Part shown: positions 1-64,000 of the stretch, one piece after another
Layout: every line of letters begins with the position of its first letter
Numbering within the stretch: position 1 is the first letter of the stretch
IMG/VR virus record: IMGVR_UViG_3300027782_000025
Coordinates: 210,626 to 274,625 of that record
Strand: one strand, 5' to 3'
DNA: 64,000 bases
The notes under the pieces: model-generated
Database searches by the model: none
Told to the model about the DNA's origin: nothing
The model's input: the letters and a program-made list of their open reading frames with translations, nothing else
Translations under genes and position numbers: made by a program

Positions 1-1032
1 AACGGTGATATAAATTATATATCTGAAATTAATGGGTTTTGGCCTTTCGAAAGAGCCACAGCATTTATTGAAAACATGCTTAAAGATCCAACTAAAGTTA
101 GATCCGACGGCACCAGTAGGCCAGCACATTATTTTAAGCATGAAGAATCAAATCAACTAATCGTGCTTGGACGAGATGCTGAAGAATTAGCCTATTCAAA
201 GAATGATACGATGAAAAGACCAATGGCTGAAGGCGGAATTACACCAGATGAAATGTCTATGACGGTGCTGAGCAGCATCATCCATGGGATCTTAGAGACC
301 GCAGAACGCGATGTTGGTAAGTTTGATAATAATTTGACATTGTGTTATTGCACGACAGCACCGGCTTTAAATAAAACAAATAATATTGAATATCACGAAA
401 GAGTTATCGATATCATCCTTAAGAGTTATAACTCACAGAGTGCTATAAAACTTCAAAAGATAAAAGAAAGTCATGCGATAGTTCTAAACCAAAGCCCAGA
501 CGGCTCTGGGATCGGCATCAGCTGGGGAGCAGGCACGGTAACGGTGACATATGTTAAGTATGGCTTAGAAGTTTATAGTTTCTGCTGGGTTGGCGCTGGT
601 GACTGGATAGACGAGAATGTAGCGATTAGACATGGCTATGATGCACATGCTATGAAAAGCATGAAAAAGAACAGTAAGGAAACTCCAACCACAGTATCAA
701 AAGTCAAAATGGACATAGATCTTACCCCCGGCATACAGTATGCCGACAGGCTTCAGTTAGATATATCGCTGCACTATGACGTGCTTATTAATCAAGTAGT
801 GTCAGGTATCGTGGCCGGTTTTAAGGAAAATGAGGCGCAGGCAAGAATCGAAAATGGCATTAATGTTTATATGGCTGGCGGCACTAGCAGTCCGAAGGGC
901 TTTGCTGAGCGTGTGGCTTTAATATTCAATAATAATGAATTACCTTTTGTTTTAAATAAAGTATCTGTGGCAGAAAAGCCACTATTTACCGTTGCGGCAG
1001 GGTGCTTGACAGCAGCAGAGATGTTCGAATAA
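1..1032 (+). CDS. Actin/MreB/ParM-superfamily ATPase (5' truncated by window)
   Basis: Frame is open from base 1 with no stop before the ATG at 76. Actin-fold motifs: phosphate-2-like GISWGAGTVTV, adenosine motif VYMAGGTS, connect-2 helix PLFTVAAGCL. Phosphate-1 motif would lie upstream of the window. Confidence 0.7.
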   Translation, partial: NGDINYISEINGFWPFERATAFIENMLKDPTKVRSDGTSRPAHYFKHEESNQLIVLGRDAEELAYSKNDTMKRPMAEGGITPDEMSMTVLSSIIHGILETAERDVGKFDNNLTLCYCTTAPALNKTNNIEYHERVIDIILKSYNSQSAIKLQKIKESHAIVLNQSPDGSGIGISWGAGTVTVTYVKYGLEVYSFCWVGAGDWIDENVAIRHGYDAHAMKSMKKNSKETPTTVSKVKMDIDLTPGIQYADRLQLDISLHYDVLINQVVSGIVAGFKENEAQARIENGINVYMAGGTSSPKGFAERVALIFNNNELPFVLNKVSVAEKPLFTVAAGCLTAAEMFE

Positions 1033-1712
1033 TGAATATAATTCATGTCGATGGTAGTTTGGTAGCTATTTTAATAAAAGAAACTATATATATCATCGAC
1101 ATGGATAATTTTACGGTCCATGACCAGATTGGTGCACGGCTAGCTATCCAAAACATTGATGACTGGTTATTTAAAAACACCTTATGGGCTCATGGCATTT
1201 TTAATTTAAAGCTTTTTGTTAATTTCTTCTTACAAGGACGTGAATCTATAGTAATTAAAGACTTAGGCGTTTTACTGTCAGAATTTATCGCTCACCTTTT
1301 TAAAAATGATCAGATCGGCCAATTGTTGAAAATGTATGATGTTGAATTACTAAATTTAGAAACAATTGACAGAGTAGTCTTACCTAATCTTAGAGATAAT
1401 TTTGAAGCACACCGTCTAAAAAATGGTGAATTAGGTCTCGAATTGTTCCTTAGAAGACTAAGAGACCGAATCGCTATATTAAATCCAAACGAAACCAGAG
1501 TCATTGATAGCTTTCTAAGTAGGTTAAAAGAGCAGCATGTCGATATAAAGATGGCTATACCCGATGGCCTTTTAGAACTAGCGAATAATTTTTTATGCAC
1601 GCAAGATGTTTATACTTCTAACATAAGATACCCCAATATCATCGAATCTTTTGAGAAAATTAAAGCTCCAAAAGGTAAGAGAAATGGATTAGAAACCGTA
1701 TTATCTTCATAG
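1032..1712 (+). CDS. Hypothetical protein (about 226 aa)
   Basis: ATG overlaps the upstream TAA (TAATG), indicating translational coupling. No recognisable motif. Confidence 0.7.
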   Translation: MNIIHVDGSLVAILIKETIYIIDMDNFTVHDQIGARLAIQNIDDWLFKNTLWAHGIFNLKLFVNFFLQGRESIVIKDLGVLLSEFIAHLFKNDQIGQLLKMYDVELLNLETIDRVVLPNLRDNFEAHRLKNGELGLELFLRRLRDRIAILNPNETRVIDSFLSRLKEQHVDIKMAIPDGLLELANNFLCTQDVYTSNIRYPNIIESFEKIKAPKGKRNGLETVLSS

Positions 1713-1725
1713 TATAGGAGATAAT

Positions 1726-3126
1726 ATGGAATATCAAGGTTCATCAGATTTTGTTCATCTTCACTCTCACACACTTTATAGCATGCTTGATGGTGTGGCC
1801 TCTCCGGCCCAATATGCCGAAGCTTGTTATAAAAGGAAGTACCAAGCGATGGCTATCACCGAACACGGCCATATGGCCAGTGTTCCTGAAGCTTACGCTG
1901 CTTTTAAACAATATGGTATCAAATACATCCCTGGGTGCGAAATATACTATAATGATTTTGAACTAAAAAGGCAAGAGCTTTTGGCAAGCGGAATAAATGT
2001 CAGATCGCTAGAATGGAGAAAAGAGAATCCAGAGCTAGCAGGAAGAATTATCAGAAATAGACATCTCACAGTAATTTGCAAAAACAAGACCGGATTTGAA
2101 AATCTCTTAAAGTTAACAACTCAAGCATATGAGACAGGCCTGTTCGGCGTATCTATTAAACAGTATAATCGCATATGGTTTGAAAAGTTATGTGAATATC
2201 GCGAAGGACTTATTATATTATCAGGATGTCTAAATGGACCTATAAGTCATGAATTGCGTACTAAATCGATAGTAAATAAAGCAGGCGATGTCATCAGAGA
2301 AATAAGCCGAAAAGAAAGGCTTGAAAACGCTATCGCCAATATAAAAAAATTTAAAGAAGCGTTTGGAGAAGACTACTACATAGAACTACAGATGCCTGGT
2401 GTTGAAGGCGACATGTTTGTGTTTCAGACATCTATTATGCTGGCAGACCATTTCAAGATTAAGACCGTGCTGGCTAATGATTCTCATTACATGGAAAGAA
2501 AAGATTTTCAAATCCAAAAGATCATGATGGCGATAGCTCAAGACGTAACTGTTGACTCTCCTGATTTATTTCATACAAACAGCGACGAGCAATACTTCAA
2601 ACAGCGTAGTGAATTATGGAGTAGATATAATGAGACTGAATATTCCAAAGGGTATACGGCTAGAGAATTCGAACTAATGTGTGATCATACTTTAGAAATA
2701 GCCGACAAATGCGAAAATATCGAATTTGATACGGATCCAAAAATACCGACCATCGTAGACGCTGATAATGAATTACGGCGCTTGGTCGCATCAAAGCTTA
2801 TATCGTTAGGACTTCATAAAAATGAACAAAAACACTTGATCGATGGTAGAGAAGTTACCTATCTAGACCAAGCTAAAATCGAATTAAATCGTTTTATAGA
2901 AAAAGGTTTCGCCAGCTATTTTCTCATTACTAAGAATATTATAGAGTACGGTAAAGAACAAGGTTGGCCGTTCACTGCTAGAGGTAGCGCTGGAGGCTCC
3001 TTAATTTGCTACTTATTAAATATTACATCAGTCGACCCTCTTTCGTGGGGTCTTTCTTTTGATAGATTTCTTGCACCGAGCCGCGGTGGCTATATGCTTA
3101 ATGTCAAGATGACTAAAGGAGATTAG
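1726..3126 (+). CDS. dnaE: DNA polymerase III alpha, N-terminal subunit (PHP domain + first palm segment)
   Basis: HLHSHTLYSMLDG, AITEHG, GCE, RHL, SGCL, NDSHY (PHP domain); RGSAGGSLICYLLNITSVDP and FDRFLAPSR (palm); stops before PDxDxD. SD AGGAG upstream. Confidence 0.93.
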   Translation: MEYQGSSDFVHLHSHTLYSMLDGVASPAQYAEACYKRKYQAMAITEHGHMASVPEAYAAFKQYGIKYIPGCEIYYNDFELKRQELLASGINVRSLEWRKENPELAGRIIRNRHLTVICKNKTGFENLLKLTTQAYETGLFGVSIKQYNRIWFEKLCEYREGLIILSGCLNGPISHELRTKSIVNKAGDVIREISRKERLENAIANIKKFKEAFGEDYYIELQMPGVEGDMFVFQTSIMLADHFKIKTVLANDSHYMERKDFQIQKIMMAIAQDVTVDSPDLFHTNSDEQYFKQRSELWSRYNETEYSKGYTAREFELMCDHTLEIADKCENIEFDTDPKIPTIVDADNELRRLVASKLISLGLHKNEQKHLIDGREVTYLDQAKIELNRFIEKGFASYFLITKNIIEYGKEQGWPFTARGSAGGSLICYLLNITSVDPLSWGLSFDRFLAPSRGGYMLNVKMTKGD

Positions 3127-3127
3127 C

Positions 3128-3559
3128 TTGCAGAAGTATTTATTACACGCTTTGAACACACATTTAAAAGTCATGCAAAAGCCTACTGAAACATTATGTG
3201 TATTCTCGCTTAAATTCATCGATGTTCTTATAGATGACGATAAAGTCAGAGCTGAGAAAGAATCACTAGATTTGTTAATAAATATTCAAAATAATATAAT
3301 TTCTAGCATTGTCGAAACTATTGACCGCCTAGAGAAAGAAGCTACCGATTCTACTAAAGTACTGGGATCGGCGATGCTTAATACAAGAAAATCTATTTAT
3401 TCTCATACAATAAATTTAAAATTAGTAGATGTAAGTAATCTAGAAGATAGATATAACAAAGCTATAGTTGAAATCGCTAAAGCGATGAGGTTATTTAATC
3501 TTTGTGGTCTTTCTGAAGCAATTAAAATAAATGATGTAAATGGGAACCAGATATGTTAG
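3128..3559 (+). CDS. Hypothetical helical protein (start may be ATG 3173)
   Basis: 143-codon ORF tiling the gap between neighbours; no motif. Confidence 0.6.
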   Translation: MQKYLLHALNTHLKVMQKPTETLCVFSLKFIDVLIDDDKVRAEKESLDLLINIQNNIISSIVETIDRLEKEATDSTKVLGSAMLNTRKSIYSHTINLKLVDVSNLEDRYNKAIVEIAKAMRLFNLCGLSEAIKINDVNGNQIC

Positions 3560-3999
3560 AGATGCAAATAAATAGATTAGATAATTCCAAGATTAATTCT
3601 AAAATCGTCGTTACTTTAATAAAAAATAATGGCAAAAAAATGAAGACCCAACGGCGTGATATCGCTTTTAAATTGAAAATGACTGATGATACCATATATA
3701 AGTATCAAGCTATCCTAGTTGGTCTATCTGCGATAAAAGATGTTAATCAATCGATAAGAATCAGCATGTTGGGGTTTGAATCGAATGATTTATATGGTAC
3801 ATCAAACGATAAACAGCTATATTTCGACGAATTAAAAAGACGTATTATCAAAATATGCCAACGTCATAATAATGTATTTTTTGATGCTAATATGATAGCT
3901 TTAGATAATGATTATGTCAATATAATTAAAAAGTATTTAGTATCACAATCAGAGTACCATGATACCGGTACAGTCTTAATCGATAAATCTAAGGTTTAA
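3553..3999 (+). CDS. Hypothetical protein
   Basis: 148-codon ORF overlapping the upstream stop; no motif. Confidence 0.65.
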   Translation: MLEMQINRLDNSKINSKIVVTLIKNNGKKMKTQRRDIAFKLKMTDDTIYKYQAILVGLSAIKDVNQSIRISMLGFESNDLYGTSNDKQLYFDELKRRIIKICQRHNNVFFDANMIALDNDYVNIIKKYLVSQSEYHDTGTVLIDKSKV

Positions 4000-4046
4000 T
4001 ACTATGGCTGTTTGGCACAACACAAGCTTAGATCTTTTTATGTATA

Positions 4047-4406
4047 TTGAGATATAAAATTATGGATCATAAAGGTGAATATGATAAATATGCTTTCATT
4101 ATAATGGAAGCGCAAACCGATAATATTGTCAACATAGTACGATTAAAGTCGAACGAAGAAAGACTGAAAACCATTAAAAGCATACGTTCTAAAGGGCAAT
4201 ATTTATTTTACGCTATGACGCACCAAGACGAAAAAACCAAGAGGGTCACTATAAAAAGGCCCTTTGTCGTCGATTTTGATTCAGTTCCTTCAGCTGAGGA
4301 ATCAAAATGTATTGAAAATGATATAAAGAAGCTTAGCTGCAAAAAATGTGGCAAAAGTTTTACTTCTACTTCTGGGCTAACGAACCATCTAAATGCAAAA
4401 CATTAA
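4047..4406 (+). CDS. Protein with C-terminal classical C2H2 zinc finger
   Basis: CKKCGKSFTSTSGLTNHLNAKH matches C-x2-C-x3-F-x5-L-x2-H-x4-H. Confidence 0.72.
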   Translation: MRYKIMDHKGEYDKYAFIIMEAQTDNIVNIVRLKSNEERLKTIKSIRSKGQYLFYAMTHQDEKTKRVTIKRPFVVDFDSVPSAEESKCIENDIKKLSCKKCGKSFTSTSGLTNHLNAKH

Positions 4407-7116
4407 ATCTTGGGAAGAAATTGTCGAAAAGGCTGGAGAGTTGGTTACCGATAAACCGAAGATTTATAAAGACAGACTAAAATTCGAAATATATGAAATC
4501 GAAAAGCAAGGGGCAGAACGCTACTGGTTAGAATTAGTGACTGATGGAACGACTTTCGATGCAAACCCGAATCGTCTATTACTACCATACCTTTTAAATC
4601 TAGTTTCTGTCGACCCAATCTCCACAGACCATAGCGGCATCATGACAAGCATATCTGCCAATGATGTTTTAAAATACAAAGACCATAACAATGGTAAAAT
4701 GCCAACAGGAATCTACAGAGATTCTGACATGCCGGACATCGATATAGATTGCTTGCCTGGGGCCAGAGATCATTTAAAAGAATACGTAATTTCTAAATAT
4801 GGCCAGAATTCAGAAGATAGTTATGGATCTGTATGTAGCGTTGGCACATGGCAAACTTATAAATTCAAATCTGCAATAATCGATGTCTCTGTGGCTCTTG
4901 GAATAATGTCTAGATTTGATGCCGAAAGAACGACCACACAATTACCAGAGCACGCAGATGATTTGCCGGAAAATGGTATATCAGTCTGCAGAGGTAAATA
5001 TTTAAAGGAAGGTGTCGAGATAGAATGTGGCACTATTCACGGTGATGCTACTTGCCCATCTTGTAAGCAATCCATCACGGATGCTCCGACTATTGGTCAG
5101 CTTATTGAAGAACTACCAGTTCTCAAAGAATTCGCGATAAAAAACCCTGAGATCATAGCATCAGCGATCAAACTAGTAGGCAGAATTAGAAACATGGGCA
5201 TGCACGCCGGTGCTTTACTAATAACAGACAGAGCGTTGTTTGGCAATATACCTATGGCCAAGAGCAGTAATAAGGGCTATTGGGTAAGCATGTGGACAGA
5301 AGGTAGAAGCACCCAGCTCTCAAAATTTGGGTATGTGAAATGGGACTGGCTTGGTCTTAAAACCTTAGAATATATATTTAGGTGTTGCGAGATGGTTAAA
5401 CTTAACCGCGACATCAATTTTGGCGAAAATTTGTCTGGCTGGGAAGACATCGATCCTAAGCAACGTAAAGCCGGCTTTTTTATCGATGCTTCTGGTGTTA
5501 AACACATTATCAGCCTCGACGACGAAGGGGCTCTAAAGCTAGCAAATAAGCAGAAATGCGATGGTATTTTTCAGTTCGACACTGAATTAGCCATGTCTTT
5601 GCTGGCTCATGGCGTTAGGAATTTCGAAGACTTAATGTTAATCAATGCGATGGGCCACCCAGGGCCAATTGCCGCTCTACCAGAGACAATGGCAAATCGT
5701 GACGATCCCACGATGGCATGGAAAAAACGCATGCATCCAGAAGTCTATAATATTCTTAAAGAAACTTATGGACAACTGGTTTATCAAGAGCAATTAACGC
5801 AGCTTTGGCAGAGATTAGCTGGATTTACTGCGCCTGAAGCTCAAGAAACGAGGAAGGCCGTTGCTAAGAAATGGACACACAAATTAAGAAGCGTAGAACA
5901 GAAATGGGTCGCTGGTGCTTCTAAAACCATCGGCGAAGACGAAGCTCGCACTATTTGGTCCAAAATGGTATCATTCGGTCGTTATGCATTTAATAAATCA
6001 CATTCTGTAGCTTATTGTTTGGTAACCCTACGATGCTTGTTCCTAAAAGCGCATTTTGCGCCTGAGTTTTGGGCATCTGTCATGAATGATTGCCATCCAG
6101 ATAAGCTGGTACGTTATATGGGTGTTGCAAGATCAGAAGAATGGAAACCGACAGCAATCACTAAACTCGGTTCGAGCAGATCAGATGATCCATTGCGCTT
6201 TGAAGCTATCGACATTAACAATTTATCATTAAAGTTTATAGTAAAAGATAACACGATATTTGTTGGTGTCAGTAGCATAAAAGGCTTTGGCGAAAAAATA
6301 GCTGAGTGCTTAATCACTGCACACAAATATATAAACATGGATGATTTTATTTTAAAGACCGGGATAAAATCTAAAACAGTGTTAGAACGGTTAATTAAAC
6401 TTGGGGCCTTTAGAAATCTTGAAAGACACAATAATAGCAAGGCTTTGTGGGTTTATTATCAAACGAAGTATGGCAATGGGCCAGATGCAAAAGAGACTAA
6501 AAGCTTCATCTCCAACCTCATTATTTCTAAACAAGGATGGAATGATGGCTCTATTGCGGCTGAGAGGGAAAGACTCGCCAGTGAATACAGATTGATCTAT
6601 CCAAAGAAAAAAGTTATACCTAAAAAATTACTTAATTGGAACCCTGAACCGATCATCGATTTTGATGCCGTTCTTGGCGCTATCGGAGATGATTTTAGTT
6701 TTGAAGAAAGACTACAATTTCAGAACGATTACTTAGGATATTACATCGACTCGCCTCTAGGATTATTTAGTTGCAGGGGTGATCTAACGATTGCTGCAGC
6801 AAAGACAAATGCTAAGTCCGGCCAAGACATCATAGCTATCGAAGGAATAATTGTAAATATAGAATATGCTACATCAAAGAATAATAAACCGTACGCTAAA
6901 ATATCGACATCAGATGGTATGTTAAAAACCAGTATTATGGTGTGGTCCAAAGAATTGTCGGGGTTAGATAAAACCAAATTGATGATTGGCGCCGGAATTA
7001 GAGTGATCGTGGATTATGATGGCGAGCGAAATAGTTTTTCATTACGACGCAATACTTCGATAAACATACTGAAGAGAAAGCCAACTAATGCAACTGCCGA
7101 CGAAAGACGGGATTAA
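4393..7116 (+). CDS. dnaE: DNA polymerase III alpha, C-terminal subunit (catalytic palm, thumb, fingers, HhH, OB)
   Basis: MPDIDID, MHAGA, KWDWLGL, GIFQF, LVYQEQ, YAFNKSH, SIKGFG (HhH) and a C-terminal OB-like region. Confidence 0.93.
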   Translation: MQNIKSWEEIVEKAGELVTDKPKIYKDRLKFEIYEIEKQGAERYWLELVTDGTTFDANPNRLLLPYLLNLVSVDPISTDHSGIMTSISANDVLKYKDHNNGKMPTGIYRDSDMPDIDIDCLPGARDHLKEYVISKYGQNSEDSYGSVCSVGTWQTYKFKSAIIDVSVALGIMSRFDAERTTTQLPEHADDLPENGISVCRGKYLKEGVEIECGTIHGDATCPSCKQSITDAPTIGQLIEELPVLKEFAIKNPEIIASAIKLVGRIRNMGMHAGALLITDRALFGNIPMAKSSNKGYWVSMWTEGRSTQLSKFGYVKWDWLGLKTLEYIFRCCEMVKLNRDINFGENLSGWEDIDPKQRKAGFFIDASGVKHIISLDDEGALKLANKQKCDGIFQFDTELAMSLLAHGVRNFEDLMLINAMGHPGPIAALPETMANRDDPTMAWKKRMHPEVYNILKETYGQLVYQEQLTQLWQRLAGFTAPEAQETRKAVAKKWTHKLRSVEQKWVAGASKTIGEDEARTIWSKMVSFGRYAFNKSHSVAYCLVTLRCLFLKAHFAPEFWASVMNDCHPDKLVRYMGVARSEEWKPTAITKLGSSRSDDPLRFEAIDINNLSLKFIVKDNTIFVGVSSIKGFGEKIAECLITAHKYINMDDFILKTGIKSKTVLERLIKLGAFRNLERHNNSKALWVYYQTKYGNGPDAKETKSFISNLIISKQGWNDGSIAAERERLASEYRLIYPKKKVIPKKLLNWNPEPIIDFDAVLGAIGDDFSFEERLQFQNDYLGYYIDSPLGLFSCRGDLTIAAAKTNAKSGQDIIAIEGIIVNIEYATSKNNKPYAKISTSDGMLKTSIMVWSKELSGLDKTKLMIGAGIRVIVDYDGERNSFSLRRNTSINILKRKPTNATADERRD

Positions 7117-7630
7117 ATGCGACGGCTGCGGGCTTCAGTTTCATGAAGATTTTACTTATTATTCGATAGATTTTAGAAGCGCTAAATCAAAATTTGGGCA
7201 ACACTTATCATTGAGAGATCTAGACTCAGCACCAATGGTCGACACTTTTGATTATTGCAGTATGTGTTATGAGAAACTCCAAGACAAGATAGTAGAAATA
7301 AACCAAAAAACATCTCAGAAAACTGGCTCAAGATATTGTGATCTTTCTGGACAAGATCTGATGCAGTTAAAAACATATTACTATGCTACCATAACTGGAG
7401 CTACAGTCAAACAAACAGGTGTACCATTTACTTGTGAACAGTGCGGCCTTCAAGCGCACACCCCGACAACAGTATGTAAGTGCGGGTCGGTTAAATATGT
7501 TAGGAAAGCCGACGTACATACTGATAAAAAATTAATAGAAATCTTCATAACACCAGATATATTTAATAGCTTTGCCGTTAGAAGAGAAAAGCATAAACAA
7601 GAAGGAAGTAATTGGAATGTTACCAGCTAA
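7088..7630 (+). CDS. Cys-rich putative Zn-binding protein
   Basis: CDGC, CSMC, CEQC and CKC motifs. Confidence 0.72.
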   Translation: MQLPTKDGIKCDGCGLQFHEDFTYYSIDFRSAKSKFGQHLSLRDLDSAPMVDTFDYCSMCYEKLQDKIVEINQKTSQKTGSRYCDLSGQDLMQLKTYYYATITGATVKQTGVPFTCEQCGLQAHTPTTVCKCGSVKYVRKADVHTDKKLIEIFITPDIFNSFAVRREKHKQEGSNWNVTS

Positions 7631-8132
7631 CCCATATGATTTGCATGAAATACTCTTAAATAACGTCTTAATGCATGCGAGACCGATAGAGTGGAATTCT
7701 CACATGGTCGATCAGCATACTAACAAGAGTGCGCTTGGCGATCAAGTAAGAGCCACAAAGGCCGTCCTTACATGTCCTGATTGTGCATCTTTAGTCGAAA
7801 TATTGGATATGTATGATCTTAATGGTTATTATTATTGCGAATGTTTTAAAGGTTATAAAAAGACTAGAGATCAGCTGCAGACAGACGAAATAAATTATGA
7901 AGACCCATTTCAGAATCCATTTTCAGAAGATCTGAATCTAGAATCCTTTCTATACCCACAGATAGCTAGTACACCGGTGAAAACTGGAACCATTAAAGCT
8001 GATAAAAAAGTAAAGCCCAAAAAATTATGTAAGGTAGATATCAAAGCTAAGAATAATGATGTCATCGCTAATGAAGATAACATCATGAAATTGGCGAGTG
8101 AACCATTCAATGACGAAGATCTATTAGAATAA
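7617..8132 (+). CDS. Hypothetical protein with CPDC/CEC Zn-ribbon-like motif
   Basis: ATG 7617 with AAGGA upstream preferred over TTG 7572; acidic C-terminus. Confidence 0.68.
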   Translation: MLPANPYDLHEILLNNVLMHARPIEWNSHMVDQHTNKSALGDQVRATKAVLTCPDCASLVEILDMYDLNGYYYCECFKGYKKTRDQLQTDEINYEDPFQNPFSEDLNLESFLYPQIASTPVKTGTIKADKKVKPKKLCKVDIKAKNNDVIANEDNIMKLASEPFNDEDLLE

Positions 8133-8136
8133 GCAT

Positions 8137-9066
8137 ATGAACTACATTTTAGGGTCAGGCATAGTTGGTCTAACTGCTCGACACATCCTAGGAGCTGATT
8201 GGCAAGTAGTTCCATTTTATAAAAGCAGATTTTTTTCGAGCAATCCACCATTAGATGATAACTTCTTGTGTAGACATGAGCGGTTGGACTATATTATTGA
8301 TAAATTATTGCCAGGTAAAATAGTTAATTCTATATTTTATAAAAGATCTTGGTCGATGAATGGCATATTATCAACGAACGGCGATAAGATAGTTATTAAT
8401 GATTGGCTCGACAAAGTTTATGGCAATGATGTGCCAGGACAAAGTTTACCTTACTATTTGCAAAAAGACATATTTCAGATTTATAATAATGTCAGGATCA
8501 GCGAAATTTACAAGGCACTGTTAGACTTATACTTACCGGTCCTAAAACAGAACGCTACTGCCGGCTTGCCGACTTCAATCAGAGATGGATACATATATTT
8601 TGGCGAAGAAAGAAAGCCATATGATAATATAATTAGCACAATCCCAGCCGATGTTTTATATAACCTTACTGGACGTACAAGTTTATTAAAATCTAAGGAT
8701 ATGCATTATGTGCATTTGTTTACCGAGGAATTAGATTTTGAAGGCGCTAATCAAATGATGGTCGCTGATAGAGATATCGAATTTTTTAAAGTATCGAACA
8801 TAGCTCCAAGTCGATATTTGTTTTATTTTTTAAAAGACATGTTACACCCTGGCATATATATGCAAAATTTTCTTAAGAAATTCGAAATTATAGACGGTAC
8901 TATGGTTAAACAGGCTTTAACACTAGGAAATACGATAGATATAAGCGTATTCAAGAAAGAGAATATACATCCGATAGGTAGCTATGCTATATGGGACCCT
9001 TGCTTGGATGTTGCGAGCTGTTTTTTAAGATTATTAAATACCCTTGACACCGGATTTAAAAAATGA
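8137..9066 (+). CDS. FAD/NAD-dependent oxidoreductase (GR2/protoporphyrinogen-oxidase/UDP-Galp-mutase-like fold)
   Basis: N-terminal Rossmann ILGSGIVGL; YDNIISTIP; C-terminal IGSYAIW resembling the flavin-binding GxxxxW motif. Substrate not assignable. Confidence 0.6.
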   Translation: MNYILGSGIVGLTARHILGADWQVVPFYKSRFFSSNPPLDDNFLCRHERLDYIIDKLLPGKIVNSIFYKRSWSMNGILSTNGDKIVINDWLDKVYGNDVPGQSLPYYLQKDIFQIYNNVRISEIYKALLDLYLPVLKQNATAGLPTSIRDGYIYFGEERKPYDNIISTIPADVLYNLTGRTSLLKSKDMHYVHLFTEELDFEGANQMMVADRDIEFFKVSNIAPSRYLFYFLKDMLHPGIYMQNFLKKFEIIDGTMVKQALTLGNTIDISVFKKENIHPIGSYAIWDPCLDVASCFLRLLNTLDTGFKK

Positions 9067-9779
9067 TTAAATCGAATGCTATAATAATTCCAGCAAGATT
9101 AAAATCGACTAGGCTCAAGAAAAAATTACTTATCGAAGTTAAAGGCAAACCAATTATCCAATACACTATTGAGAATGCTCTAGCGAGTAAGAAGAAAAAT
9201 CGTATTATTGTAGCGACAGAGGATTTAGATATTAAAAGATTCGTCGATAGTCTCGGATATGATGTCGACTGTGTTCGGACACCCCAATTTAATAACGGCA
9301 CGGAACGAGTGCGACACATATCAAAAGAATTACTTAATGGTTATGCTAGAGTGGTAAATCTTCAAGCTGATGAGCCATTGTTTAACGCAGATAGTATCGA
9401 CGCCGTGTTTGGTGAAATAAGCAATGACATTGTCTTGACTAGCGCATACTCCTTTATTAAGAGTGAAGCTGAATATAATGATCCGAATACCGTAAAAGTG
9501 GTATTAAACGTATTCGACATGGCGCTATATTTTAGTAGATCATCAATACCACACGGTGGTTTTACTTCAGCATGCAAACATATCGGCATATATGGTTACA
9601 AGAGAGACGTACTTGCTGATTTACCAACCAGTAGCAATTATCAAAAATCAGAAAATCTTGAACAATTGTCTTGGTTAGAGAACGGCTACGCTATAAAAAT
9701 GGTTAGAATCAATTATGAGACAATAGGTATTGACACGCCAGAAAATATCGAAGCTTTTAAGGCTACTCTTGAGAAGTAA
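9063..9779 (+). CDS. kdsB: 3-deoxy-manno-octulosonate (Kdo) cytidylyltransferase
   Basis: IIIPARLKSTRL, KPIIQ, GTERV, VNLQADEP, DPNTVKVV, ALYFSRSSIP, HIGIYGY, LEQLSWLENG, IGIDTPE: the full KdsB motif set. Confidence 0.92.
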   Translation: MIKSNAIIIPARLKSTRLKKKLLIEVKGKPIIQYTIENALASKKKNRIIVATEDLDIKRFVDSLGYDVDCVRTPQFNNGTERVRHISKELLNGYARVVNLQADEPLFNADSIDAVFGEISNDIVLTSAYSFIKSEAEYNDPNTVKVVLNVFDMALYFSRSSIPHGGFTSACKHIGIYGYKRDVLADLPTSSNYQKSENLEQLSWLENGYAIKMVRINYETIGIDTPENIEAFKATLEK

Positions 9780-10173
9780 GCGTATCGCTGTCCGACGGCA
9801 TACTTTCAAGATAATAAGCAAATTCATCCTTATTTTCGACCTTGCGAAGATATTCAAACTCGCCCTTCCTTCTTAGATAATTTCCGAACCTCATAATCAT
9901 CGTCGAAAATGTTTTGAATCTAGAAGGAATATATTGCGAAAGATCGGTTTTTGATAATCTGCAATTATTATCTTTAAATAATTTATAAATGAAATCATTA
10001 TCGACATCTTTTTCTTTTTTCTTGTCTTCAACAGCGCCGGCTAAATCTTTAATGTCTTGAATTGTGTCCTTTAGGATTTCGCCGGCTTTACCGGTTAGAT
10101 GTAAAGCATTTTCTGTCGCTAATTCATCTATATTAATATTTAGATCAATGTCGATGATAGTGTACTTAGTCAT
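9763..10173 (-). CDS. Hypothetical protein
   Basis: 136 aa; minus-strand SD AAGGA 5 nt before ATG; converges on kdsB. Confidence 0.7.
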   Translation of the reverse strand: MTKYTIIDIDLNINIDELATENALHLTGKAGEILKDTIQDIKDLAGAVEDKKKEKDVDNDFIYKLFKDNNCRLSKTDLSQYIPSRFKTFSTMIMRFGNYLRRKGEFEYLRKVENKDEFAYYLESMPSDSDTLTSQE

Positions 10174-10184
10174 GGAGGTCCTTT

Positions 10185-10985
10185 ATGAAATGTTTTTTAT
10201 GTACCAGCGATGCTTTCGATAATTCTCAATTAACAATACAGATGGAAGACGGCAAGAAAGTCGATATCTATCTATGCGAAGTACATTCTGAATCCTCTAT
10301 TAAACAGCTTAAGGAAGCCTATGTCCAAAAGAAAGTAGATTTAGATAATTTAATAAAACAAGCCAAAGAGCTAGGATATAGTATAGATCTGGACAGTCTC
10401 TTGAATCCATCTAGCAGATCTATCCTGACGGCCACGGAGATACACGTAGCACCAGAAGTTTTACAGATTCCTATTAAACCGGCTACCCAGCCTGCTAAAG
10501 TACAAATTAGGCAAGAAATAATAACGGAAGACGACGAAAACATGATTCCGACCGAAATTATAGACAAAAAGGTAATGCGGTCAGTCGGTGGTAATACTGA
10601 AATGGGTAATGTGTCGGCGCATCAATCTTATGATTTTAATAGTCTCGGAGACAAGCTGCCAGAAAACGCTAGAATTGGTAAAGTAAAAATGGCTATGGTC
10701 GAAGGGCGCGGTGGCCAGCCCATCGCCATACCACAGAAGCGGGTTGATGGGCTTGGCGAAACGCATATCATGATAAATAAAGCAGAAAACGATGATAAGT
10801 TACAAGCACGATTTAAAAAGATGGCTCAGGAGAGCAAATCAGATAAATTCGCTAACTTCTCCCAGAATGGATATGCAGACACGACTAGACCTTGTCCGAT
10901 TTGCAGGGGCAGTGGGTTGGTTAGGAACGGTAAAAATGAATCAAGTTGTCCAAAATGCGCTGGCGGTGGTATGATATCTATCTAA
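10185..10985 (+). CDS. Protein with N-terminal CxxC...CxxH and C-terminal DnaJ-type CxxCxGxG zinc finger
   Basis: CFLC...CEVH; CPICRGSG...CPKCAGGG; SD GGAGG. Confidence 0.75.
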   Translation: MKCFLCTSDAFDNSQLTIQMEDGKKVDIYLCEVHSESSIKQLKEAYVQKKVDLDNLIKQAKELGYSIDLDSLLNPSSRSILTATEIHVAPEVLQIPIKPATQPAKVQIRQEIITEDDENMIPTEIIDKKVMRSVGGNTEMGNVSAHQSYDFNSLGDKLPENARIGKVKMAMVEGRGGQPIAIPQKRVDGLGETHIMINKAENDDKLQARFKKMAQESKSDKFANFSQNGYADTTRPCPICRGSGLVRNGKNESSCPKCAGGGMISI

Positions 10986-11199
10986 TAGTATAAGGTCTAT
11001 TACCCATACCAAAGAATTGGCGGTGTCTTTCACTTACTGGCACCCCTGTTGAATATGAAGTATCACCCTTCTGACTATTTCCCATATCAAAACCAGACGA
11101 AGGATTAAACCCTGAAGGCTGTCGCCCAGAATTAAAATAATTCTCGCTGTTTAAGACTTCACGCATTTTTTGCCCTAGAAAGCCTTCATTCAAATTCAT
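10978..11199 (-). CDS. Small hypothetical protein
   Basis: 73 aa, start overlaps the stop of the 11186 gene; begins MNLNEG. Confidence 0.6.
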   Translation of the reverse strand: MNLNEGFLGQKMREVLNSENYFNSGRQPSGFNPSSGFDMGNSQKGDTSYSTGVPVSERHRQFFGMGNRPYTIR

Positions 11200-11704
11200 C
11201 GTGTATATCCTTTACATTTTTCTTGTTAAGGTCGGTCTTGATGATGTCGAATTCAGAAGCTTGTTCTGGCTGCGATACCTCTTTAATACCATCCATATCA
11301 GAATTTAATCCTGAGTCCTGCTCTGCCCAAGCATCGCGACCATCTCTTAACTCTTCTAATAATTTGTCTGCTAGATCTAGAGCTTTTGCGATTTCAGAGG
11401 AATCAATAGCTTGGGCTGTAAGCTCTTTTTCCATAGCGCTATTAAATGTAGTTGATCCAAAATTCTTATAACTATGCGCCTTATTAAAAGCCTGCAATAT
11501 GGGCCCTATATAAATTAATTTAGCGTTAAACAATTTGTCTCGATATTTGGAATAAATATCATTATGAATAAATTCTAAGCCATTTACACGCTCTAGATCA
11601 TTAAGATCATCTTTATCATGACCTTTGAGGCCTAATTGGGCATCTTGATTCAGGTAAATATCAAGTGCTTCTAAAAAAGTCTTTTGTTTCTTATTAAGGC
11701 TCAT
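11186..11704 (-). CDS. Acidic hypothetical protein
   Basis: SD TGAGGA at 11716-11711 favours ATG 11704 (ATG 11710 is the alternative). Confidence 0.7.
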   Translation of the reverse strand: MSLNKKQKTFLEALDIYLNQDAQLGLKGHDKDDLNDLERVNGLEFIHNDIYSKYRDKLFNAKLIYIGPILQAFNKAHSYKNFGSTTFNSAMEKELTAQAIDSSEIAKALDLADKLLEELRDGRDAWAEQDSGLNSDMDGIKEVSQPEQASEFDIIKTDLNKKNVKDIHDEFE

Positions 11705-11734
11705 ATTCATTCCTCACTTAAATTTTAAATTTGA

Positions 11735-12076
11735 TTGTCATATATTGGTATTTATCTGATGGAAAACGAAGAAAGAATTAGCAGATTCGATCAGGTTACT
11801 ATTAATACTACCCGTAGAGTAAGTTATCTATCTGCACCTGAGGGTCAACAGCTTAATCCGAATGGTATGTGGATGGTAGCTGCAGCTATAGGAAATGAAT
11901 TATTATTAACTAAAGAATCAATAGTAATACGGATACCTGCGGCAGATGTTAAGAAAGTATTAGATTATCATAGGACATTTACAAACATCTTAGACTCTTT
12001 AGGAAAGTTTAACAATTATGAAAGCAGAAAAGAAAGACCCACCGAAGACCCTCCAAGACCTGATGAAGAGGATTGA
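11735..12076 (+). CDS. Hypothetical protein (start may be ATG 11759)
   Basis: 113-codon ORF whose 3' end overlaps recA by 59 nt. Confidence 0.6.
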   Translation: MSYIGIYLMENEERISRFDQVTINTTRRVSYLSAPEGQQLNPNGMWMVAAAIGNELLLTKESIVIRIPAADVKKVLDYHRTFTNILDSLGKFNNYESRKERPTEDPPRPDEED

Positions 12077-13130
12077 TAAGGACTTCGGCCCAGGGACAAT
12101 CATGCGTGGCAGAAGCAGCATAGTTAATGTTAGCATAGTCCCGACTGGAATCCCCTCTATCGACAAGGCATTAGGAGCTGGTGGTGTGCCTATCGGCCGT
12201 ACTTTGGAAATATTCGGGCCAGAAAGTAGCGGAAAGACAACTACATGCCTACACATCGCCTCTGCATTCCAGAAGCATTATTTCAAGGGTAAGGAACGTG
12301 ATGGTGTTGTAGCATATATCGATGCTGAACATGCCCTAGATATAGAATGGGCGAGAAGATTAGGAGTCAATACGGAAACACTTTGTATTTCTCAACCAGA
12401 TAGTGGTGAAGATGCGTTTCGACTTATAGAAGTGTTGGTAGAGTCTGGCCAAGTTGATCTAGTCGTGGTTGATTCCGTGGCTGCACTTATACCTAAGGCT
12501 ATATTAGAAGAGGATATCGGTAAAGCCACCATGGGTGCTCTAGCCCAACTCATGTCTAAAGCATTAAGCAAATTAAAGGGCAAATGCAATAATAGCGGCA
12601 CCACTTTAGTATTCGTTAATCAGCTTAGAGAGAAGGTCGGTATGGTTTTTGGAAACCCAGAAGTGACACCTGGCGGCCGTGCACTTAAATATTATGCTTC
12701 GGTGAGAGCAGAAATCAAACGCAGCACCGCTATAAAATCTTCTGATGACACTGTTATCGGACATCACACTACTATGAAAATAGTTAAAAACAAAGTCGCA
12801 GCTCCTTTTAGAGTCGCTGAGTTCGACATATTCTATGGCACAAAATCATACCCGATTGCAGGTATTGATGCAGTTTCGTCCCTTTTAGATGTCGGCCTTG
12901 ATGTCGGCGTTATATCTAAGAGCGGATCATTCTTTAATTATGATGGTAAAAGTTTGGGCAATGGTGCTCAAAACGCTTCTAAAGCCTTAAGGAATGATGA
13001 CGTTCTGTTTAAAAAGATAAAAGATGAAATATACTTAAAGGCCTTCGGCCCTGATTTCGGCCAAGTAAAGGTCGATGATGATTTAGAAGACAAATACCTT
13101 GATGATGAGGAAGACCCAAATGGCAAATAG
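12018..13130 (+). CDS. recA: RecA recombinase (bacterial type)
   Basis: IDKDFGPGTIM, EIFGPESSGKTT, YIDAEHALD, SQPDSGE, VVVDSVAAL, FVNQLREKVG, GGRALKYYASVR, KNKVAAPF. Confidence 0.97.
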   Translation: MKAEKKDPPKTLQDLMKRIDKDFGPGTIMRGRSSIVNVSIVPTGIPSIDKALGAGGVPIGRTLEIFGPESSGKTTTCLHIASAFQKHYFKGKERDGVVAYIDAEHALDIEWARRLGVNTETLCISQPDSGEDAFRLIEVLVESGQVDLVVVDSVAALIPKAILEEDIGKATMGALAQLMSKALSKLKGKCNNSGTTLVFVNQLREKVGMVFGNPEVTPGGRALKYYASVRAEIKRSTAIKSSDDTVIGHHTTMKIVKNKVAAPFRVAEFDIFYGTKSYPIAGIDAVSSLLDVGLDVGVISKSGSFFNYDGKSLGNGAQNASKALRNDDVLFKKIKDEIYLKAFGPDFGQVKVDDDLEDKYLDDEEDPNGK

Positions 13131-13452
13131 TCCAAAGTATGATGTAAATGACATAGTTTATTTTAAAGCCTCTGCTGCTAGAGGCTTTATAGAACCGGTA
13201 AAAATAGGTATCGTTGCAAAAATCGATACTACTTGGGTGTATGGTCTAAAATATAAGACCGCTGAGCCTAGCGCGCCTAGAGTTTTTGGCGACAGAATAA
13301 ACTTCGGAAACCTTGGGGCCCAACAGGTATACTACACTGAGGACGAATTCCAAACGTATTGTGAAGCTTTAGGGGTCGCTGAAAAATACTTGACTGGCCA
13401 ATTAACAGCGATTCAAACACTTATCGCCGCAAGTTGCGGAGTCACGGGCTGA
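13120..13452 (+). CDS. Hypothetical protein
   Basis: ATG 13120 with GAGGA upstream; begins SPKYDVNDIVYF (small beta-barrel-like). Confidence 0.7.
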   Translation: MANSPKYDVNDIVYFKASAARGFIEPVKIGIVAKIDTTWVYGLKYKTAEPSAPRVFGDRINFGNLGAQQVYYTEDEFQTYCEALGVAEKYLTGQLTAIQTLIAASCGVTG

Positions 13453-13455
13453 TAA

Positions 13456-14796
13456 ATGACACAAATCGTTTCTTATGATGCTGGCAACATAAATGATAAT
13501 GAAGATGAAAAACCATTTGGAAAATACCAAGAAGAAGCGATAATTTCATTAGCTCTTGATCACCCAGAATTCTTCTCCAACGTCGGAAGATACCTTAAGC
13601 CAGACATGTTTGGTCGAACCGAATGCAAGTATGTTATGGCTGTTCTTCTTAATTATTACGAAAAATTTAACATTATCCCCACTAGGCCACTGCTTAGAGA
13701 TATAGTCGAAAAACAATTAACGTCTGATCAGCCTTTTGAGATAGTGTTCAAATTACTTGATAGGAAATCAGACCCCAGAGAAGTTCCGATCATCAAAGAC
13801 ACTTTAATGAAGTGGGCCAAAAATCGAGCATATGGTTTAATTTATAGCGAAGAAGCTATACAAGCTTATGAATCAGGTCGTTTTGAAGAATTAGAGAAAA
13901 TAGTCTCAGAGGCAAATAAGGTAACAGACATAGGTGAAGGTGGCTTTTGGCTGCTAGAACAGTTTGAAAAATTATTCCAATCAGACGCCATAGATCATAG
14001 AACTACGGGATTTCCGAGACTTGATCGAATCCTTAATAATGGCGGACCATCACCAAAAGAAGTGTTATGTTGGTTAGCGCCGACAAACACCGGTAAATCG
14101 ATATTGTTGGTTAATAATGCGATTTCATCTCTTAAAGGCGCTAATAATGATGGGACAAATGGTCAGGACGTACTCCTTGTTACCTTTGAGCTAGACACTA
14201 TTAAAACCGCTCTAAGATGCCTTTCGGCTACGACAGGTATACCTCAAGATCAAGTAGCTAATAATCAAGATTACATTAGAAGAGTCATTAACACTATCAA
14301 AGACACCTATAATAAAAAGCTATTAATATATGAATTTCCCCCTGACGAATGTAGCGTGGATCATATATATGCTTTAATAGATAATCTTAAACGAAAAGAA
14401 GGATGGCGACCAGACGTTGTTGTGGTTGATTATCTTGATTTAATGGTCAGTCGTAATGCAGCATATAACAAGGATGATTATACCAGACAGAAGCATATCG
14501 CTACTGAGCTACGTGGTTTAGCTAAAAACGAAAACGTATTAGTCTTTACTGCTACCCAAACCAATCGTAGCGGTGGGGAAGGGTCGGAACCAATCGATCT
14601 ATCAAAAACCGCCGAAAGCTATGGTAAGCAATTTGCACTTGACTATGTAATTAGTTTAAACCAATCTATCGAGGATAAGTTGGAAAAACCGCCTAGGATT
14701 AGGTTTTATGTCGCTAAAAATAGAAATGGTCCTAAAAATGAATTAATCACCTGTGAGATTAATTATGACACTATGGTAGTTAAGGAGATGGCCTGA
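13456..14796 (+). CDS. Replicative DNA helicase (DnaB/T4 gp41 superfamily 4)
   Basis: Walker A APTNTGKS, FEL motif 1a, Walker B VVVDYLDLM, TATQTNR, KNRNGP. Confidence 0.92.
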   Translation: MTQIVSYDAGNINDNEDEKPFGKYQEEAIISLALDHPEFFSNVGRYLKPDMFGRTECKYVMAVLLNYYEKFNIIPTRPLLRDIVEKQLTSDQPFEIVFKLLDRKSDPREVPIIKDTLMKWAKNRAYGLIYSEEAIQAYESGRFEELEKIVSEANKVTDIGEGGFWLLEQFEKLFQSDAIDHRTTGFPRLDRILNNGGPSPKEVLCWLAPTNTGKSILLVNNAISSLKGANNDGTNGQDVLLVTFELDTIKTALRCLSATTGIPQDQVANNQDYIRRVINTIKDTYNKKLLIYEFPPDECSVDHIYALIDNLKRKEGWRPDVVVVDYLDLMVSRNAAYNKDDYTRQKHIATELRGLAKNENVLVFTATQTNRSGGEGSEPIDLSKTAESYGKQFALDYVISLNQSIEDKLEKPPRIRFYVAKNRNGPKNELITCEINYDTMVVKEMA

Positions 14797-15005
14797 TGAA
14801 GATGCGCATCATAATTGATGTCAATGTTTCGAAAACATTGGCGCAAACGATGGAAAGGAATGGCTTTAATGTTATTCCAGAGGGAACTGGGTTAGGGATA
14901 AGAATTCCAAATAGTCCTGCGATCACCAAGAGCAAAAGCAAAATAACGTTTACAGAGATTTTTACAGAGATTACAGATGAACCAAGTACAAAGGAGATAA
15001 GATGA
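14796..15005 (+). CDS. Small hypothetical protein
   Basis: Coupled by TGATG and ATGA overlaps on both sides. Confidence 0.65.
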   Translation: MKMRIIIDVNVSKTLAQTMERNGFNVIPEGTGLGIRIPNSPAITKSKSKITFTEIFTEITDEPSTKEIR

Positions 15006-15439
15006 TACCGAAGACTGCTAAGCTAATAAAAGAAGAAACCGCATCAAACACCAAGGCCAACGTCGATGAGCCTAAAGTATGCTCAAAAGCCAAGAAATGC
15101 TGCGATAGCGAGCCAGAAAATTACCAAGAAATAGAAATACGTGAAATCAAATGCCTTAATGATTTCGTTGCTATATTGAGATTCGAAGAAGAATCGGTAA
15201 TCGAAATACCCGATCATCAACGTCTTAAAAATGAAGGTATGGTTATTGGCGTTGGGCCTGGTGTCCCTCCAACTATAAATGCACAAGTTATAATAGGCGA
15301 TGTTGTAGCTTTTATGCCGCGTAATATAATCACCGAGATTAAAGGTACAAAATACCCCTACGAAGGCAAGACTATTACCATCGTTTCAGAACGCAATATT
15401 ATTATGACATTAGATCCAATCATCCACAGGTTCGTATAA
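15002..15439 (+). CDS. GroES/Cpn10-like co-chaperonin with N-terminal extension
   Basis: IKCLNDFVAI (cf. IKPLxDRV), EGMVIGVGPG, IGDVVAF, IVSERNII. Confidence 0.78.
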   Translation: MIPKTAKLIKEETASNTKANVDEPKVCSKAKKCCDSEPENYQEIEIREIKCLNDFVAILRFEEESVIEIPDHQRLKNEGMVIGVGPGVPPTINAQVIIGDVVAFMPRNIITEIKGTKYPYEGKTITIVSERNIIMTLDPIIHRFV

Positions 15440-15846
15440 TGCCAGAATACATTTATAGATGCGTTCCATGTGAAGAAAAGCTAGCTGAAGATAATTCTAG
15501 TGTCGATGCTGATACGTATGATGCTCAAGTTCTTTTTGAGACAAGTCATAGCATGTCAGCTGCTGGTAAAGAATTATCTGAAGCCCTAAAATGTCCACGC
15601 TGCGGCGCATCAAGGGCAGAAAGGTTCTATGGTTATGATAATATCATATCATATGTCAGAGGCAATGGTTATTTAGATCGCGCTGGCGCTAGAAGAGACA
15701 TGCATAAGCATACATTAGTTAATAATGACCCATACGGTCATATGCGCCAGCCAGGAGAAGTCGAAGATTTAAAGATCAAGCTAGACCAAGCAGGAAAACA
15801 CGACCCGAAACCTAGGCATTTCGTAATGGGCGCAAAAACGACATAA
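15439..15846 (+). CDS. FmdB-type zinc-ribbon protein
   Basis: MPEYIYRCVPC...CPRCG pattern. Confidence 0.75.
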   Translation: MPEYIYRCVPCEEKLAEDNSSVDADTYDAQVLFETSHSMSAAGKELSEALKCPRCGASRAERFYGYDNIISYVRGNGYLDRAGARRDMHKHTLVNNDPYGHMRQPGEVEDLKIKLDQAGKHDPKPRHFVMGAKTT

Positions 15847-15860
15847 TGTATTGATTCATT

Positions 15861-17060
15861 ATGAAGCCAATTCTATTCGCTATCAAAAGAGGAAGACAAG
15901 TCGCATATCCAGCCATCATAGGTATTAAACGCGACCAAAAGATTTACAAGCAAATCCTTTTTGATAATAGCAACGCAAAATCTATAAGCGATATAAGGAT
16001 TGACCAGTCCAAGATAAAAGCATTATTCGACCATGCGGTTAGCACCAGATGCGCGATAGTCACCAACGATCGCGCATCACTGATCGCCGCTATGGGTTAT
16101 AACAATAGAGCTATCGCCGACAACATCTTCGATCATAACGAAATAATTCATGAAACAAGTGCCCTCGATGAATTTTTAGCATCAACAGATGCTTCCGTTC
16201 AAGAACCATATAAAAAGCTATTGTTTGACGCTGGGTGCGTTTATGATAAACTCTCTGACTTGCCAATTTATGTAAATTACACTCCTCTTAAGTCATCTTG
16301 GTCACATGACACATTTACTGGCAGGAGCAAGTGCACAGGTTTTAATATTCAAGGCTATAACATGCCTGATTTTATCACAAGGGACGGGATCTTCGAAGAT
16401 AAAGTATTACTGCATTTCGACTGGATCTGCGCTGATCTAAGAATAGCATCAGTTGTATCAGGAGATGATGAATTAGAATCAGCTTTTAGGCATGGTGATC
16501 CATACGAGTATCTTTTTGATCGCGCAGGGGACATGTTTACTGATCGCAAGGATAGCAAAATAGCTCTACTTAAGGCAATAAATTCTCTGAATTTTGATAG
16601 TAGCATATTTGATATATGCTATGGAGATCTTAGAACTTGGCTTATAGAGTGCGCCCATAAGCTTACTGAGAGTGAACCCTTGGAGACATTGCTGGGCCGT
16701 AAATTTATTATCCCAAAGGAAAAGACCATATTATCAGGTATTAATGGTGTTCTGCAAGGATCTATAGCCCATGCTATGCAGAACACCATTACGAAAGTTA
16801 ATGCTTTATTTCCAAGACATATTATATGTGACATCCATGATTCTCTAGTAATGTCTTGTGAAAACGACCGAAGTAGCATACAATATATGATAAATAGTGT
16901 AAAATCGATAATGTCGAAACCGCTTGAAGGGCTGATAGATAGGGATATATATTTTCCGTTAAGATACGGCATTGGCAAGAAATGGCGAGAATATAAATAT
17001 AGTAATATACAGAGGGAACATGAACAACAAGAAACTGCAGAAGATACGTCAGAGGGCTAA
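15861..17060 (+). CDS. Truncated family-A DNA polymerase (palm/fingers only)
   Basis: TFTGR, motif A LLHFDWICADLRIA, motif B RKDSK, LQGSIA, motif C DIHDSLV; no exonuclease motifs seen. Confidence 0.8.
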   Translation: MKPILFAIKRGRQVAYPAIIGIKRDQKIYKQILFDNSNAKSISDIRIDQSKIKALFDHAVSTRCAIVTNDRASLIAAMGYNNRAIADNIFDHNEIIHETSALDEFLASTDASVQEPYKKLLFDAGCVYDKLSDLPIYVNYTPLKSSWSHDTFTGRSKCTGFNIQGYNMPDFITRDGIFEDKVLLHFDWICADLRIASVVSGDDELESAFRHGDPYEYLFDRAGDMFTDRKDSKIALLKAINSLNFDSSIFDICYGDLRTWLIECAHKLTESEPLETLLGRKFIIPKEKTILSGINGVLQGSIAHAMQNTITKVNALFPRHIICDIHDSLVMSCENDRSSIQYMINSVKSIMSKPLEGLIDRDIYFPLRYGIGKKWREYKYSNIQREHEQQETAEDTSEG

Positions 17061-17301
17061 AGAAAAGTCTCTTTTACGAGCAAAACGCAAGATCGAAGCG
17101 GAGCGTCGATTTCAAGAAGGGCGCAAAGAACATATAAGAAAAACGATCAGGAATAGTATCGTCAATGAGATCACCAATAAATCATTTAGTAAAAGTAATT
17201 GGTCTGGAGATAAATCATCTAATAATGATGATGTATTATCAAAGCATAGGACGGTAGGTTTTAACAAGGAATTATTCAACGATGGAAAACGAGAACCGTG
17301 A
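17020..17301 (+). CDS. Small basic hypothetical protein
   Basis: ATG 17020 with GAGGG upstream; K/R-rich N-terminal helix. Confidence 0.65.
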   Translation: MNNKKLQKIRQRAKEKSLLRAKRKIEAERRFQEGRKEHIRKTIRNSIVNEITNKSFSKSNWSGDKSSNNDDVLSKHRTVGFNKELFNDGKREP

Positions 17302-17800
17302 TTGGGTACTGGCAAATGTACCCCGCGAGCTTATTAATTCATCATTGTTTAAATTCAATGTGAAGCTACAAGTCATAGAAAGGCTAGATGACAGCAACAA
17401 GCCAGTCTATAAAGTGATCACTGTCGACATGTTGGCAAATGTCGACATCGATTATGAGACTCTCGAAGAGAATATCTGTGATATTCCAGCCCAATTCGCT
17501 TTCTGGTCTGCTGTGTATTCAGAAGTTAGATTGGGTGTGGCGATTGCTGAACGTAAACTCAAAGTAAGGAGGGCAGAAGCGACAAAAGCGGTTCTGGAAG
17601 AAGCCAGGACAAATAATGTAAAATTGACTGTTGATCAGATTAAAAGTATCGTTGAAGCCGATACATTATTAACCAAAGCTGAGATCTCGTATAGTGAAAT
17701 ACAGATGAAAGCCGGTAAGCTGTATAACATGGTCGAAGCTATAAAAATGAAAGCCGAATTGGCAAGAACACTGGCTGGTTTTAAAAAATTAGAAAGATAA
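17282..17800 (+). CDS. UvsY-like recombination mediator (putative)
   Basis: Helical hairpin pattern (IDYETL...IPAQFAFWSAVY...LTVDQIKSIVEAD) directly upstream of the gp32-like SSB, as in T4-like phages. Confidence 0.55.
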   Translation: MENENRDWVLANVPRELINSSLFKFNVKLQVIERLDDSNKPVYKVITVDMLANVDIDYETLEENICDIPAQFAFWSAVYSEVRLGVAIAERKLKVRRAEATKAVLEEARTNNVKLTVDQIKSIVEADTLLTKAEISYSEIQMKAGKLYNMVEAIKMKAELARTLAGFKKLER

Positions 17801-17808
17801 GGTGCAAT

Positions 17809-18762
17809 ATGGCATATGATATTGATGCAATGCGCAAAAAGTTAAATCAGATGACTGGTAAGCAAATGGATGCGGATGAATTCCGCCCCAAAAAGAACGA
17901 AAGCACGACAGAACCTATTAAGTATAGATTCTATGTCTTGCCACCACTTCTTGAGGGTGATGCGCTTAAGAGCGGTGTGGTGAAAAAACCAATGGATTTG
18001 TTTTATATTAAACACGGTTCCCATTGGATCAACAACCGACCTCACCCATGTCCAAGAGCAGCAGGATCGGCTGAAAAATGCCCAGTCTGCCAGTTCGGGT
18101 TTGATCAAATGCGTGATGAAAAAGACGAGGACAAGCGACGAAAAATCCGATCTGATTGGATGCCTTCTGAGAATTATCTTGTCAACGTTTACTTCACCAA
18201 CTGGAAAGGTAATCCAGAAGAACTAAGAGGCAAAGTAAAATTCTTCAATGCCACTTCTACCTGTTTTAAGCTATGGTCACAGGCATTAGAACGTGAAGAT
18301 TGTGGCGATCCTGACGAACCAGAAGCATTTGGTGCTTTCTTCGACGAAAACAATGGTAGTCTATTCGAATTATCTGTCCTTAAACAAGGCAAGAATAATA
18401 GTTATGCTACTAGCGCTTTCAGAAAAGAAAAATCTGGGCCGATGGTTGTCGATGCCGATGGTAAGCCAAATCCAAAGGGGTTAGCAGCTCTTCTAAAGCT
18501 GAGAGTCAATCTTTGGGAAAAAGTCCAGATGCCTGACGCTGATGCTCTAAAATCACTCCTCAATAGTGTTATCAATGGTGATGAATATACCCCTCCTAGC
18601 AACAACAAAGCAGATACCAGTTTTGATGTTGATGAGTTGGAAGGTAAGGCACCAGCGAAGCCAACACTAGCGAAGGGTGCAGGGGAAAAAATAAGTAAAC
18701 CCAGCAGTGCGACTTCCGATACGGAAATCGATAATCTGCTTGGGCAGCTTAATGACGATTAA
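17809..18762 (+). CDS. T4 gp32-like single-stranded DNA-binding protein
   Basis: RFYVLPP, HGSHW, HPCP...CPVC Zn site, acidic C-terminal tail (LLGQLNDD). Confidence 0.85.
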   Translation: MAYDIDAMRKKLNQMTGKQMDADEFRPKKNESTTEPIKYRFYVLPPLLEGDALKSGVVKKPMDLFYIKHGSHWINNRPHPCPRAAGSAEKCPVCQFGFDQMRDEKDEDKRRKIRSDWMPSENYLVNVYFTNWKGNPEELRGKVKFFNATSTCFKLWSQALEREDCGDPDEPEAFGAFFDENNGSLFELSVLKQGKNNSYATSAFRKEKSGPMVVDADGKPNPKGLAALLKLRVNLWEKVQMPDADALKSLLNSVINGDEYTPPSNNKADTSFDVDELEGKAPAKPTLAKGAGEKISKPSSATSDTEIDNLLGQLNDD

Positions 18763-18773
18763 GAGGTCCGACA

Positions 18774-19049
18774 ATGGCTATCGGTGTACATTTTGTACGT
18801 TTGGGTTTATTCACAGTTGATATCAACGGCGCTAGGATCGACAAAAGCGGTCTTGGCGCCTCTATCAATACCATGAAATCTACTAGTATGGAATTTCTGG
18901 TTATCCCTGACGCAGCTGTTCCTAATTCGTCTGGTTATCCTACGATGAAGGAATTTATAAAGCTAGAAGCAGACGATAACTTCGTAGTAAGTCACATCGA
19001 CCAATCAATTATAATCACATATAATCAGTCACAAGTTAATTCCGCTTGA
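18774..19049 (+). CDS. Hypothetical protein
   Basis: 91 aa, SD GAGG. Confidence 0.7.
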   Translation: MAIGVHFVRLGLFTVDINGARIDKSGLGASINTMKSTSMEFLVIPDAAVPNSSGYPTMKEFIKLEADDNFVVSHIDQSIIITYNQSQVNSA

Positions 19050-19065
19050 TGTAAGTAATTAAGAA

Positions 19066-19108
19066 TTAATTCCGTATTATTTCATTGGTGACACCGATGG
19101 CGGAATTA
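19066..19108 (+). terminator. Nested RNA stem-loop (terminator or regulatory RNA element)
   Basis: TAATTCCG (19067-74) pairs with CGGAATTA (19101-08), enclosing CATTGGTG/CACCGATG (19083-99); AT-rich tail follows. Confidence 0.45.
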
Positions 19109-19156
19109 TTATATCATTTATTTAATCACGGACATCACCGAAAAGGCTAGTGCTAA

Positions 19157-19825
19157 ATGTCAGAAGAAGTGACCAAAAAACCAGATAGGTCGAGAATAGG
19201 TAAATCTAATGTTAGAAAGGGTAAGACATTAGAAAGAAGAGTAGCTCACCTTTTAACTGACTGGACAGGGGTCGAGTTCAGAAGGCGAAGAGTCGAAGGT
19301 CGAGACGCCACAGTGGTTGAGCGTGAATCGACTGCTGATGTTATACCTGTAAAAGGGATGGTACATTGCTCCATCGAGGCCAAATCTGGTCATGGCTTTA
19401 GTCTTGATGCACTGTTAAGTAGCCATGAAACTACAATTTTTACGAGTTGGTGGCACCAAGCAACATATGATTGCACGATTTTAGAAACAGTATTTAAACG
19501 CTTATTTTTTCCGATGCTTTTCTTTAAGCCGCACGCGAATTTTGATTGGGTCGCTGTTGACCAGCGATTATTCCTATATAACATCTTAAAGCCAAGTGTC
19601 ACCGCAGCTGCAAATTATGCAAAAGCAATCGAAGTCAATCAACCGATATGGTTTCCGAGTATTTCATATGGGTATTACCATATAGCGCCTAAAATATCCT
19701 TAAACGTTAGTCATTCTAAGAACAATAAAGTATTCGAATCTCTGCAGCTGCCATCTTTGTTTTTTTGCAGATGGAAAGACTTTGCTGCAAACATAGACCC
19801 CACTTCATTTTTCGTGGAAACATAA
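19157..19825 (+). CDS. PD-(D/E)XK nuclease, Holliday junction resolvase-like
   Basis: GKSNVRKGKTLERRVA...FRR...ADVI...IEAK pattern. Confidence 0.75.
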   Translation: MSEEVTKKPDRSRIGKSNVRKGKTLERRVAHLLTDWTGVEFRRRRVEGRDATVVERESTADVIPVKGMVHCSIEAKSGHGFSLDALLSSHETTIFTSWWHQATYDCTILETVFKRLFFPMLFFKPHANFDWVAVDQRLFLYNILKPSVTAAANYAKAIEVNQPIWFPSISYGYYHIAPKISLNVSHSKNNKVFESLQLPSLFFCRWKDFAANIDPTSFFVET

Positions 19826-19840
19826 TGTAGGAGATGCACT

Positions 19841-19990
19841 ATGGGCTGCTGCGGAAATAAAACCAGAGTTATACCGATTAATAATATTGAGAGAGTGTCT
19901 GCAGCTAAACATAAACCAGTTATTGATCGTATAAATGTTAGACAAACACCACCGAAATACCCAACTAAAATCGATAGGCATAGGGTGTAA
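19841..19990 (+). CDS. 49-aa basic peptide starting MGCCG (absent from the ORF track)
   Basis: MGCCGNKTRVIPINNIERVSAAKHKPVIDRINVRQTPPKYPTKIDRHRV; SD AGGAG at 19829-33; exactly fills the gap between neighbours. Confidence 0.75.
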   Translation: MGCCGNKTRVIPINNIERVSAAKHKPVIDRINVRQTPPKYPTKIDRHRV

Positions 19991-19992
19991 TT

Positions 19993-20259
19993 ATGGGATG
20001 TGGATGCGGATCTAGCGGTGTACAAAGGTCACAACCAGTGACTGAACAAGTTCGGCCACAAGCTGCCGAACAAGCCAGACCGCAGAAAGTCATACAAATC
20101 AGAAGTGCTTCTCGGCCAGAAATTGCGCCGATAGCATCAGCAGCAGCTCCAAACATTATAAAGTGCCCTAAATGCGATAGCCATACAATTCGTGTAAATA
20201 TTTCTGGACGTCAAAGAATACAATGTTCTAACAGCAACTGCAGGAAAATCCTATCGTGA
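19993..20259 (+). CDS. Small protein, MGCGCG N-terminus and C-terminal Zn ribbon
   Basis: MGCGCG..., CPKC...CSNSNC. Confidence 0.72.
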   Translation: MGCGCGSSGVQRSQPVTEQVRPQAAEQARPQKVIQIRSASRPEIAPIASAAAPNIIKCPKCDSHTIRVNISGRQRIQCSNSNCRKILS

Positions 20260-20642
20260 TAGCAGATATAATTAGCTTAGCACTTATAAGTGTGGCTGCC
20301 GAAAGAATAACCGAGATATTAGTAGCCAGTAAATTAGTCCAGCCTTTTAGGGACATATTAAGAGATAAAAACATAAACAGTATGTCTAATTATGGTTTAT
20401 GGTGGTTTTTAGACAGTGTATTTCAGTGTGGTTATTGTATGTCAGTCTGGGTAAGCATTTCATTGTCTTGGCTGACACCAGCTTTAATCAATGACAATTT
20501 TTATATAAATTATATATTAATGATATTTGTGGTTCATGGTTTTGCTAATTTTTATCATGTTTTTTTTGAATATGCTAGAAGAGGTCGAGCTAAATATTTT
20601 GAAGTTAATCTTGGGTACAAAAGGGTCAATGAAGATGGATGA
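20256..20642 (+). CDS. DUF1360-like membrane protein with CxxC
   Basis: Three hydrophobic segments; FQCGYCMSVW matches the DUF1360 CxxCxSxW motif as I recall it. Confidence 0.7.
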   Translation: MIADIISLALISVAAERITEILVASKLVQPFRDILRDKNINSMSNYGLWWFLDSVFQCGYCMSVWVSISLSWLTPALINDNFYINYILMIFVVHGFANFYHVFFEYARRGRAKYFEVNLGYKRVNEDG

Positions 20643-21135
20643 AATAGAACAATTAAAGAGTAGAGAAGAAAATCGGCTATCGCCCGAAGTCCTCAGGCCA
20701 ACGGTGGTTAGAACTATCGATGATATTAAAATTATATTATCAGAAATAGACCCAACAAGAGCAACAGCTAGTAAAGAATTAGATATAGTAACGCTAATGG
20801 ACGTACCAAATGGTATGCCTAACCAACGCTACCAAGTAACAGCTAAAACAAGATCTAAGACTAAACGCGAATATCTCATAGAAGGCATGGAGATAGTTAA
20901 AAAGACTATCGAATTTTCTAAAGAAGAACCGATATCAACAATGGTTAACGGTATCGAAGTAAAGCCTGCAAGGATGCTTGATCGCACTACCATGAGAGCT
21001 TGGGTAGATAATTTGATCAGTCATTGGTTAGGGGCAGCAAGAGAAGGTCTTTTGATAACTTGGAAATTAGAAGACGGTTATCAATACAACTATGAGATTT
21101 ATGGCCACAAACTCACCAGAACCAAAATCGCGTGA
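20629..21135 (+). CDS. Hypothetical protein
   Basis: Start at ATG 20629 or 20635; the upstream part of the track ORF overlaps the previous gene. Confidence 0.65.
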   Translation: MKMDEIEQLKSREENRLSPEVLRPTVVRTIDDIKIILSEIDPTRATASKELDIVTLMDVPNGMPNQRYQVTAKTRSKTKREYLIEGMEIVKKTIEFSKEEPISTMVNGIEVKPARMLDRTTMRAWVDNLISHWLGAAREGLLITWKLEDGYQYNYEIYGHKLTRTKIA

Positions 21136-21442
21136 AGTGGTTTTACCACCACTCATACAGTATCGTGATCTTGCTAATTATGTCCCAGCTTACGGTGACT
21201 TCTTAGTATGGTCGGGCTGGCTTTCAACTTGGTGCGGTGTGGTCACTAATTATAATAAAGAAACTAAAGACTTGTCGATTATTTTTAATAGCGTACCTTT
21301 TGTCCTTTTTACTCTATCTCCTTCTGAACAGGAGAAAGAAACCAAAGTCATTAAACTAGAGGCTATAAAAAATGCGCCGAAAGGGAAGTACGCCGTCCAA
21401 CAAAGAGATTATTCCTCAAGTGCGGCCATCTGGTATATCTAA
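21101..21442 (+). CDS. Hypothetical protein
   Basis: Overlaps neighbours; beta-rich; start uncertain (21092 or 21101). Confidence 0.6.
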   Translation: MATNSPEPKSREVVLPPLIQYRDLANYVPAYGDFLVWSGWLSTWCGVVTNYNKETKDLSIIFNSVPFVLFTLSPSEQEKETKVIKLEAIKNAPKGKYAVQQRDYSSSAAIWYI

Positions 21443-22049
21443 CCAGCCTAACGCTACAGCACCGATGCCAAAACCGCCAGCGGTTCTAAGGTATCCGGAA
21501 ATGCTTGGCGAAGACTACTTACCAGCCATTAAAGATACTTTGGCTTACGTTATAAAGCCATATGCTTTAGAAGGCTTATCGGTTATAATATCAAAAGACG
21601 AAAAATCTGACAATATTATGATATTATTTGCCGATTGGTTTGGAAATAAATTAGACTTATTAGAAAAAACGAATAAATTAGTGATAATGGCAGACGCATT
21701 CTTAGCTAACAATGTGCAAATTCTAATAAATTTCATGAAAATGATAAAAGTAAAACAAGCACAATACTTTTTCTCAGGTACAACTTATGAAGAAATGATA
21801 CTGGTCGATATGCAGACCTCTATAAATAAAATGTGCGGACCAGGGATGATTAGAGATTTATTCAGCAAGATAATGAAGACGCAAGAAGTTTTAAAAGTAG
21901 AACCGATCGATGAGAGGGCTATAAGCGCTATAAACACCGGCAATGGTATCTATGAAGGAGATATCATTTTAAAACCTTCTAGATTTAGACAATACCATAA
22001 TCTAGAAAAGGGGCTTTATACTCCGTTATATGTGAAAATAACCAGATGA
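21372..22049 (+). CDS. Hypothetical protein (weak ligase-like motifs)
   Basis: Start uncertain (21372, 21420 or 21465); C-terminal YEGDIILKP...YVKI. Confidence 0.6.
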   Translation: MRRKGSTPSNKEIIPQVRPSGISNQPNATAPMPKPPAVLRYPEMLGEDYLPAIKDTLAYVIKPYALEGLSVIISKDEKSDNIMILFADWFGNKLDLLEKTNKLVIMADAFLANNVQILINFMKMIKVKQAQYFFSGTTYEEMILVDMQTSINKMCGPGMIRDLFSKIMKTQEVLKVEPIDERAISAINTGNGIYEGDIILKPSRFRQYHNLEKGLYTPLYVKITR

Positions 22050-24010
22050 AACTATTTGTAAATAATCACCAAGATATCCAAAAATTAACAGATGCTCAGG
22101 GCAAAGTTGTTCAGGTACGACCAAATCAAAAAATCCTGTTGCCAGATTATTTTGATAAATACGTCACATCTGGGCATTTAGTTCACGCTAGAGCGCCTAC
22201 ATCAGGAACTCGCAGCGCCGCTAGCCACACTAAAAACAGACAGTCAAACAGCCTATTAGAACGAAGAAACAAAAAAACCGAAACTAACATAATAAACCCC
22301 GAAAACAATCCATCGATACCAACGACTAAAAATAATCGCCAAAATATGCAAAGAGCCGAAATCCAAAGGCCGCAAGTACGCAGCCAAAGGCAGAATGCTG
22401 TCAGGCAAAAGAAAATACACACGTCGCCAAGGCAGGTCGATAGCCAAAATAAATTTAAAGGTAAATCTATACCCAATCCAAGGGAGCAACATATTTATGA
22501 TCAATCAGACAATCTGTCTGGAATTATAAACATCAGTAATGATATCGGAGTCGGAATACTATCATATAATAGACAGCAAAGCTTAAAAAGACTAGTTGAT
22601 TCTATTATAAAAAACACTAATTTATCGAAGACCACTATCTTCATAAGCGATGATGGTAGCACAGAACCGGAAACAATAAGTTATCTAAGCAAATTAGCAG
22701 CGACGAACCGATTTTGTATCATCATGAATGATAAGAATTTAGGAATAGCCGGCAATAGCAATCGACTTTTGCAATGTCTCCAAAGATTTAAATACGGCAT
22801 TATTTTAAATGATGATGTTGAAATCACCAGTTCTGGCTGGGAATATTTCTATCCTGACGCCATGCAAATTACTCAATTTAAGCATTTCATATATAGAGAA
22901 AAAAACATATACGGCGCCACCATAGGCGACCCATATAATGTCAAAGGCATAAATCTTTTAAAAAGCGACAATCAACCACAGGGTGCTGTTCTTGCATATG
23001 AGACATCTGCAGTAGAGAAGATCGGATTCTTCAACGAGGCTTATGGGCAGTATGGCATGGAGCATGTTGATTGGTCGACTAAGTTTAATGATTTTAGTCT
23101 ACACGATGTTAATGGATTTTTTGATGTCTATGGTTCGAGTCGTTATTTCTTATTACATAATGAAAAATCATCTGTACCAGAAAGAAGCGAAAAATTGCAA
23201 TTCGCTAGAAATCTTTTCAGAAATCGAGAAATAAAGAAGTATAATCACTCTGAAGATTCTAAAACCGATTCTATTAGCGTTGTAATACCTTATAGGTCAC
23301 AAGACCGATCAGCATCAGTTATTACCGTTATAGATAGTATAAAAGGACAATTATTCCCAACGATCAATATAATATTATCAGAGCACGATCATAAAGCCAC
23401 CATTGATACGACTGCTATTTTACCATCGATATGTCTCCATATTCACGCAGAATCTGAAGAACCATTTAATAAATCAAAAGCTTTCAATGGTGGTGTCGAC
23501 ATAGCAAAAGATGATTATCTTATATTGCATGACGCTGACATGCTAGTACCAAATTATTATGTGTCAGAAGTCTATAAGACTTTATTATTTAACAGTAGTT
23601 GCCATCTAGGGAAAGATGTGAGTTACTATGATAATAATGACACAGACATAATCAATCGTGAAAAGCGTGTGTTCAAGCCGCAGAATTTTGAGCGTTACGT
23701 ATCATACTTTGAAGGTGGATCATTAGCATGTACCAAAAAATATTACAGCGAAATAGGTGGTTTTTATGAGGCCTATTCAGGATATGGCTGCGAAGATTGC
23801 GACTTTTATGCTAGATTAATCGCTGGTGGAAATTTTAAAGATGATCGTCGCATATCGCTTTACCATTTAAACCATCCAAGAAGCGATAAATGGCAAAAAT
23901 TTCACGACCAAAATGTAAAGCTAGAGACTACGCTTAAAACATTATCAAATATTGCAAGAATCGCTGATGCTAAAAATTTATTAATACGAAAAGGATATAA
24001 AACAATATGA
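22046..24010 (+). CDS. Two-domain GT-A glycosyltransferase (GT2 + GT2/GT7C-like) with long basic N-terminal extension
   Basis: Domain 1: GILSYNR, ISDDGS, LNDDV. Domain 2: SVVIPYR, FNKSKAFNGG, LHDADML, GGFYEAYSGYGCEDCDFYARL. Confidence 0.9.
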   Translation: MKLFVNNHQDIQKLTDAQGKVVQVRPNQKILLPDYFDKYVTSGHLVHARAPTSGTRSAASHTKNRQSNSLLERRNKKTETNIINPENNPSIPTTKNNRQNMQRAEIQRPQVRSQRQNAVRQKKIHTSPRQVDSQNKFKGKSIPNPREQHIYDQSDNLSGIINISNDIGVGILSYNRQQSLKRLVDSIIKNTNLSKTTIFISDDGSTEPETISYLSKLAATNRFCIIMNDKNLGIAGNSNRLLQCLQRFKYGIILNDDVEITSSGWEYFYPDAMQITQFKHFIYREKNIYGATIGDPYNVKGINLLKSDNQPQGAVLAYETSAVEKIGFFNEAYGQYGMEHVDWSTKFNDFSLHDVNGFFDVYGSSRYFLLHNEKSSVPERSEKLQFARNLFRNREIKKYNHSEDSKTDSISVVIPYRSQDRSASVITVIDSIKGQLFPTINIILSEHDHKATIDTTAILPSICLHIHAESEEPFNKSKAFNGGVDIAKDDYLILHDADMLVPNYYVSEVYKTLLFNSSCHLGKDVSYYDNNDTDIINREKRVFKPQNFERYVSYFEGGSLACTKKYYSEIGGFYEAYSGYGCEDCDFYARLIAGGNFKDDRRISLYHLNHPRSDKWQKFHDQNVKLETTLKTLSNIARIADAKNLLIRKGYKTI

Positions 24011-24960
24011 GAATTCTAATGGTACGCCGAGTTAGCGGGGCATTTGGGTATATCACAGATGGTATGGTCAATGCTTTGCGATCTAAGGGGCATGAAGTTA
24101 AGCGATTCGATGGCGAAATGAGCACTTGGAACGAGTTCGATCCTGATATCTATATTGGATGTTCAGGCCACAGAGAAAGTATTCCCATCGAAGGGCGAAG
24201 AGCTAAAGTTGCTATACATGTTAACCCTTATGGCCCTGTTTCGATACCTGGCGGAATTAATGAAAGCCAAGACAGCGTTGATTGGGTTAAAAAGCAAAAA
24301 CCAGATGTGGTCTTTGGTTATGGTTTCGATGAAGATGCTATACTTTGGAGCTATTGGCATCAAAGGGCTAACACACGTTGGATACCAATGCCCACCGCAG
24401 CAGATGCTACTATATTCTCAGATTTAGGCCAAGATAGAAGAAACCAAATCATTTACCTCGGTGGAAGATGGACATATAAAGCAAAGACTATCGATTCGTA
24501 CCTTCTACCAGTGTTAAATTCTTTTAGGGGAAAGTGGAAGTTATATGGCTGGGGCGAATGGCCAGAAGGAATGTCATCGGGTGAACTGCCGCAACATGAA
24601 GCAAATGAGTTTTATAACACCGGAAAAGTAGCTCCATGTATTTCAGAAATTCATACTCATACACATAATATAGATATACCAGAACGAGTTTTTAAAGCTT
24701 GCTTGGCTGGTTGCTTGCCGATCCACGACACCGTTCCGGTATTATCAAGAGTTATACCAGGCCTCCCAGTCGCAAAAGATCCAAATGACTTTCTTGCACT
24801 GCACGCGCATTATCTTGCTCCTATAACAGAAAAAGAACTTAAAGAAAAAAGCGCAAGATTAAGAGATTGTGTGGCTAAAAACCACACATACCACCAAAGA
24901 ATGCACAGACTATTGCACGGATTGGGTTTTCCAGCAGAGGCAAATGATATAATAATATAA
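24007..24960 (+). CDS. GT-B glycosyltransferase (CgeB/Glyco_trans_1_2-like)
   Basis: MRILMV, PDIYI, IYLGG, KLYGWGEW, ERVFKACLAG. Confidence 0.75.
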   Translation: MRILMVRRVSGAFGYITDGMVNALRSKGHEVKRFDGEMSTWNEFDPDIYIGCSGHRESIPIEGRRAKVAIHVNPYGPVSIPGGINESQDSVDWVKKQKPDVVFGYGFDEDAILWSYWHQRANTRWIPMPTAADATIFSDLGQDRRNQIIYLGGRWTYKAKTIDSYLLPVLNSFRGKWKLYGWGEWPEGMSSGELPQHEANEFYNTGKVAPCISEIHTHTHNIDIPERVFKACLAGCLPIHDTVPVLSRVIPGLPVAKDPNDFLALHAHYLAPITEKELKEKSARLRDCVAKNHTYHQRMHRLLHGLGFPAEANDIII

Positions 24961-24961
24961 T

Positions 24962-25606
24962 ATGGCGCTCTTAACTGATAAATTTTTGTTTTTACACATA
25001 CCAAAAACTGGTGGTTCATATATAAGAAAAGTCATCGATCTTATACATATAAAATGGGTTGAAAAAAGCCACCACCATAGCTGTTTCCCTGGATTGTTAG
25101 ATCATTTATCATCGAATGATCTCTTAGGAAAAACCGTTATCTGCTTTATCAGGCATCCATTAACTTGGTATCAATCACGCTGGGCTTTTAGATTGTCGCA
25201 CCAAAGTGGTTGGCAAGGTAATGGTCTTGACCTAGCATGTGGGTCTAATGATTTTAACATGTTCGTTAACAATTGTATAGATTATACCGGTAGCGATAAG
25301 GGTTGGGCATCGTATAAAATGACTAAATTTATCGATAATATACCAAGCGGATTAAAGACCTTTATCGGCAAGCAAGAGAATCTTCGTAATGATCTTATAT
25401 CGGCTCTGATAGAATGCGGAGCGGTTATAGCTGAAACCGAACTGCCGCTATCGCCAAAATTTAACATGTCCTTGAATGATGGTAAACAGTCCCACATTAT
25501 AGCCAAATACGACATAAAGACATATGAGCGTGTAATGCAGTTTGATGGCGAATTTATGAATAAATACTATAAAGATTATAACGTTGACCATAAAATCCTT
25601 TTTTGA
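24962..25606 (+). CDS. Sulfotransferase (Sulfotransfer_2-like)
   Basis: FLHIPKTGGSYI (5'-PSB loop), FIRHPLTWYQSRW (3'-PB), FIGKQENLRNDL. Confidence 0.8.
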   Translation: MALLTDKFLFLHIPKTGGSYIRKVIDLIHIKWVEKSHHHSCFPGLLDHLSSNDLLGKTVICFIRHPLTWYQSRWAFRLSHQSGWQGNGLDLACGSNDFNMFVNNCIDYTGSDKGWASYKMTKFIDNIPSGLKTFIGKQENLRNDLISALIECGAVIAETELPLSPKFNMSLNDGKQSHIIAKYDIKTYERVMQFDGEFMNKYYKDYNVDHKILF

Positions 25607-26496
25607 GTCCGGTAGCACCTGAGCTCGGTCGATGGTATGTAACCATGGCTGGACGAATAGGAGCATCCGTGAATAAACCCATATACAGTATAATAACGTG
25701 TGTTTCTAATTTTGACATTTATAATGAATGCGTTGTAAATTCATTTTATAATAGCAAGATCAACAAAGAACACTATGAACTAATACCAATAGACAATAGA
25801 ATGTCGATATATACAGCACCACAAGCCCTTAATTATGGTCTAATTATTGCTAAATCTGACTTAATTATATGCTGCCATCAGGATATTTCATTCCTGCCAG
25901 GATTCTTCGATGAGGTAGAAAAATCGGTAAAAAAAGCTGGAGGCGATTGGGGAATAATTGGTAGTTCAGGCCGATCAATAGAAATAGATGAAGTTAGTAA
26001 GAAACCAGATTGGGTAGGTGTGGTATACAATGGTCACCCAAATCAGCTTGGAGATGATTTTGACAATAAACTTATTAAATGCTGGGATGGTAAAAAAGAA
26101 ATGAAAGAAGTGCATTGTGTCGATGAATGCTTATTCATGATAAATAAGCGACACAATATCACATTTAATCCTGAGATAAATGGTTTTCATTTTTACGGAG
26201 CTGATTTAGCGCTCTCTATGAGATCAGCTGGGCACAAAGTATATGCCACATATCTTCCAAGCATTCACCATGGTGCTTATTCAGGCAGCCTTAAAGCGAA
26301 GGATGATTATTGGCCTTTGTTTAGAAAACTACTTAACATGTGGTCTACAATTTTTCCAGAATGCTATGGCACTCATTTCCACTGGACCACGTCCGAAGTA
26401 GGCATGGAAATAGCATCTTACATCTCAATAGAATCTGATACCGAGAGTTTTAGAGCTTCAACGACCAACATAAAAATAAGAGAAAATAGAAAATGA
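25603..26496 (+). CDS. GT-A glycosyltransferase (Glyco_tranf_2_5-like); start may be ATG 25639
   Basis: YSIITCV, LNYGL...CCHQDI, CVDECLFMI, FHFYGADLAL. Confidence 0.8.
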   Translation: MSPVAPELGRWYVTMAGRIGASVNKPIYSIITCVSNFDIYNECVVNSFYNSKINKEHYELIPIDNRMSIYTAPQALNYGLIIAKSDLIICCHQDISFLPGFFDEVEKSVKKAGGDWGIIGSSGRSIEIDEVSKKPDWVGVVYNGHPNQLGDDFDNKLIKCWDGKKEMKEVHCVDECLFMINKRHNITFNPEINGFHFYGADLALSMRSAGHKVYATYLPSIHHGAYSGSLKAKDDYWPLFRKLLNMWSTIFPECYGTHFHWTTSEVGMEIASYISIESDTESFRASTTNIKIRENRK

Positions 26497-27305
26497 TCGA
26501 TTTGTTTATTAACTGTCATACTGCAGGTTATGATTGTCTTGATGATAGCATATTTGAACATAAATCGATTAACGCCAAGAGAATCGCCTGTGGCATGACC
26601 AGGCCGCCAAAATATGATTTATCTGAAGTATCAGATTTTTTTCCAACCTATGCTTCCTTAAATTCATCGATTTTTGAAAGTTCTATAATATTGACAATCT
26701 GGGAACATATAGAAAATATTAGCGATAATGAATATATTGGTTTTTTACATACAGATATCGAACCTTACTTTACGAAAGATGAATTATGGGCTAAGATTAT
26801 CGACTCTTTATCGCCAAATGATGTAGCTTTAGGTGTTTCATTTCCAGCAGAGTACAAAATCACTCAATGCGGTGAGTGGGACTTAAAAAATGATTTTGTC
26901 CTTAGACCATCATTAGACCCAATGGTGCGCAATAAATTCGACTTAGAGAGATCGATTTGGGATACTATTAAGAGACTTGATCGTCCAATCTATGAGTTTG
27001 CAATGTCTAAAAATCCGCCAATGATTTACTCGCATATGTTTATAACCACTAGAGAGATTTTTAATAAACTTGGGATGAGAATGCGTAATATGTTAGATAG
27101 ATTATTAGCATCAGAAATGGGTCTTTGGACACCGCATTTATTCGAACGTCTTGTAGGACTTTACCTATCCGAAATATGCAGTGTAAAAAATGTCGCTGCA
27201 TTTATACATCATGCGGGATCTAGTCCTACTAAACCGGGCGCTTTAAATCTTTATGGGACTGCAGGATATAAATATTATAAAACTTCAAGAAAGATTTTTG
27301 TTTAA
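26493..27305 (+). CDS. Glycan-biosynthesis protein (DUF4422/GT-A-like)
   Basis: LFINCH, YIGFLHTD, MFITTREIF, HLFERLV; last gene of the GT operon. Confidence 0.55.
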   Translation: MIDLFINCHTAGYDCLDDSIFEHKSINAKRIACGMTRPPKYDLSEVSDFFPTYASLNSSIFESSIILTIWEHIENISDNEYIGFLHTDIEPYFTKDELWAKIIDSLSPNDVALGVSFPAEYKITQCGEWDLKNDFVLRPSLDPMVRNKFDLERSIWDTIKRLDRPIYEFAMSKNPPMIYSHMFITTREIFNKLGMRMRNMLDRLLASEMGLWTPHLFERLVGLYLSEICSVKNVAAFIHHAGSSPTKPGALNLYGTAGYKYYKTSRKIFV

Positions 27306-27590
27306 ATATTTATCAATTACAAGAGCGAAAGTCGCTTCAATATATTCAAACCATTCTGACGGTATATCGCTAAAATTGCTCATGCTATCGTTAAGCCCTG
27401 CCTTCATTGTGATAAATATCGTATTTTCTTTTATGTTTAGAACTATAGGCGTTAAATTAAGATTTAAGTCATTGGTTTTACTTTTAAAATTAATATCTGT
27501 GGCTATATTACCGATATCGACAGCTCTAACAAGAATACTTGATAATTGGCTTGATATGCGATATTTTTTGGTGATATCTGTAGTCGGCAT
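27285..27590 (-). CDS. Hypothetical protein
   Basis: 101 aa, third gene of a tightly packed minus-strand unit. Confidence 0.6.
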   Translation of the reverse strand: MPTTDITKKYRISSQLSSILVRAVDIGNIATDINFKSKTNDLNLNLTPIVLNIKENTIFITMKAGLNDSMSNFSDIPSEWFEYIEATFALVIDKYLNKNLS

Positions 27591-27591
27591 T

Positions 27592-28161
27592 TTAGAATTT
27601 CTTCTTTAAAGTAGCTCCGGGGAAGTTTTTAGTAACATCTTGAGATATCTTTTTACCTTCGTCGCTTATCTTTTTTCTTACTTCTTTTAGCTGGCTTTTC
27701 GATACACCATCGGTGTTAGAAAGCATCGCCACCCAACCGCTAGGCTGTAATGCCAACATTGTTTTAGCTGTGTCTTGGGTGCTCTGCGCCAGAGATTTTA
27801 AATCAGTCTTTAATAGATATCTAGGCTCGATAGCATAAAGAGCTGATGTGATAATGCTTGGTGCATATGTTTTTAGCTCGGTCATGGATTTTTTTAAATC
27901 TTTGTACTTATTTGCGTTTTTCTTGTCGGAATCTAATATTTTTAAAAAGCCTGAGATAAAGTCATCACTAATTGTCGACCACGTATCAGAGCTAGGTTGC
28001 TTGAAATATGATCTCAATAGTTTAGCTGGCTCAGAGTCTTTATATCGGTCATCATTAAAAAGTATATCGATTAGCTGGCCAAATATCTGGCTGATATTTA
28101 AGACAGGAGTGCCGCCGCTAGAGATACTACCAGCAGCTTCATAAATATTTAATAATTTCAT
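27592..28161 (-). CDS. Hypothetical protein (possible head-associated protein)
   Basis: 189 aa, starts 1 nt after the gmd stop; N-terminus MKLLNIYEA. Confidence 0.7.
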   Translation of the reverse strand: MKLLNIYEAAGSISSGGTPVLNISQIFGQLIDILFNDDRYKDSEPAKLLRSYFKQPSSDTWSTISDDFISGFLKILDSDKKNANKYKDLKKSMTELKTYAPSIITSALYAIEPRYLLKTDLKSLAQSTQDTAKTMLALQPSGWVAMLSNTDGVSKSQLKEVRKKISDEGKKISQDVTKNFPGATLKKKF

Positions 28162-28162
28162 T

Positions 28163-29239
<1,077 letters not shown>

Positions 29240-29263
29240 TTACCGGTTTTAGAAAGGGATATC

Positions 29264-29524
29264 ATGAAGACTTTTGTTTTGGCCTGCGTATTGCTCGGGA
29301 CTATTGGTGTGTTTGAAGCTGAGGCCGGTTGTGGTCAGCGTTCAAACGGGTCTTGTGGCAATAGCCGTGCTAAGTTATTCGAAGGGCGCACTCGCGGAGG
29401 CCTCTCCTGTGGTAAGACTCGCGTTTCTTCTTGTTTTGCGGCTCCAAAGGCTTCTGCCTGCACAGCTTGCGACAAGGCTAACGAGAAAGCCGCTCCTGCT
29501 GCGTCTAAGTCTGAAAATAAGTAA
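29264..29524 (+). CDS. Secreted Cys-rich cationic peptide
   Basis: MKTFVLACVLLGTIGVFEAEA signal peptide (AxA site); mature part has 6 Cys and many K/R; AAAGGG upstream of ATG 29264. Confidence 0.75.
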   Translation: MKTFVLACVLLGTIGVFEAEAGCGQRSNGSCGNSRAKLFEGRTRGGLSCGKTRVSSCFAAPKASACTACDKANEKAAPAASKSENK

Positions 29525-29525
29525 T

Positions 29526-29539
29526 TGATTAATTAATCA
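29526..29539. promoter_or_regulatory. Perfect 14-bp palindrome TGATTAATTAATCA (candidate operator)
   Basis: Directly visible in the intergenic region upstream of the 29620 gene; function inferred. Confidence 0.3.
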
Positions 29540-29619
29540 TCGCCAGATTGCGTAGACTATTACTTTCCCTTCAAATATACATTAGAAATTTGGCTACTTA
29601 TATTGAAAGGAGACAGAAA

Positions 29620-30024
29620 ATGTCTGCGCAACCTGCCAATTCTTCGATTTCGGTGTTTATGAACCTGAGGTCCTATAGGCGGGATCTCAGACATGAGTCT
29701 CTGGCTGCTATTTGCAAGAGGCTTCGTCCTCTTGTGATGACCATCCCAGGAGAAGAAATTCTCGTGGGCGTTCTTAACAGAGATACCGGCGTCAAAGACA
29801 TGAGTTCTTATATGGGCGAAGCACGTTTTAATGCTGGTCGTGGCTTCCCAATTGTAATCGGCACCTTCGGTCAAACTAGCTTCGCTGAAGCTCAGACCAA
29901 TCTTGCTGATATCAATTTTGCATTCCAAATCGGCTCTGATAAATTCTTGTCCAACACCGCAGCTGGCCTAACTGGCGATCTGTTTGGTGATGCACGAGGC
30001 CTAGCATCTGATATAACCACTTAA
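29620..30024 (+). CDS. Hypothetical, probably abundant virion protein
   Basis: Strong SD AAAGGAG before ATG 29620; followed by a strong terminator; start of the structural region. Confidence 0.78.
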   Translation: MSAQPANSSISVFMNLRSYRRDLRHESLAAICKRLRPLVMTIPGEEILVGVLNRDTGVKDMSSYMGEARFNAGRGFPIVIGTFGQTSFAEAQTNLADINFAFQIGSDKFLSNTAAGLTGDLFGDARGLASDITT

Positions 30025-30053
30025 TAATCCTTAATCGGATTATCGAGAATTAA

Positions 30054-30092
30054 AAGAAGACGGGGAGATCGATAAAATCTCCCCGTCTTCTT
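30054..30092. terminator. Rho-independent terminator (potentially bidirectional)
   Basis: Perfect 16-bp inverted repeat AAGAAGACGGGGAGAT / ATCTCCCCGTCTTCTT with a 7-nt loop. Confidence 0.85.
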
Positions 30093-30156
30093 ATATAAAC
30101 CATATCCGAATATAAATTAAGCCACAAATATATTATATAACTCAAGGAGACAGACT

Positions 30157-30687
30157 ATGCGCTGGGTCCCATTTACAGCCTTCATAAAAATTGTGCCATC
30201 ATTAGCGAACGGAAAAAGATTCGAAATTATAAGAAATGCTCAAAAACTATCAGTAGCATTATTCGAAGAAATCCCTAATTATGATGGTGGGAAATTCCAG
30301 CTATCGTCGCCTAGTGGCGGACAACAAAACAGCCAAACAAATGGGGCTGCGTTGAGTTCCTTCGCCAACGGCACCGCATATAAACCACAATTTGGGCAAT
30401 CGCCAGCCCAACTGACAATGTCTGGATTCTATAAATCAGAGGCTAAAAACGCATACACGCAGCCTGAAGTTATGCGATTCTCTGGCAATGAAAAATATTC
30501 AGGCATGGGCTCGCATTTAAATGAATTGATGCCAACAGGCACAGTATATTCAGAAGTATCAGACATTCTATCGATTCTTCGAGACGCTTGCGATGCAGCG
30601 TTTCCAGCATCAGTTCCTTATAGCGTATTTCGTTTAGAATACAATGGCTTAGTATTTGGGGACAGGGGATTAACCTTCCCTGATTAA
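30157..30687 (+). CDS. Hypothetical virion-region protein
   Basis: SD AAGGAG; same AAGGAGACAGA leader as the 29620 gene. Confidence 0.75.
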   Translation: MRWVPFTAFIKIVPSLANGKRFEIIRNAQKLSVALFEEIPNYDGGKFQLSSPSGGQQNSQTNGAALSSFANGTAYKPQFGQSPAQLTMSGFYKSEAKNAYTQPEVMRFSGNEKYSGMGSHLNELMPTGTVYSEVSDILSILRDACDAAFPASVPYSVFRLEYNGLVFGDRGLTFPD

Positions 30688-30689
30688 AT

Positions 30690-31472
30690 ATGGCTATTTT
30701 TGGACCAGCAGATCTACCCTCTATATTAAAACTACGTTCTGAACCAATGAAAAAGTATATCCTGACCAAATTAGGATATCCAAATGTAGATGTAGAGATA
30801 CAAGAAGATCAATTCGAAACGATTTGGAGAGTGGCTGGAGATTTTATAGCTAGCTATTTCCCCAGAGAGCAGAAATTAGCTGTTTTTTGGACCAACCCAT
30901 TGCAACCAACATACCCTCTTCCAGAAGACGCTTATTGGGTCCAAGAAGTGCATTGGGACCCAGCAACAACCAGAATAAACGATGTATTTGGGGCTGAAAG
31001 CTTTTTATTTAATGTCGGGCAGGTGTCCGGCATACAAAATATGCTTTTAGATTACCACCTTCTTCAAGCATATAGAAAATTCTCCCAAAAAATACTTGGC
31101 ACTGAAGGCCACTGGGAAGTGATTAACGAAAACAATAAATTTACACAAGGTGATTCATTAAGTTCTAAAGATCAAAAAATACGGTTATATCCGACACCAA
31201 AAGGCGCTTTCCCAGTGACTGTTCTTTACATCCCTGTCGTCAATAGTTTTAGAAGCCCGCAAGCTAGACAGCTATGCTATGATATGATGCTTGCTGAAGC
31301 TAAAACCTCGCTGGGTGCTGCAAGAAGAAAAATCTCAGGATTACCAACACCAGATGGTGGTACAATATCTTATGATGGTGATGCTCTCATGAACGAAGGC
31401 ATCAAAATGAAAGAAGAGATAATTAAATCTGCTATTGATCTCGGTGAACCATATGGAGTATGGCTATGGTAA
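30690..31472 (+). CDS. Neck/head-completion protein (T4 gp13-like)
   Basis: YILTKLGYPNVDVEIQEDQF, RLYPTP, AKTSLGAARRKISGLPTPDGGTISYDGDALMNEG pattern. Confidence 0.68.
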   Translation: MAIFGPADLPSILKLRSEPMKKYILTKLGYPNVDVEIQEDQFETIWRVAGDFIASYFPREQKLAVFWTNPLQPTYPLPEDAYWVQEVHWDPATTRINDVFGAESFLFNVGQVSGIQNMLLDYHLLQAYRKFSQKILGTEGHWEVINENNKFTQGDSLSSKDQKIRLYPTPKGAFPVTVLYIPVVNSFRSPQARQLCYDMMLAEAKTSLGAARRKISGLPTPDGGTISYDGDALMNEGIKMKEEIIKSAIDLGEPYGVWLW

Positions 31473-32056
31473 TAGAACCGATTGAAATTAGCTTCCAATT
31501 ACAGGTACTACCTGACCATAGCGTCATTATACCTGGCTGTGAACCAACATCGGCAATATCAAGTGCGTCTCTGTCTTATTCTATGGCACTTAATGGATGT
31601 GAACAACCGAAAGTACCAATTAAATTAATATTAGATAAAATCCCAGGTAGCTATATAAAGTATGGGTGGAATTTTAACCTTGGCTATAACCAGACTTGGT
31701 TGGTGTTTCCTCCTTATTTGGCAGGCTGCCCATGCGATGATAGACCCGATTGGTATAACATGCTGAGATGTATAGCTAGTGAAATAACTGACCCGATTGT
31801 AGTTGAAAAAAACTGCGATGTTCTAGAACGCGAATTTTGTAACCCAGAAATAAAACCAGGGCCAAGCGGCGGCGGTGATGCTTATGTGAATCCTCCAGAA
31901 GGTCCATCTGCCTTAGGCTATGGTGGTATTTTACCACCGATTCCACCTTGGGCGCGGAAAAAAGTTAATTTCTGTAAATTAGCGGGCATGGACAAGGAAA
32001 TGAAGATGATGGCTCCGCACGATACTAATATACTGGATTCTATTTTAGGAACTTAA
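31460..32056 (+). CDS. Cys/Pro-rich hypothetical virion protein
   Basis: 198 aa with multiple Cys; coupled to neighbours. Confidence 0.7.
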   Translation: MAMVIEPIEISFQLQVLPDHSVIIPGCEPTSAISSASLSYSMALNGCEQPKVPIKLILDKIPGSYIKYGWNFNLGYNQTWLVFPPYLAGCPCDDRPDWYNMLRCIASEITDPIVVEKNCDVLEREFCNPEIKPGPSGGGDAYVNPPEGPSALGYGGILPPIPPWARKKVNFCKLAGMDKEMKMMAPHDTNILDSILGT

Positions 32057-35000
32057 ATGGATATTGGAACTATATTAAGGCTGCAAGGCCCAGTACCGAC
32101 TAATTTAGCTCCAAATAAGTTTTATTCTGGAACCATCTTTTTTTTCGAAGATGACGCTTTCTTGTTTTATGCTGGCGGCAATAACGGCTACAATAGAGCC
32201 ACATATATAAGCAAAATAAATATTGGCGCCGGAAGCGTAAATGGGTTTAACTTCGATACAAACACGTTAGCCTTGAGCGGCGGCCCAATAACTAGAACTG
32301 GCACGATAAAAATAGATCTTATCGAGAATCTGGCTGTGGTGGGGCAGTACGGTTCATCGACCACGATACCAATCATAACCGCTAATTCGCTTGGATTCGT
32401 TACTAGAATGAGCGAAGTGCAAAACGATACGGCTGGCGGTACTGTCACGCTCATGGAAATGGATTCAGATGATTTAGAAATATATGGATTACCAACACAA
32501 TTACCGACATGTCCTCCACCAGCCGTGCCGCCGCCGGTCCAATGTGATGAGTTAACTGAATTAGGATTTTTAGCAACCGACACTAAGCCAGCTGACATCT
32601 GCATAAGCCCAGACGATGGTTTTTTATATGTCGCTAATAATGGTAGTATTTCAATCTATAAGCGTATAACAGGAACCGGCTTGCTGCAAGCATTAAGCCC
32701 TGTGATTATTTCTGGGATTGGTAATGCTATTATTATAAGCTCCGATGGTAAAAACATATACGTTATTAACGACACAAATAGTATCGACATGTTTTGGCGA
32801 AATACCACTAACGGCTTATTGACATCAATCGGATCCATTGCTACTGGCAACACGCCGGTTGATATGTGCATATCTGCTGATGGTAAGAATGTTTATGCTG
32901 TAAACCTTCTGGATGACACTATTTCAGTATTTGGGCGTGATGACACGACAGGCTTGCTAACATCATTAGGCGACATCGCTGCTGGCACCGAACCGAATTA
33001 CATTGCAGTAAGCCCTGATGGCAAGAATGTTTATGTTATCCACCGTGGCTCAGCGTCGCGCACGATATCTATTTATGCACGCAATACTACATCTGGTTTG
33101 TTAACTATAACAACGTCTATCGCTACTGGCGTTGCGCGTGGTATCGCGATTAGTCCAAATGGTAAAAATGTATACGTTTCTGATCTCGATAATGTCATAG
33201 TTAACTATGGTAGAAACACCACGACAGGTCTTCTGACTAAAAAAGAAACCTTTGCATCTAATGCGCCTTGGGGTATTGTGATTAGCGCTGATGGCACAAG
33301 CGCTTATATTAGCAGTATGAATAATAGCATAAGCATTTTTAGACGTAATGTCACCACTGGCTCATTCTCCGCAGTTGGGCAAATAGCAGCTAGGGGTGGT
33401 TATAACCTTTGCATTAGCTATGATGGTTTAAATGTTTATGTGCCAAATGTGAATTTAGATTCGATAACAATGTTCTCAAGGAAGAATTGCACGCCACCTA
33501 GCACTCCGACACCGACACAGGTAGATCTTAGACGCTATCTTGTTAGAGCGACTCGCGGAGGTACTGCTGAGCAAGCATCAGATGTGGAATATTGGTCGTC
33601 TGGTGATGGCTATGGAGGCACCACATGCATGATAGATCTGGTCGCCAATAATATTTATACAACTGGAGCTAATCCAGAATTCGCAGGTCTGCCGCCGTTG
33701 CCAGCTTTTAATTCGATTATAAATGCCAAAAAGGTAACGAAATATTCAGCCAAACCATATGATACATATGCTTGGAAAAAACTCGCGACTGGTCACGGCA
33801 TGGTGGCTGTAGTTAAGACCGATGGCTCTTTATGGGTCGGCGATGAAAGTATATCTAAAGGCACTGGACTTAGGAAGATTACCAGTTTTAAACGTTTAAA
33901 TAATGGGGTTGTAGTTAATGTCATTCCAGCGCCATCTAATTTTATAGATGTTAGGACCACAAAATGGCCAGATCAAAGCACAACTGATTTTGTCAAGTTA
34001 AGAGCTTTCACTTCTGATGGTGCTACATATTCTAGTTCATATGGCTGGAATACTAGCACTGCGCCAGACACTATGACTTTGGAATCCGGACCAGGCGGAC
34101 TACCAATCACGGAAGTGCCGAATTATTCCTATAATGGCTATACTCATTATTTCGAAACTTATTTAATGACACTAACATCAAGGAGGTGGGTGGCCTACGG
34201 CAATAACACTAACGGCCAATGTGGTACAAGCACTATAGTATCACCGATAAGAAATTTCTACATTAAAGATCTTGATAATGCACTGGTAGTATCAGCTGGT
34301 CAGTTGCATACAATGGCTATATTACCAGGCGGAATATTAGTTGGCTGCGGAGATAGCATTCAAGGTCAGTTGGGTAATAACTCTAAATTTACAGCTAATT
34401 CTAAATTTACCCAAATAGGCACTGATAGAGATTGGAAGTCAGTTTATGCAGGTGATAGTTTTAGCATAGCCATAAAAAATGACGGCACAGCGTATGCGAC
34501 TGGCTTTAACCCGCCAGGCTTGCCAGTATACAGCAATAAGACATTATTTAATTTCACTCAAATACCAAATATTACTGGTGCAGTGGAAGCGTTTGGCTTT
34601 AACGATCCATTTATATTCTGCAGCACTGCACCCCGACGAACTGATTGCTTTGCCGGTTGGAGCCCAAGCCTCAGCACTCTGACAATTCCATTATATAGTG
34701 GCGACACTGTTTTATCAAATAATGGAGCGGGCTTTTTCGGCTATGCATCGAGCGGCACGTCGCTATATTCGATCGTTTTAAACAATCTTGGTTCTGGTAT
34801 TTTCTCTATTGCATTCTTGAACAATGGTCAGTTGACACTTAACAGTAATATATCTGCTACTAATACAAAATTGTTTGCTAATGGCGACATTATTACGATT
34901 AACATCCCATCATTAAAAGGTGACACAACAAGTTGGGATACTGTTAATGGCAGATACCTTGTAACTGACACTAGCGATTTGAGATACGTTAAACTATTAT

Positions 35001-37363
35001 GTGCGCCGGCCCCAACGCCTGTGCCTACACCAACACCGACACCACCGACGCCAACTCCAACTTGCTTTGATCGGTGGGGTGGAGAACCGAAAGGCTTTTT
35101 CGGTCCGTTTACTTATTCGGAATATAATCCGTTTTATATCTTAGCCCCTAGGAGGCCACCATACATTCCTAGCGATCCAATACCAATGCTGCAGGCACCT
35201 TTAGCTGAAAGTACGGTAAATCCAATTAGGCCATATAATGGCGAATTAGTTATTACTAGCAGGCTTTATAATTTATACGCACGTGGGTTAATTTACGATG
35301 ATGGTCTCAGATTTTTTTGGCTAAACGACAAGAATGGTAAAGTAGAAACTACCCCATTTATTGTGGGAGACCTAGTTACTTTCCGTAATGACGCTAACAA
35401 TAATGAACGAAACCCGCCAACTAACTGGATAAACACAGAATACCTTATCACTAACATAGAGCTGGGCGTGCATACTATAATTTGCCGCCCCACGCCGACG
35501 CCAACACCGGCTCCAACGCTTGAATGCGGTAAATTAACACTAAGGCAGACTGCATCTTTTGGCGGTAATCATCAAGCTATGATAGTTTCTGAGAAATATG
35601 AGGTTAAGATTTTATGCACAGCTGATGCTGTTACTAATGCAGTATCTGTTTTTGTTATAAATTCAGATGGATCATTAACCTTTTATAATTCATATTTAGC
35701 CGGCCTAAACCCACGTGATATAGTGATGTCATCAAATAATCAATATATCTATGTGATCACACAGAGTGGTTTAGTTACCTTTCTTAGACCAGCAGGAACC
35801 TCGCCAGTTATAAATTTAATCGATACTGATACTAGATTTACTTCATTTAATGGAGCAAGGCTTTACATTTCGCCTGATAATTCATTCTTATATATTTCTA
35901 TCTTAAATGCTATAAAAATAGTTAAACTTAACGGCATACCTGATAAGACTAGCGTAGTATTAACAACACCTATCGCAGGCGAAGTATGTTATATGCTTGG
36001 GTCTAGTGATGGAAAGTATCTCTACCATGTTTCTTCAGATGCAAATAAGATATCGGCTTTCATAAGAAATTCTAGCAATGGATCGCTGATCTTAATTAGA
36101 GAATTAAATATTGAAGGCACACAACCACGACATGCGACTTTAGCTTTCTCCGAAAAGTTCATATTTATTTCTAGCATTGGTACTAGTCTAATATCAGCTT
36201 TCATGAGAGACCCAACTAGCGGAGACATTAATTATGCCTCAACACCAAGCACAAGTATCGGCTTGGCAGGCACGCGAACTAATGGGATACTTGCCACAGC
36301 CGATAACTCTTTATATATCGCCGATTTCCAATTCAGCACTTTATATGAATACAAAATAGATCCCGGCACAGGCAATATCACCTCATCGGGACAAACGTTG
36401 CCAAATGTGGTTTATGGAAATGACATAAAAATTAATGCTGCTAATAAAACGCTTTACGTCTTAAGCGGCGCTGGTGCTATTGGTGATATAATAGTTTACG
36501 ACAGAGTATATTGTCCACCGACCCCTACGCCAACACCATTAACACCTTCCCAAACACCAACGCCATTGACATTTCCTTCTTTAGGTGGCAAAAGGTTAGT
36601 GGTAAGTTATTCTGCTACTCAAGCGACTACATCTAAACTGTTTACGATCAATGAAATGAATGGTGATAAAATAGCAGAGTCAGTTATTAATCTACCATAT
36701 AACGCTTTGCGTCGTATCTCAGCATACGACGGTACATTATATGCTTCTGCTGTTCCTTCAAATAGTGCTATTGTTTTAAATAAAGAACAAATTGGTATAA
36801 TTGATACAAATGGTGTTTTTAGTTCTCTGAATGATACTTCAAGCGCATATGTTTTGTCAGGAAAGTTTTGCATGGTTGGCTACCATTCTTATATAGCTAT
36901 AATATATAACACTATCTTCCAGGCATCATATTTTGCTTCTAAAACGCAATTCTACGGTGGAGCTACAAAACTAGGCGCCAACTTTAATAATAACCAAGTA
37001 ATAAACGATTTCACCGTTAGCCCGAGTGGTGAAATATTCTTTGTAAGCCCTAGTTGGGGCAATGATCCAAAGTCGCCAACAGGTCAATTATACGTTTATT
37101 ATACGAATACATCCATCAATCCAGTCCAGATCGGACTTACCCAATATGGCGGTCTATCATTTATGTGTTGGGCTGGGAGTAGTCTTTCTTTTGATGGCAG
37201 GATGAATGACGCTATTTATTATTTAATCGGCCCACAACTACACTACCTAGAAATATTTAGAGATAATAATGGAACTCCAATTTCTGTTAAAGATTACTTT
37301 ATAGATAGAATGACAGGTTTTGACATCACAGGTGTTGGTATCACAGGTATCACAGTTATATAG
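32057..37363 (+). CDS. 1768-aa fibre/appendage protein: YAGGxNG anchor, lactonase-like propellers, RCC1-like region, FxxGDxIT domains, PT linkers
   Basis: ISPDGKNVY blade repeats, GQLG/W.SV.AG RCC1-like motifs, four P/T-rich linkers. Confidence 0.9.
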   Translation: MDIGTILRLQGPVPTNLAPNKFYSGTIFFFEDDAFLFYAGGNNGYNRATYISKINIGAGSVNGFNFDTNTLALSGGPITRTGTIKIDLIENLAVVGQYGSSTTIPIITANSLGFVTRMSEVQNDTAGGTVTLMEMDSDDLEIYGLPTQLPTCPPPAVPPPVQCDELTELGFLATDTKPADICISPDDGFLYVANNGSISIYKRITGTGLLQALSPVIISGIGNAIIISSDGKNIYVINDTNSIDMFWRNTTNGLLTSIGSIATGNTPVDMCISADGKNVYAVNLLDDTISVFGRDDTTGLLTSLGDIAAGTEPNYIAVSPDGKNVYVIHRGSASRTISIYARNTTSGLLTITTSIATGVARGIAISPNGKNVYVSDLDNVIVNYGRNTTTGLLTKKETFASNAPWGIVISADGTSAYISSMNNSISIFRRNVTTGSFSAVGQIAARGGYNLCISYDGLNVYVPNVNLDSITMFSRKNCTPPSTPTPTQVDLRRYLVRATRGGTAEQASDVEYWSSGDGYGGTTCMIDLVANNIYTTGANPEFAGLPPLPAFNSIINAKKVTKYSAKPYDTYAWKKLATGHGMVAVVKTDGSLWVGDESISKGTGLRKITSFKRLNNGVVVNVIPAPSNFIDVRTTKWPDQSTTDFVKLRAFTSDGATYSSSYGWNTSTAPDTMTLESGPGGLPITEVPNYSYNGYTHYFETYLMTLTSRRWVAYGNNTNGQCGTSTIVSPIRNFYIKDLDNALVVSAGQLHTMAILPGGILVGCGDSIQGQLGNNSKFTANSKFTQIGTDRDWKSVYAGDSFSIAIKNDGTAYATGFNPPGLPVYSNKTLFNFTQIPNITGAVEAFGFNDPFIFCSTAPRRTDCFAGWSPSLSTLTIPLYSGDTVLSNNGAGFFGYASSGTSLYSIVLNNLGSGIFSIAFLNNGQLTLNSNISATNTKLFANGDIITINIPSLKGDTTSWDTVNGRYLVTDTSDLRYVKLLCAPAPTPVPTPTPTPPTPTPTCFDRWGGEPKGFFGPFTYSEYNPFYILAPRRPPYIPSDPIPMLQAPLAESTVNPIRPYNGELVITSRLYNLYARGLIYDDGLRFFWLNDKNGKVETTPFIVGDLVTFRNDANNNERNPPTNWINTEYLITNIELGVHTIICRPTPTPTPAPTLECGKLTLRQTASFGGNHQAMIVSEKYEVKILCTADAVTNAVSVFVINSDGSLTFYNSYLAGLNPRDIVMSSNNQYIYVITQSGLVTFLRPAGTSPVINLIDTDTRFTSFNGARLYISPDNSFLYISILNAIKIVKLNGIPDKTSVVLTTPIAGEVCYMLGSSDGKYLYHVSSDANKISAFIRNSSNGSLILIRELNIEGTQPRHATLAFSEKFIFISSIGTSLISAFMRDPTSGDINYASTPSTSIGLAGTRTNGILATADNSLYIADFQFSTLYEYKIDPGTGNITSSGQTLPNVVYGNDIKINAANKTLYVLSGAGAIGDIIVYDRVYCPPTPTPTPLTPSQTPTPLTFPSLGGKRLVVSYSATQATTSKLFTINEMNGDKIAESVINLPYNALRRISAYDGTLYASAVPSNSAIVLNKEQIGIIDTNGVFSSLNDTSSAYVLSGKFCMVGYHSYIAIIYNTIFQASYFASKTQFYGGATKLGANFNNNQVINDFTVSPSGEIFFVSPSWGNDPKSPTGQLYVYYTNTSINPVQIGLTQYGGLSFMCWAGSSLSFDGRMNDAIYYLIGPQLHYLEIFRDNNGTPISVKDYFIDRMTGFDITGVGITGITVI

Positions 37364-37371
37364 AGCAATAT

Positions 37372-39993
37372 ATGATCATCAATACCGTATTTAATCTGAA
37401 AACAGTTAATTTTGTGTCGCCGCCACAAAAGGATCCAAACAATCCATATTACCAGTTAGATCTTAAATGCTCTGGCGTAAATTCTGGGACATTTGGATCA
37501 ATCGGTACTGTGCCGATGATAAGAATAAACACAAAAGGATTAGTGACTCTTGCCGGGGCTACAACTGGGATCGTCATACCTCCATTTATAACAGATTTTA
37601 CGATAAAAGGACAAAACAGCTCATCGAATCCATTATACACAAACCTTGAAAATTATAATCCAAATCAAGATGAAGTCGAAAACATATCCGGATTTATTGG
37701 AAATTACGGTAAATCTTTATATTCTTCCAATAACCTTATGTATGACAAAGCATCAGGATCTATCAGTATCGGCGTTAAAAGCAACAGTACAAATGCGGTA
37801 AATGAAAATAATGTCGCTATTGGCCAAAGAGCTATGGAAGATGCTTATTCTGCAAAAACCGTAGCTATAGGAAGCTATACAGCATCTAATACTTTATTAA
37901 ACAATAATACTATATGTGTTGGTTATGGTGCTCCAGTCGTCGGTGGCAATACGCCGATTAATTCTGACAATATAGTTATAGGTAGCGGCCTATTTAATAG
38001 CTCTGGCACCAAATCGATATTTATAAATAATAATAAAGTTTTGCAAATCACAGGTAACGCGACAAGCAATTCTATAAGCATAGGTGGTTTCCCACACTTT
38101 GGGTCAGTACCAGATTATTCTGGCATCTTAATCGGTCAGACATACGGCTTTGAAGGATTAAGCATTACGCTGCAGCAATCTATATTGATTGGAAACCCGT
38201 TTACCGCTGTTAATCAAACAAGGACAAGTTTAACCTATAAAACATCTGTCGCTATCATCCAATCTGGCACGCAATCTTATAACGCCCTCCGAACCATAGG
38301 GCTAGAATCATCGGTTTTAATAAGTAACGAGGCGCCGCCGTCAAAATACTACAGAGATCAAATCGACGGTGCTGGTCATGTTATATTAGGAAACGGCGCA
38401 GGAATAGTGAAACCAAGCATAGTTAGTACAGATAATCCAACAGATTGTATAGCAATTGGCGTGTATTCTACTGGATCTTCAAAGGGCATTTCAATAGGTT
38501 ATAAATCTGGGTCTTTTCTACCGCCTCAGAATAACTCTTTACCTGGTGTTGGGACACTTGGAGGCGCATTTACTGGTGGTCCTGGGGCTTCCTTATATGG
38601 TGCCGGACCGCCTGACGGGAAGAGTAATCCGTATGGTATTATGGGTAAGATAGTACCCGATAATGAATATGTAACAGGCGATAATATAACTATCTTAGCA
38701 GGTGGTCAATCGCACAGCGCAGCCCTTGTAAACCAAGGAAGAATGTATGTATGTGGCCTTAATGATGCTGGACAATTGGGGCTTGGTGACAACACACCAA
38801 GATATACGTATACTTTGGTGCCTTGGTCTAACAGCTTTACCTTCGGGATTAAAATAACGCAAATCTGCGCTTATTATAATGGCACATTTGTCATCCTAAA
38901 CGATGGAAGACTATATGGCAGCGGACAAATAAATCCGACTTCTACCACTTCGAGTTTTACTTTAATAGATTCTGGGCCTTGGACAGTGATATCGGCGGCA
39001 CGCGATTACGTTACAGGAAAGACAACGTGGGCTGGTATCAAAGGTGGTAAGCTCTATACGATGGGTGATAACACATATGGCCAATTGGGCAATGGTACTA
39101 CCGGCGGTTCTACTAGCACTTTTGCTATGGTAGGATCTTCTACTTATACTAAGGTAGAATGCGGTAAATCTTTTGTACTAGCAGTGAGAAGCGATAATCG
39201 TTTAATAGTGTGGGGAAGAAATAATGTAGGCCAACTCGGCATGGGAAATACTAGCGATTTTAATACTCCACAAATAGTGCCGCTGTTCGTTCGTGCTATC
39301 CTTGGCGGTTCTCCGGAGTATGATACTTCTAATATAGTATCAATATCAGCTGGTCATGAATGCATAGTAGTGGTAACTGCTAATGGAAATGCTTATATGA
39401 CCGGCAAAACCGGCGATGCTTTTATTAGAGGTGTTTTATCGTCGTGGTTTAGTTCATTTTCTTTTACAAAAATGGAAATAAATGCATTCACTACTACACC
39501 TCCGTCTCTTCTATTGCCTGTCCAATGCCTAGTCATAAATGCAGTCGATATTTATTTTAAAATGAACAATAGTTCTGTTTGCGCCATAGGCACAGGCGAA
39601 GGTGGTACTTTTTTTGCAGGGGATTATCCGCTTAATACATTTACTGGCTTAAACCAACACGATAATCCGGCACGTGCTACAGAATTAAACATGCTCGGAG
39701 TAACAAACACACTTGTTAAAGGGTTTACGCCTGGTGCTCATGCTTTAATGCCGACTTTAGGTGGCGCTGGAGCAAATTATAACAGAATATGCTTGGCGGC
39801 TGATGGTTTGGTTATTCCTAACTTCTTAATCATCGGTGGTGCGGGGGGGAAGCTTCATGGCAATCCTGATGGTACTGGCGTAGAGTTTATAGCTTACTCC
39901 GGCGCAGCATCTGCCCTGCCTAGTACACCATCGGCTTATCTTTCTACTGCCATAAACGGGACAAAATATAAATTGCCACTTTACAACATTTAG
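37372..39993 (+). CDS. 873-aa fibre protein: xxAIG (YadA-head-like) repeats, RCC1 repeats, C-terminal GNPDG...YKLPLYN module
   Basis: NVAIGQRA and SISIG repeats; NDAGQLGLGD, NTYGQLGNG, NNVGQLGMG. Confidence 0.88.
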   Translation: MIINTVFNLKTVNFVSPPQKDPNNPYYQLDLKCSGVNSGTFGSIGTVPMIRINTKGLVTLAGATTGIVIPPFITDFTIKGQNSSSNPLYTNLENYNPNQDEVENISGFIGNYGKSLYSSNNLMYDKASGSISIGVKSNSTNAVNENNVAIGQRAMEDAYSAKTVAIGSYTASNTLLNNNTICVGYGAPVVGGNTPINSDNIVIGSGLFNSSGTKSIFINNNKVLQITGNATSNSISIGGFPHFGSVPDYSGILIGQTYGFEGLSITLQQSILIGNPFTAVNQTRTSLTYKTSVAIIQSGTQSYNALRTIGLESSVLISNEAPPSKYYRDQIDGAGHVILGNGAGIVKPSIVSTDNPTDCIAIGVYSTGSSKGISIGYKSGSFLPPQNNSLPGVGTLGGAFTGGPGASLYGAGPPDGKSNPYGIMGKIVPDNEYVTGDNITILAGGQSHSAALVNQGRMYVCGLNDAGQLGLGDNTPRYTYTLVPWSNSFTFGIKITQICAYYNGTFVILNDGRLYGSGQINPTSTTSSFTLIDSGPWTVISAARDYVTGKTTWAGIKGGKLYTMGDNTYGQLGNGTTGGSTSTFAMVGSSTYTKVECGKSFVLAVRSDNRLIVWGRNNVGQLGMGNTSDFNTPQIVPLFVRAILGGSPEYDTSNIVSISAGHECIVVVTANGNAYMTGKTGDAFIRGVLSSWFSSFSFTKMEINAFTTTPPSLLLPVQCLVINAVDIYFKMNNSSVCAIGTGEGGTFFAGDYPLNTFTGLNQHDNPARATELNMLGVTNTLVKGFTPGAHALMPTLGGAGANYNRICLAADGLVIPNFLIIGGAGGKLHGNPDGTGVEFIAYSGAASALPSTPSAYLSTAINGTKYKLPLYNI

Positions 39994-40000
39994 GTGAAAA

Positions 40001-41641
40001 ATGGAATTAAGCACAATAATAAGATTAAAAGTGGTGCCGCCAGTTGGTCTAAGGCCAAGTTTATTTCCGTCTGGGGCACTAGTTTATTCTGAACCTGATA
40101 ATTCACTATATTATGCCGGCGGTGATAATGGCGATACAAGAGCAACATATATCCAATTAGTTAATAACTCATCGTTTGGCGGCACGGTCACCTCGATAGA
40201 TGTTACGTCTGGTACTTTAGCTGTATCTGGGGCGCCAGTCACTAAATCCGGAACCGTGACGATCGACTTAAAAAATACCGGAGTTGCCCCTGGGACTTAT
40301 GGTTCTGGCGGCCAAGTGCCCGTCGTAAGCGTCGATAAGTATGGAAGATTGACTAATGTACAATTAGTTCCGATTAACATAGGCGGTACTGTTAAATCTG
40401 TCACTATAGAATCTACTACATTAGAGATCGTTGGATCACCAGTTACTACTTCCGGTATTGTCAAAGTAAACCTACCAGCCACAGGTGTATTAGCTGGCTC
40501 TTACGGATCAGGATCTAAAATCCCCGTGATAACTGTCGATAGTTTTGGGCGCATTACCAGCGCTGTAAATGTGCCTGTAACAGGGGCAGCTGGAGACATC
40601 AGCCACGATTTCACCTTGGTTGGCTCAGGATCTAGTACTGATCCTCTTGGTACCAGTCTTAGATCTCAAATGGTTTTAGATAGTAGCTCGAAGTTACTTG
40701 AAAACGGTAACATAGTAATTGGTCCAACAACTGCATACACAAGCTCAGCTAACCAACGAAATATTTGCATCGGAACGAATGCTTTAACTAGTTTAAAAAC
40801 CTCAGTTACAACGTTTGATAATGTTTCTGTCGGTAATTATTCTCTTTACTCTAGCTTATCTAATACACTTAGAAACGTCGTGATTGGTGTAAATGCTGCC
40901 AAATCTGTCACTCAGCCAGCTGATAATGTAATCGTAGGCTATAATGCAATCAGCTTAGCAACCAGCATAACTAATACCGTAGCAATCGGAACAAATGTAC
41001 AGAATGATAATGCTTACTCTGTCTCCGTACGTAATGTGATCATAGGTAATGATGCCAAGGCTGGCTCGACCGGCAACGTTATAATTGGCGATAGCGCATC
41101 GAGCTATTCTCCTTCATTTACAAATGGTGTTGGCGTTGGAGCATCTTGCACAGTCGGTGATCAATCTATAGCTATAGGCGGAAATGCTCAAGCTAATGCA
41201 AAATTGTGTACCGGCATAGGATACGGCAGTTATTCGAACACAAATAGTATAGCAATCGGGCACTCTGCGGCGATAGCCGACGATCCGACCGGTGCTGCCG
41301 ATGGCGGGATAGCTATCGGTGCCGGCGCCACATCAAATACTAATAGCATAGCAATAGGTGCTAAATCAGATTCACAATTTGGCTTTTACACAACAGTTAT
41401 TGGGACTAACGCCAAATCGACAAATAAATATTGTTTTGTTATGGGAATGAACGCTATATCTGGGGCTGACTATGAGTTTTGTCTAGGTAGTTCATCATAT
41501 CCAATTGGCAATCCTGATGGCTCTGGAGTCGAATTTTCTGCATCTTCTGGTAGCGCATCGTCGCTTCCAGCCACCCCAGCCGCTTATTTTAGGCTACGAT
41601 TAAATGGCACTGTATACAAACTACCTCTGTATAATGCATAA
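40001..41641 (+). CDS. 546-aa trimeric fibre protein: YAGGDNG anchor, two GTV...GRIT repeats, YadA/Hep-Hag-like SIAIG repeats, C-terminal YKLPLYN module
   Basis: Motifs read directly from the translation. Confidence 0.9.
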   Translation: MELSTIIRLKVVPPVGLRPSLFPSGALVYSEPDNSLYYAGGDNGDTRATYIQLVNNSSFGGTVTSIDVTSGTLAVSGAPVTKSGTVTIDLKNTGVAPGTYGSGGQVPVVSVDKYGRLTNVQLVPINIGGTVKSVTIESTTLEIVGSPVTTSGIVKVNLPATGVLAGSYGSGSKIPVITVDSFGRITSAVNVPVTGAAGDISHDFTLVGSGSSTDPLGTSLRSQMVLDSSSKLLENGNIVIGPTTAYTSSANQRNICIGTNALTSLKTSVTTFDNVSVGNYSLYSSLSNTLRNVVIGVNAAKSVTQPADNVIVGYNAISLATSITNTVAIGTNVQNDNAYSVSVRNVIIGNDAKAGSTGNVIIGDSASSYSPSFTNGVGVGASCTVGDQSIAIGGNAQANAKLCTGIGYGSYSNTNSIAIGHSAAIADDPTGAADGGIAIGAGATSNTNSIAIGAKSDSQFGFYTTVIGTNAKSTNKYCFVMGMNAISGADYEFCLGSSSYPIGNPDGSGVEFSASSGSASSLPATPAAYFRLRLNGTVYKLPLYNA

Positions 41642-41694
41642 GAATGGTATATAAATCGGTGCAAAAATTAAAGTAGACTAAGGATGACTAGAAT

Positions 41695-42153
41695 ATGGAA
41701 ATAAGCACTATAATTCGAATACTTGAAGTACCCACTGGAGGCATAGACCCAAGTGAATTACCATCTGGCTCTTTACTATATGTAGAAAACACTGGAACAG
41801 ATGGATTGGGTGCACTTTATTATGCTGGCGGCGACAATGGCTATCGAAAGTCGACGTATTTAAAACAAGTAACATCAGTCCCAGGTGGTGGCACAGAGGT
41901 CGCAGTATCTGACACTATTATCGGTAGTGGTACAATACTATCACCGCTTAAGTCGTTTATTAATACTACCGATGATTTTACTGGAAATGGTCTATCCTCG
42001 ACACCACTAGCTTTATCACCGGTTGGTTTAGCCAATTCTGTGGCCGGCATCGTCTCGGCTGGAAATAATATAATAATTAATTATGATAACATTGGCAATA
42101 GTATCACCATATCAGCAACTACACCAGGGCTGCTGGATGGCGGCTCAGCTTAA
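41695..42153 (+). CDS. Short fibre/adaptor protein (YAGGDNG anchor + GxGTxxSPL repeats)
   Basis: N-terminus homologous to the 32057 and 40001 genes; ends LLDGGSA. Confidence 0.85.
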   Translation: MEISTIIRILEVPTGGIDPSELPSGSLLYVENTGTDGLGALYYAGGDNGYRKSTYLKQVTSVPGGGTEVAVSDTIIGSGTILSPLKSFINTTDDFTGNGLSSTPLALSPVGLANSVAGIVSAGNNIIINYDNIGNSITISATTPGLLDGGSA

Positions 42154-42162
42154 AGGGCAATT

Positions 42163-42738
42163 ATGGCTAATTATTTCACCACTATACAAGTCAGAAGAGA
42201 CGTTTCTGCTAATTGGTCGGTTAAAAATCCGACTTTAGCGAGCGGCGAATTCGGCTATGAATTAGACACTGTCAGGCTAAAAATCGGTGATGGCGTAACA
42301 CCATGGAACTTTTTGGATTACTTTGCTGGCAGCGGCGCTGGCGGTGGCGGCGGCAGTGGGACAGTAACTAGCGTCAATGTTACATCAGTAGATTTAGACG
42401 TGGCTGGCGCCCCAATTACTGCTGCAGGGACAATCGACCTATCACTTAAGACCACAGGGGTTTTGTCTGGAACATACGGCTCTACCGGCAGCATTCCAAT
42501 AATCACTGTAGATTCTAAGGGAAGAATCAGCAAAATCGTTACCACTAATCTGGCCAATATATTTCTAACTAACGTAATTCATGATGATACCTTGCTTGGC
42601 AGCGGCACACCATCCAGTCCGTTGGGTGTAGATCGAAACATAGATGGTGGAATGGCCCTTTCTGACTTTGGATCAGACGGTGATCTAAGCGGCATTTACG
42701 AAGGTTTCCCCGAATTCATGGATGCTGGAGGACCATAA
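42163..42738 (+). CDS. Short fibre/adaptor protein with Mtd_N-like anchor
   Basis: IQVRRD...W...NPTLASGEFGYELDT.RLKIGDG..PW. Confidence 0.85.
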   Translation: MANYFTTIQVRRDVSANWSVKNPTLASGEFGYELDTVRLKIGDGVTPWNFLDYFAGSGAGGGGGSGTVTSVNVTSVDLDVAGAPITAAGTIDLSLKTTGVLSGTYGSTGSIPIITVDSKGRISKIVTTNLANIFLTNVIHDDTLLGSGTPSSPLGVDRNIDGGMALSDFGSDGDLSGIYEGFPEFMDAGGP

Positions 42739-42739
42739 G

Positions 42740-44491
42740 TTGAAAATCAGAGTACAATTCAGAAGAGCCACATCAAGCGCTTGGACATCTACAAATGTTA
42801 TATTAGCAGCTGGCGAAGTCGGTTTTGAGACCGACACAAATAAAATAAAATTTGGCGATGGACTGACAGCATGGTCTGAATTATTATATGCCAATTTGTC
42901 AAGTGTTGGTAGCGTATATTCGATTACAGCTGGAAAAGGTCTTCTAGGCGGTATTATAACCACAACGGGGACATTGTCGCTTGATAATAACTATGTCGCA
43001 ACGCTTGAAGATAAGCAGGTCTTATCTAATAAGACATTCGGATCGACTCTAGACTATCTAACTTCTATCTCGACATCAAGCAACACATTAACGTTAGACT
43101 TAACTCAAGGGCCTGACTATTATGTTTCATTAAACAGTAACATTACCACTGTCACATTCATAAATAAGCCCGACTATGGTAGATTATCATATTTTACTAT
43201 GATTATAAGAAACCCAGCTAAATACACTTTAGCTTGGCCATCATCTATACATTGGGAAAACAACACCACACCAGAATTAAGCACTGATGGAAAAGAAGAT
43301 GTATATTTCTTTATAACCACAGATGGTGGTGCGACTTTTTATGCCTCTGCTCTAGGCATCAAGTACAGTAATCCTAATTTACCAATAACTCAAGTCGCTA
43401 AGTTTACCGAGGCAAATGATGTTAAATATGGCACTGCTGTGGCGATGTCAGGTAATGGCGAATATGTAGCTGTTAGTAGTAGTTATTCGAATTCTGTTGG
43501 TTCGAAAGTTTACGTCTACAGAATTAGTAATGGTCTTTGGGAACGTCAATCGACTATCATCCCGACATCTCCAACTGCTTTGGCTTTCGGCCAATCATTA
43601 GTATTATCTTCTGATGGCGCACTATTAGTGATTGGCGATCCGCTAGACAATGCTGACGGCGCATCAGCTGGCACTTGCTACATATATCAGAGACTCTCAA
43701 TGGCTTGGAGTCTTTTAACCAAGATCGATATATCTGATCCAGCGGCTGGTAAGATGTATGGTAACACTGTGACTGTAAATGAAGATGCCACAGCAATTGC
43801 TGTCGGTTCTCCGAGTTCATTTGGCAGTGGCGTTGCTGGGTCGGTCTACGTTTTTTCCCTAAATCGGCTAACGTTAACTTGGTCTCAGAGCGCTAAGATT
43901 TCGCAGCAAGGAAACGTCCAAAATACTTTGTTCGGAAGTTCTATAGATTTTAGCGCAGATGGGCTTTATCTAGCTATCGGCGCGCCATCTTCTAACCAAG
44001 CTCATATCTATAACAACGTTAATAATGCTTGGGTGAAGCAGTTTACTCTTTTTCCGACAAATGCTCCAGCTCAATCTAGATTTGGTACTAATGTTAAATT
44101 ATCTGGAGACGGTAATTTTTGTTTAGTATGTGATCCAACAGGAGGCGTTGGTGGTTATATTATAGCTTATGGTAGGAGCGGAACTAATTGGGTCCAGCTA
44201 CAATTAATTAATGAGTCAGTGCAGAATATAGGCAATAAATTTGGACAGAGCTTGGCTATTAGCTATGATGGTACAAAATGCGTGGTTGGAGCTGATGGTG
44301 TTAATCAGAACACCGGCAGAACATATGCTTTTACTAGAAATGGCTTAGCTTATGACGAAGAAGCGGTGTTTGGGCCATCAGATGTCGCGGGTGGCATTAG
44401 ATTCGGATACGCTACGAGTATGTCTTCAGACGGCACCACTACTGTGTCTTCAGCAATTGATGCTAATTCTGCATATATATTTATCAAATAA
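42740..44491 (+). CDS. Fibre protein: Mtd_N-like anchor, LAWP...DGG domain, FG-GAP propeller
   Basis: TTG 42740 has SD GGAGG (42727-31) inside the upstream gene end; FGxSV/GAP repeats. Confidence 0.88.
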   Translation: MKIRVQFRRATSSAWTSTNVILAAGEVGFETDTNKIKFGDGLTAWSELLYANLSSVGSVYSITAGKGLLGGIITTTGTLSLDNNYVATLEDKQVLSNKTFGSTLDYLTSISTSSNTLTLDLTQGPDYYVSLNSNITTVTFINKPDYGRLSYFTMIIRNPAKYTLAWPSSIHWENNTTPELSTDGKEDVYFFITTDGGATFYASALGIKYSNPNLPITQVAKFTEANDVKYGTAVAMSGNGEYVAVSSSYSNSVGSKVYVYRISNGLWERQSTIIPTSPTALAFGQSLVLSSDGALLVIGDPLDNADGASAGTCYIYQRLSMAWSLLTKIDISDPAAGKMYGNTVTVNEDATAIAVGSPSSFGSGVAGSVYVFSLNRLTLTWSQSAKISQQGNVQNTLFGSSIDFSADGLYLAIGAPSSNQAHIYNNVNNAWVKQFTLFPTNAPAQSRFGTNVKLSGDGNFCLVCDPTGGVGGYIIAYGRSGTNWVQLQLINESVQNIGNKFGQSLAISYDGTKCVVGADGVNQNTGRTYAFTRNGLAYDEEAVFGPSDVAGGIRFGYATSMSSDGTTTVSSAIDANSAYIFIK

Positions 44492-44500
44492 GAGATAATC

Positions 44501-45136
44501 ATGACAATTAGAGCACAGTTCAGAAGAGGCACAGTCGCAGAATGGGATAATATAAATCCGATCTTATTGATAGGTGAAATTGGTTACGCTACTGACGCTA
44601 GTAGATTTAAAATCGGCGATGGGATTAAGAATTGGCGCGATTTACCATTCGTTTCCGCCGGTGGTGCTGGTACTTTAACGGCTATAACCGCAGGCAAAGG
44701 TTTAATAGGTGGACTGATAACTACGTCAGGCACTATAGCTGTCGATGATTCTGTAATTATGACTCTTGACACGCCACAGACCATATACAATAAAACTCTT
44801 AAATCTCCTAGCGAAATAGTTAATCGGATAGCTCATACCGGTGGAGTTTTAAATATAGACGCTAGTTTGGCTAATGATCATTATATATATCTGACTGGAA
44901 ATATAACAAACATAAATTTTGAGAACATTGACCACATTGGTAAGATGGTATATATTCGATTATTATTCGAATCGACAAGCATTCATTCGATAAATTGGCC
45001 GCCGTATGTTATGTGGCCAAATAGCCAACAGCCAATGCTTAGTGGCAGCGGCAGGATAGACATCATTGGTTTAATGACTTTCGACGATGGCGTGAATTTT
45101 TTTGGGAAAAAAGAATCTAGTAACTTAAGCGTTTGA
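44501..45136 (+). CDS. Short fibre/adaptor protein: Mtd_N-like anchor + INWP...DDG domain
   Basis: QFRRGT...NPILLIGEIGYATD..RFKIGDG; paralogous to the N-termini of the 42740 and 45149 genes. Confidence 0.85.
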   Translation: MTIRAQFRRGTVAEWDNINPILLIGEIGYATDASRFKIGDGIKNWRDLPFVSAGGAGTLTAITAGKGLIGGLITTSGTIAVDDSVIMTLDTPQTIYNKTLKSPSEIVNRIAHTGGVLNIDASLANDHYIYLTGNITNINFENIDHIGKMVYIRLLFESTSIHSINWPPYVMWPNSQQPMLSGSGRIDIIGLMTFDDGVNFFGKKESSNLSV

Positions 45137-45148
45137 TAGGATCAATTA

Positions 45149-48100
45149 ATGAGCATAAAGATCCAAGTGCGTAGGGACACAGCCAGTAATTGGTTGTCCG
45201 TAAATCCAATCTTATCCTCAGGCGAAATCGGTTTAGAAACTGATACCTTGAGATTTAAATATGGTGATGGGACCCTTAAATGGGAAGATCTGCCTTATCC
45301 CTCTATCGGAGGAGGGAGTGTCCAATCGATTTCTGCTGGGTATGGGCTTCTCGGTGGTATTATAACTAGCCAAGGCGAAATAAATGTCGATGGAAATATT
45401 GCTCTTGATGTCCTAAGCGAACAAGCTCTGGCTAATAAGGCTTTTAAAAACAAATCTGGAACATTTACCAATATCTTCGTCGACAATGGCATATTGAATC
45501 TGGACCTATCCGCATCTAATAATTTTATCGTAAATTTTGAAGAAGACATCGATAGCTTTACCACTTCTAACAATCCAGAAAATGGTATGGCTTTCGTTAT
45601 AACTCTCGTGTTGAATATTACAACTGGCTCAGCCGTCACTTGGCCATCTAATATCATATGGCCAGACAACGTGTTCCCTACCAGCAGTGCTGTCGGGACT
45701 ACAGATATCTTTAAATTATTGACCATCGATGGTGGTTCGTCATTTTATGCTTACATAGTTGGCCAAGGGTATAACACTAATTCTATACCACCGAACTTCT
45801 TGGATGAATTCTTAAGTCCTAGCGATGGTAAACCAGGCGATGGCTTTGGCATATCGGCTGCTATTTCAAAGGATGGTAGAACTGCTGTGGTTGGTTCTAT
45901 ATATAATCAATATTCTGGCGCCGCATATGTGTTTAGAAGATCTGATAATAGATGGCTACAGATAGCCAAACTACTTGGCGAAGATAATGAAAGTGCTTTT
46001 GGAACGTCAGTTGCGATTTCTGAATATGGTGATGTGATAGCAGTAGGTGCACCTCAAGAAGGCACCAACGATATTGGCGCTGCTTATATCTTCACCGAAG
46101 CCAATGATTCTTGGTTAAACAATAAAATAATACCTGAAGATAGCGCCGACATAACGGCTAAAAATTTAGTTAGGCTATTTGGCTCAAGTGTCTCGCTTTC
46201 TAATGATGGTACTCTTCTCATTGTTGGAGCCCCAGACTTTGATGTTCCAGATAATCAAAACACCGGCGCGGTTTATGTGTTTAGATCCGACGGTCCGCCA
46301 ACGCCACCACCACCGCCAATTAATAATTATTATATATATGGAACCGGTAAAAACACAGATTGTGAACTTGGCCTAGGTGATAAAAACAATAGGGCACTTT
46401 TTACATTAATCAAATCAGCGACACCGCTGCAAATAGCGGTAGGTAAGAATTATGCTTTATATATAAAGCATGATGGAACATTATGGGCAACTGGTAAAAC
46501 TGGATTAGGCCTACCGTCCGATCCGATGAACCAGTCTTATCGAAATTTTATCCAATTAGGCAGTGATTATTGGCTTGATGTTAAAGCTAATAATAAAGGA
46601 ACTACATTACTCATTAATGCCGATGGATCACTTTGGGGATGTGGTTATAACCAAGATGGTAATCTTGGTATTGGCATAACGACGAATGTTAACGACCTGA
46701 TTATGCTTGATGATAATAATTGGCGAGCCATAAGCTGCTGCTCTTCTAGTTCATATGGCATTAAATCTGATGGGACCCTTTGGAGCTGGGGCGACAACAC
46801 ATATGGCCAGCTTGGACATGGAGATTTATACCCTAGACTGTATCCTGCTGAAGTCGGGGTCGACGCTGGTACCTTTGGCACTAATGTTACTGGCGGCACT
46901 GGCGGCACTGGCGGCACTGGCGGCACTGGCGGCACTGGCGGCACTGGCGGTACAAATCCTGTTTATACTGATTGGGTTTACATTTCGCAAGGAAGTTCTG
47001 CGCATCATGTGTTCGCCATACGAAACGATGGAACTAACGCTACACAAGAAGATGGTACATTGTGGGCATGGGGTAAGAATAATCTGTACCAATTGGGTCT
47101 TAATGATACTATCGATAGAAGCACACCAACACGGGTCAATTCTGAATTCTGGATTAAGGTAGAAGCTGGGACTGACAGTAGCGCTGGTATCACTTCGGCC
47201 GGAGAGTTATTTGTTTGGGGCTATAATTCTTATGGCGAGCTTGGTCTGAATGATGTTGTTGTTAGGCCAATACCTACTAGAAATGCGTTTTTTCCAGCCT
47301 TTTTTAGTGATTTGAGCTTTAATGGCCATACTTTAATCGCTCTAGACACTATAGGTTACATGTACGGCGCAGGTTTTAATTATTATGGGCAATTAAGCCA
47401 AGGCTTTTTTAGCGCTAACGATCCATCAAATCAGATAAGAATGTTAACTCAGATAACCAAATCAGGTGGTTGGATTATCGCTACTATCCTTGATTCTTTA
47501 ATAGCGTCACGTGACAGTTTACTACCACCACCGGTAGCAGGACCGACACCTACACCTGTTACGCCAACACCGACTCCAACTTCTACGCCTACGCCGACTC
47601 CTACACCTACACCAACGCCAACGCCAACCCCTGCGGAATGTGCCACAGTATGGACTGGACGCACGTTACCTGGCCTATCGATTGGCACAATCGCCGCAAG
47701 TCCAGATAAAATAGTAATCACGACTGCAGATGGCGGGACAGCTGCGGTGTCGACAGACGGGATAAACTGGTCGTTAAGCTCAATACCTAGCACGACATGG
47801 GTCGATGCGATGTATGCAAATAATTTATTCTTAGTGAGTGGCTATGATGCCGTCAATGTAGGCACGCAGCGTCTGATATCGTCACCGGACGGTATTAATT
47901 GGACACCTATAGCATTACCAATTGGCATAGCCGGAAAAATGGCGTCCGGCAATTCGATTTATTTAATCTTTAGCGTATGGGGAACATCATTTCTTCGATC
48001 TAATGACCTGATTACTTGGCTGCCTGGTACTTTACCAACTCCGATCGATTGGATTTGCGCTCAAGTGATTCATAATGGTGTCTATTTCTTAGCCACCAGC

Positions 48101-51100
48101 TCCAATTCAGACACTTATATAATATCGACCGATGGTATTAATTGGACTGTGTCATCATTTCCAAGCAGCACATCTAGAAATTGGCAAGCTACTACATTTG
48201 GCTTAGGCCTTTTTGTGGCTATAAACTATAGTGCTAATCCGCCGCTATCTTTAACCTCTAGCGATGGTGTTACTTGGGTCAGCAACACGATGCCTTTGGT
48301 TGGAAAGTATTCAAGGGTGATTTTTGGAAATGGCTTCTTCCTTGCGCTAATTGAAGAATCAACATATGGAGCTCTATCGTACGATGGTAGAACATGGTCT
48401 ACAGTAACTCTACCATACTCTTCTAGTTGGAAAAATGGTGTTTATGCTCACGATATGTTTATAGTTTCTGACCTCGGTAATAATCAGAACTATATCACAT
48501 CGCCATGTAAGAAAACGCCTACGCCTACACCGTCAGGAACATATACTTGGCATTACGTAATATCAGGTTTAAATACTAGAGGCCAACTAGGGTTAAGCGA
48601 TATAGCGGACAGAGACCAATTTATAGCCCAATCGTGGAATACATTACCAGTAAATTCAAACGATTTTCCTTGTATCAGCCATGGCTACGATCATACGATG
48701 ATGGTGAAAACTGACGGTAGTTTATACGCTTATGGTAACAATGATAGAGGCCAATTAGGCTTGCCGACATCGATGGGAGCTTATTTAAACGTTCCAGTTT
48801 TAGTGTCTGCCGGACCTTACCACACTGTTTCATGTGGATATAAATACTCTATAGCTGTTGCTGCTAACGGTGACATATTTGCAACAGGTGCGAACGAGAG
48901 TGGGCAATTAGGTGTCGGTGATTTAACAGACAAGATGGGCCTGACCCAATTGGTCGGCTATAAAGCATACATCGGCACAGATCCAAAGGTAGGCGCTACG
49001 CCATGTGTAGCCACAGGAAAAACAGCGACAGTGATGGTGTTATTAATAAGAATGACGAGTGGTGATTTAATACCAAGATACTATTCATGGGGTCTAAATC
49101 AATCTGGCCAACTAGGCCAATCTAATAGTGACTACTCTTATCAGACATCGACCCCTAGTGAGATAGCAAACCTTAACGCCTCTACACAACCTGCAGTATA
49201 TGGCGGAATATTGAATCATCATTTCTTTGCAATAGCTTTAGATTCAGACTATAATCACATCTTCTGTGGATGGGGTAATAATGACCGCGGCCAGCTGGGC
49301 AACGCCTTAATTAACATAGATAACCCTATGCTTGGGGCTGTAAGTGGATGGTCGAGTGATTCAATAAAAATATTTAATGTGGCTATCGGACAAAGTTTTA
49401 CAGCCTTTATTGCGCAGACTGGGATAGGAAGCCCCGCATCACTATTGATCTCTGGTGCTAATGACCGCGGCCAAATCGGAGTCCCAGTTGGTAATTCCAC
49501 TAATATCTTTACAGAAGTTCCATTTCCAGTGAATTACACAAGCTGGGATAAAATAAGTGCTGGTGCTGATTTTATTTATGCTACCGCCAGACAGACTGGT
49601 AGCCGAAATACTTTTGGCTGGGGCGACAACACATATGGTCAACTAGATGGCGGACCTACAGCTCCTAACAGTTATATCTCGCCAACATTATTAGATGCAC
49701 GAGAATCTGAGACATTAAACACTAACCATCTTGGTTTCGGATTTGGCGGGTATTGGGCTTATTATACCGATACACCATCAGCGAGTGCATGCGCAATACG
49801 CTTAAAATATAATGGAGTGTCGACGAGAATAGGATCAAATGGTTTATCGTTCGCTGTCGGTGATGTAATAACCGTTGCCGGTATAGGCGGCCTTGGTGCT
49901 TGGTCTTCTGTCGATGGTGTGTATAAAATAAAAGATTTTGACAACACTAATGGGATGATTGTCGAGTGCGTTTCGCCAGGGTGTTTTAATGGCTGGAATA
50001 CAGCGAGTGGTTCCTTAGCTGCCCCGATAGTCATGGGTAGAGCTATAACATCAAATGGTGGCGCTGTGGTAACATCTACAGCCACGACGGGTAACGTACC
50101 ATGGGAAGTGAATTTTTATTGCAACGTGACCCCTACTCCAACTCCTACTCCGACCCCGACGCCAACTCCGACGCCAACTCCGACGCCATCAGCCGGTGGC
50201 TCTGCTTTTGCAGCTGGTGCCGCTGGCCTTATCTCAGCCAAATTAGGAGTCATAACTCCTAAATTCACTAAATTTTCACCTGACAATACATCTTGGAAAT
50301 TCGCAGCTGTCGATAGTTTTTATGGCGCGTTCCTTATTAAATCAGATGGTACACTATGGGGCTCTGGGTATAATACTTACGGCCAACTCGGTACTGGTAC
50401 AAATAAGACCGTTACAGATATGGTTCAGATTGGTACTGACAATGATTGGAAATTCATAACCGCCGACGCAGCATCAACCATTGCTATGAAGGATGACGGT
50501 ACTATATATGGCGCTGGCTACAATGACTCTGGAACACTTGGTTTGGGTGACCGACTACCACGGATGTTCTTTACTTTAATAAATTCTGATACTTGGTTGA
50601 CGATAAAAACATATCGACACCAAACCGTGGGTGTGCGTTCAGATGGTAAACTGTTTATATGGGGCTTATTTAGTGACGTATTTTATTCTAGTAACAATAT
50701 AAATAGTCCACCTAGAGATGTGCCATTTGAACTGGTAGATGCCGGAAGTGGTTATATAAAAGCAGATTGCGGATATAATACTTTGTATGCCATAAAGTCT
50801 GATGGTTCATTATATGGTATGGGTGAAAATGGGTCAGCCCAGATAATGATGCCGCCAAGTACTATAATAGAAAGTATGACTAAATTAACTTCATCAGAGA
50901 ATTGGGTTGATATTGCAGCCAGCGACCAAGCACTACTATTGCTAAATGATATTGGTGAGATCTTTTCGTTTGGTATAGGGGAAGTATTAGGGACAGGTAA
51001 ACGGTATACTCCTAATGGTCTTGAAAAAATCGATAAGGATTTTAAATATACAAAGGTATTCGCTACAACCAATGTCGCCGGAGCATTAAAAACTAACAAA

Positions 51101-54100
51101 AGGTTAATGGTTTGGGGAAATAATTATTACAATGCGCTTTCTTTAGCCTTGGTAAATAAAATAAGCACACCACAAATATCAAGGCCAGACAATATGTATG
51201 ATCATGTGGCCTTGTCGGCGACATTTTCTATAGCCATCGGTGCTGTCAATTTAACACCTACACCTACGCCTACAATACCAAATGTTTTATATGTAAATGG
51301 TCGCAATATTTATGGTAATTTGGCTACTGGCGATACCATCGGTAGAGGTTCTTTTTATGAAATATTGAGAGATAATGCCAAAGCTGCAGCAGCCTCAGAG
51401 AGTGCTTGCGCTGTTGTAAAATCAGACGGTACATTATGGACAGCGGGAACTAATTTTAATGGCATATTGGGGCAAGGAAGCAACAATATGCTAAAACAAT
51501 ATACATTAATGCAAGTTGGAACAGATACTAATTGGGTGAATGTAGAATCAAACAGCCTCTCCGCGTTTGCAGCATACAAAGAAAATGGTGACATATATGT
51601 CTGGGGCCAGTCAGGTGTACCTGATTTAATACCTTTTAACGCGTCGAATCCGGGAATCTTTACTAGCCCAACACTTGTGGCTCTTGCAGATATTTCAAAA
51701 ATAGTGTATCTATATATAACTGATCTAATAGTTATTAAAGACAATGGGTCTTTATGGGCTCAGGGAAATAATTCTAACGGTAACCTTGGGCTTGGAGCGA
51801 ATGCAACGATTAACACCTTAACTCAAGTTAACGCCGGCCCATTTAAGACTAGTAGAACATCGTACGCCTACAATGGCTCTAATGGCATGTACATCAAAAC
51901 CGACGGAACGTTGTGGGCTACAGGAGCTAATGGCTTACAGACGCCTTGTTCTGGGTTTTTAGGAACAGGCGATACTTCAATCGTAAACGTCTTAACCAAA
52001 ATCGGCACCGACACAAATTGGGATAAAGTCACACTCATCTGGGACTACGGGGCTTATGCGATTAAAACAGATGGTACACTTTGGGGATGTGGCACACAGA
52101 TACTTAATCAAAACAATACTGCGAATTTTGGTTCTTCTTTAACATTTGTTCAGATTGGCACAGACACAGATTGGCATGATTTTGCAGGCACTAGCTATCA
52201 AGAATTATACATTATTAAAAACGATGGTAGTCTGTATGCTGCTGGAAATAATTTACTTAATAATTTTACAGGACCTATTGCTTCGATCAATCGAATTAAC
52301 GATCCGATGACATTTAATTATGTAAGCAGCGGCCTATGGGATAATGGTAACTTCTTTGTCAGCGGCATCCTTGTACCACCAGGCCCAACACCAACGCCAA
52401 CACCGACACCTACGCCAACTGGTTGCGCCATAAGCTCGTTAACCTTGACACAATTAGCGCCCGCTAATTATAATTCCTACGGTATCGCTATAAGCCCTGA
52501 TGATAAAAACATATACACATCTAGCACATCTAGCCCTCCCAATAGTTTACCTATAGTCAATATTTATCAAAGAAATATGTTTAACGGTAGTTTAACGCTA
52601 ATGCAAAATATTTCTACTCTTGTAAATCCTATCTCTATTTGTGTAAGTCCAGATGGAAAGTTTGTTTATACTGTTATTGATATTGATGCTAAGATTTTCA
52701 TCTATTCAAGAAATGCCACGACTGGTGTGCTAACCGATGTGGGATCAGTCGCAACCGAAACTGGTTACTTATATTTAAATACTACTATCCTCCTACAACC
52801 GCGTGAAATGTGCATAAGCCCAGATGGAAAAAACGCTTATGTAATTTGTTCTAGGGGCGATTCCCCAAATAATGCTATGATAGATGTCTTTACCAGAGAC
52901 ATAGTTACAGGTTTATTGACTCATTTTGAAACAGTCGAAGGCGATATAGGACCAAATAGTTATTCAATTTGTATAAGTCCTGATGGCCTTGATGTTTATG
53001 TTACAGATTATGATAGCGTCAATGGGGTACGTCTGTTCTCAAGAAATGCTTCAACAGGCAGCCTGACATTCAATGGGTCCATTGCATCGGGCTTAGATCC
53101 ACATGGAATTATCGTTAGCCCAGACGGTCTTTCCGTCTATGTCACAAGCGTCAATAATGGCGGCCTTAACGATCAAATAAGCATCTATACTAGAGATGCG
53201 GCTACAGGATTACTCACAGACGCGGGCTCAATAGCAACTGGTGATAAGCCATACCAATTATCAATAAGCGATGACGGTTATTCAGTTTATACTGCTAACA
53301 AGACAGGTCAAAAGATCTCGGTCTATTCTAGGGCCTCAGATGGATCGCTCACGGCTGATGGTTCTGTGTCAACCAGCGGCCAATATCCATATCGCAGTGT
53401 AGTGAGCCATGATGGCAAGAATGTTTATATGACGAATCTTGATTCAAATCACATATCTGTGTTTGCAAGAACATGCGGGTCTGCTCCTCCACCAAACACT
53501 AACCTTTTAGTGTCAGGCATGAGGACAAGCAGCATAGAGCTAGGCGTCCCTGCGAGCTATGTGCCTGCAGTTCCTAACAACTACACTTTCTATGGTGTCA
53601 GTAACGTTGCTACTTGGGACGGTGTCTTTGGGAACACAAATGTCTTATTTGCAACTAAAGGTGGCGAATTATGGGCATGTGGTCGAAATAACTTTGGGCA
53701 GCTTGGTATAGGTAATACTACAAATCAAGCTGAATTAGTGCAAGTCGGCAATGGCACCGACTGGAGTTATGTGGTTACATCTGGTGTCAGCACGCTAGCA
53801 TTAAAGACCGATGGTACCTTATGGGGAACAGGTTATAATAGCTTCGGCGAATTAGGTCTTGGTCATACTAACCAAGTTAACACATTCACACAAGTCGGTG
53901 TTGAGACAGACCATAATAATAATATAGCAATGAGTACGACCGGAAGCTCATATGTTTATAGAAGTGGTATACTTTACGCTACTGGCAACAATGCGAATTA
54001 TCAGCTCGGAACAGGTAATACCATTAATTTAAGCACATTTAACGCAATGGATGCGCAAAGTTGGTATAATGGTCCATGGATGATGGCGGCTCTTCCAAGC

Positions 54101-56914
54101 GCATTTATAGCGATCAAAGATGATAATACACTTTGGGGCGTCGGTAAAGGTTACGAACCACCAAGCGGTCAATTATCCGGCTACCATCGCTATGGTGGCG
54201 GTATCGATGCTTACTTTTCTTTTCTTACTCAGATCGGCACCGACACTGATTGGATAAGATGCTTCTCTACTCAATATGGCGCATCATTTGCTATCAAAGA
54301 TGATGGCACTCTTTGGGCGACAGGGTTAAATGCTTTATCGCCATCGCAGAGTTATAGCATACTTGGTTTCAACCCTGCTACAACCATCGGCTTGATGTAC
54401 TATACTCAAGTCGGGACAGATACTGACTGGAATAATATCGTTAGTATGTCGAGCACAATTGGGCTAAAGAGTGATGGGACTGTTTGGGGGATCGGGCAGA
54501 ATCAATACGGCCAATTAGGCCAAGGATCCACAAACGCTGTCGGGCCACTGTTTACTAAATTAAACAATGCGACCGATTGGACCCAAATTGCTCAGATGAA
54601 TTATGGCACTGCCTTGTTGGGCTCCTTGGTGCCTGCTCCGACACCTACTCCAACACCAACACCTACCCCAGCTTCTTATTATGTTTATGGCTCTGGTAGA
54701 AATCAAGACCATCAACTTGGTATAGACACATTTGGTGCTGATTTGAATAACATGACATTGTTGACTAGTGGCAACGCTTCATCAGTCACAATATCGAATA
54801 CTTCTAGTATGCTATTGATGAATGATGGTACGCCAACACCGACACCCACGCCCACACCTACACCCACGCCCACGCCAACGCCATCTGCTAACACAGGTGC
54901 GATTTTTGGTTTTGGTTTAACCTCGAATTCAATGAATGTAAGCATCACTAACTTAGTTAATAGCTCTGGAGTCGTAGCAGCAGATGTTACCTATATCGGA
55001 CTAGTAAGGTCAAGTATAGCGGCTGCAGCTATTGGTGGCGGTAAGGCGATTTTTGCTTATGGTGTAACTGACCAATGGTTACCTATGGTTACATTTAATA
55101 CTGTCACAAATACCGGCGATTTAGAAACAGCACAAGACCTAGTGGGAACACGCAGAAAGAATCTAGCCGCCGCCCCTTATGGTCAAGGTCAAGCAGTATT
55201 TGCCTTTGGTGTAAATGAATCAGCGGTGGCGGTTTCAATTTCTAACAAAGTATCATCGCTCGGTGTTATTGAGACAGATAGCTTCGCTGTAGGAACATCT
55301 AGATCGCTTTTGGCAGCTGCCGGTTATGGTGCAGATAAAGGCATATTTAGTTATGGGCTAACTACTGCCGGGGTTGTAACTGTCACGAATTTGGTAAGCA
55401 ATCTCGGTGATATTATTGTCGACAGTGCCGGCGTCGGTACTGCTCGGTCAGGGCTAGCGGCTTCATCTTATGGCAGCGGTAAAGCGATATTCGGCTTTGG
55501 TAACACACAGGCATATTTATCGATCACCAATTTAATAAACGAAAATGGCGTAGTAGCAACCGATACTGCTGGCGTCGGCACAGAACGTAGTAACCTAGCA
55601 GCAGCCGGCTACGGGTCAGGCAATGCGATCTTTGGTTATGGTTATAGCGGAAGCGGTTCATATGTCTCACTAAGCAATCTGGTTTCGAATGTTGGTGTGG
55701 TAGCTACAGACACTGCTGGCATTGGAATGGCACGAGTAAACTTAGCAGCTGCTAGTCTTTTAGCTGCCCCTACACCTAGCCCAACGCCGACTCCAACGCC
55801 TACACCAACGCCGACTCCAACGCCAACGCCTACACCAACGCCAACATCGACACATTGTTTATCACAGATCCAGAGAATAGCAACTCCCAATGGCATGTTT
55901 GCGCATGGAAATATAGTATCTCGTGACCAAAAATATGTCTATGCTAAAATGTATGGTTCTCAAACCGGCTTTGTCCAAGGTGTGGCTCAATATAAGATTA
56001 CAGCTTTAGGAACATTAGAATATTTATCTTTATACAGTACCGGGGGATGGGATATATATGAGTCGCAATCTGGGACACATGTCTATACTATCGATAACCA
56101 AAACGATACAATAGCGATTCTATCCAGAAATACCACAGATGGCACACTGGGGACACCGACTATATTGGCGACACCATACCCACCTGGTGAATTAATTGGT
56201 TCCGCTGATGGCAAGCACATTTATATAACTAATATCAACCGCGGTCCGGCGCCATATATGGCTAGAATAATGATATATGATATCAATAGCACTAACGGGA
56301 TGTTATCATACAATAACACGATAGATATTCCAGACTCATCACCAATCGCATTTTCAATGACTTTATCGCCAAGTGGTCTATATTTTTATGCTATAACTGG
56401 CGCTCCTTATGGTGTCACTAATGCTGGTAACAAACTAAACGTGTTCATACGGAATACGACCTCTGGGACGCTGATTCTAATCGATGCATTAGATATACCC
56501 GCAAATACCAGCGATATCCTGATATCATCGGATGGTCTATATTTATACACGATGGGCTTCCAGCAAAGTAACGGGATTAATAGTATCGAAATAAATACAT
56601 ATGCCATCGGTATAACAGGCGGTTTGACATCAACTGGGACCACATATGTTATGGAAGCCAACGGTGGTGTTGGTAAAACACAAATGATAGAAGCAACGGA
56701 TGGGACAGCCATCTATTGTACAAGAGGAAAATCTGGGATAGTAATCGATAAAAACCCAACGACAGGCATAATAACCGGAAGCACGGAGATTTTAAACTTA
56801 GTGCTTGGTGGAAGCGTGACTATAGCAGCTAAAAACTCAGATGTTAGATTTATCTATGTCGGTGAATATAGCAATAAGTCTATAGTGACTCTAAGCACGC
56901 TTTGTCCACCATAA
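45149..56914 (+). CDS. 3921-aa giant modular fibre/appendage protein
   Basis: Mtd_N-like anchor, WP...DGG domain, FG-GAP, several RCC1 blocks (DGTLWxxGxNxxGQLG), STDGINW BNR-like block, lactonase-like propellers, DTAGVGTAR repeats, PT linkers. Confidence 0.93.
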   Translation: MSIKIQVRRDTASNWLSVNPILSSGEIGLETDTLRFKYGDGTLKWEDLPYPSIGGGSVQSISAGYGLLGGIITSQGEINVDGNIALDVLSEQALANKAFKNKSGTFTNIFVDNGILNLDLSASNNFIVNFEEDIDSFTTSNNPENGMAFVITLVLNITTGSAVTWPSNIIWPDNVFPTSSAVGTTDIFKLLTIDGGSSFYAYIVGQGYNTNSIPPNFLDEFLSPSDGKPGDGFGISAAISKDGRTAVVGSIYNQYSGAAYVFRRSDNRWLQIAKLLGEDNESAFGTSVAISEYGDVIAVGAPQEGTNDIGAAYIFTEANDSWLNNKIIPEDSADITAKNLVRLFGSSVSLSNDGTLLIVGAPDFDVPDNQNTGAVYVFRSDGPPTPPPPPINNYYIYGTGKNTDCELGLGDKNNRALFTLIKSATPLQIAVGKNYALYIKHDGTLWATGKTGLGLPSDPMNQSYRNFIQLGSDYWLDVKANNKGTTLLINADGSLWGCGYNQDGNLGIGITTNVNDLIMLDDNNWRAISCCSSSSYGIKSDGTLWSWGDNTYGQLGHGDLYPRLYPAEVGVDAGTFGTNVTGGTGGTGGTGGTGGTGGTGGTNPVYTDWVYISQGSSAHHVFAIRNDGTNATQEDGTLWAWGKNNLYQLGLNDTIDRSTPTRVNSEFWIKVEAGTDSSAGITSAGELFVWGYNSYGELGLNDVVVRPIPTRNAFFPAFFSDLSFNGHTLIALDTIGYMYGAGFNYYGQLSQGFFSANDPSNQIRMLTQITKSGGWIIATILDSLIASRDSLLPPPVAGPTPTPVTPTPTPTSTPTPTPTPTPTPTPTPAECATVWTGRTLPGLSIGTIAASPDKIVITTADGGTAAVSTDGINWSLSSIPSTTWVDAMYANNLFLVSGYDAVNVGTQRLISSPDGINWTPIALPIGIAGKMASGNSIYLIFSVWGTSFLRSNDLITWLPGTLPTPIDWICAQVIHNGVYFLATSSNSDTYIISTDGINWTVSSFPSSTSRNWQATTFGLGLFVAINYSANPPLSLTSSDGVTWVSNTMPLVGKYSRVIFGNGFFLALIEESTYGALSYDGRTWSTVTLPYSSSWKNGVYAHDMFIVSDLGNNQNYITSPCKKTPTPTPSGTYTWHYVISGLNTRGQLGLSDIADRDQFIAQSWNTLPVNSNDFPCISHGYDHTMMVKTDGSLYAYGNNDRGQLGLPTSMGAYLNVPVLVSAGPYHTVSCGYKYSIAVAANGDIFATGANESGQLGVGDLTDKMGLTQLVGYKAYIGTDPKVGATPCVATGKTATVMVLLIRMTSGDLIPRYYSWGLNQSGQLGQSNSDYSYQTSTPSEIANLNASTQPAVYGGILNHHFFAIALDSDYNHIFCGWGNNDRGQLGNALINIDNPMLGAVSGWSSDSIKIFNVAIGQSFTAFIAQTGIGSPASLLISGANDRGQIGVPVGNSTNIFTEVPFPVNYTSWDKISAGADFIYATARQTGSRNTFGWGDNTYGQLDGGPTAPNSYISPTLLDARESETLNTNHLGFGFGGYWAYYTDTPSASACAIRLKYNGVSTRIGSNGLSFAVGDVITVAGIGGLGAWSSVDGVYKIKDFDNTNGMIVECVSPGCFNGWNTASGSLAAPIVMGRAITSNGGAVVTSTATTGNVPWEVNFYCNVTPTPTPTPTPTPTPTPTPTPSAGGSAFAAGAAGLISAKLGVITPKFTKFSPDNTSWKFAAVDSFYGAFLIKSDGTLWGSGYNTYGQLGTGTNKTVTDMVQIGTDNDWKFITADAASTIAMKDDGTIYGAGYNDSGTLGLGDRLPRMFFTLINSDTWLTIKTYRHQTVGVRSDGKLFIWGLFSDVFYSSNNINSPPRDVPFELVDAGSGYIKADCGYNTLYAIKSDGSLYGMGENGSAQIMMPPSTIIESMTKLTSSENWVDIAASDQALLLLNDIGEIFSFGIGEVLGTGKRYTPNGLEKIDKDFKYTKVFATTNVAGALKTNKRLMVWGNNYYNALSLALVNKISTPQISRPDNMYDHVALSATFSIAIGAVNLTPTPTPTIPNVLYVNGRNIYGNLATGDTIGRGSFYEILRDNAKAAAASESACAVVKSDGTLWTAGTNFNGILGQGSNNMLKQYTLMQVGTDTNWVNVESNSLSAFAAYKENGDIYVWGQSGVPDLIPFNASNPGIFTSPTLVALADISKIVYLYITDLIVIKDNGSLWAQGNNSNGNLGLGANATINTLTQVNAGPFKTSRTSYAYNGSNGMYIKTDGTLWATGANGLQTPCSGFLGTGDTSIVNVLTKIGTDTNWDKVTLIWDYGAYAIKTDGTLWGCGTQILNQNNTANFGSSLTFVQIGTDTDWHDFAGTSYQELYIIKNDGSLYAAGNNLLNNFTGPIASINRINDPMTFNYVSSGLWDNGNFFVSGILVPPGPTPTPTPTPTPTGCAISSLTLTQLAPANYNSYGIAISPDDKNIYTSSTSSPPNSLPIVNIYQRNMFNGSLTLMQNISTLVNPISICVSPDGKFVYTVIDIDAKIFIYSRNATTGVLTDVGSVATETGYLYLNTTILLQPREMCISPDGKNAYVICSRGDSPNNAMIDVFTRDIVTGLLTHFETVEGDIGPNSYSICISPDGLDVYVTDYDSVNGVRLFSRNASTGSLTFNGSIASGLDPHGIIVSPDGLSVYVTSVNNGGLNDQISIYTRDAATGLLTDAGSIATGDKPYQLSISDDGYSVYTANKTGQKISVYSRASDGSLTADGSVSTSGQYPYRSVVSHDGKNVYMTNLDSNHISVFARTCGSAPPPNTNLLVSGMRTSSIELGVPASYVPAVPNNYTFYGVSNVATWDGVFGNTNVLFATKGGELWACGRNNFGQLGIGNTTNQAELVQVGNGTDWSYVVTSGVSTLALKTDGTLWGTGYNSFGELGLGHTNQVNTFTQVGVETDHNNNIAMSTTGSSYVYRSGILYATGNNANYQLGTGNTINLSTFNAMDAQSWYNGPWMMAALPSAFIAIKDDNTLWGVGKGYEPPSGQLSGYHRYGGGIDAYFSFLTQIGTDTDWIRCFSTQYGASFAIKDDGTLWATGLNALSPSQSYSILGFNPATTIGLMYYTQVGTDTDWNNIVSMSSTIGLKSDGTVWGIGQNQYGQLGQGSTNAVGPLFTKLNNATDWTQIAQMNYGTALLGSLVPAPTPTPTPTPTPASYYVYGSGRNQDHQLGIDTFGADLNNMTLLTSGNASSVTISNTSSMLLMNDGTPTPTPTPTPTPTPTPTPSANTGAIFGFGLTSNSMNVSITNLVNSSGVVAADVTYIGLVRSSIAAAAIGGGKAIFAYGVTDQWLPMVTFNTVTNTGDLETAQDLVGTRRKNLAAAPYGQGQAVFAFGVNESAVAVSISNKVSSLGVIETDSFAVGTSRSLLAAAGYGADKGIFSYGLTTAGVVTVTNLVSNLGDIIVDSAGVGTARSGLAASSYGSGKAIFGFGNTQAYLSITNLINENGVVATDTAGVGTERSNLAAAGYGSGNAIFGYGYSGSGSYVSLSNLVSNVGVVATDTAGIGMARVNLAAASLLAAPTPSPTPTPTPTPTPTPTPTPTPTPTSTHCLSQIQRIATPNGMFAHGNIVSRDQKYVYAKMYGSQTGFVQGVAQYKITALGTLEYLSLYSTGGWDIYESQSGTHVYTIDNQNDTIAILSRNTTDGTLGTPTILATPYPPGELIGSADGKHIYITNINRGPAPYMARIMIYDINSTNGMLSYNNTIDIPDSSPIAFSMTLSPSGLYFYAITGAPYGVTNAGNKLNVFIRNTTSGTLILIDALDIPANTSDILISSDGLYLYTMGFQQSNGINSIEINTYAIGITGGLTSTGTTYVMEANGGVGKTQMIEATDGTAIYCTRGKSGIVIDKNPTTGIITGSTEILNLVLGGSVTIAAKNSDVRFIYVGEYSNKSIVTLSTLCPP
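46889..46951 (+). repeat. In-frame 9-nt tandem repeat (ACTGGCGGC) x7 encoding (Thr-Gly-Gly)7
   Basis: Six perfect units plus one near-perfect unit. Confidence 0.97.
47543..47632 (+). repeat. (Pro-Thr)n linker-encoding repeat
   Basis: CCN-ACN codon pairs. Confidence 0.9.
50129..50188 (+). repeat. (Thr-Pro)n linker-encoding repeat
   Basis: ACN-CCN codon pairs. Confidence 0.9.
54830..54883 (+). repeat. (Thr-Pro)n linker-encoding repeat
   Basis: ACN-CCN codon pairs. Confidence 0.9.
55769..55846 (+). repeat. (Pro-Thr)n linker-encoding repeat
   Basis: CCN-ACN codon pairs. Confidence 0.9.
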
Positions 56915-56953
56915 TTTAATTTTTTTAGATATCAAGATTTAAGCGAGAATACC

Positions 56954-59900
56954 ATGACGACAAGCAACAGTTTATTATTAGCCGGCGGTAATTTTTACGG
57001 CCAGCTAGGAGCATCAAGTACTCTTAAACCAACATTTGAATATTGGGCTTTTTCTAGTAAGTATGGTCCTTGGGCTAAAGCATCAACATCAGACAGCGGT
57101 CATACACTATTGATTAATATTGACCAGACATTGTGGGCGTCAGGGAATAACGAATACGGGCAGCTGGGGATTGGCACCACCGGCGCTGGCTATACACAAT
57201 TTACTAAAATTAATGATACTATACAATGGATGGACGTTGCTACTTCAAACTGGGGTTCTTATGGCCTCAGTACAGTAGGCAATTTATATATTTGGGGAAG
57301 ACAGGCAAGCAATAATTTTAATCCCATTGTTTCCATCACAGAGTTAGTTGTTTTAGATTATGTGGGCGGTAAGGTAAAATTCAAAAGCCTTGCTACCGGC
57401 AGTGGTACAAATCACATGCTTTTGATCGACAATGATGGTCAACTGTGGGGATGGGGTTCAAATACACGAGGACAATTAGGCTTAGGTGATACTTCAGTGC
57501 GCATAAATCCTGTTTTGATAAACGCAAATGAATGGCTATCTGCTGCAGTCGGAGATTCTTTTTCTATAGTATTAAGGAAAGATAACACACCATGGGGCAC
57601 TGGTGCTAATGATAGTTTTCAGTTAGGCCAAGGCTCATTCGACTCAAATGATAAAACAGTCTTGACAGCAATAAATACAACATCATCATCTTCTAAGATC
57701 ATTACCCAAATCGCTGCAGGAACAAAGAGTGCCCTTGCTCTAGACAACACTGGGCAGGTTTATGGCTGGGGTGGTAATACTTATGGCGAATTAGGCCTAG
57801 GACATAATTTAAAAGTGCCTGATGCAGCACTTATCCAGAACCTGCCAGGACCAGCAAGCTATATAGCTATTAAAGACCATTCTATTATAGTAGTAAGCAA
57901 CGAAATGCCAACTCCTACACCATGTGTGGCTGGAGAATTAATTATCGCCGGCACAGTGGCGACGGCCGTTAATGCCTACGATTTAGCGATATCAAGTGAT
58001 CAGAAGAATGTCTATGTGGTTCATTTAACCGGAGACATAATATCTATCTATGATCGAAATATAACCACTGGCGCACTTACAAGTGCAGGGACCATAGCCA
58101 CAGGCGAATCATCTACAGCTGTTATATTATCAAACGACGGTATCAATGTCTATGTGGTTAACTCTGCCGGCCAAACAATTTTTATCTATAATAGGAATTT
58201 AACCACTGGCGCACTTACCAGCGCCGGAACCATAGCGACAGAAGATGCACCAAGAGACATAGTCGCATCAAATGATGGTAAAAACGTCTATGTGGTTAAT
58301 AGTCAAAGCAATACAGTCTCTATTTACGATAGAAATTTAACCACTGGCGCACTTACCAGTGCTGGAACAATAGCCACTGGTGATAGTCCATTTAATATAG
58401 CGATATCAAATGATGACAAGAATGTTTATATAAATGAATCTGCTGATGAATTAGTGATTTATAATAGAGATTTAACCACTGGCTCACTTACCAGCGCTGG
58501 AACCATAGCCACGGAGCAGGGTAGTTGGGGTATAGCGGTGTCTAGCGATGATAAGAATGTTTATGTAGTGAATGGTGCAAATGGTAGTAGCAACACTATC
58601 TCGATCTATATTAGAAATTTATCAACTGGCGCACTTGCCAGCGCTGGTACCATAGCCACTGGTACTGGTTCACTCGGGATAGCTGTACCAAATGATGGCA
58701 AGAATGTCTATGTTGTAAACTCTGTTAGTAACACACTTTCGATTTATAGCAGAAATACTACTACTGGTGCTCTAACAATCGCTAGCACTATAGCCACTGG
58801 TTCAACGCCATACAATGTTATCGTGTCAAGCGATAGCAGACATGTTTATGTATGTAACGAGACGGACGACATAATTTCGGTCTTTACCACATGTGAATCA
58901 ACACCTACTCCAACACCTACTCCAACTCCAACTCCAACTCCAACACCAACACCAACACCAACACCAACACCAACACCAACACCAACACCAACACCATGTG
59001 TTGTTGGAGATTTAATAAGCGCAGGCACGATAGCTACGGGAGAATACCCAGCTAGTTTAGCTCTGTCTATCGATCAAAAGAATATTTATGTTACTGGCAA
59101 CTACGCAATTTCTATTTATAACAGAAATTTAACGACTGGCGCACTTACCAGCGCTGGGACCATAGCCGCAACATCGGGAACAGTTGATATAGTCGCAACG
59201 GTCGACAATATTAGCGTTTATGCTGTTAGTTCTGACAGTAATTCGATATTAATCTATAATAGAGAATTGACTGCTGGGGCACTTACAAACTTTGGAACCA
59301 TTGCTACTGGTACTGGACCGCTGAGCATAACTGCGACGATTGATAATATGAGCGTATTTGCGGCTAATTCTGGAGACGATACGCTTTCGGTATACGACAG
59401 AGATATAACCACCGGCGCACTCACTAATATTGGAACTTTAGCAACTGGAGACACGCCTCGGGACTTGGCAGTATCTAATGACGGGAAGAGCATTTATGTG
59501 ACTAACCAAAATAACAATTTAATATCAATTTATAGCAGAGACTTAGTTACTAGAGTAATCACCAGCATCGGCACTATCGCAGCAGGTAGCGTGCCCTGGG
59601 GTGTAGTAGTATCTAACGATAATGATAATGTTTATGTGGTGAATGGTGGTAGCAACACAATCTCGATCTATAACCGAAACTTAACTACTGGCACACTTAC
59701 TAGCGCTGGAACCATAGCTACAGGCGATAACCCGCTCAAAATAGCTATCTCAAATGATGATACAAAAGTTTATGTGACTAGTTATGGCATAAATTCACTT
59801 TCGATTTATAATAGAAATATAGTCACCGGCGCTTTGACTAGCGTCGGTTTTATAGCCGCCGGCACTACACCATACACAGTAGTAGTATCAAATAATAATA

Positions 59901-60883
59901 AAAACGTTTATGTGACTAATTCAGGTGCAGACACAATCTCCATTTTTGCTGTTTGTGAGTTAACTCCAACACCAACCACTTCAGTCGGTGCCGTATTTGC
60001 TTTTGGTAATAATAGTTCGAATATAATCAACCTAGTTTCAGATATCGGTATTATCACTGAGGATATAAGCGTTGTTGGTACAGCTAGATATTCGGGGGCT
60101 GCGGCATCGTTCGGGACCAGCGGAACTGGCAAAGCGATCTTTGCATATGGTGTTAACGCTAGCACCCAGTCTGTTTCTTTATCGAACATCATATCCAGTG
60201 GCGGAACTGTGGCTTATGATACAGCTGGAGTAGGCACAGCAAGATATGGCTTAGCAGCTGCAGGATACGGAGCCGGCAAAGCACTATTTGGGTTTGGCGA
60301 TGCTGGAAAATATTTTCAGTCATACATTCCAGTAAGTATAACTAATCATGTCACTGACAATGGCATAATATCTTCAGATACCATAGGAGTTGGAACAACG
60401 AGATACGGCTTAGCTGCGGCTTCTTATGGCACAGACAAAGCAATATTTGGCTTCGGATTTAAAAACTCTCCTAATTTACATCTCTCTATAACTAATTTAG
60501 TATCGAATACTGGTGTTGTCTCGACCGACACGACTGGTGTTGGAACTGGTCGTCGTGATCTCGCCGCCGCTGGCTACGGAGGAGACAAAGCAGTATTCGG
60601 AGGCGGTAATGGTGATTATAATTCTGGTTCATTTGGCACCTATAATCTTGTCGATAATAATGGCATAGTTTTAAACAATAACACATTCGCGACATTCAGG
60701 CAATGGTATGGTTCAGCCTCTTCTTTTGGGCAATCTGGAGCAGAGCAAGCTATCTTTTCTTTTGGTTTTGTTCCTAACACCCAGACATCATTTACGCTGA
60801 TAATAAATAATAATGGAATACCAAGCAGCGAAGTCGCTCAGATCGGATCGGAGAAGCATAGTGCGTCTGGTGCTAAGTTATAA
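56954..60883 (+). CDS. 1309-aa appendage protein: RCC1 block, two lactonase-like propellers, DTxGVGTAR repeats
   Basis: GNNEYGQLG and GSNTRGQLG; [11 protein letters not shown]...ISIYxRNLTTGALTSAGTIATG blades; AIFGFG...GVGTARYGLAAAGYG repeats. Confidence 0.92.
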   Translation: MTTSNSLLLAGGNFYGQLGASSTLKPTFEYWAFSSKYGPWAKASTSDSGHTLLINIDQTLWASGNNEYGQLGIGTTGAGYTQFTKINDTIQWMDVATSNWGSYGLSTVGNLYIWGRQASNNFNPIVSITELVVLDYVGGKVKFKSLATGSGTNHMLLIDNDGQLWGWGSNTRGQLGLGDTSVRINPVLINANEWLSAAVGDSFSIVLRKDNTPWGTGANDSFQLGQGSFDSNDKTVLTAINTTSSSSKIITQIAAGTKSALALDNTGQVYGWGGNTYGELGLGHNLKVPDAALIQNLPGPASYIAIKDHSIIVVSNEMPTPTPCVAGELIIAGTVATAVNAYDLAISSDQKNVYVVHLTGDIISIYDRNITTGALTSAGTIATGESSTAVILSNDGINVYVVNSAGQTIFIYNRNLTTGALTSAGTIATEDAPRDIVASNDGKNVYVVNSQSNTVSIYDRNLTTGALTSAGTIATGDSPFNIAISNDDKNVYINESADELVIYNRDLTTGSLTSAGTIATEQGSWGIAVSSDDKNVYVVNGANGSSNTISIYIRNLSTGALASAGTIATGTGSLGIAVPNDGKNVYVVNSVSNTLSIYSRNTTTGALTIASTIATGSTPYNVIVSSDSRHVYVCNETDDIISVFTTCESTPTPTPTPTPTPTPTPTPTPTPTPTPTPTPTPCVVGDLISAGTIATGEYPASLALSIDQKNIYVTGNYAISIYNRNLTTGALTSAGTIAATSGTVDIVATVDNISVYAVSSDSNSILIYNRELTAGALTNFGTIATGTGPLSITATIDNMSVFAANSGDDTLSVYDRDITTGALTNIGTLATGDTPRDLAVSNDGKSIYVTNQNNNLISIYSRDLVTRVITSIGTIAAGSVPWGVVVSNDNDNVYVVNGGSNTISIYNRNLTTGTLTSAGTIATGDNPLKIAISNDDTKVYVTSYGINSLSIYNRNIVTGALTSVGFIAAGTTPYTVVVSNNNKNVYVTNSGADTISIFAVCELTPTPTTSVGAVFAFGNNSSNIINLVSDIGIITEDISVVGTARYSGAAASFGTSGTGKAIFAYGVNASTQSVSLSNIISSGGTVAYDTAGVGTARYGLAAAGYGAGKALFGFGDAGKYFQSYIPVSITNHVTDNGIISSDTIGVGTTRYGLAAASYGTDKAIFGFGFKNSPNLHLSITNLVSNTGVVSTDTTGVGTGRRDLAAAGYGGDKAVFGGGNGDYNSGSFGTYNLVDNNGIVLNNNTFATFRQWYGSASSFGQSGAEQAIFSFGFVPNTQTSFTLIINNNGIPSSEVAQIGSEKHSASGAKL
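58901..58996 (+). repeat. (Thr-Pro)16 repeat including perfect (ACACCA)9
   Basis: Perfect hexamer run 58943-58996. Confidence 0.95.
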
Positions 60884-60918
60884 TCTAAAGAGTAAATAGA
60901 TTATAAGGAGAAAATAAT

Positions 60919-61542
60919 ATGGCAAGCAAGTTGAATTCGGAATTTAATTATCGTTACCAAGTCCAAGGCGAGACAGTCTGGGAAAAAATTAAAACCCTAA
61001 AGGGTTTTCTAGAGGGCCGAATAAGGGCAGCAGCTCTTGAAGAAATTAGCGAAAAGAAATACCAAGCTAAACTACTCGAATTAGAGCATCTTAAAAAGAC
61101 TAATGCTTTACCGCACGTTATCCTTAATCTCGAAGCAGAGATTATGGAAACTGAAAGCTTTTTCCAAACACAGACTGAAGCTTTTAAATTGAATCTAGAT
61201 GAAATAGCTATCTTAAATAAATTATTGGCTGAAGCTTATGAAATAGCAGAGCCGACAAGGATAGAAGGATACACCGATGAGCAGATGTTCGAGGCAAATG
61301 CGGCAAATGAGTTCACAGTGATGATTGGTAAGGATATCCAAGCTGAGATAATTGCCCATGGCCGACCAAGCGCCGCAAAGATCAGAAATGCTATGTCTAA
61401 CCCTATGACGCTATTAGCACTTCAGAACGCTGGTCTGATACCTAAAGAGGCCATCATGCTTCGTGGTAACGATAGTCCGCTGTCTATAGAACTTAAGCCT
61501 GCTGCTTTAGAAGACCGCTCTACACAACAGCTGATCCAATAA
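60919..61542 (+). CDS. Coiled-coil hypothetical protein between fibre genes (candidate assembly factor)
   Basis: SD AAGGAG; helical, charged, 207 aa. Confidence 0.8.
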   Translation: MASKLNSEFNYRYQVQGETVWEKIKTLKGFLEGRIRAAALEEISEKKYQAKLLELEHLKKTNALPHVILNLEAEIMETESFFQTQTEAFKLNLDEIAILNKLLAEAYEIAEPTRIEGYTDEQMFEANAANEFTVMIGKDIQAEIIAHGRPSAAKIRNAMSNPMTLLALQNAGLIPKEAIMLRGNDSPLSIELKPAALEDRSTQQLIQ

Positions 61543-61621
61543 TATTATTAAATATAAATTTATTAAATCTTAACCGACAAAGATAAATAGTGATGGATTT
61601 ATCAGGTTGGAGTGAATATAA

Positions 61622-64000
61622 ATGGCATGGAAACAAGAGGCTATAATCTACCCCGGACGTAACGCTCCTCCAGCGCCAGTGCCGACACCGACACCGACTC
61701 CAACACCAACCCCAACCCCAACACCTTTCAGTGCTCTAAAATATATCGCTACGGCTGGAAAAATTGGTGGGTTCGACAGTCTTACACAAAAAGCCTGGAT
61801 AGCTAATAATCTAAATAGCTGGGTGCCTTTCGACCTGCCAGTTTCAGGCAGTTGGACCAACAGCATTTATGGTAATGGCAGATTTGTACTGGCCGATCTT
61901 AATACCAAGCGTATATCTTTATCATCCACAGACGGTATAAATTGGACGCAAGGAATAATACCGCCAGATTTTATATCAACTAACCCAAATCCGCCAAGAC
62001 CATTATTTGTCTACGCCGCATCAGCATATTCCAACGGTATCTTCATCGTCATGAGTGATGATGGTAATTCTTGCATAAGATCTACCGATGGCATAAATTG
62101 GGATTACATAATTATAAATACCGACAGACCAACCGGACCATCATCATATACCGGTATTGTTAATATTGCTGTTAATAACGTAAACACGATTGCTTGTAGT
62201 GACGGCTTTGGTGGAGTATTATACTCTACCGATAACGGTATAAATTGGACTTGGAAAAGGATACTCGGAGATGCTAATGATATTTACGGGTGGTATGGTA
62301 TCGCTTATGGAAAAGGCAAATTCGTTTTAATCCAAAATGGTGCGTCTTCTGGCACCAACACCAGAGGCAAAACCGCCATAACTAGCGATTTTATTTCTTT
62401 CACATATGGCAATATACCTAACGGTGGCTGGTATTTCGCTGGTTATAATCCTATCTTTGAAAAATATTACGCTTCTAGTTATAGCCCACGTAGCATTTAT
62501 TCTAGTGTGGATGGTTTAACTTGGTCTTTAGAAATATCTGAAGTATTAACCTCTAGTCCTTATGTCTTTGATGGTAATAATTTAATCGCGCCAAGCTATG
62601 TTTATTTGCCGCCTAATGGTGTATGGAAATATTTCAATATAGATCCAAACAATAATAGTAATGATTTTCTCGTCTCCGCTTCTTATACTGCCCCAACTCC
62701 TGCACCGACCCCAACACCAACCCCAACACCGACACCGACTCCTACACCGACACCGACACCGACTCCTACACCGACACCAACTCCTACACCGACACCAACG
62801 CCGACTCCAACGCCAACACCTACACCAACACCTACTCCTACACCAACACCTACTCCGGCATTTTCTGGTTCTAGCGTTTACATAGGAAATTCTACACAAA
62901 CACTTTCGATATTTTCGCGCGACGCTAGCACGGGGCTATTGTATGGTACATCTACAATTGCTTCAGGATCGTCAAGCGGTGCAACTATCAATGGTGTTTG
63001 TGTTTCCGCTGATGGTACAAACGTTTATGCCCTTGATGTTGATAACACTAGAATTTTAATATTTAATCGCGACATCAACACTGGAGAGTTAACAGCTAAT
63101 GGTATAATTAGCACAGGTAATGGTCTGTCTAGAGAAATTGCTATTTCTGCTGACGGCACATGCGTTTATGTGGTTAAAGTAGTTACGAGTAATGTCGAGA
63201 ATTTAGCCTTACTCTTCAATCGGAACATTAGTACAGGGGCATTATCAGCTGGGACTACAATAAGCACCGGAAACGATCCATCAGGAATATGCATTTCATC
63301 TGATGGCTCTAGTGTATATGTGGTTAATCAAACTTCTGAAACGGTTTCAATATTTTCTCGAAATACTAGCACAGGAGTATTAACTTCCAATGGCACAGTA
63401 CCCACAGATGTAAATCCTTGGAAAATCATTATTTCAGCAGATGGCGCAAGCGTTTATGTTCTTTATACAGACGCGAAAATGATAATTTTTTCTCGCAACA
63501 CTAGCACAGGAGCATTAACCGACAATGGAACGATTACATTATCGACTGGTATCAATCAGTATACATATGGTTTTTGCATTTCTGTAGATGGAAAAAACGT
63601 TTATGTGACTAATAATTATTTTAACGAAGTATTAATCTTTGATCGCAACACTTCCACAGGAGGGCTTACTTCTAATGGTAAATTAACCTTAGCAGGCTAT
63701 AATTACCCACAAAAGATTTGTATTTCAGCCGATGGGAAAAATGTTTATGTGGTTTGGTATGGTTCTAATAAAACGTCCATCTTAGACCGAAACACTAGCA
63801 CAGGGTCATTAAGCGAAAGTAGCATAATAGCGTCAGGAGATGGATTTTTAGGAATTTGCATATATCCTTTATCTAATTCACCAACGCCAACGCCAACGCC
63901 AACACCAACACCAACACCAACACCAACACCAACACCAACACCAACACCAACACCAACACCAACACCAACACCAACACCAACACCAACACCCACACCAACA
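61622..64000 (+). CDS. Modular appendage protein, 3' truncated (absent from the ORF track)
   Basis: ATG 61622 (GGAG upstream) opens [25 protein letters not shown]..., then STDGINW BNR-like repeats, a long PT tract, an SADGxxVY propeller and a PT tract; I saw no stop up to base 64000. Confidence 0.88.
62693..62857 (+). repeat. Longest PT linker-encoding repeat (55 codons)
   Basis: CCN-ACN codon pairs, degenerate at third positions. Confidence 0.93.
63881..64000 (+). repeat. (Pro-Thr)20+ repeat including perfect (CCAACA)15, runs off window
   Basis: Perfect hexamer run 63899-63988. Confidence 0.95.

Follow-up and report, generated by a model that had tools for sequence, protein, structure and literature searches.

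An uncultured freshwater lineage of jumbo phages carries a set of soluble sugar-chain enzymes that is inherited clade-wide, and whose distribution is dissociated from that of the Pro/Thr-rich (PT) linkers in the giant fibre proteins encoded nearby. We propose, with a probability of roughly 0.4, that these genes specify a clade-core cytoplasmic assembly line for a fucose-containing, possibly also Kdo-containing glycan, which would be sulfated in this subclade and attached to an acceptor that the phage itself makes, most probably proteins of the virion. The window analysed here, 64,000 nucleotides in length, is the terminal part of a 275-kb IMG/VR jumbo-phage record from lake water, approximately 70% complete, and belongs to a clade with a split DnaE-type polymerase and genomes of up to 408 kb.

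Organization of the glycan operon

Positions 22046-27305 form a single operon, in which start and stop codons of successive genes overlap or abut throughout, and which encodes four glycosyltransferases (GTs) with five GT domains plus one sulfotransferase-like protein (Table 1). A Kyte-Doolittle scan detected no transmembrane segment in any cluster protein. These overlaps and the family matches uphold a preliminary description that had read, from the letters alone, a contiguous operon of four GT-like genes and a sulfotransferase (the latter being a likely assignment), lacking membrane segments, accompanied by gmd and located just before the virion region. A neck and tail-fibre module does follow; upstream of the operon are genes for SSB, RusA and an RNA-ligase-like protein, gmd is convergent with the operon, and in relatives an NAD-ligase gene is positioned between the GTs and gmd. 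An additional ORF, 27253-27609, was rejected as spurious because relatives carry stops in it. Reads from a lake metatranscriptome cover the glycan genes patchily at a depth of 2-5, a weak signal that could be DNA carry-over.

Table 1. Genes of the glycan cluster, sugar-nucleotide supply and virion module in the window.
Feature	Position	Strand	Basis and remarks
KdsB-like CMP-Kdo synthetase	9063..9779	+	PF02348, 124 bits; outside the region first described
Dual GT-A glycosyltransferase, 654 aa	22046..24010	+	Pfam Glycos_transf_2 (E 6e-20), Glyco_tranf_2_2, Glyco_transf_7C
GT1-like/CgeB-like glycosyltransferase, 317 aa	24007..24960	+	Pfam Glyco_trans_1_2, E 7.6e-10
Carbohydrate-sulfotransferase-like protein, 214 aa	24962..25606	+	5'-PSB and 3'-PB PAPS-binding motifs
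GT-A glycosyltransferase, Glyco_tranf_2_5 family, 297 aa	25603..26496	+	Pfam, E 4.5e-11
DUF4422-like putative GT-A glycosyltransferase, 270 aa	26493..27305	+	ESM Atlas features and structural neighbours
189-aa protein	27592..28161	-	Follows gmd on its strand; place in glycan system uncertain
GDP-mannose 4,6-dehydratase (Gmd)	28163..29122	-	TIGR01472, 456 bits (cut-off 415)
gp13/head-tail-adaptor-like neck protein	30690..31472	+	phrog_211; start of virion module
1768-aa fibre protein	32057..37363	+	Lactonase and RCC1 beta-propellers, 4 PT linkers
Three smaller tail-fibre genes	42163-42738, 42722-44491, 44501-45136	+	Mtd_N N-termini; no PT linkers
3921-aa fibre protein	45149..56914	+	Mtd_N N-terminus, 8 RCC1-like propellers, lactonase, FG-GAP domains, 8 PT linkers
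1309-aa RCC1/lactonase propeller protein	56954..60883	+	One PT linker, 38 aa
ORF running off contig end	61622..64000	+	3 PT linkers; contig ends within (ACACCA)n array

The first gene of the operon encodes an enzyme of composite layout, with a conserved 45-aa beta domain at its N-terminus, a polycationic, disordered linker spanning ~95 aa (net charges in 22 homologues range from +11 to +22), GT-A domain 1 with SDDGS and NDD motifs, and a Glyco_transf_7C-like GT-A domain 2 with an HDAD motif. Its DxD motifs are invariant in the homologue alignment. More than 440 full-length homologues were found, solely on phage-sized contigs (≤354 kb) and always full length; in L040/L065 and G015/G024 the protein is fused with the product of the next GT gene. 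Foldseek searches with an AF2 model (pLDDT 82.7) returned K4CP, LARGE1, PmHS2 and CHSY3 as top PDB matches of both domains (E 1e-17 to 1e-10, at TM-scores of 0.26-0.31), and the top PDB match by sequence was K4CP as well (2z86, E 4e-5).

The remaining GTs are smaller. The GT1-like protein has no PDB sequence match in a profile search, and of 63 related loci, 52 have its gene beside that of the dual GT; the Glyco_tranf_2_5 gene is syntenic in 32 loci and the DUF4422-like gene in 30. The DUF4422-like product has no Pfam match, and its assignment, like that of the sulfotransferase, is based on motifs and embeddings rather than curated thresholds: it scores 0.96-0.98 for DUF4422-like features in the ESM Atlas, where its best match has DUF4422 and Glyco_tranf_2_5 clusters as structural neighbours.

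The product of 24962-25606, which matches no Pfam or NCBIfam family, is likely a carbohydrate sulfotransferase. It scores 0.98 to viral Atlas clusters with PF03567, its PAPS motifs HxPKxGG and RHPxxWYQSxW are invariant in 18 homologues, and its top PDB profile match, heparan-sulfate 6-O-sulfotransferase (E 0.007), aligns exactly on both motifs. Of 24 related records, 17 have the gene, as do 2 of 6 complete ones.

These two proteins raise the possibility that the dual GT is a co-polymerase making a sulfated, glycosaminoglycan-like chain that does not decorate a protein but acts unattached, inside the cell or once it has lysed, perhaps as a DNA mimic or matrix. Like K4CP of E. coli K4 (a chondroitin polymerase), PmHS2 of P. 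multocida and human LARGE1, the phage enzyme has two GT-A domains per chain, each with a DxD motif; the polycationic segment could tether a polyanionic product, the heparan-sulfate 6-O-sulfotransferase motifs align with the sulfotransferase profile, and the chlorovirus hyaluronan synthase offers a precedent. We nevertheless regard such a polymer as very unlikely. UDP-glucose dehydrogenase was absent from the 5 genomes searched, so that no gene for UDP-GlcA supply was found; nor was an export route; and 4 of 6 complete relatives lack the sulfotransferase. The structural likeness is generic to two-GT-A proteins, with low TM-scores, and may reflect just the scarcity of solved examples, and there are differences in layout: the two domains stand in the opposite order to those of K4CP, and only the phage protein has the N-terminal beta domain and the polycationic linker.

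Sugar-nucleotide supply and the nature of the acceptor

A deoxyhexose arm, part of the glycan first envisaged, is supported by Gmd, which 19 of 24 related records and all 6 near-complete relatives encode, together with a GDP-L-fucose-synthase-like SDR encoded at genome positions 153319-154365. The Kdo component envisaged with it finds a basis in the KdsB-like cytidylyltransferase gene, which belongs to the sugar-nucleotide supply: all 13 PDB matches of its product are KdsB, cellular homologues at 42-47% identity bear the name CMP-KDO synthetase, and the gene is also present in G021 and G025. The 189-aa protein beside Gmd matches no family and has a weak orthologue (26%) in the same place in G025.

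Such enzymes might instead serve to remodel the host envelope, one of two alternatives named in the preliminary description, with soluble phage GTs acting on undecaprenyl- or lipid-A-linked host intermediates, fed by phage-boosted GDP-fucose and CMP-Kdo, and host machinery exporting the products. An LPS or capsule altered in this way could, for instance, exclude superinfecting phages or keep progeny from adsorbing to debris. Gmd, the Fcl-like SDR and KdsB are classical enzymes of LPS and capsule precursors, and DUF4422 is another classical LPS and capsule family, which counts against the assembly line proposed here; O-antigen and capsule loci typically hold DUF4422, Glyco_tranf_2_5 and GT2 genes; bacterial O-antigen GTs are mostly soluble or peripheral too; and cyanomyoviruses carry LPS gene sets. 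We consider this reading somewhat unlikely, however. Searches of 8 records (6 of them ≥97% complete) found no Bac_transf, Glycos_transf_4 or Wzx flippase; neither a transferase for initiation nor a flippase nor any further membrane component came to light in them, and the block is core and syntenic through a deep clade rather than a variable island. Members of the dual GT family are confined to phages and are always full length, and a host-specific lipid-linked acceptor sits badly with conservation across presumably different hosts. Since the enzymes are soluble, are accompanied by no lipid-carrier or export gene and are inherited vertically across phages with presumably different hosts, the acceptor is most likely made by the phage itself.

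Dissociation of the cluster from PT linkers

The virion module starts with a neck protein that is 65-76% identical in relatives and whose homologue in L001 matches Phage_T4_gp13. It includes four proteins with Mtd_N tail-fibre N-termini, many PHROG tail-fibre matches and beta-propellers of RCC1, lactonase and FG-GAP types. The well over a dozen P/T-rich linkers reported in the fibre genes are real: about 16 are spread over four giant beta-propeller proteins of the window, and 84 (TP)4 matches were observed in the DNA versus 0 in 100 shuffles. PT linkers occur also in four giant ORFs beyond the window.

The preliminary description had interpreted the cluster as a device for coating these mucin-like linkers with a deoxyhexose- or Kdo-containing, possibly sulfated glycan. 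What is supported of this is a coherent soluble toolkit for building glycans; the specific connection to PT linkers is not. Cluster and linkers do coexist in this genome (G000) and in its two closest relatives (G001 and G002), the fibre module adjoins the cluster, the amino-acid sequence of the linkers is maintained with mixed synonymous codons, and secreted cellulases of bacteria carry O-glycans on their PT linkers. However, co-occurrence ends there: at least 35 other relatives, six of them 89-100% complete, keep the glycan block with 0-1 (TP)4 matches, which argues that PT linkers were not what the cluster evolved to serve. T-rich linkers are missing altogether from the complete relatives G025 and G019, and where two of the PT-linker proteins have orthologues, these bear poly-proline linkers instead. 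Conversely, many unrelated viral genomes have long PT linkers, and of 9 such genomes that are complete, 4 have neither a GT2 nor a GT1 gene, so that PT linkers need no such cluster. Cellulase linkers, moreover, receive their glycans outside the cytoplasm from membrane-bound GT-C enzymes, a type that this phage lacks. Judged from these distributions, the glycan cluster did not arise as an adaptation to the linkers, and their O-glycosylation as its primary function is distinctly improbable.

The block itself behaves as an inherited unit. The arrangement of the two GT2 domains, GT1-like, sulfotransferase, Glyco_tranf_2_5 and DUF4422-like genes is syntenic in ~30 of 63 IMG/VR loci, with identities of 27-55%, as are also seen for SSB and RusA; all of its genes except that for the sulfotransferase are shared with both complete relatives G025 and G019, of which only G025 has the sulfotransferase.

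Placement amid replication and repair genes would also suit a DNA-directed or early function, and base glycosylation had been named as an alternative. In such a scheme the GTs would glycosylate phage bases against restriction, with the conserved, disordered linker of the dual GT (charge +15) tethering the enzyme to DNA. As in T4-type DNA glucosylation and 5hmC/5hoC glycan pathways, GT genes lie among DNA-metabolism genes, and phage GT-A and GT-B enzymes attach mono- to trisaccharides to 5hmC (bioRxiv 10.1101/2023.12.21.572611). The idea is weakened because the defining ThyA-family hydroxypyrimidine synthase was not found in G000 or 5 complete relatives, and ThyX and dUTPase/dCTP-deaminase indicate canonical dTTP synthesis. 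A Tet_JBP search gave no match, with the control of the same search silent. Five GT domains with GDP-fucose, CMP-Kdo and a sulfotransferase go far beyond the complexity of any known DNA glycan, and the GT folds resemble polysaccharide polymerases and beta-4-GalT, not JGT or T4 BGT. We therefore give DNA hypermodification the lowest weight among the readings, as highly unlikely.

Relationship to known systems

Capsid glycosylation in chlorovirus PBCV-1 is similar in its virus-encoded GDP-mannose 4,6-dehydratase, fucose-synthase-type SDR and several soluble GTs, and in a core machinery independent of host export pathways. In contrast, the present system belongs to a tailed phage of a bacterial host, adds a sulfotransferase and KdsB, and is related in sequence only through shared enzyme families. 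Multi-domain GT-A enzymes of Megaviridae are the closest viral structural matches of the dual GT, and clusters for fibril glycosylation in Mimiviridae likewise join sugar-nucleotide synthesis and GTs for surface appendages; the likeness to the phage GTs is at fold level, and Mimiviridae are giant viruses of eukaryotes whose sugars differ.

Among GenBank phages, GT-A domain 1 comes closest to GTs of mycobacteriophages from clusters that include the Che8 type, although identity is just 24-27% and extends over a single domain. As far as Che8-type virion glycosylation is outlined in PMC12619734 (citing Freeman et al. 2023), it also uses GT2-family enzymes encoded at one end of the structural region, but with 2-3 small GTs, without sugar-nucleotide or sulfation genes, and with glycans on capsid and tail-tube C-termini rather than linkers. 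The same paper describes 'moraphages', a freshwater jumbo-phage lineage with four core GT orthogroups whose target is not known; unlike the clade studied here, these are defined by a polymerase of family B and by genomes no larger than 307 kb.

A proposed model for glycan assembly

Returning to a cytoplasmic assembly line, we infer its sugars, sulfation, acceptor and timing as follows. Gmd and the Fcl-like SDR would supply GDP-L-fucose or a close 6-deoxyhexose, the KdsB-like enzyme would activate Kdo, and PAPS would come from the host. Five soluble GT domains, contributed by the dual GT-A enzyme (resembling bifunctional co-polymerases) and the CgeB-like, Glyco_tranf_2_5 and DUF4422-like GTs, could then build an oligo- or polysaccharide, which in this subclade the carbohydrate sulfotransferase may sulfate in a final step. 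One of the best PDB matches of the dual GT (K4CP, LARGE1 and PmHS2) is a polymerase whose substrate is a glycan already linked to protein. Virion glycosylation in general would be the most plausible target, and the acceptors would probably be structural proteins that receive their sugars before the particle is assembled or while it is, in the manner of chloroviruses, mimiviruses and mycobacteriophage Che8. In the lineage of the window itself, PT linkers that arose recently in the giant fibres may have been recruited as additional acceptors, which would make them, at most, a late and lineage-specific substrate of this pathway.

Results

A block of 6-9 genes encoding five glycosyltransferase (GT) domains, a likely carbohydrate sulfotransferase, a predicted GDP-fucose pathway and predicted CMP-Kdo activation forms a core module that has passed vertically through a large clade of uncultured jumbo phages. 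The member studied here, G000, is a single linear IMG/VR virus record of 274,625 bp with a GC content of 40%, about 70% complete by CheckV estimate; the window is its final 64 kb, and sequencing runs that contain a near-verbatim stretch of its glycan cluster are freshwater and lake metagenomes. A search for near-identical DNA among GenBank phages returned no match, and the best polymerase matches reach only 22-29% identity. Neither the likely sulfotransferase (ST) nor the GT1-like protein has a tblastn match in 50,697 GenBank phage records, so a cultured relative that would place these genes in context is lacking.

Features of the window and selected features elsewhere in the record (genome coordinates where marked)
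Feature	Position	Strand	Basis or remarks
Replication/recombination module	first 20 kb		DnaE-type polymerase in two ORFs, UvsX, DnaB, SSB, RusA
Split DnaE-type DNA polymerase	1726-3126 and 4393-7116	+	three small ORFs between halves
Clade-specific ORFan	8137-9066	+	overlaps start of KdsB-like gene
KdsB-like cytidylyltransferase (predicted)	9063-9779		PF02348, PDB matches
RNA-ligase-like protein (up225)	21372-22049	+	225 aa, AF2 model
Dual GT, two GT-A domains	22046-24010		Pfam: Glycos_transf_2, Glyco_tranf_2_2/Glyco_transf_7C
GT1-like protein	24007-24960		Pfam: Glyco_trans_1_2, CgeB-like family
Probable sulfotransferase (ST)	24962-25606		PAPS motifs and embedding neighbours
GT2_5	25603-26496		Pfam: Glyco_tranf_2_5
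DUF4422-like protein	26493-27305		embedding and structural neighbours only
Hydrophobic ORF	27253-27609		118 aa, between the two arms
Gmd	28163-29122	opposite to operon	TIGR01472; followed by a 189-aa gene without assigned function
Small secreted Cys-rich ORF	29265-29525	+	86 aa; signal peptide, 8 cysteines
134-aa protein	29621-30024	+	61-67% identity in relatives
Hairpin/terminator	30054-30092		strong, 17-bp stem
Neck and tail-fibre module	~30 kb to window end		gp13/adaptor-like, four Mtd_N proteins, many PHROG tail-fibre matches
Last fibre ORF, truncated	from 61622		contig end (63866-64000) in pure (ACACCA)n PT-coding array
Small GT2	genome 89583-90257	-
Two giant ORFs with PT linkers	genome 92987-101259	-
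Fcl-like SDR (predicted)	genome 153319-154365	-	NF047922

Across 63 related IMG/VR loci, fetched from parent contigs of up to 408 kb, the gene order of dual GT, GT1-like, ST, GT2_5 and DUF4422-like proteins, preceded by the RNA-ligase-like gene, is seen repeatedly, with identities (27-55%) in the range of the adjoining SSB and RusA. The GT1-like gene occurs in 52 of the loci, and those for ST, GT2_5 and the DUF4422-like protein in about 30 each. Whole-record searches recovered gmd from 19 of 24 related records and from all six near-complete ones; the corresponding figures are 17/24 and 2/6 for the sulfotransferase, and 11/24 and 4/6 for the Fcl-like short-chain dehydrogenase/reductase (SDR). 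An ORF-by-ORF comparison with G025 (354 kb) and G019 (356 kb, with terminal repeats), both of them complete, showed that 111 of the 305 ORFs of G000 occur in each of these relatives, including every glycan gene except ST, which G000 shares with G025 only. From this distribution we conclude that the block is ancient, has been passed on vertically and belongs to the core of the clade.

The five genes form a contiguous operon, as the preliminary description had it, and are tightly packed, with start and stop codons that overlap or abut. Its report of four GT-like genes also stands, while the accompanying sulfotransferase is likely on motifs and embedding, without a curated-family match. Equally in line with that description, which had seen no obvious signal or transmembrane segments in the GT-like proteins, hydrophobic segments are absent from the cluster proteins. 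A possible membrane component, the 118-aa hydrophobic ORF that separates the two arms, was discarded, as it contains stops in relatives and is not conserved as an ORF. In an alignment of 18 ST homologues, H12-P14-K15-G17-G18 and R64-H65-P66...Q71-S72 are invariant, and the motifs that they form, HxPKxGG and RHPxxWYQSxW, correspond to the 5'-PSB loop (PKxGxT/S) and the 3'-PB motif (RxPxxRxxS) of PAPS-dependent sulfotransferases. Profile comparison gave heparan-sulfate 6-O-sulfotransferase (HS6ST, 5t03) as the best PDB match, with an E value of 0.007 and an alignment that covers both PAPS motifs, and the embedding neighbours are viral clusters carrying PF03567 (Atlas feature score 0.98). No Pfam or NCBIfam model matched the protein, even at E 10. 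Together, these sequence features make a sulfotransferase the likely identity of this protein.

The 654-aa dual GT scores 72 bits against PF00535 (cut-off 23.3) and 43.7 bits against PF02709 (cut-off 23). Each of its two domains combines a GT-A fold with a DxD metal/nucleotide-sugar motif; neither motif, NDD (255-257) or HDAD (495-498), varies among 22 homologues. The AF2 model (mean pLDDT 82.7, above 85 for both GT-A domains) places an N-terminal beta domain at residues 1-45 and a disordered stretch at 51-138 ahead of the GT-A domains. The sequence of this disordered linker (22187-22480, residues ~48-145) is not conserved among 22 aligned homologues, but its net charge of +11 to +22 is kept and the remainder of the protein is about neutral; a putative role as a polycationic tether is suggested. 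Over both domains, the PDB matches are led by bifunctional polymerases, namely K4CP, LARGE1, PmHS2 and CHSY3 (E 1e-17 to 1e-10), and K4CP is the best match by sequence as well. Motifs, model and structure matches thus indicate that a single chain carries two active GT-A domains, as in glycosaminoglycan (GAG)-type co-polymerases. Because TM-scores to the PDB matches are low (0.26-0.31) and solved structures of two-GT-A proteins are few, the likeness to polymerases is a lead that falls short of proof of such activity. GAG-type co-polymerases add two sugars in turn, one of them usually a uronic acid, to build a polymer of repeats; UDP-glucose dehydrogenase was not found in five genomes, so that the phages themselves offer no support for a uronic acid. 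The best viral structural matches are multi-domain GTs of Megaviridae, and domain 1 finds its best GenBank-phage sequence matches in mycobacteriophage GTs (24-27% identity). Metagenomes contain more than 440 full-length homologues, on contigs of up to 354 kb among the matches listed. At 9956-12907 of loci L040 and L065 (records G015 and G024), a single 983-aa ORF joins the dual GT in frame to the GT1-like protein, which gives Rosetta-stone support for a functional link between them.

Gmd passes the equivalog cut-off of TIGR01472 (455.7 bits vs 415). The SDR encoded elsewhere in the genome scores 258 bits against NF047922, under the 500-bit equivalog cut-off, with the next model at 99 bits; we label it Fcl-like (GDP-L-fucose synthase-like) because this model is the best by far although the score stays below the cut-off, and it could yield another GDP-6-deoxyhexose. 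With Gmd it would form a GDP-fucose-type pathway. The mention of Kdo in the preliminary description is explained by a CTP_transf_3 cytidylyltransferase (PF02348, 124 bits, cut-off 22.6) for which 13 of 13 PDB matches are KdsB, with E values down to 5e-32; it is probably a KdsB-like CMP-Kdo synthetase, its specificity for Kdo being predicted. Translationally coupled to this gene is a clade-specific ORFan with 140 homologues and no Pfam match, PDB profile match or named homologue, in which only an N-terminal GSGxxG (Rossmann) motif is recognisable and which may be a further sugar-nucleotide enzyme. A GT8/DUF1647 protein and another small GT2 are also encoded elsewhere in the genome. APS kinase, considered as a source of PAPS made by the phage, was found only in a distant relative, G032, which is without the ST family seen in G000. 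In that 395-kb record the APS kinase gene (215 bits, G032:C1:357150-357596) lies 4 kb from an Fcl-like gene (361022-361957).

The giant proteins of the fibre module are built of RCC1-like, lactonase-type and FG-GAP beta-propellers joined by proline/threonine-rich (PT) linkers, whose abundance the preliminary description had recorded correctly: about 16 occur in four ORFs of the window, where the (TP)4 codon pattern has 84 matches vs none in shuffles. Four giant ORFs elsewhere in the genome also have them, including a 4418-aa protein with ten. A few runs are pure (ACACCA)n arrays, at one of which the assembly probably broke. Many others mix synonymous codons, which indicates that it is the amino-acid repeat that is maintained. 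Between 35003 and 59002, many linkers are flanked by cysteines (...TPTPTCFD, CRPTPTP, CNVTPTP, ...TPCVV), a pattern that suggests disulfide-capped domain boundaries.

It had been proposed that the phage glycosylates these linkers with a deoxyhexose- or Kdo-containing, possibly sulfated glycan, and co-occurrence of glycan cluster and linkers among relatives was named as a test. Co-occurrence fails in both directions. Scanning the whole records of 37 relatives gave (TP)4 matches only in the two closest (dual-GT identity 86% and 52%); the other 35, six of them 89-100% complete, have the cluster with 0-1 matches. G025 and G019 contain no T-rich linker, their largest ORFs being 1601 and 1455 aa, and orthologues of two PT-linker proteins of G000 have poly-proline or PPS linkers at the corresponding sites. 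Giant PT-linked propeller fibres thus appear to be a recent innovation of this lineage. Conversely, IMG/VR is rich in long (TP)7 runs, with at least 120 stretches, and among nine unrelated records that combine such runs with a completeness of 90% or more, four are without any GT2 or GT1 gene. The main argument for glycosylation of PT linkers is thereby removed: the underlying observation was sound, and the connection drawn from it is without comparative support, although the linkers of this particular phage may still be glycosylated. The small GT2 was considered, and not retained, as a dedicated linker GT: no homologue of it occurs in 23 relatives, and the closest relatives are too fragmentary for this comparison. 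It lies 3 kb from the two PT-linker-bearing giant ORFs and could be a lineage-specific addition.

Immediately upstream of the operon, and translationally coupled to the dual GT, lies the conserved gene for up225. This protein was excluded as a glycan carrier or adaptor by its AF2 model (pLDDT 88), which has the nucleotidyltransferase fold of RNA/DNA ligases, similar to T4 Rnl2/REL1 (TM about 0.5). Lysines K153 and K201 are invariant, and on the model it is assigned to the nucleic-acid module. A lake metatranscriptome contains a 905-nt contig, at depth 15, that spans the small secreted ORF and the gene for the 134-aa protein and ends at the hairpin/terminator. The glycan genes are represented there by short pieces at depth 2-5, compatible with low expression or DNA carry-over. 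No class motif that would place the cluster as early or late emerged from scanning for sigma-70 promoters, from testing for 8-mers enriched upstream of 86 genes or from a search for TATAAAT (T4-late-like).

Discussion

Virus-encoded glycan machinery is well documented in chloroviruses, mimiviruses and a few mycobacteriophages, and the module described here is of this known kind; its interest lies in its clade-wide core status and in the pairing of a likely sulfotransferase with a dual GT-A enzyme. To our knowledge, hardly any work exists on such machinery in tailed phages whose hosts are Gram-negative or environmental, and sulfated glycans have so far been described for no phage. We found no literature report of a phage sulfotransferase in a glycan cluster of this type. 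For the moraphages, another freshwater jumbo lineage, a 2025 paper likewise reports four GT orthogroups among the core genes, with no target assigned (PMC12619734). They possess a family-B polymerase and smaller genomes, in contrast to the DnaE-type polymerase of the G000 clade, and, given these differences in polymerase type and genome size, we do not assign G000 to that group.

Core status argues for a role in the basic phage life cycle over an accessory one. We rank first an acceptor made by the phage itself, with a probability of roughly 0.4, as it agrees best with the solubility of the enzymes, with a system that does without export machinery and with vertical inheritance deep in the clade; PBCV-1 and mimivirus provide precedents for glycosylation of this type. 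The glycan could instead be attached to the phage DNA, given that the block sits among replication genes and that the dual-GT linker is cationic, although we place this at a low level of likelihood. The glycans known from phage DNA depend on a pyrimidine that has been hydroxylated, for which either a ThyA homologue or an oxygenase of the TET type is responsible (bioRxiv 10.1101/2023.12.21.572611; PMC13326640). In the second route, TET/5mYOX acts together with a C5-methyltransferase. The ThyA family (PF00303) was not found in G000 and five complete relatives, in a search whose control was positive in 10 of 14 genomes, and the presence of ThyX together with dUTPase/dCTP-deaminase points to canonical dTTP synthesis. 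The search for Tet_JBP (PF12851) gave no match, with a positive control that was silent too.

Remodelling of the host envelope is a further alternative to a phage-made acceptor, and it draws on the fact that the precursor enzymes are classical enzymes of LPS and capsule synthesis. Against it, the initiating transferase and flippase families PF02397, PF00953 and PF01943 were not found above cut-off in eight records, the cluster proteins have no transmembrane segments, and the module is core and not island-like; host genes could, however, substitute for the missing functions. A free sulfated polymer is also possible.

We consider it improbable, yet worth stating, that the clade makes a cytoplasmic, sulfated, polyanionic fucose/Kdo glycan, polymerised by a phage-specific dual-GT-A co-polymerase with a conserved polycationic tether. 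If this were true, it would be the first case of a phage-derived glycan that is sulfated and GAG-like, and it might serve as virion decoration or as a free DNA mimic or matrix. Our comparisons also carry a caution, in that PT-rich fibre linkers are an unreliable marker of phage-directed glycosylation. If virions of this clade are coated with the product of the module, consequences in lakes would extend to the stability and adsorption of the phages as well as to grazing and immune recognition.

What the first reader, a model, noticed from the sequence alone, without database searches (positions are those of the whole stretch)
32057..60883. Appendage modules are bracketed by Cys pairs placed right at the PT linkers (disulfide-clamped cassettes)
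Seen: ten modules begin with a Cys and end with a Cys, in most cases just after and just before a P/T-rich linker. Examples: VQCDEL...RKNCTPP; TDCFAG...LLCAPAPTP; PTCFDR...IICRPTP; LECGKL...VYCPPTP; PAECAT...SPCKKTP; SACAIR...FYCNVTP; PTGCAI...RTCGSAPPP; THCLSQ...TLCPP-stop; TPCVAG...TTCESTP; TPCVVG...AVCELTP. The pattern spans unrelated folds (lactonase-like and BNR-like propellers, FxxGDxIT domains). RCC1 blocks, DTAGVG blocks and the 61622 gene lack it. Established: propeller N- and C-termini are adjacent. Inference: a terminal disulfide or metal clamp closes each module as a self-contained, swappable unit, which is unusual for a cytoplasmically assembled virion.
Basis: partly seen in the sequence, partly recalled or inferred. 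Interest (0 to 1): 0.66.

Follow-up and report, generated by a model that had tools for sequence, protein, structure and literature searches.

The report
Cysteine-clamped modules in phage fibre proteins
In the giant tail-fibre-like proteins of an uncultured jumbo phage, most globular modules between Pro-Thr linkers begin and end with a cysteine placed where the two chain ends meet, so each module is probably locked by one disulfide outside the cell: a known protein trick, used here unusually systematically.

Summary
All ten motif pairs sit where stated. Cys lies within 3 residues of 12 of 42 PT-linker edges, against 1.4 expected (0 of 10,000 shuffles). At least nine more bracketed modules occur in three giant genes upstream on the same 275-kb contig.

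For the propellers the geometry fits well. An AlphaFold model (pLDDT 92.5) shows P4 324-647 as exactly seven 46-residue blades, cut in the strand C-D hairpin of blade 7. Its first and last residues are the two Cys, replacing the adjacent N|L of the internal RN|LTTG turns. Paralogues shift the cut but keep the loop length. The Asp-box propeller is cut at D|G of SxDGxxW. In the small CFxxW domain the two Cys are 2 of 5 invariant columns.

N-side and C-side Cys co-occur within modules, not across linkers. Outside homologues use the same cut without Cys (60 of 62 arrays).

I could not test bond formation, S-S distances or presence in the virion. End-to-end domain disulfides (hemopexin, VWF A1) and virion disulfides (Pam3, Milano) are already known. 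Verdict: probable terminal disulfide clamps, a new variant of a known kind. The metal-clamp reading is unsupported, and "swappable" is only partly supported.

The parts
32057..37363 (+). P1, a 1768-aa modular protein: N-terminal region, lactonase propeller, RCC1 block, two small CFxxW domains, a second lactonase-like propeller and a C-terminal domain.
   Evidence: ORF. Pfam Lactonase 2.5e-45 plus RCC1 families. Cys and linker map. A 91%-identical orthologue, P0160, keeps all 20 Cys.
32543..33490 (+). Module P1 C163-C478: a 7-blade lactonase/YVTN-type propeller with a Cys at each end.
   Evidence: Seven blade-HMM units span 161-476. The cut is shifted (5 loop residues on the C side, 1 on the N side) but the total loop length of 6 is kept.
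34646..35002 (+). Module P1 C864-C982: small CFxxW...FxxGDxhxh...hhC domain.
   Evidence: In alignment A2 the only invariant columns are C5, F6, W9, F81 and C123, at about 22% identity. The fold is unresolved (AlphaFold pLDDT 56).
35063..35485 (+). Module P1 C1003-C1143: small CFxxW domain with an insertion, PT linkers on both sides.
   Evidence: Both Cys are kept in P0160, where this region is about 54% identical locally.
35525..36514 (+). Module P1 C1157-C1486: a divergent lactonase-like propeller.
   Evidence: It aligns with the other propeller modules, with both Cys in the shared columns. The two junction halves are colinear, though the scores are weak.
45149..56914 (+). P3, a 3921-aa tail-fibre-like protein: Mtd_N head, FG-GAP, several RCC1 propellers, four Cys-bracketed modules and a DTAGVG block.
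   Evidence: Pfam Mtd_N 8.5e-11, RCC1-like 8.8e-167, Lactonase 5.8e-32. PHROG tail-fibre families match the N-terminus.
47639..48508 (+). Module P3 C831-C1120: an Asp-box (SxDGxxW) propeller of seven units.
   Evidence: Written in repeat register, the C-terminal Cys replaces the D and the N-terminal Cys replaces the G of SxDGxxW. The paralogue P5 36-361 lacks the terminal pair.
49790..50122 (+). Module P3 C1548-C1658: an apparent circular permutant of the small domain. The old termini are joined as EC(1607)-VSPG-C(1612)F, and the new termini are again Cys.
   Evidence: The native order gives two swapped partial HMM matches (hmm 68-102, then hmm 6-42). An in-silico permutation gives one continuous match (hmm 6-102). 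The same layout occurs in Ga around residues 3173-3296.
52424..53476 (+). Module P3 C2426-C2776: a 7-blade lactonase propeller.
   Evidence: Seven blade units span 2426-2775. It is only 57% identical in relative L009, between 94-98% identical neighbours, and both end Cys are kept.
55856..56905 (+). Module P3 C3570-C3919: the C-terminal lactonase-like propeller. The protein ends ...TLCPP-stop.
   Evidence: It is 63% identical in L009, with both end Cys kept and the internal C3857 lost.
56954..60883 (+). P4, 1309 aa: an RCC1 propeller, two bracketed lactonase propellers and a DTAGVG block.
   Evidence: Pfam Lactonase 1.2e-61 and RCC1-like 1.9e-39. All five Cys are kept in the 86% identical L009 orthologue.
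57923..58894 (+). Module P4 C324-C647: the reference 7-blade propeller, exactly 7.00 repeats from Cys to Cys.
   Evidence: AlphaFold pLDDT 92.5, pTM 0.90, 28 strands. Its best PDB match has TM 0.79 (6-phosphogluconolactonase), and the YVTN propeller 1L0Q is 32% identical. Unit table.
58997..59956 (+). Module P4 C682-C1001: a second 7-blade propeller, 55% identical to the first.
   Evidence: The junction halves align colinearly with zero offset.
58901..58996 (+). A (TP)16 linker between the two P4 propellers, given as an example of the PT linkers that flank the clamped modules.
   Evidence: P4 residues 650-681.
62858..63880 (+). Negative case: the P5 413-753 lactonase propeller between PT linkers, without the terminal pair (only C746 on the C side).
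   Evidence: In the alignment its chain ends appear to fall at a different repeat phase.

Best explanation
These are tail-fibre-like appendage proteins of a contractile-tailed jumbo phage, built as globular modules strung on Pro-Thr linkers. In most non-RCC1 modules the chain enters and leaves at one point, and a Cys sits on each side of that point. In the propellers this point is the strand C-D hairpin of the last blade: the N-terminal strand supplies strand D (the 'velcro' closure), and the two Cys take the places of two sequence-adjacent turn residues of an internal blade. The most likely mechanism runs as follows. The thiols stay reduced while the proteins fold and assemble in the cytoplasm. 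After lysis, in oxygenated water, each adjacent pair oxidises to one intramodule disulfide. That bond closes the velcro covalently and joins the incoming linker directly to the outgoing linker. Pulling or protease nicking at the linkers then cannot peel the terminal strand off, and each module hangs as a load-free pendant on the thread, as in the hemopexin propeller and the VWF A1 domain. Shown here: the pattern, its enrichment, the repeat-phase geometry, the pairing statistics, the conservation, and the fact that the pair is lineage-specific. Inferred: spatial contact of the two Cys, oxidation outside the cell, the mechanical role, and presence of P1, P4 and P5 in the virion.
For: (1) Cys is about 8-10-fold enriched at linker edges; no shuffle in 10,000 reaches the observed count. 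(2) AlphaFold model of P4 316-655: pLDDT 92.5 and 28 strands. The first strand has the length of a D strand (8 residues) and the last three have the A, B and C lengths. The segment from Cys to Cys is exactly seven 46-residue units. The first residue is a Cys where internal units have L/I/T, and the last is a Cys where they have N/D. (3) Loop-length compensation. The loop residues on the C side plus those on the N side number 3+3, 3+3, 5+1, 5+1 and 4+3 in five paralogues, against 6 in internal loops. Both halves of the virtual junction align to the internal-junction profile with the same offset: 0, 0, -2 and -2, and -1 (C half) against 0 (N half) in P3a. (4) The same logic holds in an unrelated repeat: the Asp-box propeller is cut at D|G of SxDGxxW with Cys on both sides. 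(5) In the small domain both Cys are among only five invariant columns at about 22% identity, including one protein from another source, P0017. An apparent natural circular permutant joins the old ends through four residues. (6) Cys co-occur within a module (p=0.019) but not across a linker. (7) At least nine further bracketed modules lie elsewhere on the contig. (8) In relatives, 16 of 16 bracket Cys are kept, including in modules only 57-63% identical, while two internal Cys are lost and five gained (one in P0160, four in L009). (9) Codons are 11 TGT and 9 TGC with unrelated flanks, so selection acts on the residue. [quoted passage not shown]
Against: No coordinates could be obtained, so no S-S or C-beta distance was measured. 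The model's termini are its least confident parts (pLDDT 61 and 75 in the end blocks). The small-domain model failed (pLDDT 56). The cytoplasm is reducing, and no Trx, Grx or DsbA gene was found in the 275 kb. The Erv1 search was uninformative because its control found nothing. Most RCC1 propellers, the P5 lactonase propeller and the P5 Asp-box propeller do without the pair, so it is not required for folding. Of 62 seven-blade arrays in outside homologues with the same cut phase, only two carry both Cys, one of them the near-identical orthologue. Conservation in the close relatives is not statistically different from that of internal Cys (16/16 against 20/22). Paralogy inflates the apparent number of independent cases.
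Confidence: 0.65

Rival explanations
1. The terminal Cys form intermolecular or intermodule disulfides instead. They could link chain to chain within a trimeric fibre, fibre to fibre or fibre to baseplate (as in Pam3), or bridge a linker so that it loops out.
For: Inter-subunit disulfides are the documented kind in phage virions (Pam3 fibres to wedge, PMC9942802; Milano). The Cys sit at exposed domain ends, and the Mtd_N heads suggest trimers.
Against: Cys on the two sides of one linker do not co-occur (7/10/12/8, p=0.33), whereas the two ends of one module do. The repeat phase places the two Cys of one module at adjacent turn positions. One Cys per level in a trimer gives an odd number of thiols.
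Confidence: 0.12
2. No bond forms. The Cys are free thiols kept for another reason, such as packing at the chain ends or a transient role in folding or assembly, or are simply inherited through repeated duplication of a few founder modules.
For: The cytoplasm is reducing and no oxidase gene was found. Homologues with the same cut fold without Cys. Many modules are paralogues. Internal 'C-ISPDG' Cys show that free buried thiols are tolerated.
Against: The pair recurs in three unrelated module types and at shifted cut positions with compensating loop lengths. Both ends are present or absent together. Bracket Cys persist through 40% divergence while internal ones turn over. Two adjacent surface thiols in oxygenated water would be expected to oxidise (established chemistry; inference).
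Confidence: 0.15
3. The two Cys form a metal clamp (Zn, Fe or Cu) rather than a disulfide.
For: Metal ions are known on fibre axes of other phages (my recollection, not tested here).
Against: There are only two thiols per module, and no further conserved His, Cys or Asp appears near the ends in the alignments. At adjacent positions of a tight turn the geometry suits a disulfide better than a tetrahedral site.
Confidence: 0.04
4. The Cys codons are a by-product of a DNA-level junction motif used for cassette recombination at linker boundaries.
For: PT linkers are repetitive DNA, and the modules behave as units of divergence.
Against: The 20 bracket codons are 11 TGT and 9 TGC, with no shared flanking nucleotides. 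P0081 and Gb 601/610 carry the pair without PT linkers.
Confidence: 0.02

Closest known systems
Hemopexin-like domain of matrix metalloproteinases and hemopexin
   Same: [quoted passage not shown] There is one bond per domain, detectable as a gel shift (PMC3045013).
   Different: It has four blades, an unrelated sequence (no hemopexin Pfam match here) and is a eukaryotic secreted protein oxidised in the ER. Here the propellers are 7-blade lactonase/YVTN-type and Asp-box-type in a phage, with the Cys at the very chain ends inside the C-D hairpin, and the bond is unverified.
Von Willebrand factor A1 domain
   Same: A long-range disulfide links Cys near the N and C termini of a domain that sits between Pro/Thr/Ser-rich mucin-like linkers which transmit tensile force. 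The core inside the bond is shielded from unfolding (10.1101/2022.01.13.476208).
   Different: It has a vWA fold and is a vertebrate plasma protein, and its linker O-glycosylation is proven. Here glycosylation of the PT linkers is only suggested by a neighbouring glycosyltransferase cluster, and any force on the fibre is inferred.
Disulfide networks in tailed-phage virions (cyanophage Pam3, Agrobacterium phage Milano)
   Same: Cytoplasmically assembled tailed phages carry structural disulfides, shown by cryo-EM and DTT sensitivity in both phages, and also by MS in Pam3. In Pam3 the tail fibres are involved.
   Different: The disulfides these papers emphasise are inter-subunit crosslinks (fibre to wedge, sheath to collar to neck, capsid). 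Here each bond would close a single module on itself, repeated about 20 times along giant fibres.
Lactonase / YVTN 7-bladed beta-propellers (PF10282; PDB 6NAU, 1RI6, 1L0Q)
   Same: Same fold and family (Pfam E-values 1e-27 to 1e-61; Foldseek TM 0.70-0.79; 32% identity to the archaeal S-layer YVTN propeller). Outside homologues start at the same repeat phase.
   Different: The terminal Cys pair is absent from 60 of 62 seven-blade arrays in the nearest outside homologues.
CBM2 cellulose-binding domains next to Pro-Thr linkers in Cellulomonas fimi cellulases
   Same: From memory only: a bacterial extracellular domain beside a PT linker, with a disulfide tying its N- and C-terminal regions together.
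   Different: I could not verify this in the paper library (one search returned nothing relevant). It is a secreted enzyme oxidised outside the cytoplasm and has a different fold.

Membership tests
Lactonase/YVTN 7-bladed beta-propeller (PF10282) | Profile match above the curated cut-off | tested here: met
   P1 155.6 bits, P4 209.3, P3 111.7 and P5 96.7, against a cut-off of 21.7.
Lactonase/YVTN 7-bladed beta-propeller (PF10282) | Seven four-stranded blades, closed ring | tested here: met
   The AlphaFold model has 28 strands, pLDDT 92.5 and pTM 0.90. Foldseek gives TM 0.79 to 6NAU and 0.78 to 1RI6.
Lactonase/YVTN 7-bladed beta-propeller (PF10282) | Lactonase catalytic activity | not tested
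   Active-site residues were not examined. A binding rather than catalytic role is assumed for a fibre module.
Propeller closed by a terminal disulfide (hemopexin-type closure; functional class, not a homology family) | One Cys in the first and one in the last structural element of the ring, adjacent in space | tested here: inconclusive
   The positions are met in sequence and repeat phase. Spatial distance could not be measured because no coordinates are returned.
Propeller closed by a terminal disulfide (hemopexin-type closure; functional class, not a homology family) | The disulfide is actually formed in the mature protein | not testable with these tools
   This needs non-reducing gels or MS, or a structure.
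Hemopexin repeat family (homology) | Sequence match to hemopexin repeats; four blades | tested here: not met
   No hemopexin family appears among the Pfam matches, and there are seven blades.
BNR/Asp-box propeller | Repeated SxDGxxW motif once per blade | tested here: met
   P3 829-1122 has six motif copies plus the Cys-split seventh.
BNR/Asp-box propeller | Profile match to a BNR or sialidase-type family | tested here: not met
   There is no Pfam match over P3 829-1122 at E<=0.01. Only Ga 2138-2295 has a sub-threshold Sortilin-Vps10 match (27.9 bits against a cut-off of 33).
Phage tail fibre with Mtd_N head (PF18454) | N-terminal Mtd_N domain above the cut-off; tail-fibre PHROGs | tested here: met
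   P3 scores 42 bits and ORF 42722 scores 44.9 bits against a cut-off of 26.3. PHROG tail-fibre families match down to 1e-13. This is not met for P1, P4 and P5, which are placed in the appendage set only by neighbourhood and shared modules.
Phage tail fibre with Mtd_N head (PF18454) | Presence in the virion | not testable with these tools
   The phage is known only from metagenomes. A tail sheath gene on the contig shows it is a contractile-tailed phage.
Disulfide-crosslinked phage virion (Milano/Pam3 type) | Inter-subunit disulfides between structural proteins | not tested
   The pairing statistics favour intramodule bonds. No structure is available.

The most novel reading that the evidence does not exclude
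This phage lineage has evolved a general 'plug-in' rule for fibre building. Under this rule, any module whose chain ends meet can be strung on a (possibly glycosylated) Pro-Thr thread and is then sealed after lysis by one end-to-end disulfide. The thread, not the module, would carry the load, and the module could diversify or be replaced freely. The bonds would form without any dedicated oxidase and would act as an inside/outside redox switch: open and assembly-competent in the cell, locked in water. This would be a convergent, phage-made counterpart of the disulfide-clamped, mucin-linked domains of animal extracellular proteins.
Probability: 0.3. Interest if true: 0.75.

Novelty: new variant of a known kind. 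Interest (0 to 1): 0.55.

Why it matters
If the clamps are real, they show how a phage builds very long, flexible, modular receptor-binding appendages (up to 4,400 residues) that survive shear and proteases outside the cell. It would do so with the same design as animal extracellular matrix and plasma proteins, but starting from a reducing cytoplasm. The clamps also mark the exact boundaries of self-contained binding modules. That is useful for cutting out domains for expression, for reading host-range variation (the clamped propellers are the parts that differ between close relatives), and for engineering fibres. The rule that Cys pairs appear only where the chain is cut in a blade hairpin is directly testable on other metagenomic phages.

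Tried and rejected
(1) S-S distance. I used strand order and repeat phase instead.

(2) Small-domain structure. AlphaFold on six sequences gave pLDDT 56. I did not run a fold search on it. The Atlas feature search gave only weak phage-tail and head-fibre look-alikes (0.84-0.91). The fold is unresolved.

(3) Junction-profile score as a continuity test. Total scores of virtual junctions equalled those of order-swapped controls because HMMER aligns the halves separately. Only the colinearity of offsets was informative.

(4) Near-full-length module HMM on outside homologues. It gave too few end-to-end alignments because of repeat slippage. I replaced it with single-blade arrays.

(5) Relatives. 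A megablast of the region against the phage records found nothing. Viral-contig scans found none with the protein, and the alignment was too variable to use. The metagenome scan found one useful relative and a copy of the same genome. A search with the small-domain region found only the near orthologue.

(6) Phage-encoded thiol oxidoreductases. Trx, Grx and DsbA are absent. The Erv1 search was uninformative because its control was silent. The contig is an estimated 70% of the genome.

(7) DNA junction motif: rejected.

(8) Disulfide across a linker: rejected on co-occurrence.

(9) Literature. I found no paper in the library on Cys-bracketed PT-linked modules in phage fibres. Absence from this library is not proof of novelty.

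(10) Cys-rich ORF 31460-32056 as a possible oxidase: it has no CxxC motif and no family match.

Full report
Context. The window is the last 64 kb of a 274,625-bp linear viral contig, with CheckV completeness of about 70%. A metagenome contig of 275,351 bp carries the same sequence and ends at the same base, inside a PT repeat. The contig encodes a DnaE-type polymerase in two parts and a DnaB-like helicase, and a tail sheath. It is therefore a contractile-tailed jumbo phage with no close cultured relative.

From 32 kb to the end, the + strand carries very large ORFs: P1 32057-37363, P2 37372-39993, P3 45149-56914, P4 56954-60883 and P5 61622-end. P3 and three smaller ORFs begin with the Mtd_N tail-fibre head, and PHROG tail-fibre families match them. 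P1, P4 and P5 share modules with P3 but have no recognised anchor. Calling them "appendages" is therefore an inference from neighbourhood.

Observation. All ten motif pairs are present exactly as written. Splitting the proteins at PT runs puts the first Cys of a bracketed module 0-5 residues after the linker and the last Cys 0-7 residues before the next. Shuffling Cys positions within each protein gives 1.4 edges with a Cys within 3 residues, against 12 observed of 42. No shuffle in 10,000 reaches the observed count.

The habit is genome-wide. Three giant genes upstream of the window carry at least nine further bracketed modules. These genes are G000:187408-200664 (4418 aa), 200677-206511 and 92987-99781 (minus strand). 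Some of their modules have no PT linker at the boundary (Gb C601/C610). Among the 28 segments bounded by linkers on both sides, N-side and C-side Cys go together (13/4/3/8, Fisher p=0.019). The two sides of one linker do not (p=0.33). The 20 bracket codons are 11 TGT and 9 TGC with unrelated flanks, so the signal lies in the residue, not in a DNA motif.

Geometry of the propellers. An AlphaFold model of P4 316-655, built on six paralogues, has pLDDT 92.5 and pTM 0.90. It matches 6-phosphogluconolactonases (TM 0.78-0.79) and the archaeal YVTN propeller 1L0Q (32% identity). It has 28 strands.

Strand lengths repeat as 6, 6, 7, 8 (A, B, C, D). The first strand is an 8-residue D strand, and the last three are A, B and C. 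Blade 7 is therefore made of the C-terminal A-B-C strands plus the N-terminal D strand, the classical velcro closure.

Cut into units, the stretch from C324 to C647 is exactly seven units of 45-49 residues. Six units begin with L/I/T-TTG and six end with RN or RD. Unit 1 instead begins with Cys, and unit 7 ends with Cys. The two Cys therefore occupy positions that are joined by a peptide bond in every internal hairpin.

By the pseudo-symmetry of the fold they should lie a few angstroms apart, which suits a disulfide. This last step is inference: no coordinates are returned.

Paralogues move the cut within the loop but keep its length. Loop residues contributed by the C side plus the N side are 3+3, 3+3, 5+1, 5+1 and 4+3, against 6 in internal loops. 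The two halves of each virtual junction align to a profile of 38 internal junctions with equal offsets.

The same logic appears in an unrelated repeat. The Asp-box propeller P3 829-1122 has seven units, and its end Cys replace the D and the G of SxDGxxW. Ga 1575-1948 does the same. The P5 lactonase propeller lacks the pair and appears to be cut at a different repeat phase. The P5 Asp-box module also lacks it.

Small domain. The "FxxGDxIT" modules form a family that starts CFxxW and ends h-h-C. In six sequences of about 22% identity (five from this contig, plus P0017 from elsewhere) the only invariant columns are C5, F6, W9, F81 and C123. Its fold could not be modelled (pLDDT 56).

P3 1548-1658 and a Ga segment contain the two halves of this domain in swapped order. 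The old ends are joined by four residues (EC-VSPG-CF), and new Cys sit at the new ends. An in-silico permutation restores one continuous profile match. This looks like a natural circular permutation and, if so, independently shows that the ends of the domain are neighbours. The scores are modest.

Conservation. In a 91% identical orthologue of P1, all 20 Cys are kept. In an 82-86% identical relative (L009) all eight bracket Cys of P3 (C-terminal half) and P4 are kept. Two internal Cys of P3 are lost and four are gained.

That relative is a mosaic. RCC1 and DTAGVG blocks are 94-98% identical, but the two bracketed propellers of P3 are 57% and 63% identical, with nearly unchanged ends. The clamped modules are thus the units that diverge, which fits receptor-binding cassettes. 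They remain positional orthologues, however, so exchange between loci is not shown.

Beyond this lineage the pair is rare. Of 62 seven-blade arrays in the best outside homologues, only P0081 and the near orthologue P0160 have both Cys. Many of these arrays are in phage-fibre-like proteins that start and end at the same repeat phase. P0081 comes from a phage-like contig in a freshwater metagenome and has no PT linkers. The pair is therefore an addition made in this lineage, not a property of the fold.

Mechanism. The best-supported reading is one intramodule disulfide per module that seals the velcro and connects the incoming linker to the outgoing one. No Trx, Grx or DsbA gene was found on the contig, and the Erv1 test was uninformative. 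Oxidation would therefore most plausibly be spontaneous after lysis.

The expected effect is resistance to peeling of the terminal strand under tension or after nicking. Documented parallels are the hemopexin propeller (PMC3045013) and the VWF A1 domain, which sits between mucin-like linkers. Structural disulfides in tailed-phage virions are established for Pam3 and Milano. The idea is therefore not exotic, but the bonds those studies emphasise are crosslinks between subunits.

Rivals are interchain bonds, free thiols, a metal site and a DNA motif. The pairing statistics, the geometry, the ligand count and the codon data weigh against them, in that order. Only experiment can exclude the first two.

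Verdict. The disulfide-clamp interpretation is probable (about 0.65) but unproven. "Metal clamp" is unsupported, "swappable" is partly supported, and "unusual for a virion" is overstated. Novelty: a new variant of a known kind.

Noticed in passing
window 22046-29188: A sugar-modification cluster lies directly upstream of the fibre genes. It holds three glycosyltransferase ORFs (22046-24010 with GT2 and GT7C domains, 24007-24960 GT1-like, 25603-26496 GT2_5) and a GDP-mannose 4,6-dehydratase (28163-29188, minus strand). The best phage matches of the first are mycobacteriophage glycosyltransferases. The Pro-Thr linkers could be O-glycosylated; this is untested.
   Followed up: partly
window 49790-50122 (P3 1548-1658); L003 around residues 3173-3296: Apparent circular permutation of the small CFxxW domain. 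The C-terminal half comes first, the old termini are joined as EC-VSPG-CF, and new Cys stand at the new termini.
   Followed up: partly
L003 (G000:187408-200664), L004 (G000:200677-206511), L005 (G000:92987-99781, minus strand): Three more giant modular genes (4418, 1944 and 2264 aa) lie outside the window. They have PT linkers and at least nine Cys-bracketed modules, including one bracketed RCC1-containing segment (Ga 3847-4372).
   Followed up: partly
L009 2-8958 versus window 51800-60883: Mosaic divergence between close relatives. The RCC1 and DTAGVG blocks of P3 are 94-98% identical, while its two Cys-bracketed propellers are 57% and 63% identical with conserved ends. In P4 the DTAGVG block (74%) and the first propeller (80%) are the variable parts.
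   Followed up: yes
window 42163-42738, 42722-44491, 44501-45136, 45149-56914: Four consecutive ORFs each start with an Mtd_N tail-fibre head domain, which suggests several alternative or stacked fibres sharing one attachment site.
   Followed up: no
window 1726-3126 and 4393-7116: The DnaE-type DNA polymerase is split into two ORFs about 1.3 kb apart. Three small ORFs without family matches lie between them (3128-3559, 3553-3999, 4047-4406).
   Followed up: no
window 31460-32056: A Cys-rich ORF (8 Cys in 198 aa, no CxxC motif, no Pfam or PHROG match) abuts the start of P1.
   Followed up: partly
window 63881-64000: The contig ends inside a (PT)n repeat of P5, and an independent 275-kb metagenome contig ends at the same base. 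This looks like an assembly break caused by the repeat, so P5 is truncated and more fibre genes may follow.
   Followed up: partly
window 54884-55780, 59981-60880; L003 residues 567-872 and 1256-1554: The DTAGVG / 'AIFGFG' repeat blocks of about 300 aa contain no Cys at all and match no Pfam family. Their fold and role are unknown.
   Followed up: no
L006 7563-10349 (P0081): A 928-aa protein on phage-like contigs from freshwater metagenomes carries a lactonase propeller with the same Cys...Cys closure (C536, C861) but no PT linkers. It is the only independent outside case found.
   Followed up: partly

What the first reader, a model, noticed from the sequence alone, without database searches (positions are those of the whole stretch)
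45149..64000. PT-encoding microsatellites as in-frame connectors for domain shuffling, with a visible recombination scar
Seen: the same module types (RCC1, SxDGKNVY propeller, STDGINW block, DTAGVGTAR block) occur in different orders in four genes, usually bounded by CCN-ACN tracts that are mutually homologous and in the same frame. At 54671-54829 a 53-codon stub of about one RCC1 repeat (SYYVYGSGRNQDHQLG...MLLMNDG) lies between two PT tracts. It resembles the start of the full block at about 46320 (NYYIYGTGKNTDCELG), and its DGT runs straight into PTPT where DGTLW is expected. Inference: recombination between PT tracts, possibly driven by the phage RecA/UvsY/gp32 set, adds, deletes and swaps receptor-binding modules without frameshifts. 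This would be a diversification route needing neither an RT nor an invertase.
Basis: partly seen in the sequence, partly recalled or inferred. Interest (0 to 1): 0.64.

Follow-up and report, generated by a model that had tools for sequence, protein, structure and literature searches.

The report
Pro-Thr-linked propeller fibre genes, shuffled
An uncultured freshwater jumbo phage builds giant fibre proteins as strings of beta-propeller domains joined by Pro-Thr linkers, and three related genomes show whole domains gained, lost or replaced at those linkers; this is a new variant of the known way phages reshuffle host-binding proteins, but the supposed recombination scar is an old, conserved remnant.

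Summary
Window 45149-64000 holds three modular genes, H (3921 aa), I (1309 aa) and K (open at the contig end), plus a small conserved gene, J. All module types are beta-propellers: RCC1, lactonase-type, Asp-box-like, FG-GAP and a Kelch-like six-blade 'DTG' module. They are joined by 19 in-frame (CCN ACN)n tracts.

Three related metagenomic genomes (about 80-85% nt identity) support cassette exchange.
- Gene I carries 2, 2, 1 or 0 lactonase propellers between its RCC1 and DTG modules.
- Gene K has three different architectures.
- Module H9 exists as two types that share 40% aa identity.
- Nearest-neighbour relationships flip at or within 55 nt of several PT tracts.

- Breakpoints also fall at a non-PT linker, at gene boundaries and inside modules.
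- Most tracts are synonymously scrambled, with exact shared runs of 26 nt or less, so they are not pure microsatellites.
- Same-type modules within the genome share only 25-55% aa identity, so there are no recent swaps.
- The 51-aa stub is conserved in all four genomes (dN/dS about 0.12), and one of its ends lies inside a blade, which PT x PT exchange cannot produce.
- All the genomes are metagenome assemblies, so some risk of misassembly remains.

Verdict: a new variant of a known kind, with moderate interest.

The parts
45149..56914 (+). Gene H, 3921 aa. Module order: Mtd_N-like tail-fibre N-terminus, FG-GAP, RCC1, Asp-box-like, RCC1 (+100 aa), RCC1, RCC1, lactonase propeller + RCC1, one-blade RCC1 stub, Kelch-like DTG, lactonase propeller.
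46892..46954 (+). (GGC GGC ACT)7 tract encoding (GGT)7 inside the first RCC1 propeller. Its length differs by 9 nt in relative L009.
47543..47635 (+). PT tract between H1 and H2, synonymously scrambled. 25+5 aa here, 33+5 aa in L009.
48515..48535 (+). PT tract between H2 and H3 (7 aa; same length in all relatives).
50129..50194 (+). PT tract between H3 and H4. WIN-L009 identity drops from 0.91 to 0.69 across it.
51254..51274 (+). PT tract between H4 and H5 (7 aa). No identity step here.
52385..52420 (+). PT tract between H5 and H6. WIN's nearest neighbour flips from L172 (98% nt) to L009 (90% nt). The break interval is 52431-52475, just to the right of the tract.
52421..53473 (+). H6 lactonase-type propeller cassette. 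Three divergent types occur among the four genomes. Its right boundary is a Pro-rich non-PT linker at about 53474-53500.
53477..54631 (+). H6 RCC1 block. It has seven blades and closes on its own in the AlphaFold2 model.
54632..54676 (+). PT tract to the left of the stub (scrambled; 15-17 aa in the relatives).
54677..54829 (+). Stub: 51 aa, the first blade of an RCC1 module, cut at ..NDG. It is conserved in all four genomes.
54830..54889 (+). PT tract to the right of the stub (18-20 aa in the relatives).
54890..55762 (+). H8, DTG module: a Kelch-like six-blade propeller.
55763..55852 (+). PT tract between H8 and H9. A topology switch lies inside it (55810-55862). Identity falls from 0.96 to 0.55 across it.
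55853..56911 (+). H9 lactonase-type propeller. It occurs as two types (WIN/L172 versus L009/L173) that share 40% aa identity.
56954..60883 (+). Gene I, 1309 aa: RCC1, pt5, lactonase propeller, pt33, lactonase propeller, pt7, DTG.
57908..57922 (+). PT tract between I1 and I2. It is the left junction of the 0/1/2-propeller indel seen among the relatives.
58898..58996 (+). PT tract between I2 and I3, largely pure (CCA ACA)n. It is the only junction in 54500-60400 that is not bridged by k=31 contigs.
59963..59983 (+). PT tract between I3 and I4. It is the right junction of the indel. L172 switches here from WIN-like (95% nt) to L009-like (94% nt).
60919..61542 (+). Gene J, 207 aa, no known family. 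It is a conserved anchor next to DTG genes in about 80 IMG/VR loci.
61622..64000 (+). Gene K (open at the contig end): 20-aa N-terminus, pt15, Asp-box-like module, pt58, lactonase propeller, pt41, then the contig ends.
61682..61726 (+). First PT tract of K. The module that follows it differs in L173 (DTG instead of Asp-box-like).
62687..62860 (+). Second PT tract of K, with 18- and 30-nt higher-order repeats. The module after it differs: lactonase propeller here, DTG in L009 and L173.
63878..64000 (+). Pure (CCA ACA)n tract in which the contig ends (an assembly break).

Best explanation
The region encodes virion fibre or adhesin proteins of an uncultured freshwater jumbo phage. Each is built as beads on a string: autonomous beta-propeller modules joined by Pro-Thr linkers. 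The modules are RCC1, lactonase-type, Asp-box-like, FG-GAP and Kelch-like DTG. A propeller's N- and C-termini sit side by side, so a module can be inserted, removed or replaced at a linker without disturbing its neighbours.

Shown: over evolutionary time, at synonymous divergence of about 0.3 to more than 1 between the genomes compared, whole modules have been gained, lost and replaced as cassettes whose junctions lie in or next to the PT tracts. The tracts themselves change length in steps of 6 nt.

Inferred: the exchanges happen by homologous or homeologous recombination during co-infection, using the phage's own UvsX/UvsY/gp32/RusA-like set. The recombination would seed in the roughly 80%-similar CCN-ACN tracts and in the short conserved module ends beside them. 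Selection would then keep only domain-intact, in-frame products.

The 51-aa stub is an ancient, conserved leftover of the first blade of an RCC1 module. An event with one end inside a module made it; PT x PT exchange did not.
For: - Architecture. DTG fold.
- Gene I is RCC-pt-LAC-pt-LAC-pt-DTG in the window and in the independent assembly L172. It is RCC-pt40-LAC(other type)-pt4-DTG in L173, and RCC-pt35-DTG in L009. The alignments diverge exactly at the tracts.
- Gene K has three architectures.
- Identity and synonymous divergence are mosaic module by module. Against L009, aa identity runs 94, 81, 89, 66, 67, 91, 96, 98, 40% for H1 to H9, and dS ranges from 0.26 to more than 2.
- Nearest-neighbour flips: H5 tail WIN-L172 98% nt, then H6-LAC WIN-L009 90% and WIN-L172 64%. 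I3 WIN-L172 95%, then I4 L172-L009 94%.
- Four-taxon informative sites switch topology at 52431-52475 and at 55810-55862.
- Identity steps at the 8 PT tracts of H exceed those at random positions in two of three genome pairs (P 0.005 and 0.03).
- Tract lengths differ between genomes by multiples of 6 nt.
- Assembly support: a k=31 contig spans 54500-58898 with no differences, and an independent sample gives identical contigs.
- Recombination genes are present. No RT or invertase was found.
- Stub: conserved at 90-98% aa, dN/dS 0.12.
Against: - Only three relatives were found and all are metagenome assemblies. L009's short gene I could not be confirmed independently.
- Among the homologous-replacement breakpoints in H5-I1, only 2 of 6 lie at PT tracts. 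About 15% of that stretch lies within 55 nt of a tract, giving P about 0.22. The other four are at a Pro-rich non-PT linker, an intergenic gap and inside two modules.
- Three or four of the eight PT tracts in H show no identity step, including both tracts that flank the stub.
- Scrambled tracts share 26 nt or less exactly, which is poor substrate for strict homologous recombination.
- Because almost every module boundary is a PT tract, any cassette-level change must fall in one. The pattern therefore does not separate mechanism from selection.
- No trustworthy within-population structural variants were seen. The joints have sides of 36 nt or less and trace to PT cross-matches.
Confidence: 0.6

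Rival explanations
1. The PT tracts are only structural linkers: extended spacers that may be O-glycosylated. Recombination starts in the homologous module sequences on either side. Breakpoints appear at linkers because only recombinants with intact domains survive. PT-tract DNA plays no mechanistic part.
For: - Breakpoints also occur at a non-PT Pro-rich linker (53452-53503), at two gene boundaries and inside two modules.
- The break near 52385-52420 lies 11-55 nt to the right of the tract, in conserved module-start codons.
- Most tracts are synonymously scrambled.
- Every tract reads Pro-Thr, never the other two frames. This indicates selection at the protein level.
- A glycosyltransferase and a sugar epimerase are encoded nearby.
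Against: - Where different module types are joined, as in the variants of genes I and K, the alternatives share no homology at the junction other than the tract.
- One switch maps inside a tract (55810-55862).
- The tracts behave as unstable repeats, with 6-nt length changes, pure cores and higher-order periods.
Confidence: 0.3
2. The differences in module order are metagenome assembly artefacts: assemblers jump or collapse between similar PT repeats.
For: - The window's contig ends inside a pure PT tract.
- k=31 contigs break at the 58898-58996 tract.
- L009's gene I junction is a 105-nt tract with a 71-nt pure core. Its product is on record only from that one contig.
Against: - The same gene I architecture appears in two independent assemblies (window and L172). 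The same nine-module order of H, stub included, appears in three.
- Scrambled tracts are unique sequence.
- A single k=31 contig crosses five tracts without any difference.
- The pure cores use different units in different tracts: ACACCC, ACACCT and ACACCA. Collapse between them is therefore unlikely.
- The nearest-neighbour flips involve hundreds of sites within otherwise colinear sequence.
Confidence: 0.1
3. There is no recombination. Modules simply evolve at different rates, with distal receptor-binding modules under diversifying selection, and this gives step-like identity profiles at module borders.
For: - The steps coincide with module borders.
- dN/dS is higher in the most divergent modules: 0.28 for H9 and 0.29 for I4.
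Against: - Synonymous divergence differs several-fold between adjacent modules.
- The identity of the closest relative changes between adjacent modules, and four-taxon topologies switch. Rate variation cannot produce either.
- Presence or absence of whole modules is not a rate effect.
Confidence: 0.03

Closest known systems
Recombination between conserved motifs in T-even tail-fibre and adhesin genes (His boxes in gp37; glycine-rich motifs separating hypervariable segments in gp38)
   Same: Short conserved sequence elements separate variable receptor-binding segments. Exchanges between related phages fall at or near these elements and swap specificity modules in frame. PMC3157838 describes the GRM/HVS design and the chimeras from RB5 x RB32 crosses. 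The His-box work is recalled from memory (Tetart et al. 1998).
   Different: Here the elements are low-complexity Pro-Thr repeats rather than structural core motifs. The units exchanged are whole 300-aa propeller domains. Modules also change in number and order, not only in allele. No host-range data exist.
Collagen-like repeats flanking variable regions in Streptococcus thermophilus phage antireceptor genes
   Same: Repetitive, in-frame, low-complexity coding tracts separate distinct domains of a phage receptor-binding protein (PMC5601072, citing Duplessis and Moineau 2001). That they were proposed as recombination sites is recalled from memory.
   Different: Gly-X-Y triple-helix repeats rather than Pro-Thr. 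Siphophages of Gram-positive hosts. Much smaller proteins.
Pro-Thr box linkers of Cellulomonas fimi cellulases (CenA/Cex)
   Same: A (Pro-Thr)n run joins autonomous domains (PMC8209791). The domain order is reversed between two genes that share the conserved PT box, which was read as region shuffling (Warren et al. 1986, recalled from memory).
   Different: Bacterial secreted enzymes with one linker each, and no population-level mosaic evidence. Here there are up to nine linkers per protein in a phage structural gene cluster.
Tandem repeats creating disordered regions in Borg elements
   Same: Fast-evolving in-frame tandem repeats inside ORFs of huge extrachromosomal elements (PMC9879509; title and abstract seen).
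   Different: The Borg repeats are described as recently formed and independent in origin. They are not reported as boundaries of exchanged domains.
Diversity-generating retroelements (Bordetella phage BPP-1 Mtd)
   Same: H starts with the Mtd N-terminal domain (PF18454, E 8.5e-11). The biological goal, varying a fibre tip, is the same.
   Different: There is no reverse transcriptase in the 274-kb record and no template/variable repeat pair. The variation is at the level of whole domains.

Membership tests
Phage tail-fibre / receptor-binding protein genes with modular exchange | The protein is a virion fibre or adhesin | tested here: inconclusive
   The N-terminal 40-50 aa match Mtd_N and many PHROG tail-fibre and tail-spike families. 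Four consecutive genes share this motif. There are no virion proteomics or structures.
Phage tail-fibre / receptor-binding protein genes with modular exchange | Mosaic relationships among related phages, with segment-wise changes of closest relative | tested here: met
   Per-module identities, dS and four-taxon topology switches.
Phage tail-fibre / receptor-binding protein genes with modular exchange | Exchange changes host range | not testable with these tools
   The phage is uncultured and its host is unknown.
Recombination hot spots at conserved linker motifs | Breakpoints concentrated at the motif beyond chance | tested here: inconclusive
   Identity steps at the PT tracts of H exceed random positions in 2 of 3 genome pairs. 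All junctions between different module types lie in PT tracts. Only 2 of 6 homologous-exchange switches lie at PT tracts. The sample is four genomes.
Pro-Thr box interdomain linkers | A run of alternating Pro and Thr between independently folding domains | tested here: met
   19 tracts of 5-58 aa between Pfam- or AlphaFold-defined propellers.
Pro-Thr box interdomain linkers | Extended, O-glycosylated conformation | not testable with these tools
   A glycosyltransferase-like gene (22046-24010) and an epimerase-like gene (28163-29188) are present. No link to the tracts is shown.
Microsatellite (pure short tandem repeat) | Uninterrupted repeats of one 1-6 nt unit, with length polymorphism | tested here: inconclusive
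   Two tracts in the range are pure (CCA ACA)n and the rest are synonymously scrambled. Lengths differ between genomes in 6-nt steps.
Contingency locus (phase variation by repeat slippage) | Slippage shifts the reading frame and switches the gene on or off | tested here: not met
   The unit is 6 nt and all observed length differences are multiples of 3 or 6. The frames stay open.
Diversity-generating retroelement | Reverse transcriptase plus a template/variable repeat pair | tested here: not met
   No RVT_1 match in the record. The record is about 70% complete.
Invertase-driven fibre switching (Gin/Cin, shufflon) | Site-specific serine recombinase with inverted repeats flanking alternative C-termini | tested here: not met
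   No Resolvase-family match. All modules lie on one strand.
RCC1 repeat (for the stub) | Match to the RCC1 repeat profile | tested here: inconclusive
   Pfam RCC1 gives E 0.025 and 15.6 bits, below the 21.7-bit cut-off. An HMM built from this phage's own RCC1 modules gives E 2e-6 over one blade. Local alignment to the first blade of H is about 9 SD above shuffles.
Kelch-type six-blade propeller (for the DTG module) | Six four-stranded blades superposable on Kelch domains | tested here: met
   AF2 pLDDT 95.5 and pTM 0.92. Foldseek TM 0.84/0.85 to 6hrl_A, E 7e-14, 12-15% identity. There is no Pfam Kelch hit, so the fold is shared but family membership is not shown.

The most novel reading that the evidence does not exclude
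PT-coding repeats in this lineage of huge freshwater phages are an evolved cassette system. The repeat DNA itself provides portable, frame-preserving homology that lets the phage's UvsX-type machinery splice any propeller module next to any other, within and between genes. This would generate combinatorial adhesin arrays without an RT, an invertase or long flanking homology.
Probability: 0.3. Interest if true: 0.72.

Novelty: new variant of a known kind. Interest (0 to 1): 0.52.

Why it matters
Host recognition is the main barrier to predicting and engineering phage host range. This locus shows a simple architecture: closed propeller domains, whose two ends emerge side by side, joined by a uniform repeat linker. 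That architecture has allowed domain number, order and type to change among close relatives in nature.

If the repeat DNA itself promotes the exchange, it would be a general low-complexity adaptor for in-frame domain shuffling, and it could be copied for modular protein or phage engineering. It would also explain why such genes break metagenome assemblies and are under-reported.

The locus also adds a widespread, previously unnamed Kelch-like propeller (DTG) and its partner gene J to the list of uncultured-phage structural modules.

Tried and rejected
- Megablast of gene H, and tblastn of J and of the DTG module, against about 50,000 cultured and deposited phage records gave no match. The clade has no cultured member. 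The DnaE-type polymerase is nearest to an uncultured 595-kb phage.
- The search for homologous proteins, seeded on the RCC1 module of gene I, was swamped by generic multi-RCC1 proteins and gave no orthologues.
- Exact-sequence look-ups for the short (L009) gene I product returned only the original contig. My look-up of the L173 gene I used a wrong start codon, so it says nothing.
- The listed 'joints', including one that skips the stub (54670 to 54833), have sides of 36 nt or less and the same depth as the phage's own downstream contig. They are best explained by its other PT tracts cross-matching. I rejected them as evidence for structural variants.
- An AlphaFold2 run tested whether the stub supplies a blade to the preceding RCC1 propeller. 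The propeller closes with seven blades on its own. The stub and its linkers have pLDDT 21-36. This gives no support for docking, but with a 14-row alignment it is not evidence against folding.
- Recent swaps between genes of the same genome were rejected. The best same-type pairs are 53-55% identical (I2-I3, A2-A4).
- Frameshift phase variation, a DGR and invertase switching were rejected.

Full report
**Context.** The window is the last 64 kb of a 274,625-bp linear IMG/VR virus record, estimated about 70% complete. The same contig is held as a JGI metagenome record (L171). It comes from freshwater or lake metagenomes.

The genome encodes a split DnaE-type polymerase, a DnaB-like helicase, and UvsX-, UvsY-, gp32- and RusA-like proteins. 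Its polymerase is nearest to an uncultured 595-kb phage. No cultured phage matches the fibre genes. I read it as an uncultured jumbo phage.

**What is in the range.**
- H (45149-56914, 3921 aa), I (56954-60883, 1309 aa), J (60919-61542, 207 aa) and K (61622 onward, open) all lie on the + strand.
- Pfam finds an Mtd_N tail-fibre N-terminus, FG-GAP, many RCC1/RLD blocks and 7-bladed lactonase propellers.
- Splitting the proteins at Pro-Thr runs gives 9, 4 and 3 modules.
With a 50-row alignment it folds with pLDDT 95.5 as a six-blade propeller superposable on Kelch domains (TM 0.84).
- The 'STDGINW block' carries Asp-box-like motifs but has only a weak Pfam BNR hit.
- So every module type is a beta-propeller, a fold whose two termini meet in one blade.
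- Lactonase-type, Asp-box-like and several small modules also begin and end with a Cys within a few residues of the linkers. This suggests disulfide-stapled beads, which is inference.
- More PT-linked giant genes lie at 32057-37363 and, upstream of the window, at genome positions 187408-206508.

**The tracts.**
- All tracts are read as Pro-Thr in the coding frame, never in the other two frames.
- TRF scores them as period-6 arrays with higher-order periods of 12-30 nt.
- Only four tracts in the genome, two of them in the range (58898-58996 and 63878-64000), are pure (CCA ACA)n. The rest mix synonymous codons, and any two share 26 nt or less exactly.
- ACA is enriched in the tracts: 57% of Thr codons, against 34% elsewhere in these genes. 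This fits decayed slippage products.
- Pure cores in relatives use other units, ACACCC and ACACCT. Each tract therefore seems to expand locally rather than being copied from another.
- The contig ends in a pure tract, and k=31 contigs break at the other one. That is an assembly limit, not biology.

**Within the genome.** Same-type modules are only 25-55% identical in protein. There is no sign of recent copying between genes. The different orders in different genes are old.

**Relatives.** Scans of IMG/VR and JGI metagenomes found three related genomes:
- L009 (an 86.9-kb contig, about 82% nt identity);
- L172 (9.7 kb);
- L173 (54 kb).

H keeps the same nine-module order in the window, L009 and L173. 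L172 covers only its 3' part, in the same order. The 51-aa stub and both flanking tracts are present in all four.

Gene I differs:

| Genome | Gene I architecture |
|---|---|
| Window and L172 | RCC1, pt5, LAC, pt33 (pt21 in L172), LAC, pt7, DTG |
| L173 | RCC1, pt40, one LAC of another type (38-45% aa), pt4, DTG |
| L009 | RCC1, pt35, DTG |

The nucleotide alignments run in step up to the tract and diverge immediately after it.

Gene K differs too:

| Genome | Gene K architecture |
|---|---|
| Window | Asp-box-like, pt58, LAC |
| L009 | Asp-box-like, pt19, DTG, pt35, stop |
| L173 | DTG, pt7, Asp-box-like, pt13, DTG |

In about 80 more distant IMG/VR loci anchored on J, the gene next to J is usually a stand-alone DTG protein of about 310 aa. 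It often sits in tandem arrays and mostly has no PT tracts. The PT-linked fusions are therefore a feature of this lineage.

**Mosaicism.**
- Against L009, module-wise protein identity for H1 to H9 is 94, 81, 89, 66, 67, 91, 96, 98 and 40%. Synonymous divergence ranges from 0.26 (H7, H8) through about 1 (H1-H3) to saturation (H9).
- The closest relative changes between neighbouring modules. The H5 tail is 98% nt identical between the window and L172. The adjacent H6 lactonase propeller is 90% identical to L009 and only 64% to L172.
- I3 is 95% identical between the window and L172, whereas I4 of L172 is 94% identical to L009.
- H9 falls into two types: window/L172 and L009/L173.
- Four-taxon informative sites give long runs of one topology with sharp switches.

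The switch intervals are:

| Interval | Location |
|---|---|
| 52431-52475 | 11-55 nt right of PT tract 52385-52420, in conserved module-start codons |
| 53452-53503 | a Pro-rich non-PT linker inside H6 |
| about 54949-55045 | inside H8 |
| 55810-55862 | inside PT tract 55763-55852 |
| 56932-56976 | the H/I intergenic gap |
| 57331-57353 | inside I1 |

A further switch lies at the I/J boundary. Rate variation cannot produce changes of nearest neighbour or several-fold differences in dS, so recombination between lineages is established.

**Are breakpoints enriched at PT tracts?** Only partly.
- Identity steps across the eight PT tracts of H are larger than at random positions in two of three genome pairs (P 0.005, 0.03 and 0.14).
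- Every junction that joins different module types is a PT tract.
- But only 2 of 6 homologous-exchange switches in H5-I1 are at tracts. That is about what a 15% target would give with P about 0.22 (my calculation).
- Half of the tracts in H show no step, including both tracts around the stub.
- Four of the six switches are at domain or gene borders. Selection for intact domains predicts that pattern as well as tract-guided recombination does.
- Nearly all module borders here are PT tracts, so cassette-level changes must fall in them.
- I therefore treat 'cassettes are exchanged at PT-linker borders' as shown, and 'the PT DNA drives the exchange' as a plausible inference, at roughly even odds.

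**The stub.**
- It is one RCC1 unit. It begins just as full modules begin after a linker and is most like the first blade of H.
- It stops at ..NDG, and the next codon is already part of the tract.
- The preceding RCC1 block has seven units and closes as a seven-blade propeller in the model. The stub is not predicted to dock, though confidence there is low.
- It is 90-98% identical in protein across the four genomes, with dN/dS 0.12 against L009 and dS equal to that of the neighbouring H8. It is old and is not decaying.
- An exchange between two PT tracts removes or swaps whole modules and leaves no partial blade. The stub therefore needs at least one end inside a module, through an illegitimate or microhomology event.
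- It is a remnant, but not the 'visible scar' of the proposed mechanism. Why it is conserved is unexplained.

**Assembly caveat.** All four genomes are short-read metagenome assemblies.
- For the window, a single k=31 Logan contig covers 54500-58898 without any difference, and an independent sample yields identical contigs.
- The gene I architecture of the window recurs in L172, and the order of H recurs in three assemblies.
- L009's short gene I and the gene K variants rest on one assembly each.
- The 'joints' are PT cross-matches and are not used.

**Comparison with known systems.**
- In-frame exchange of receptor-binding segments at short conserved motifs is classic for T-even fibres and adhesins (PMC3157838).
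- Collagen-like repeats separate domains in S. thermophilus phage antireceptors (PMC5601072).
- Pro-Thr boxes join cellulase domains (PMC8209791).
- I found no paper describing PT repeats as module borders in phage fibres.
- The system is not a DGR, not an invertase switch and not a frameshift contingency locus.

**Verdict.** This is a new variant of a known kind, with interest about 0.5.

Noticed in passing
window 46892-46954: A perfect (GGC GGC ACT)7 tract encodes (GGT)7 in a loop of the first RCC1 propeller of H. Relative L009 carries 9 nt more at this site. This is a second in-frame repeat type that is length-polymorphic.
   Followed up: partly
module ends throughout H, I and D (e.g. window 47636-48514, 55853-56911, 57923-58897, 58997-59962): Lactonase-type, Asp-box-like and small modules start with a Cys 1-4 residues after a PT linker and end with a Cys 1-4 residues before the next one. 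RCC1 and DTG modules have none. This suggests a disulfide staple closing each bead.
   Followed up: partly
window 54890-55762 and 59984-60880; about 80 IMG/VR loci (L049-L127): The DTG module is a Kelch-like six-blade propeller with no Pfam family. In distant relatives it is a stand-alone gene of about 310 aa, often in 2-4 tandem copies. It is always next to the 207-aa gene J, which has no family either.
   Followed up: partly
window 42163-45300: Four consecutive genes (42163-42738, 42722-44491, 44501-45136 and H) share the same roughly 50-aa Mtd_N / tail-fibre N-terminal motif, as if several different fibres dock on one site.
   Followed up: no
window 12018-13130, 17282-17800, 17809-18762, 19157-19825: UvsX-like recombinase, UvsY-like mediator, gp32-like SSB and RusA-like resolvase: a full phage recombination set.
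   Followed up: yes
window 1726-3126 and 4393-7116: The DnaE-type DNA polymerase III alpha is split into two ORFs separated by about 1.3 kb. The intervening ORFs were not examined.
   Followed up: no
window 22046-24010 and 28163-29188: Glycosyltransferase-like and nucleotide-sugar epimerase-like genes. They might glycosylate the Thr-rich linkers, but nothing ties them to the tracts.
   Followed up: no
window 63878-64000 (contig end): The record ends inside a pure (CCA ACA)n tract, so gene K is truncated by assembly. In L009 the K homologue ends with a PT tract followed directly by a stop, and 13 nt later a gene starts that is 62% identical to the N-terminus of upstream gene B. The same PT-stop-start arrangement occurs at the junction of upstream genes A and B in this genome (genome 200518-200677).
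   Followed up: partly
window 58039-58564: Blade-length tandem repeats of 135-138 nt at 74-77% nt identity inside the lactonase propeller I2, pointing to fairly recent blade duplication.
   Followed up: no
window 32057-64000: Genes D, H, I and K, and all their PT tracts, lie in the same absolute reading frame of the window. This may be coincidence (about 1 in 27).
   Followed up: no
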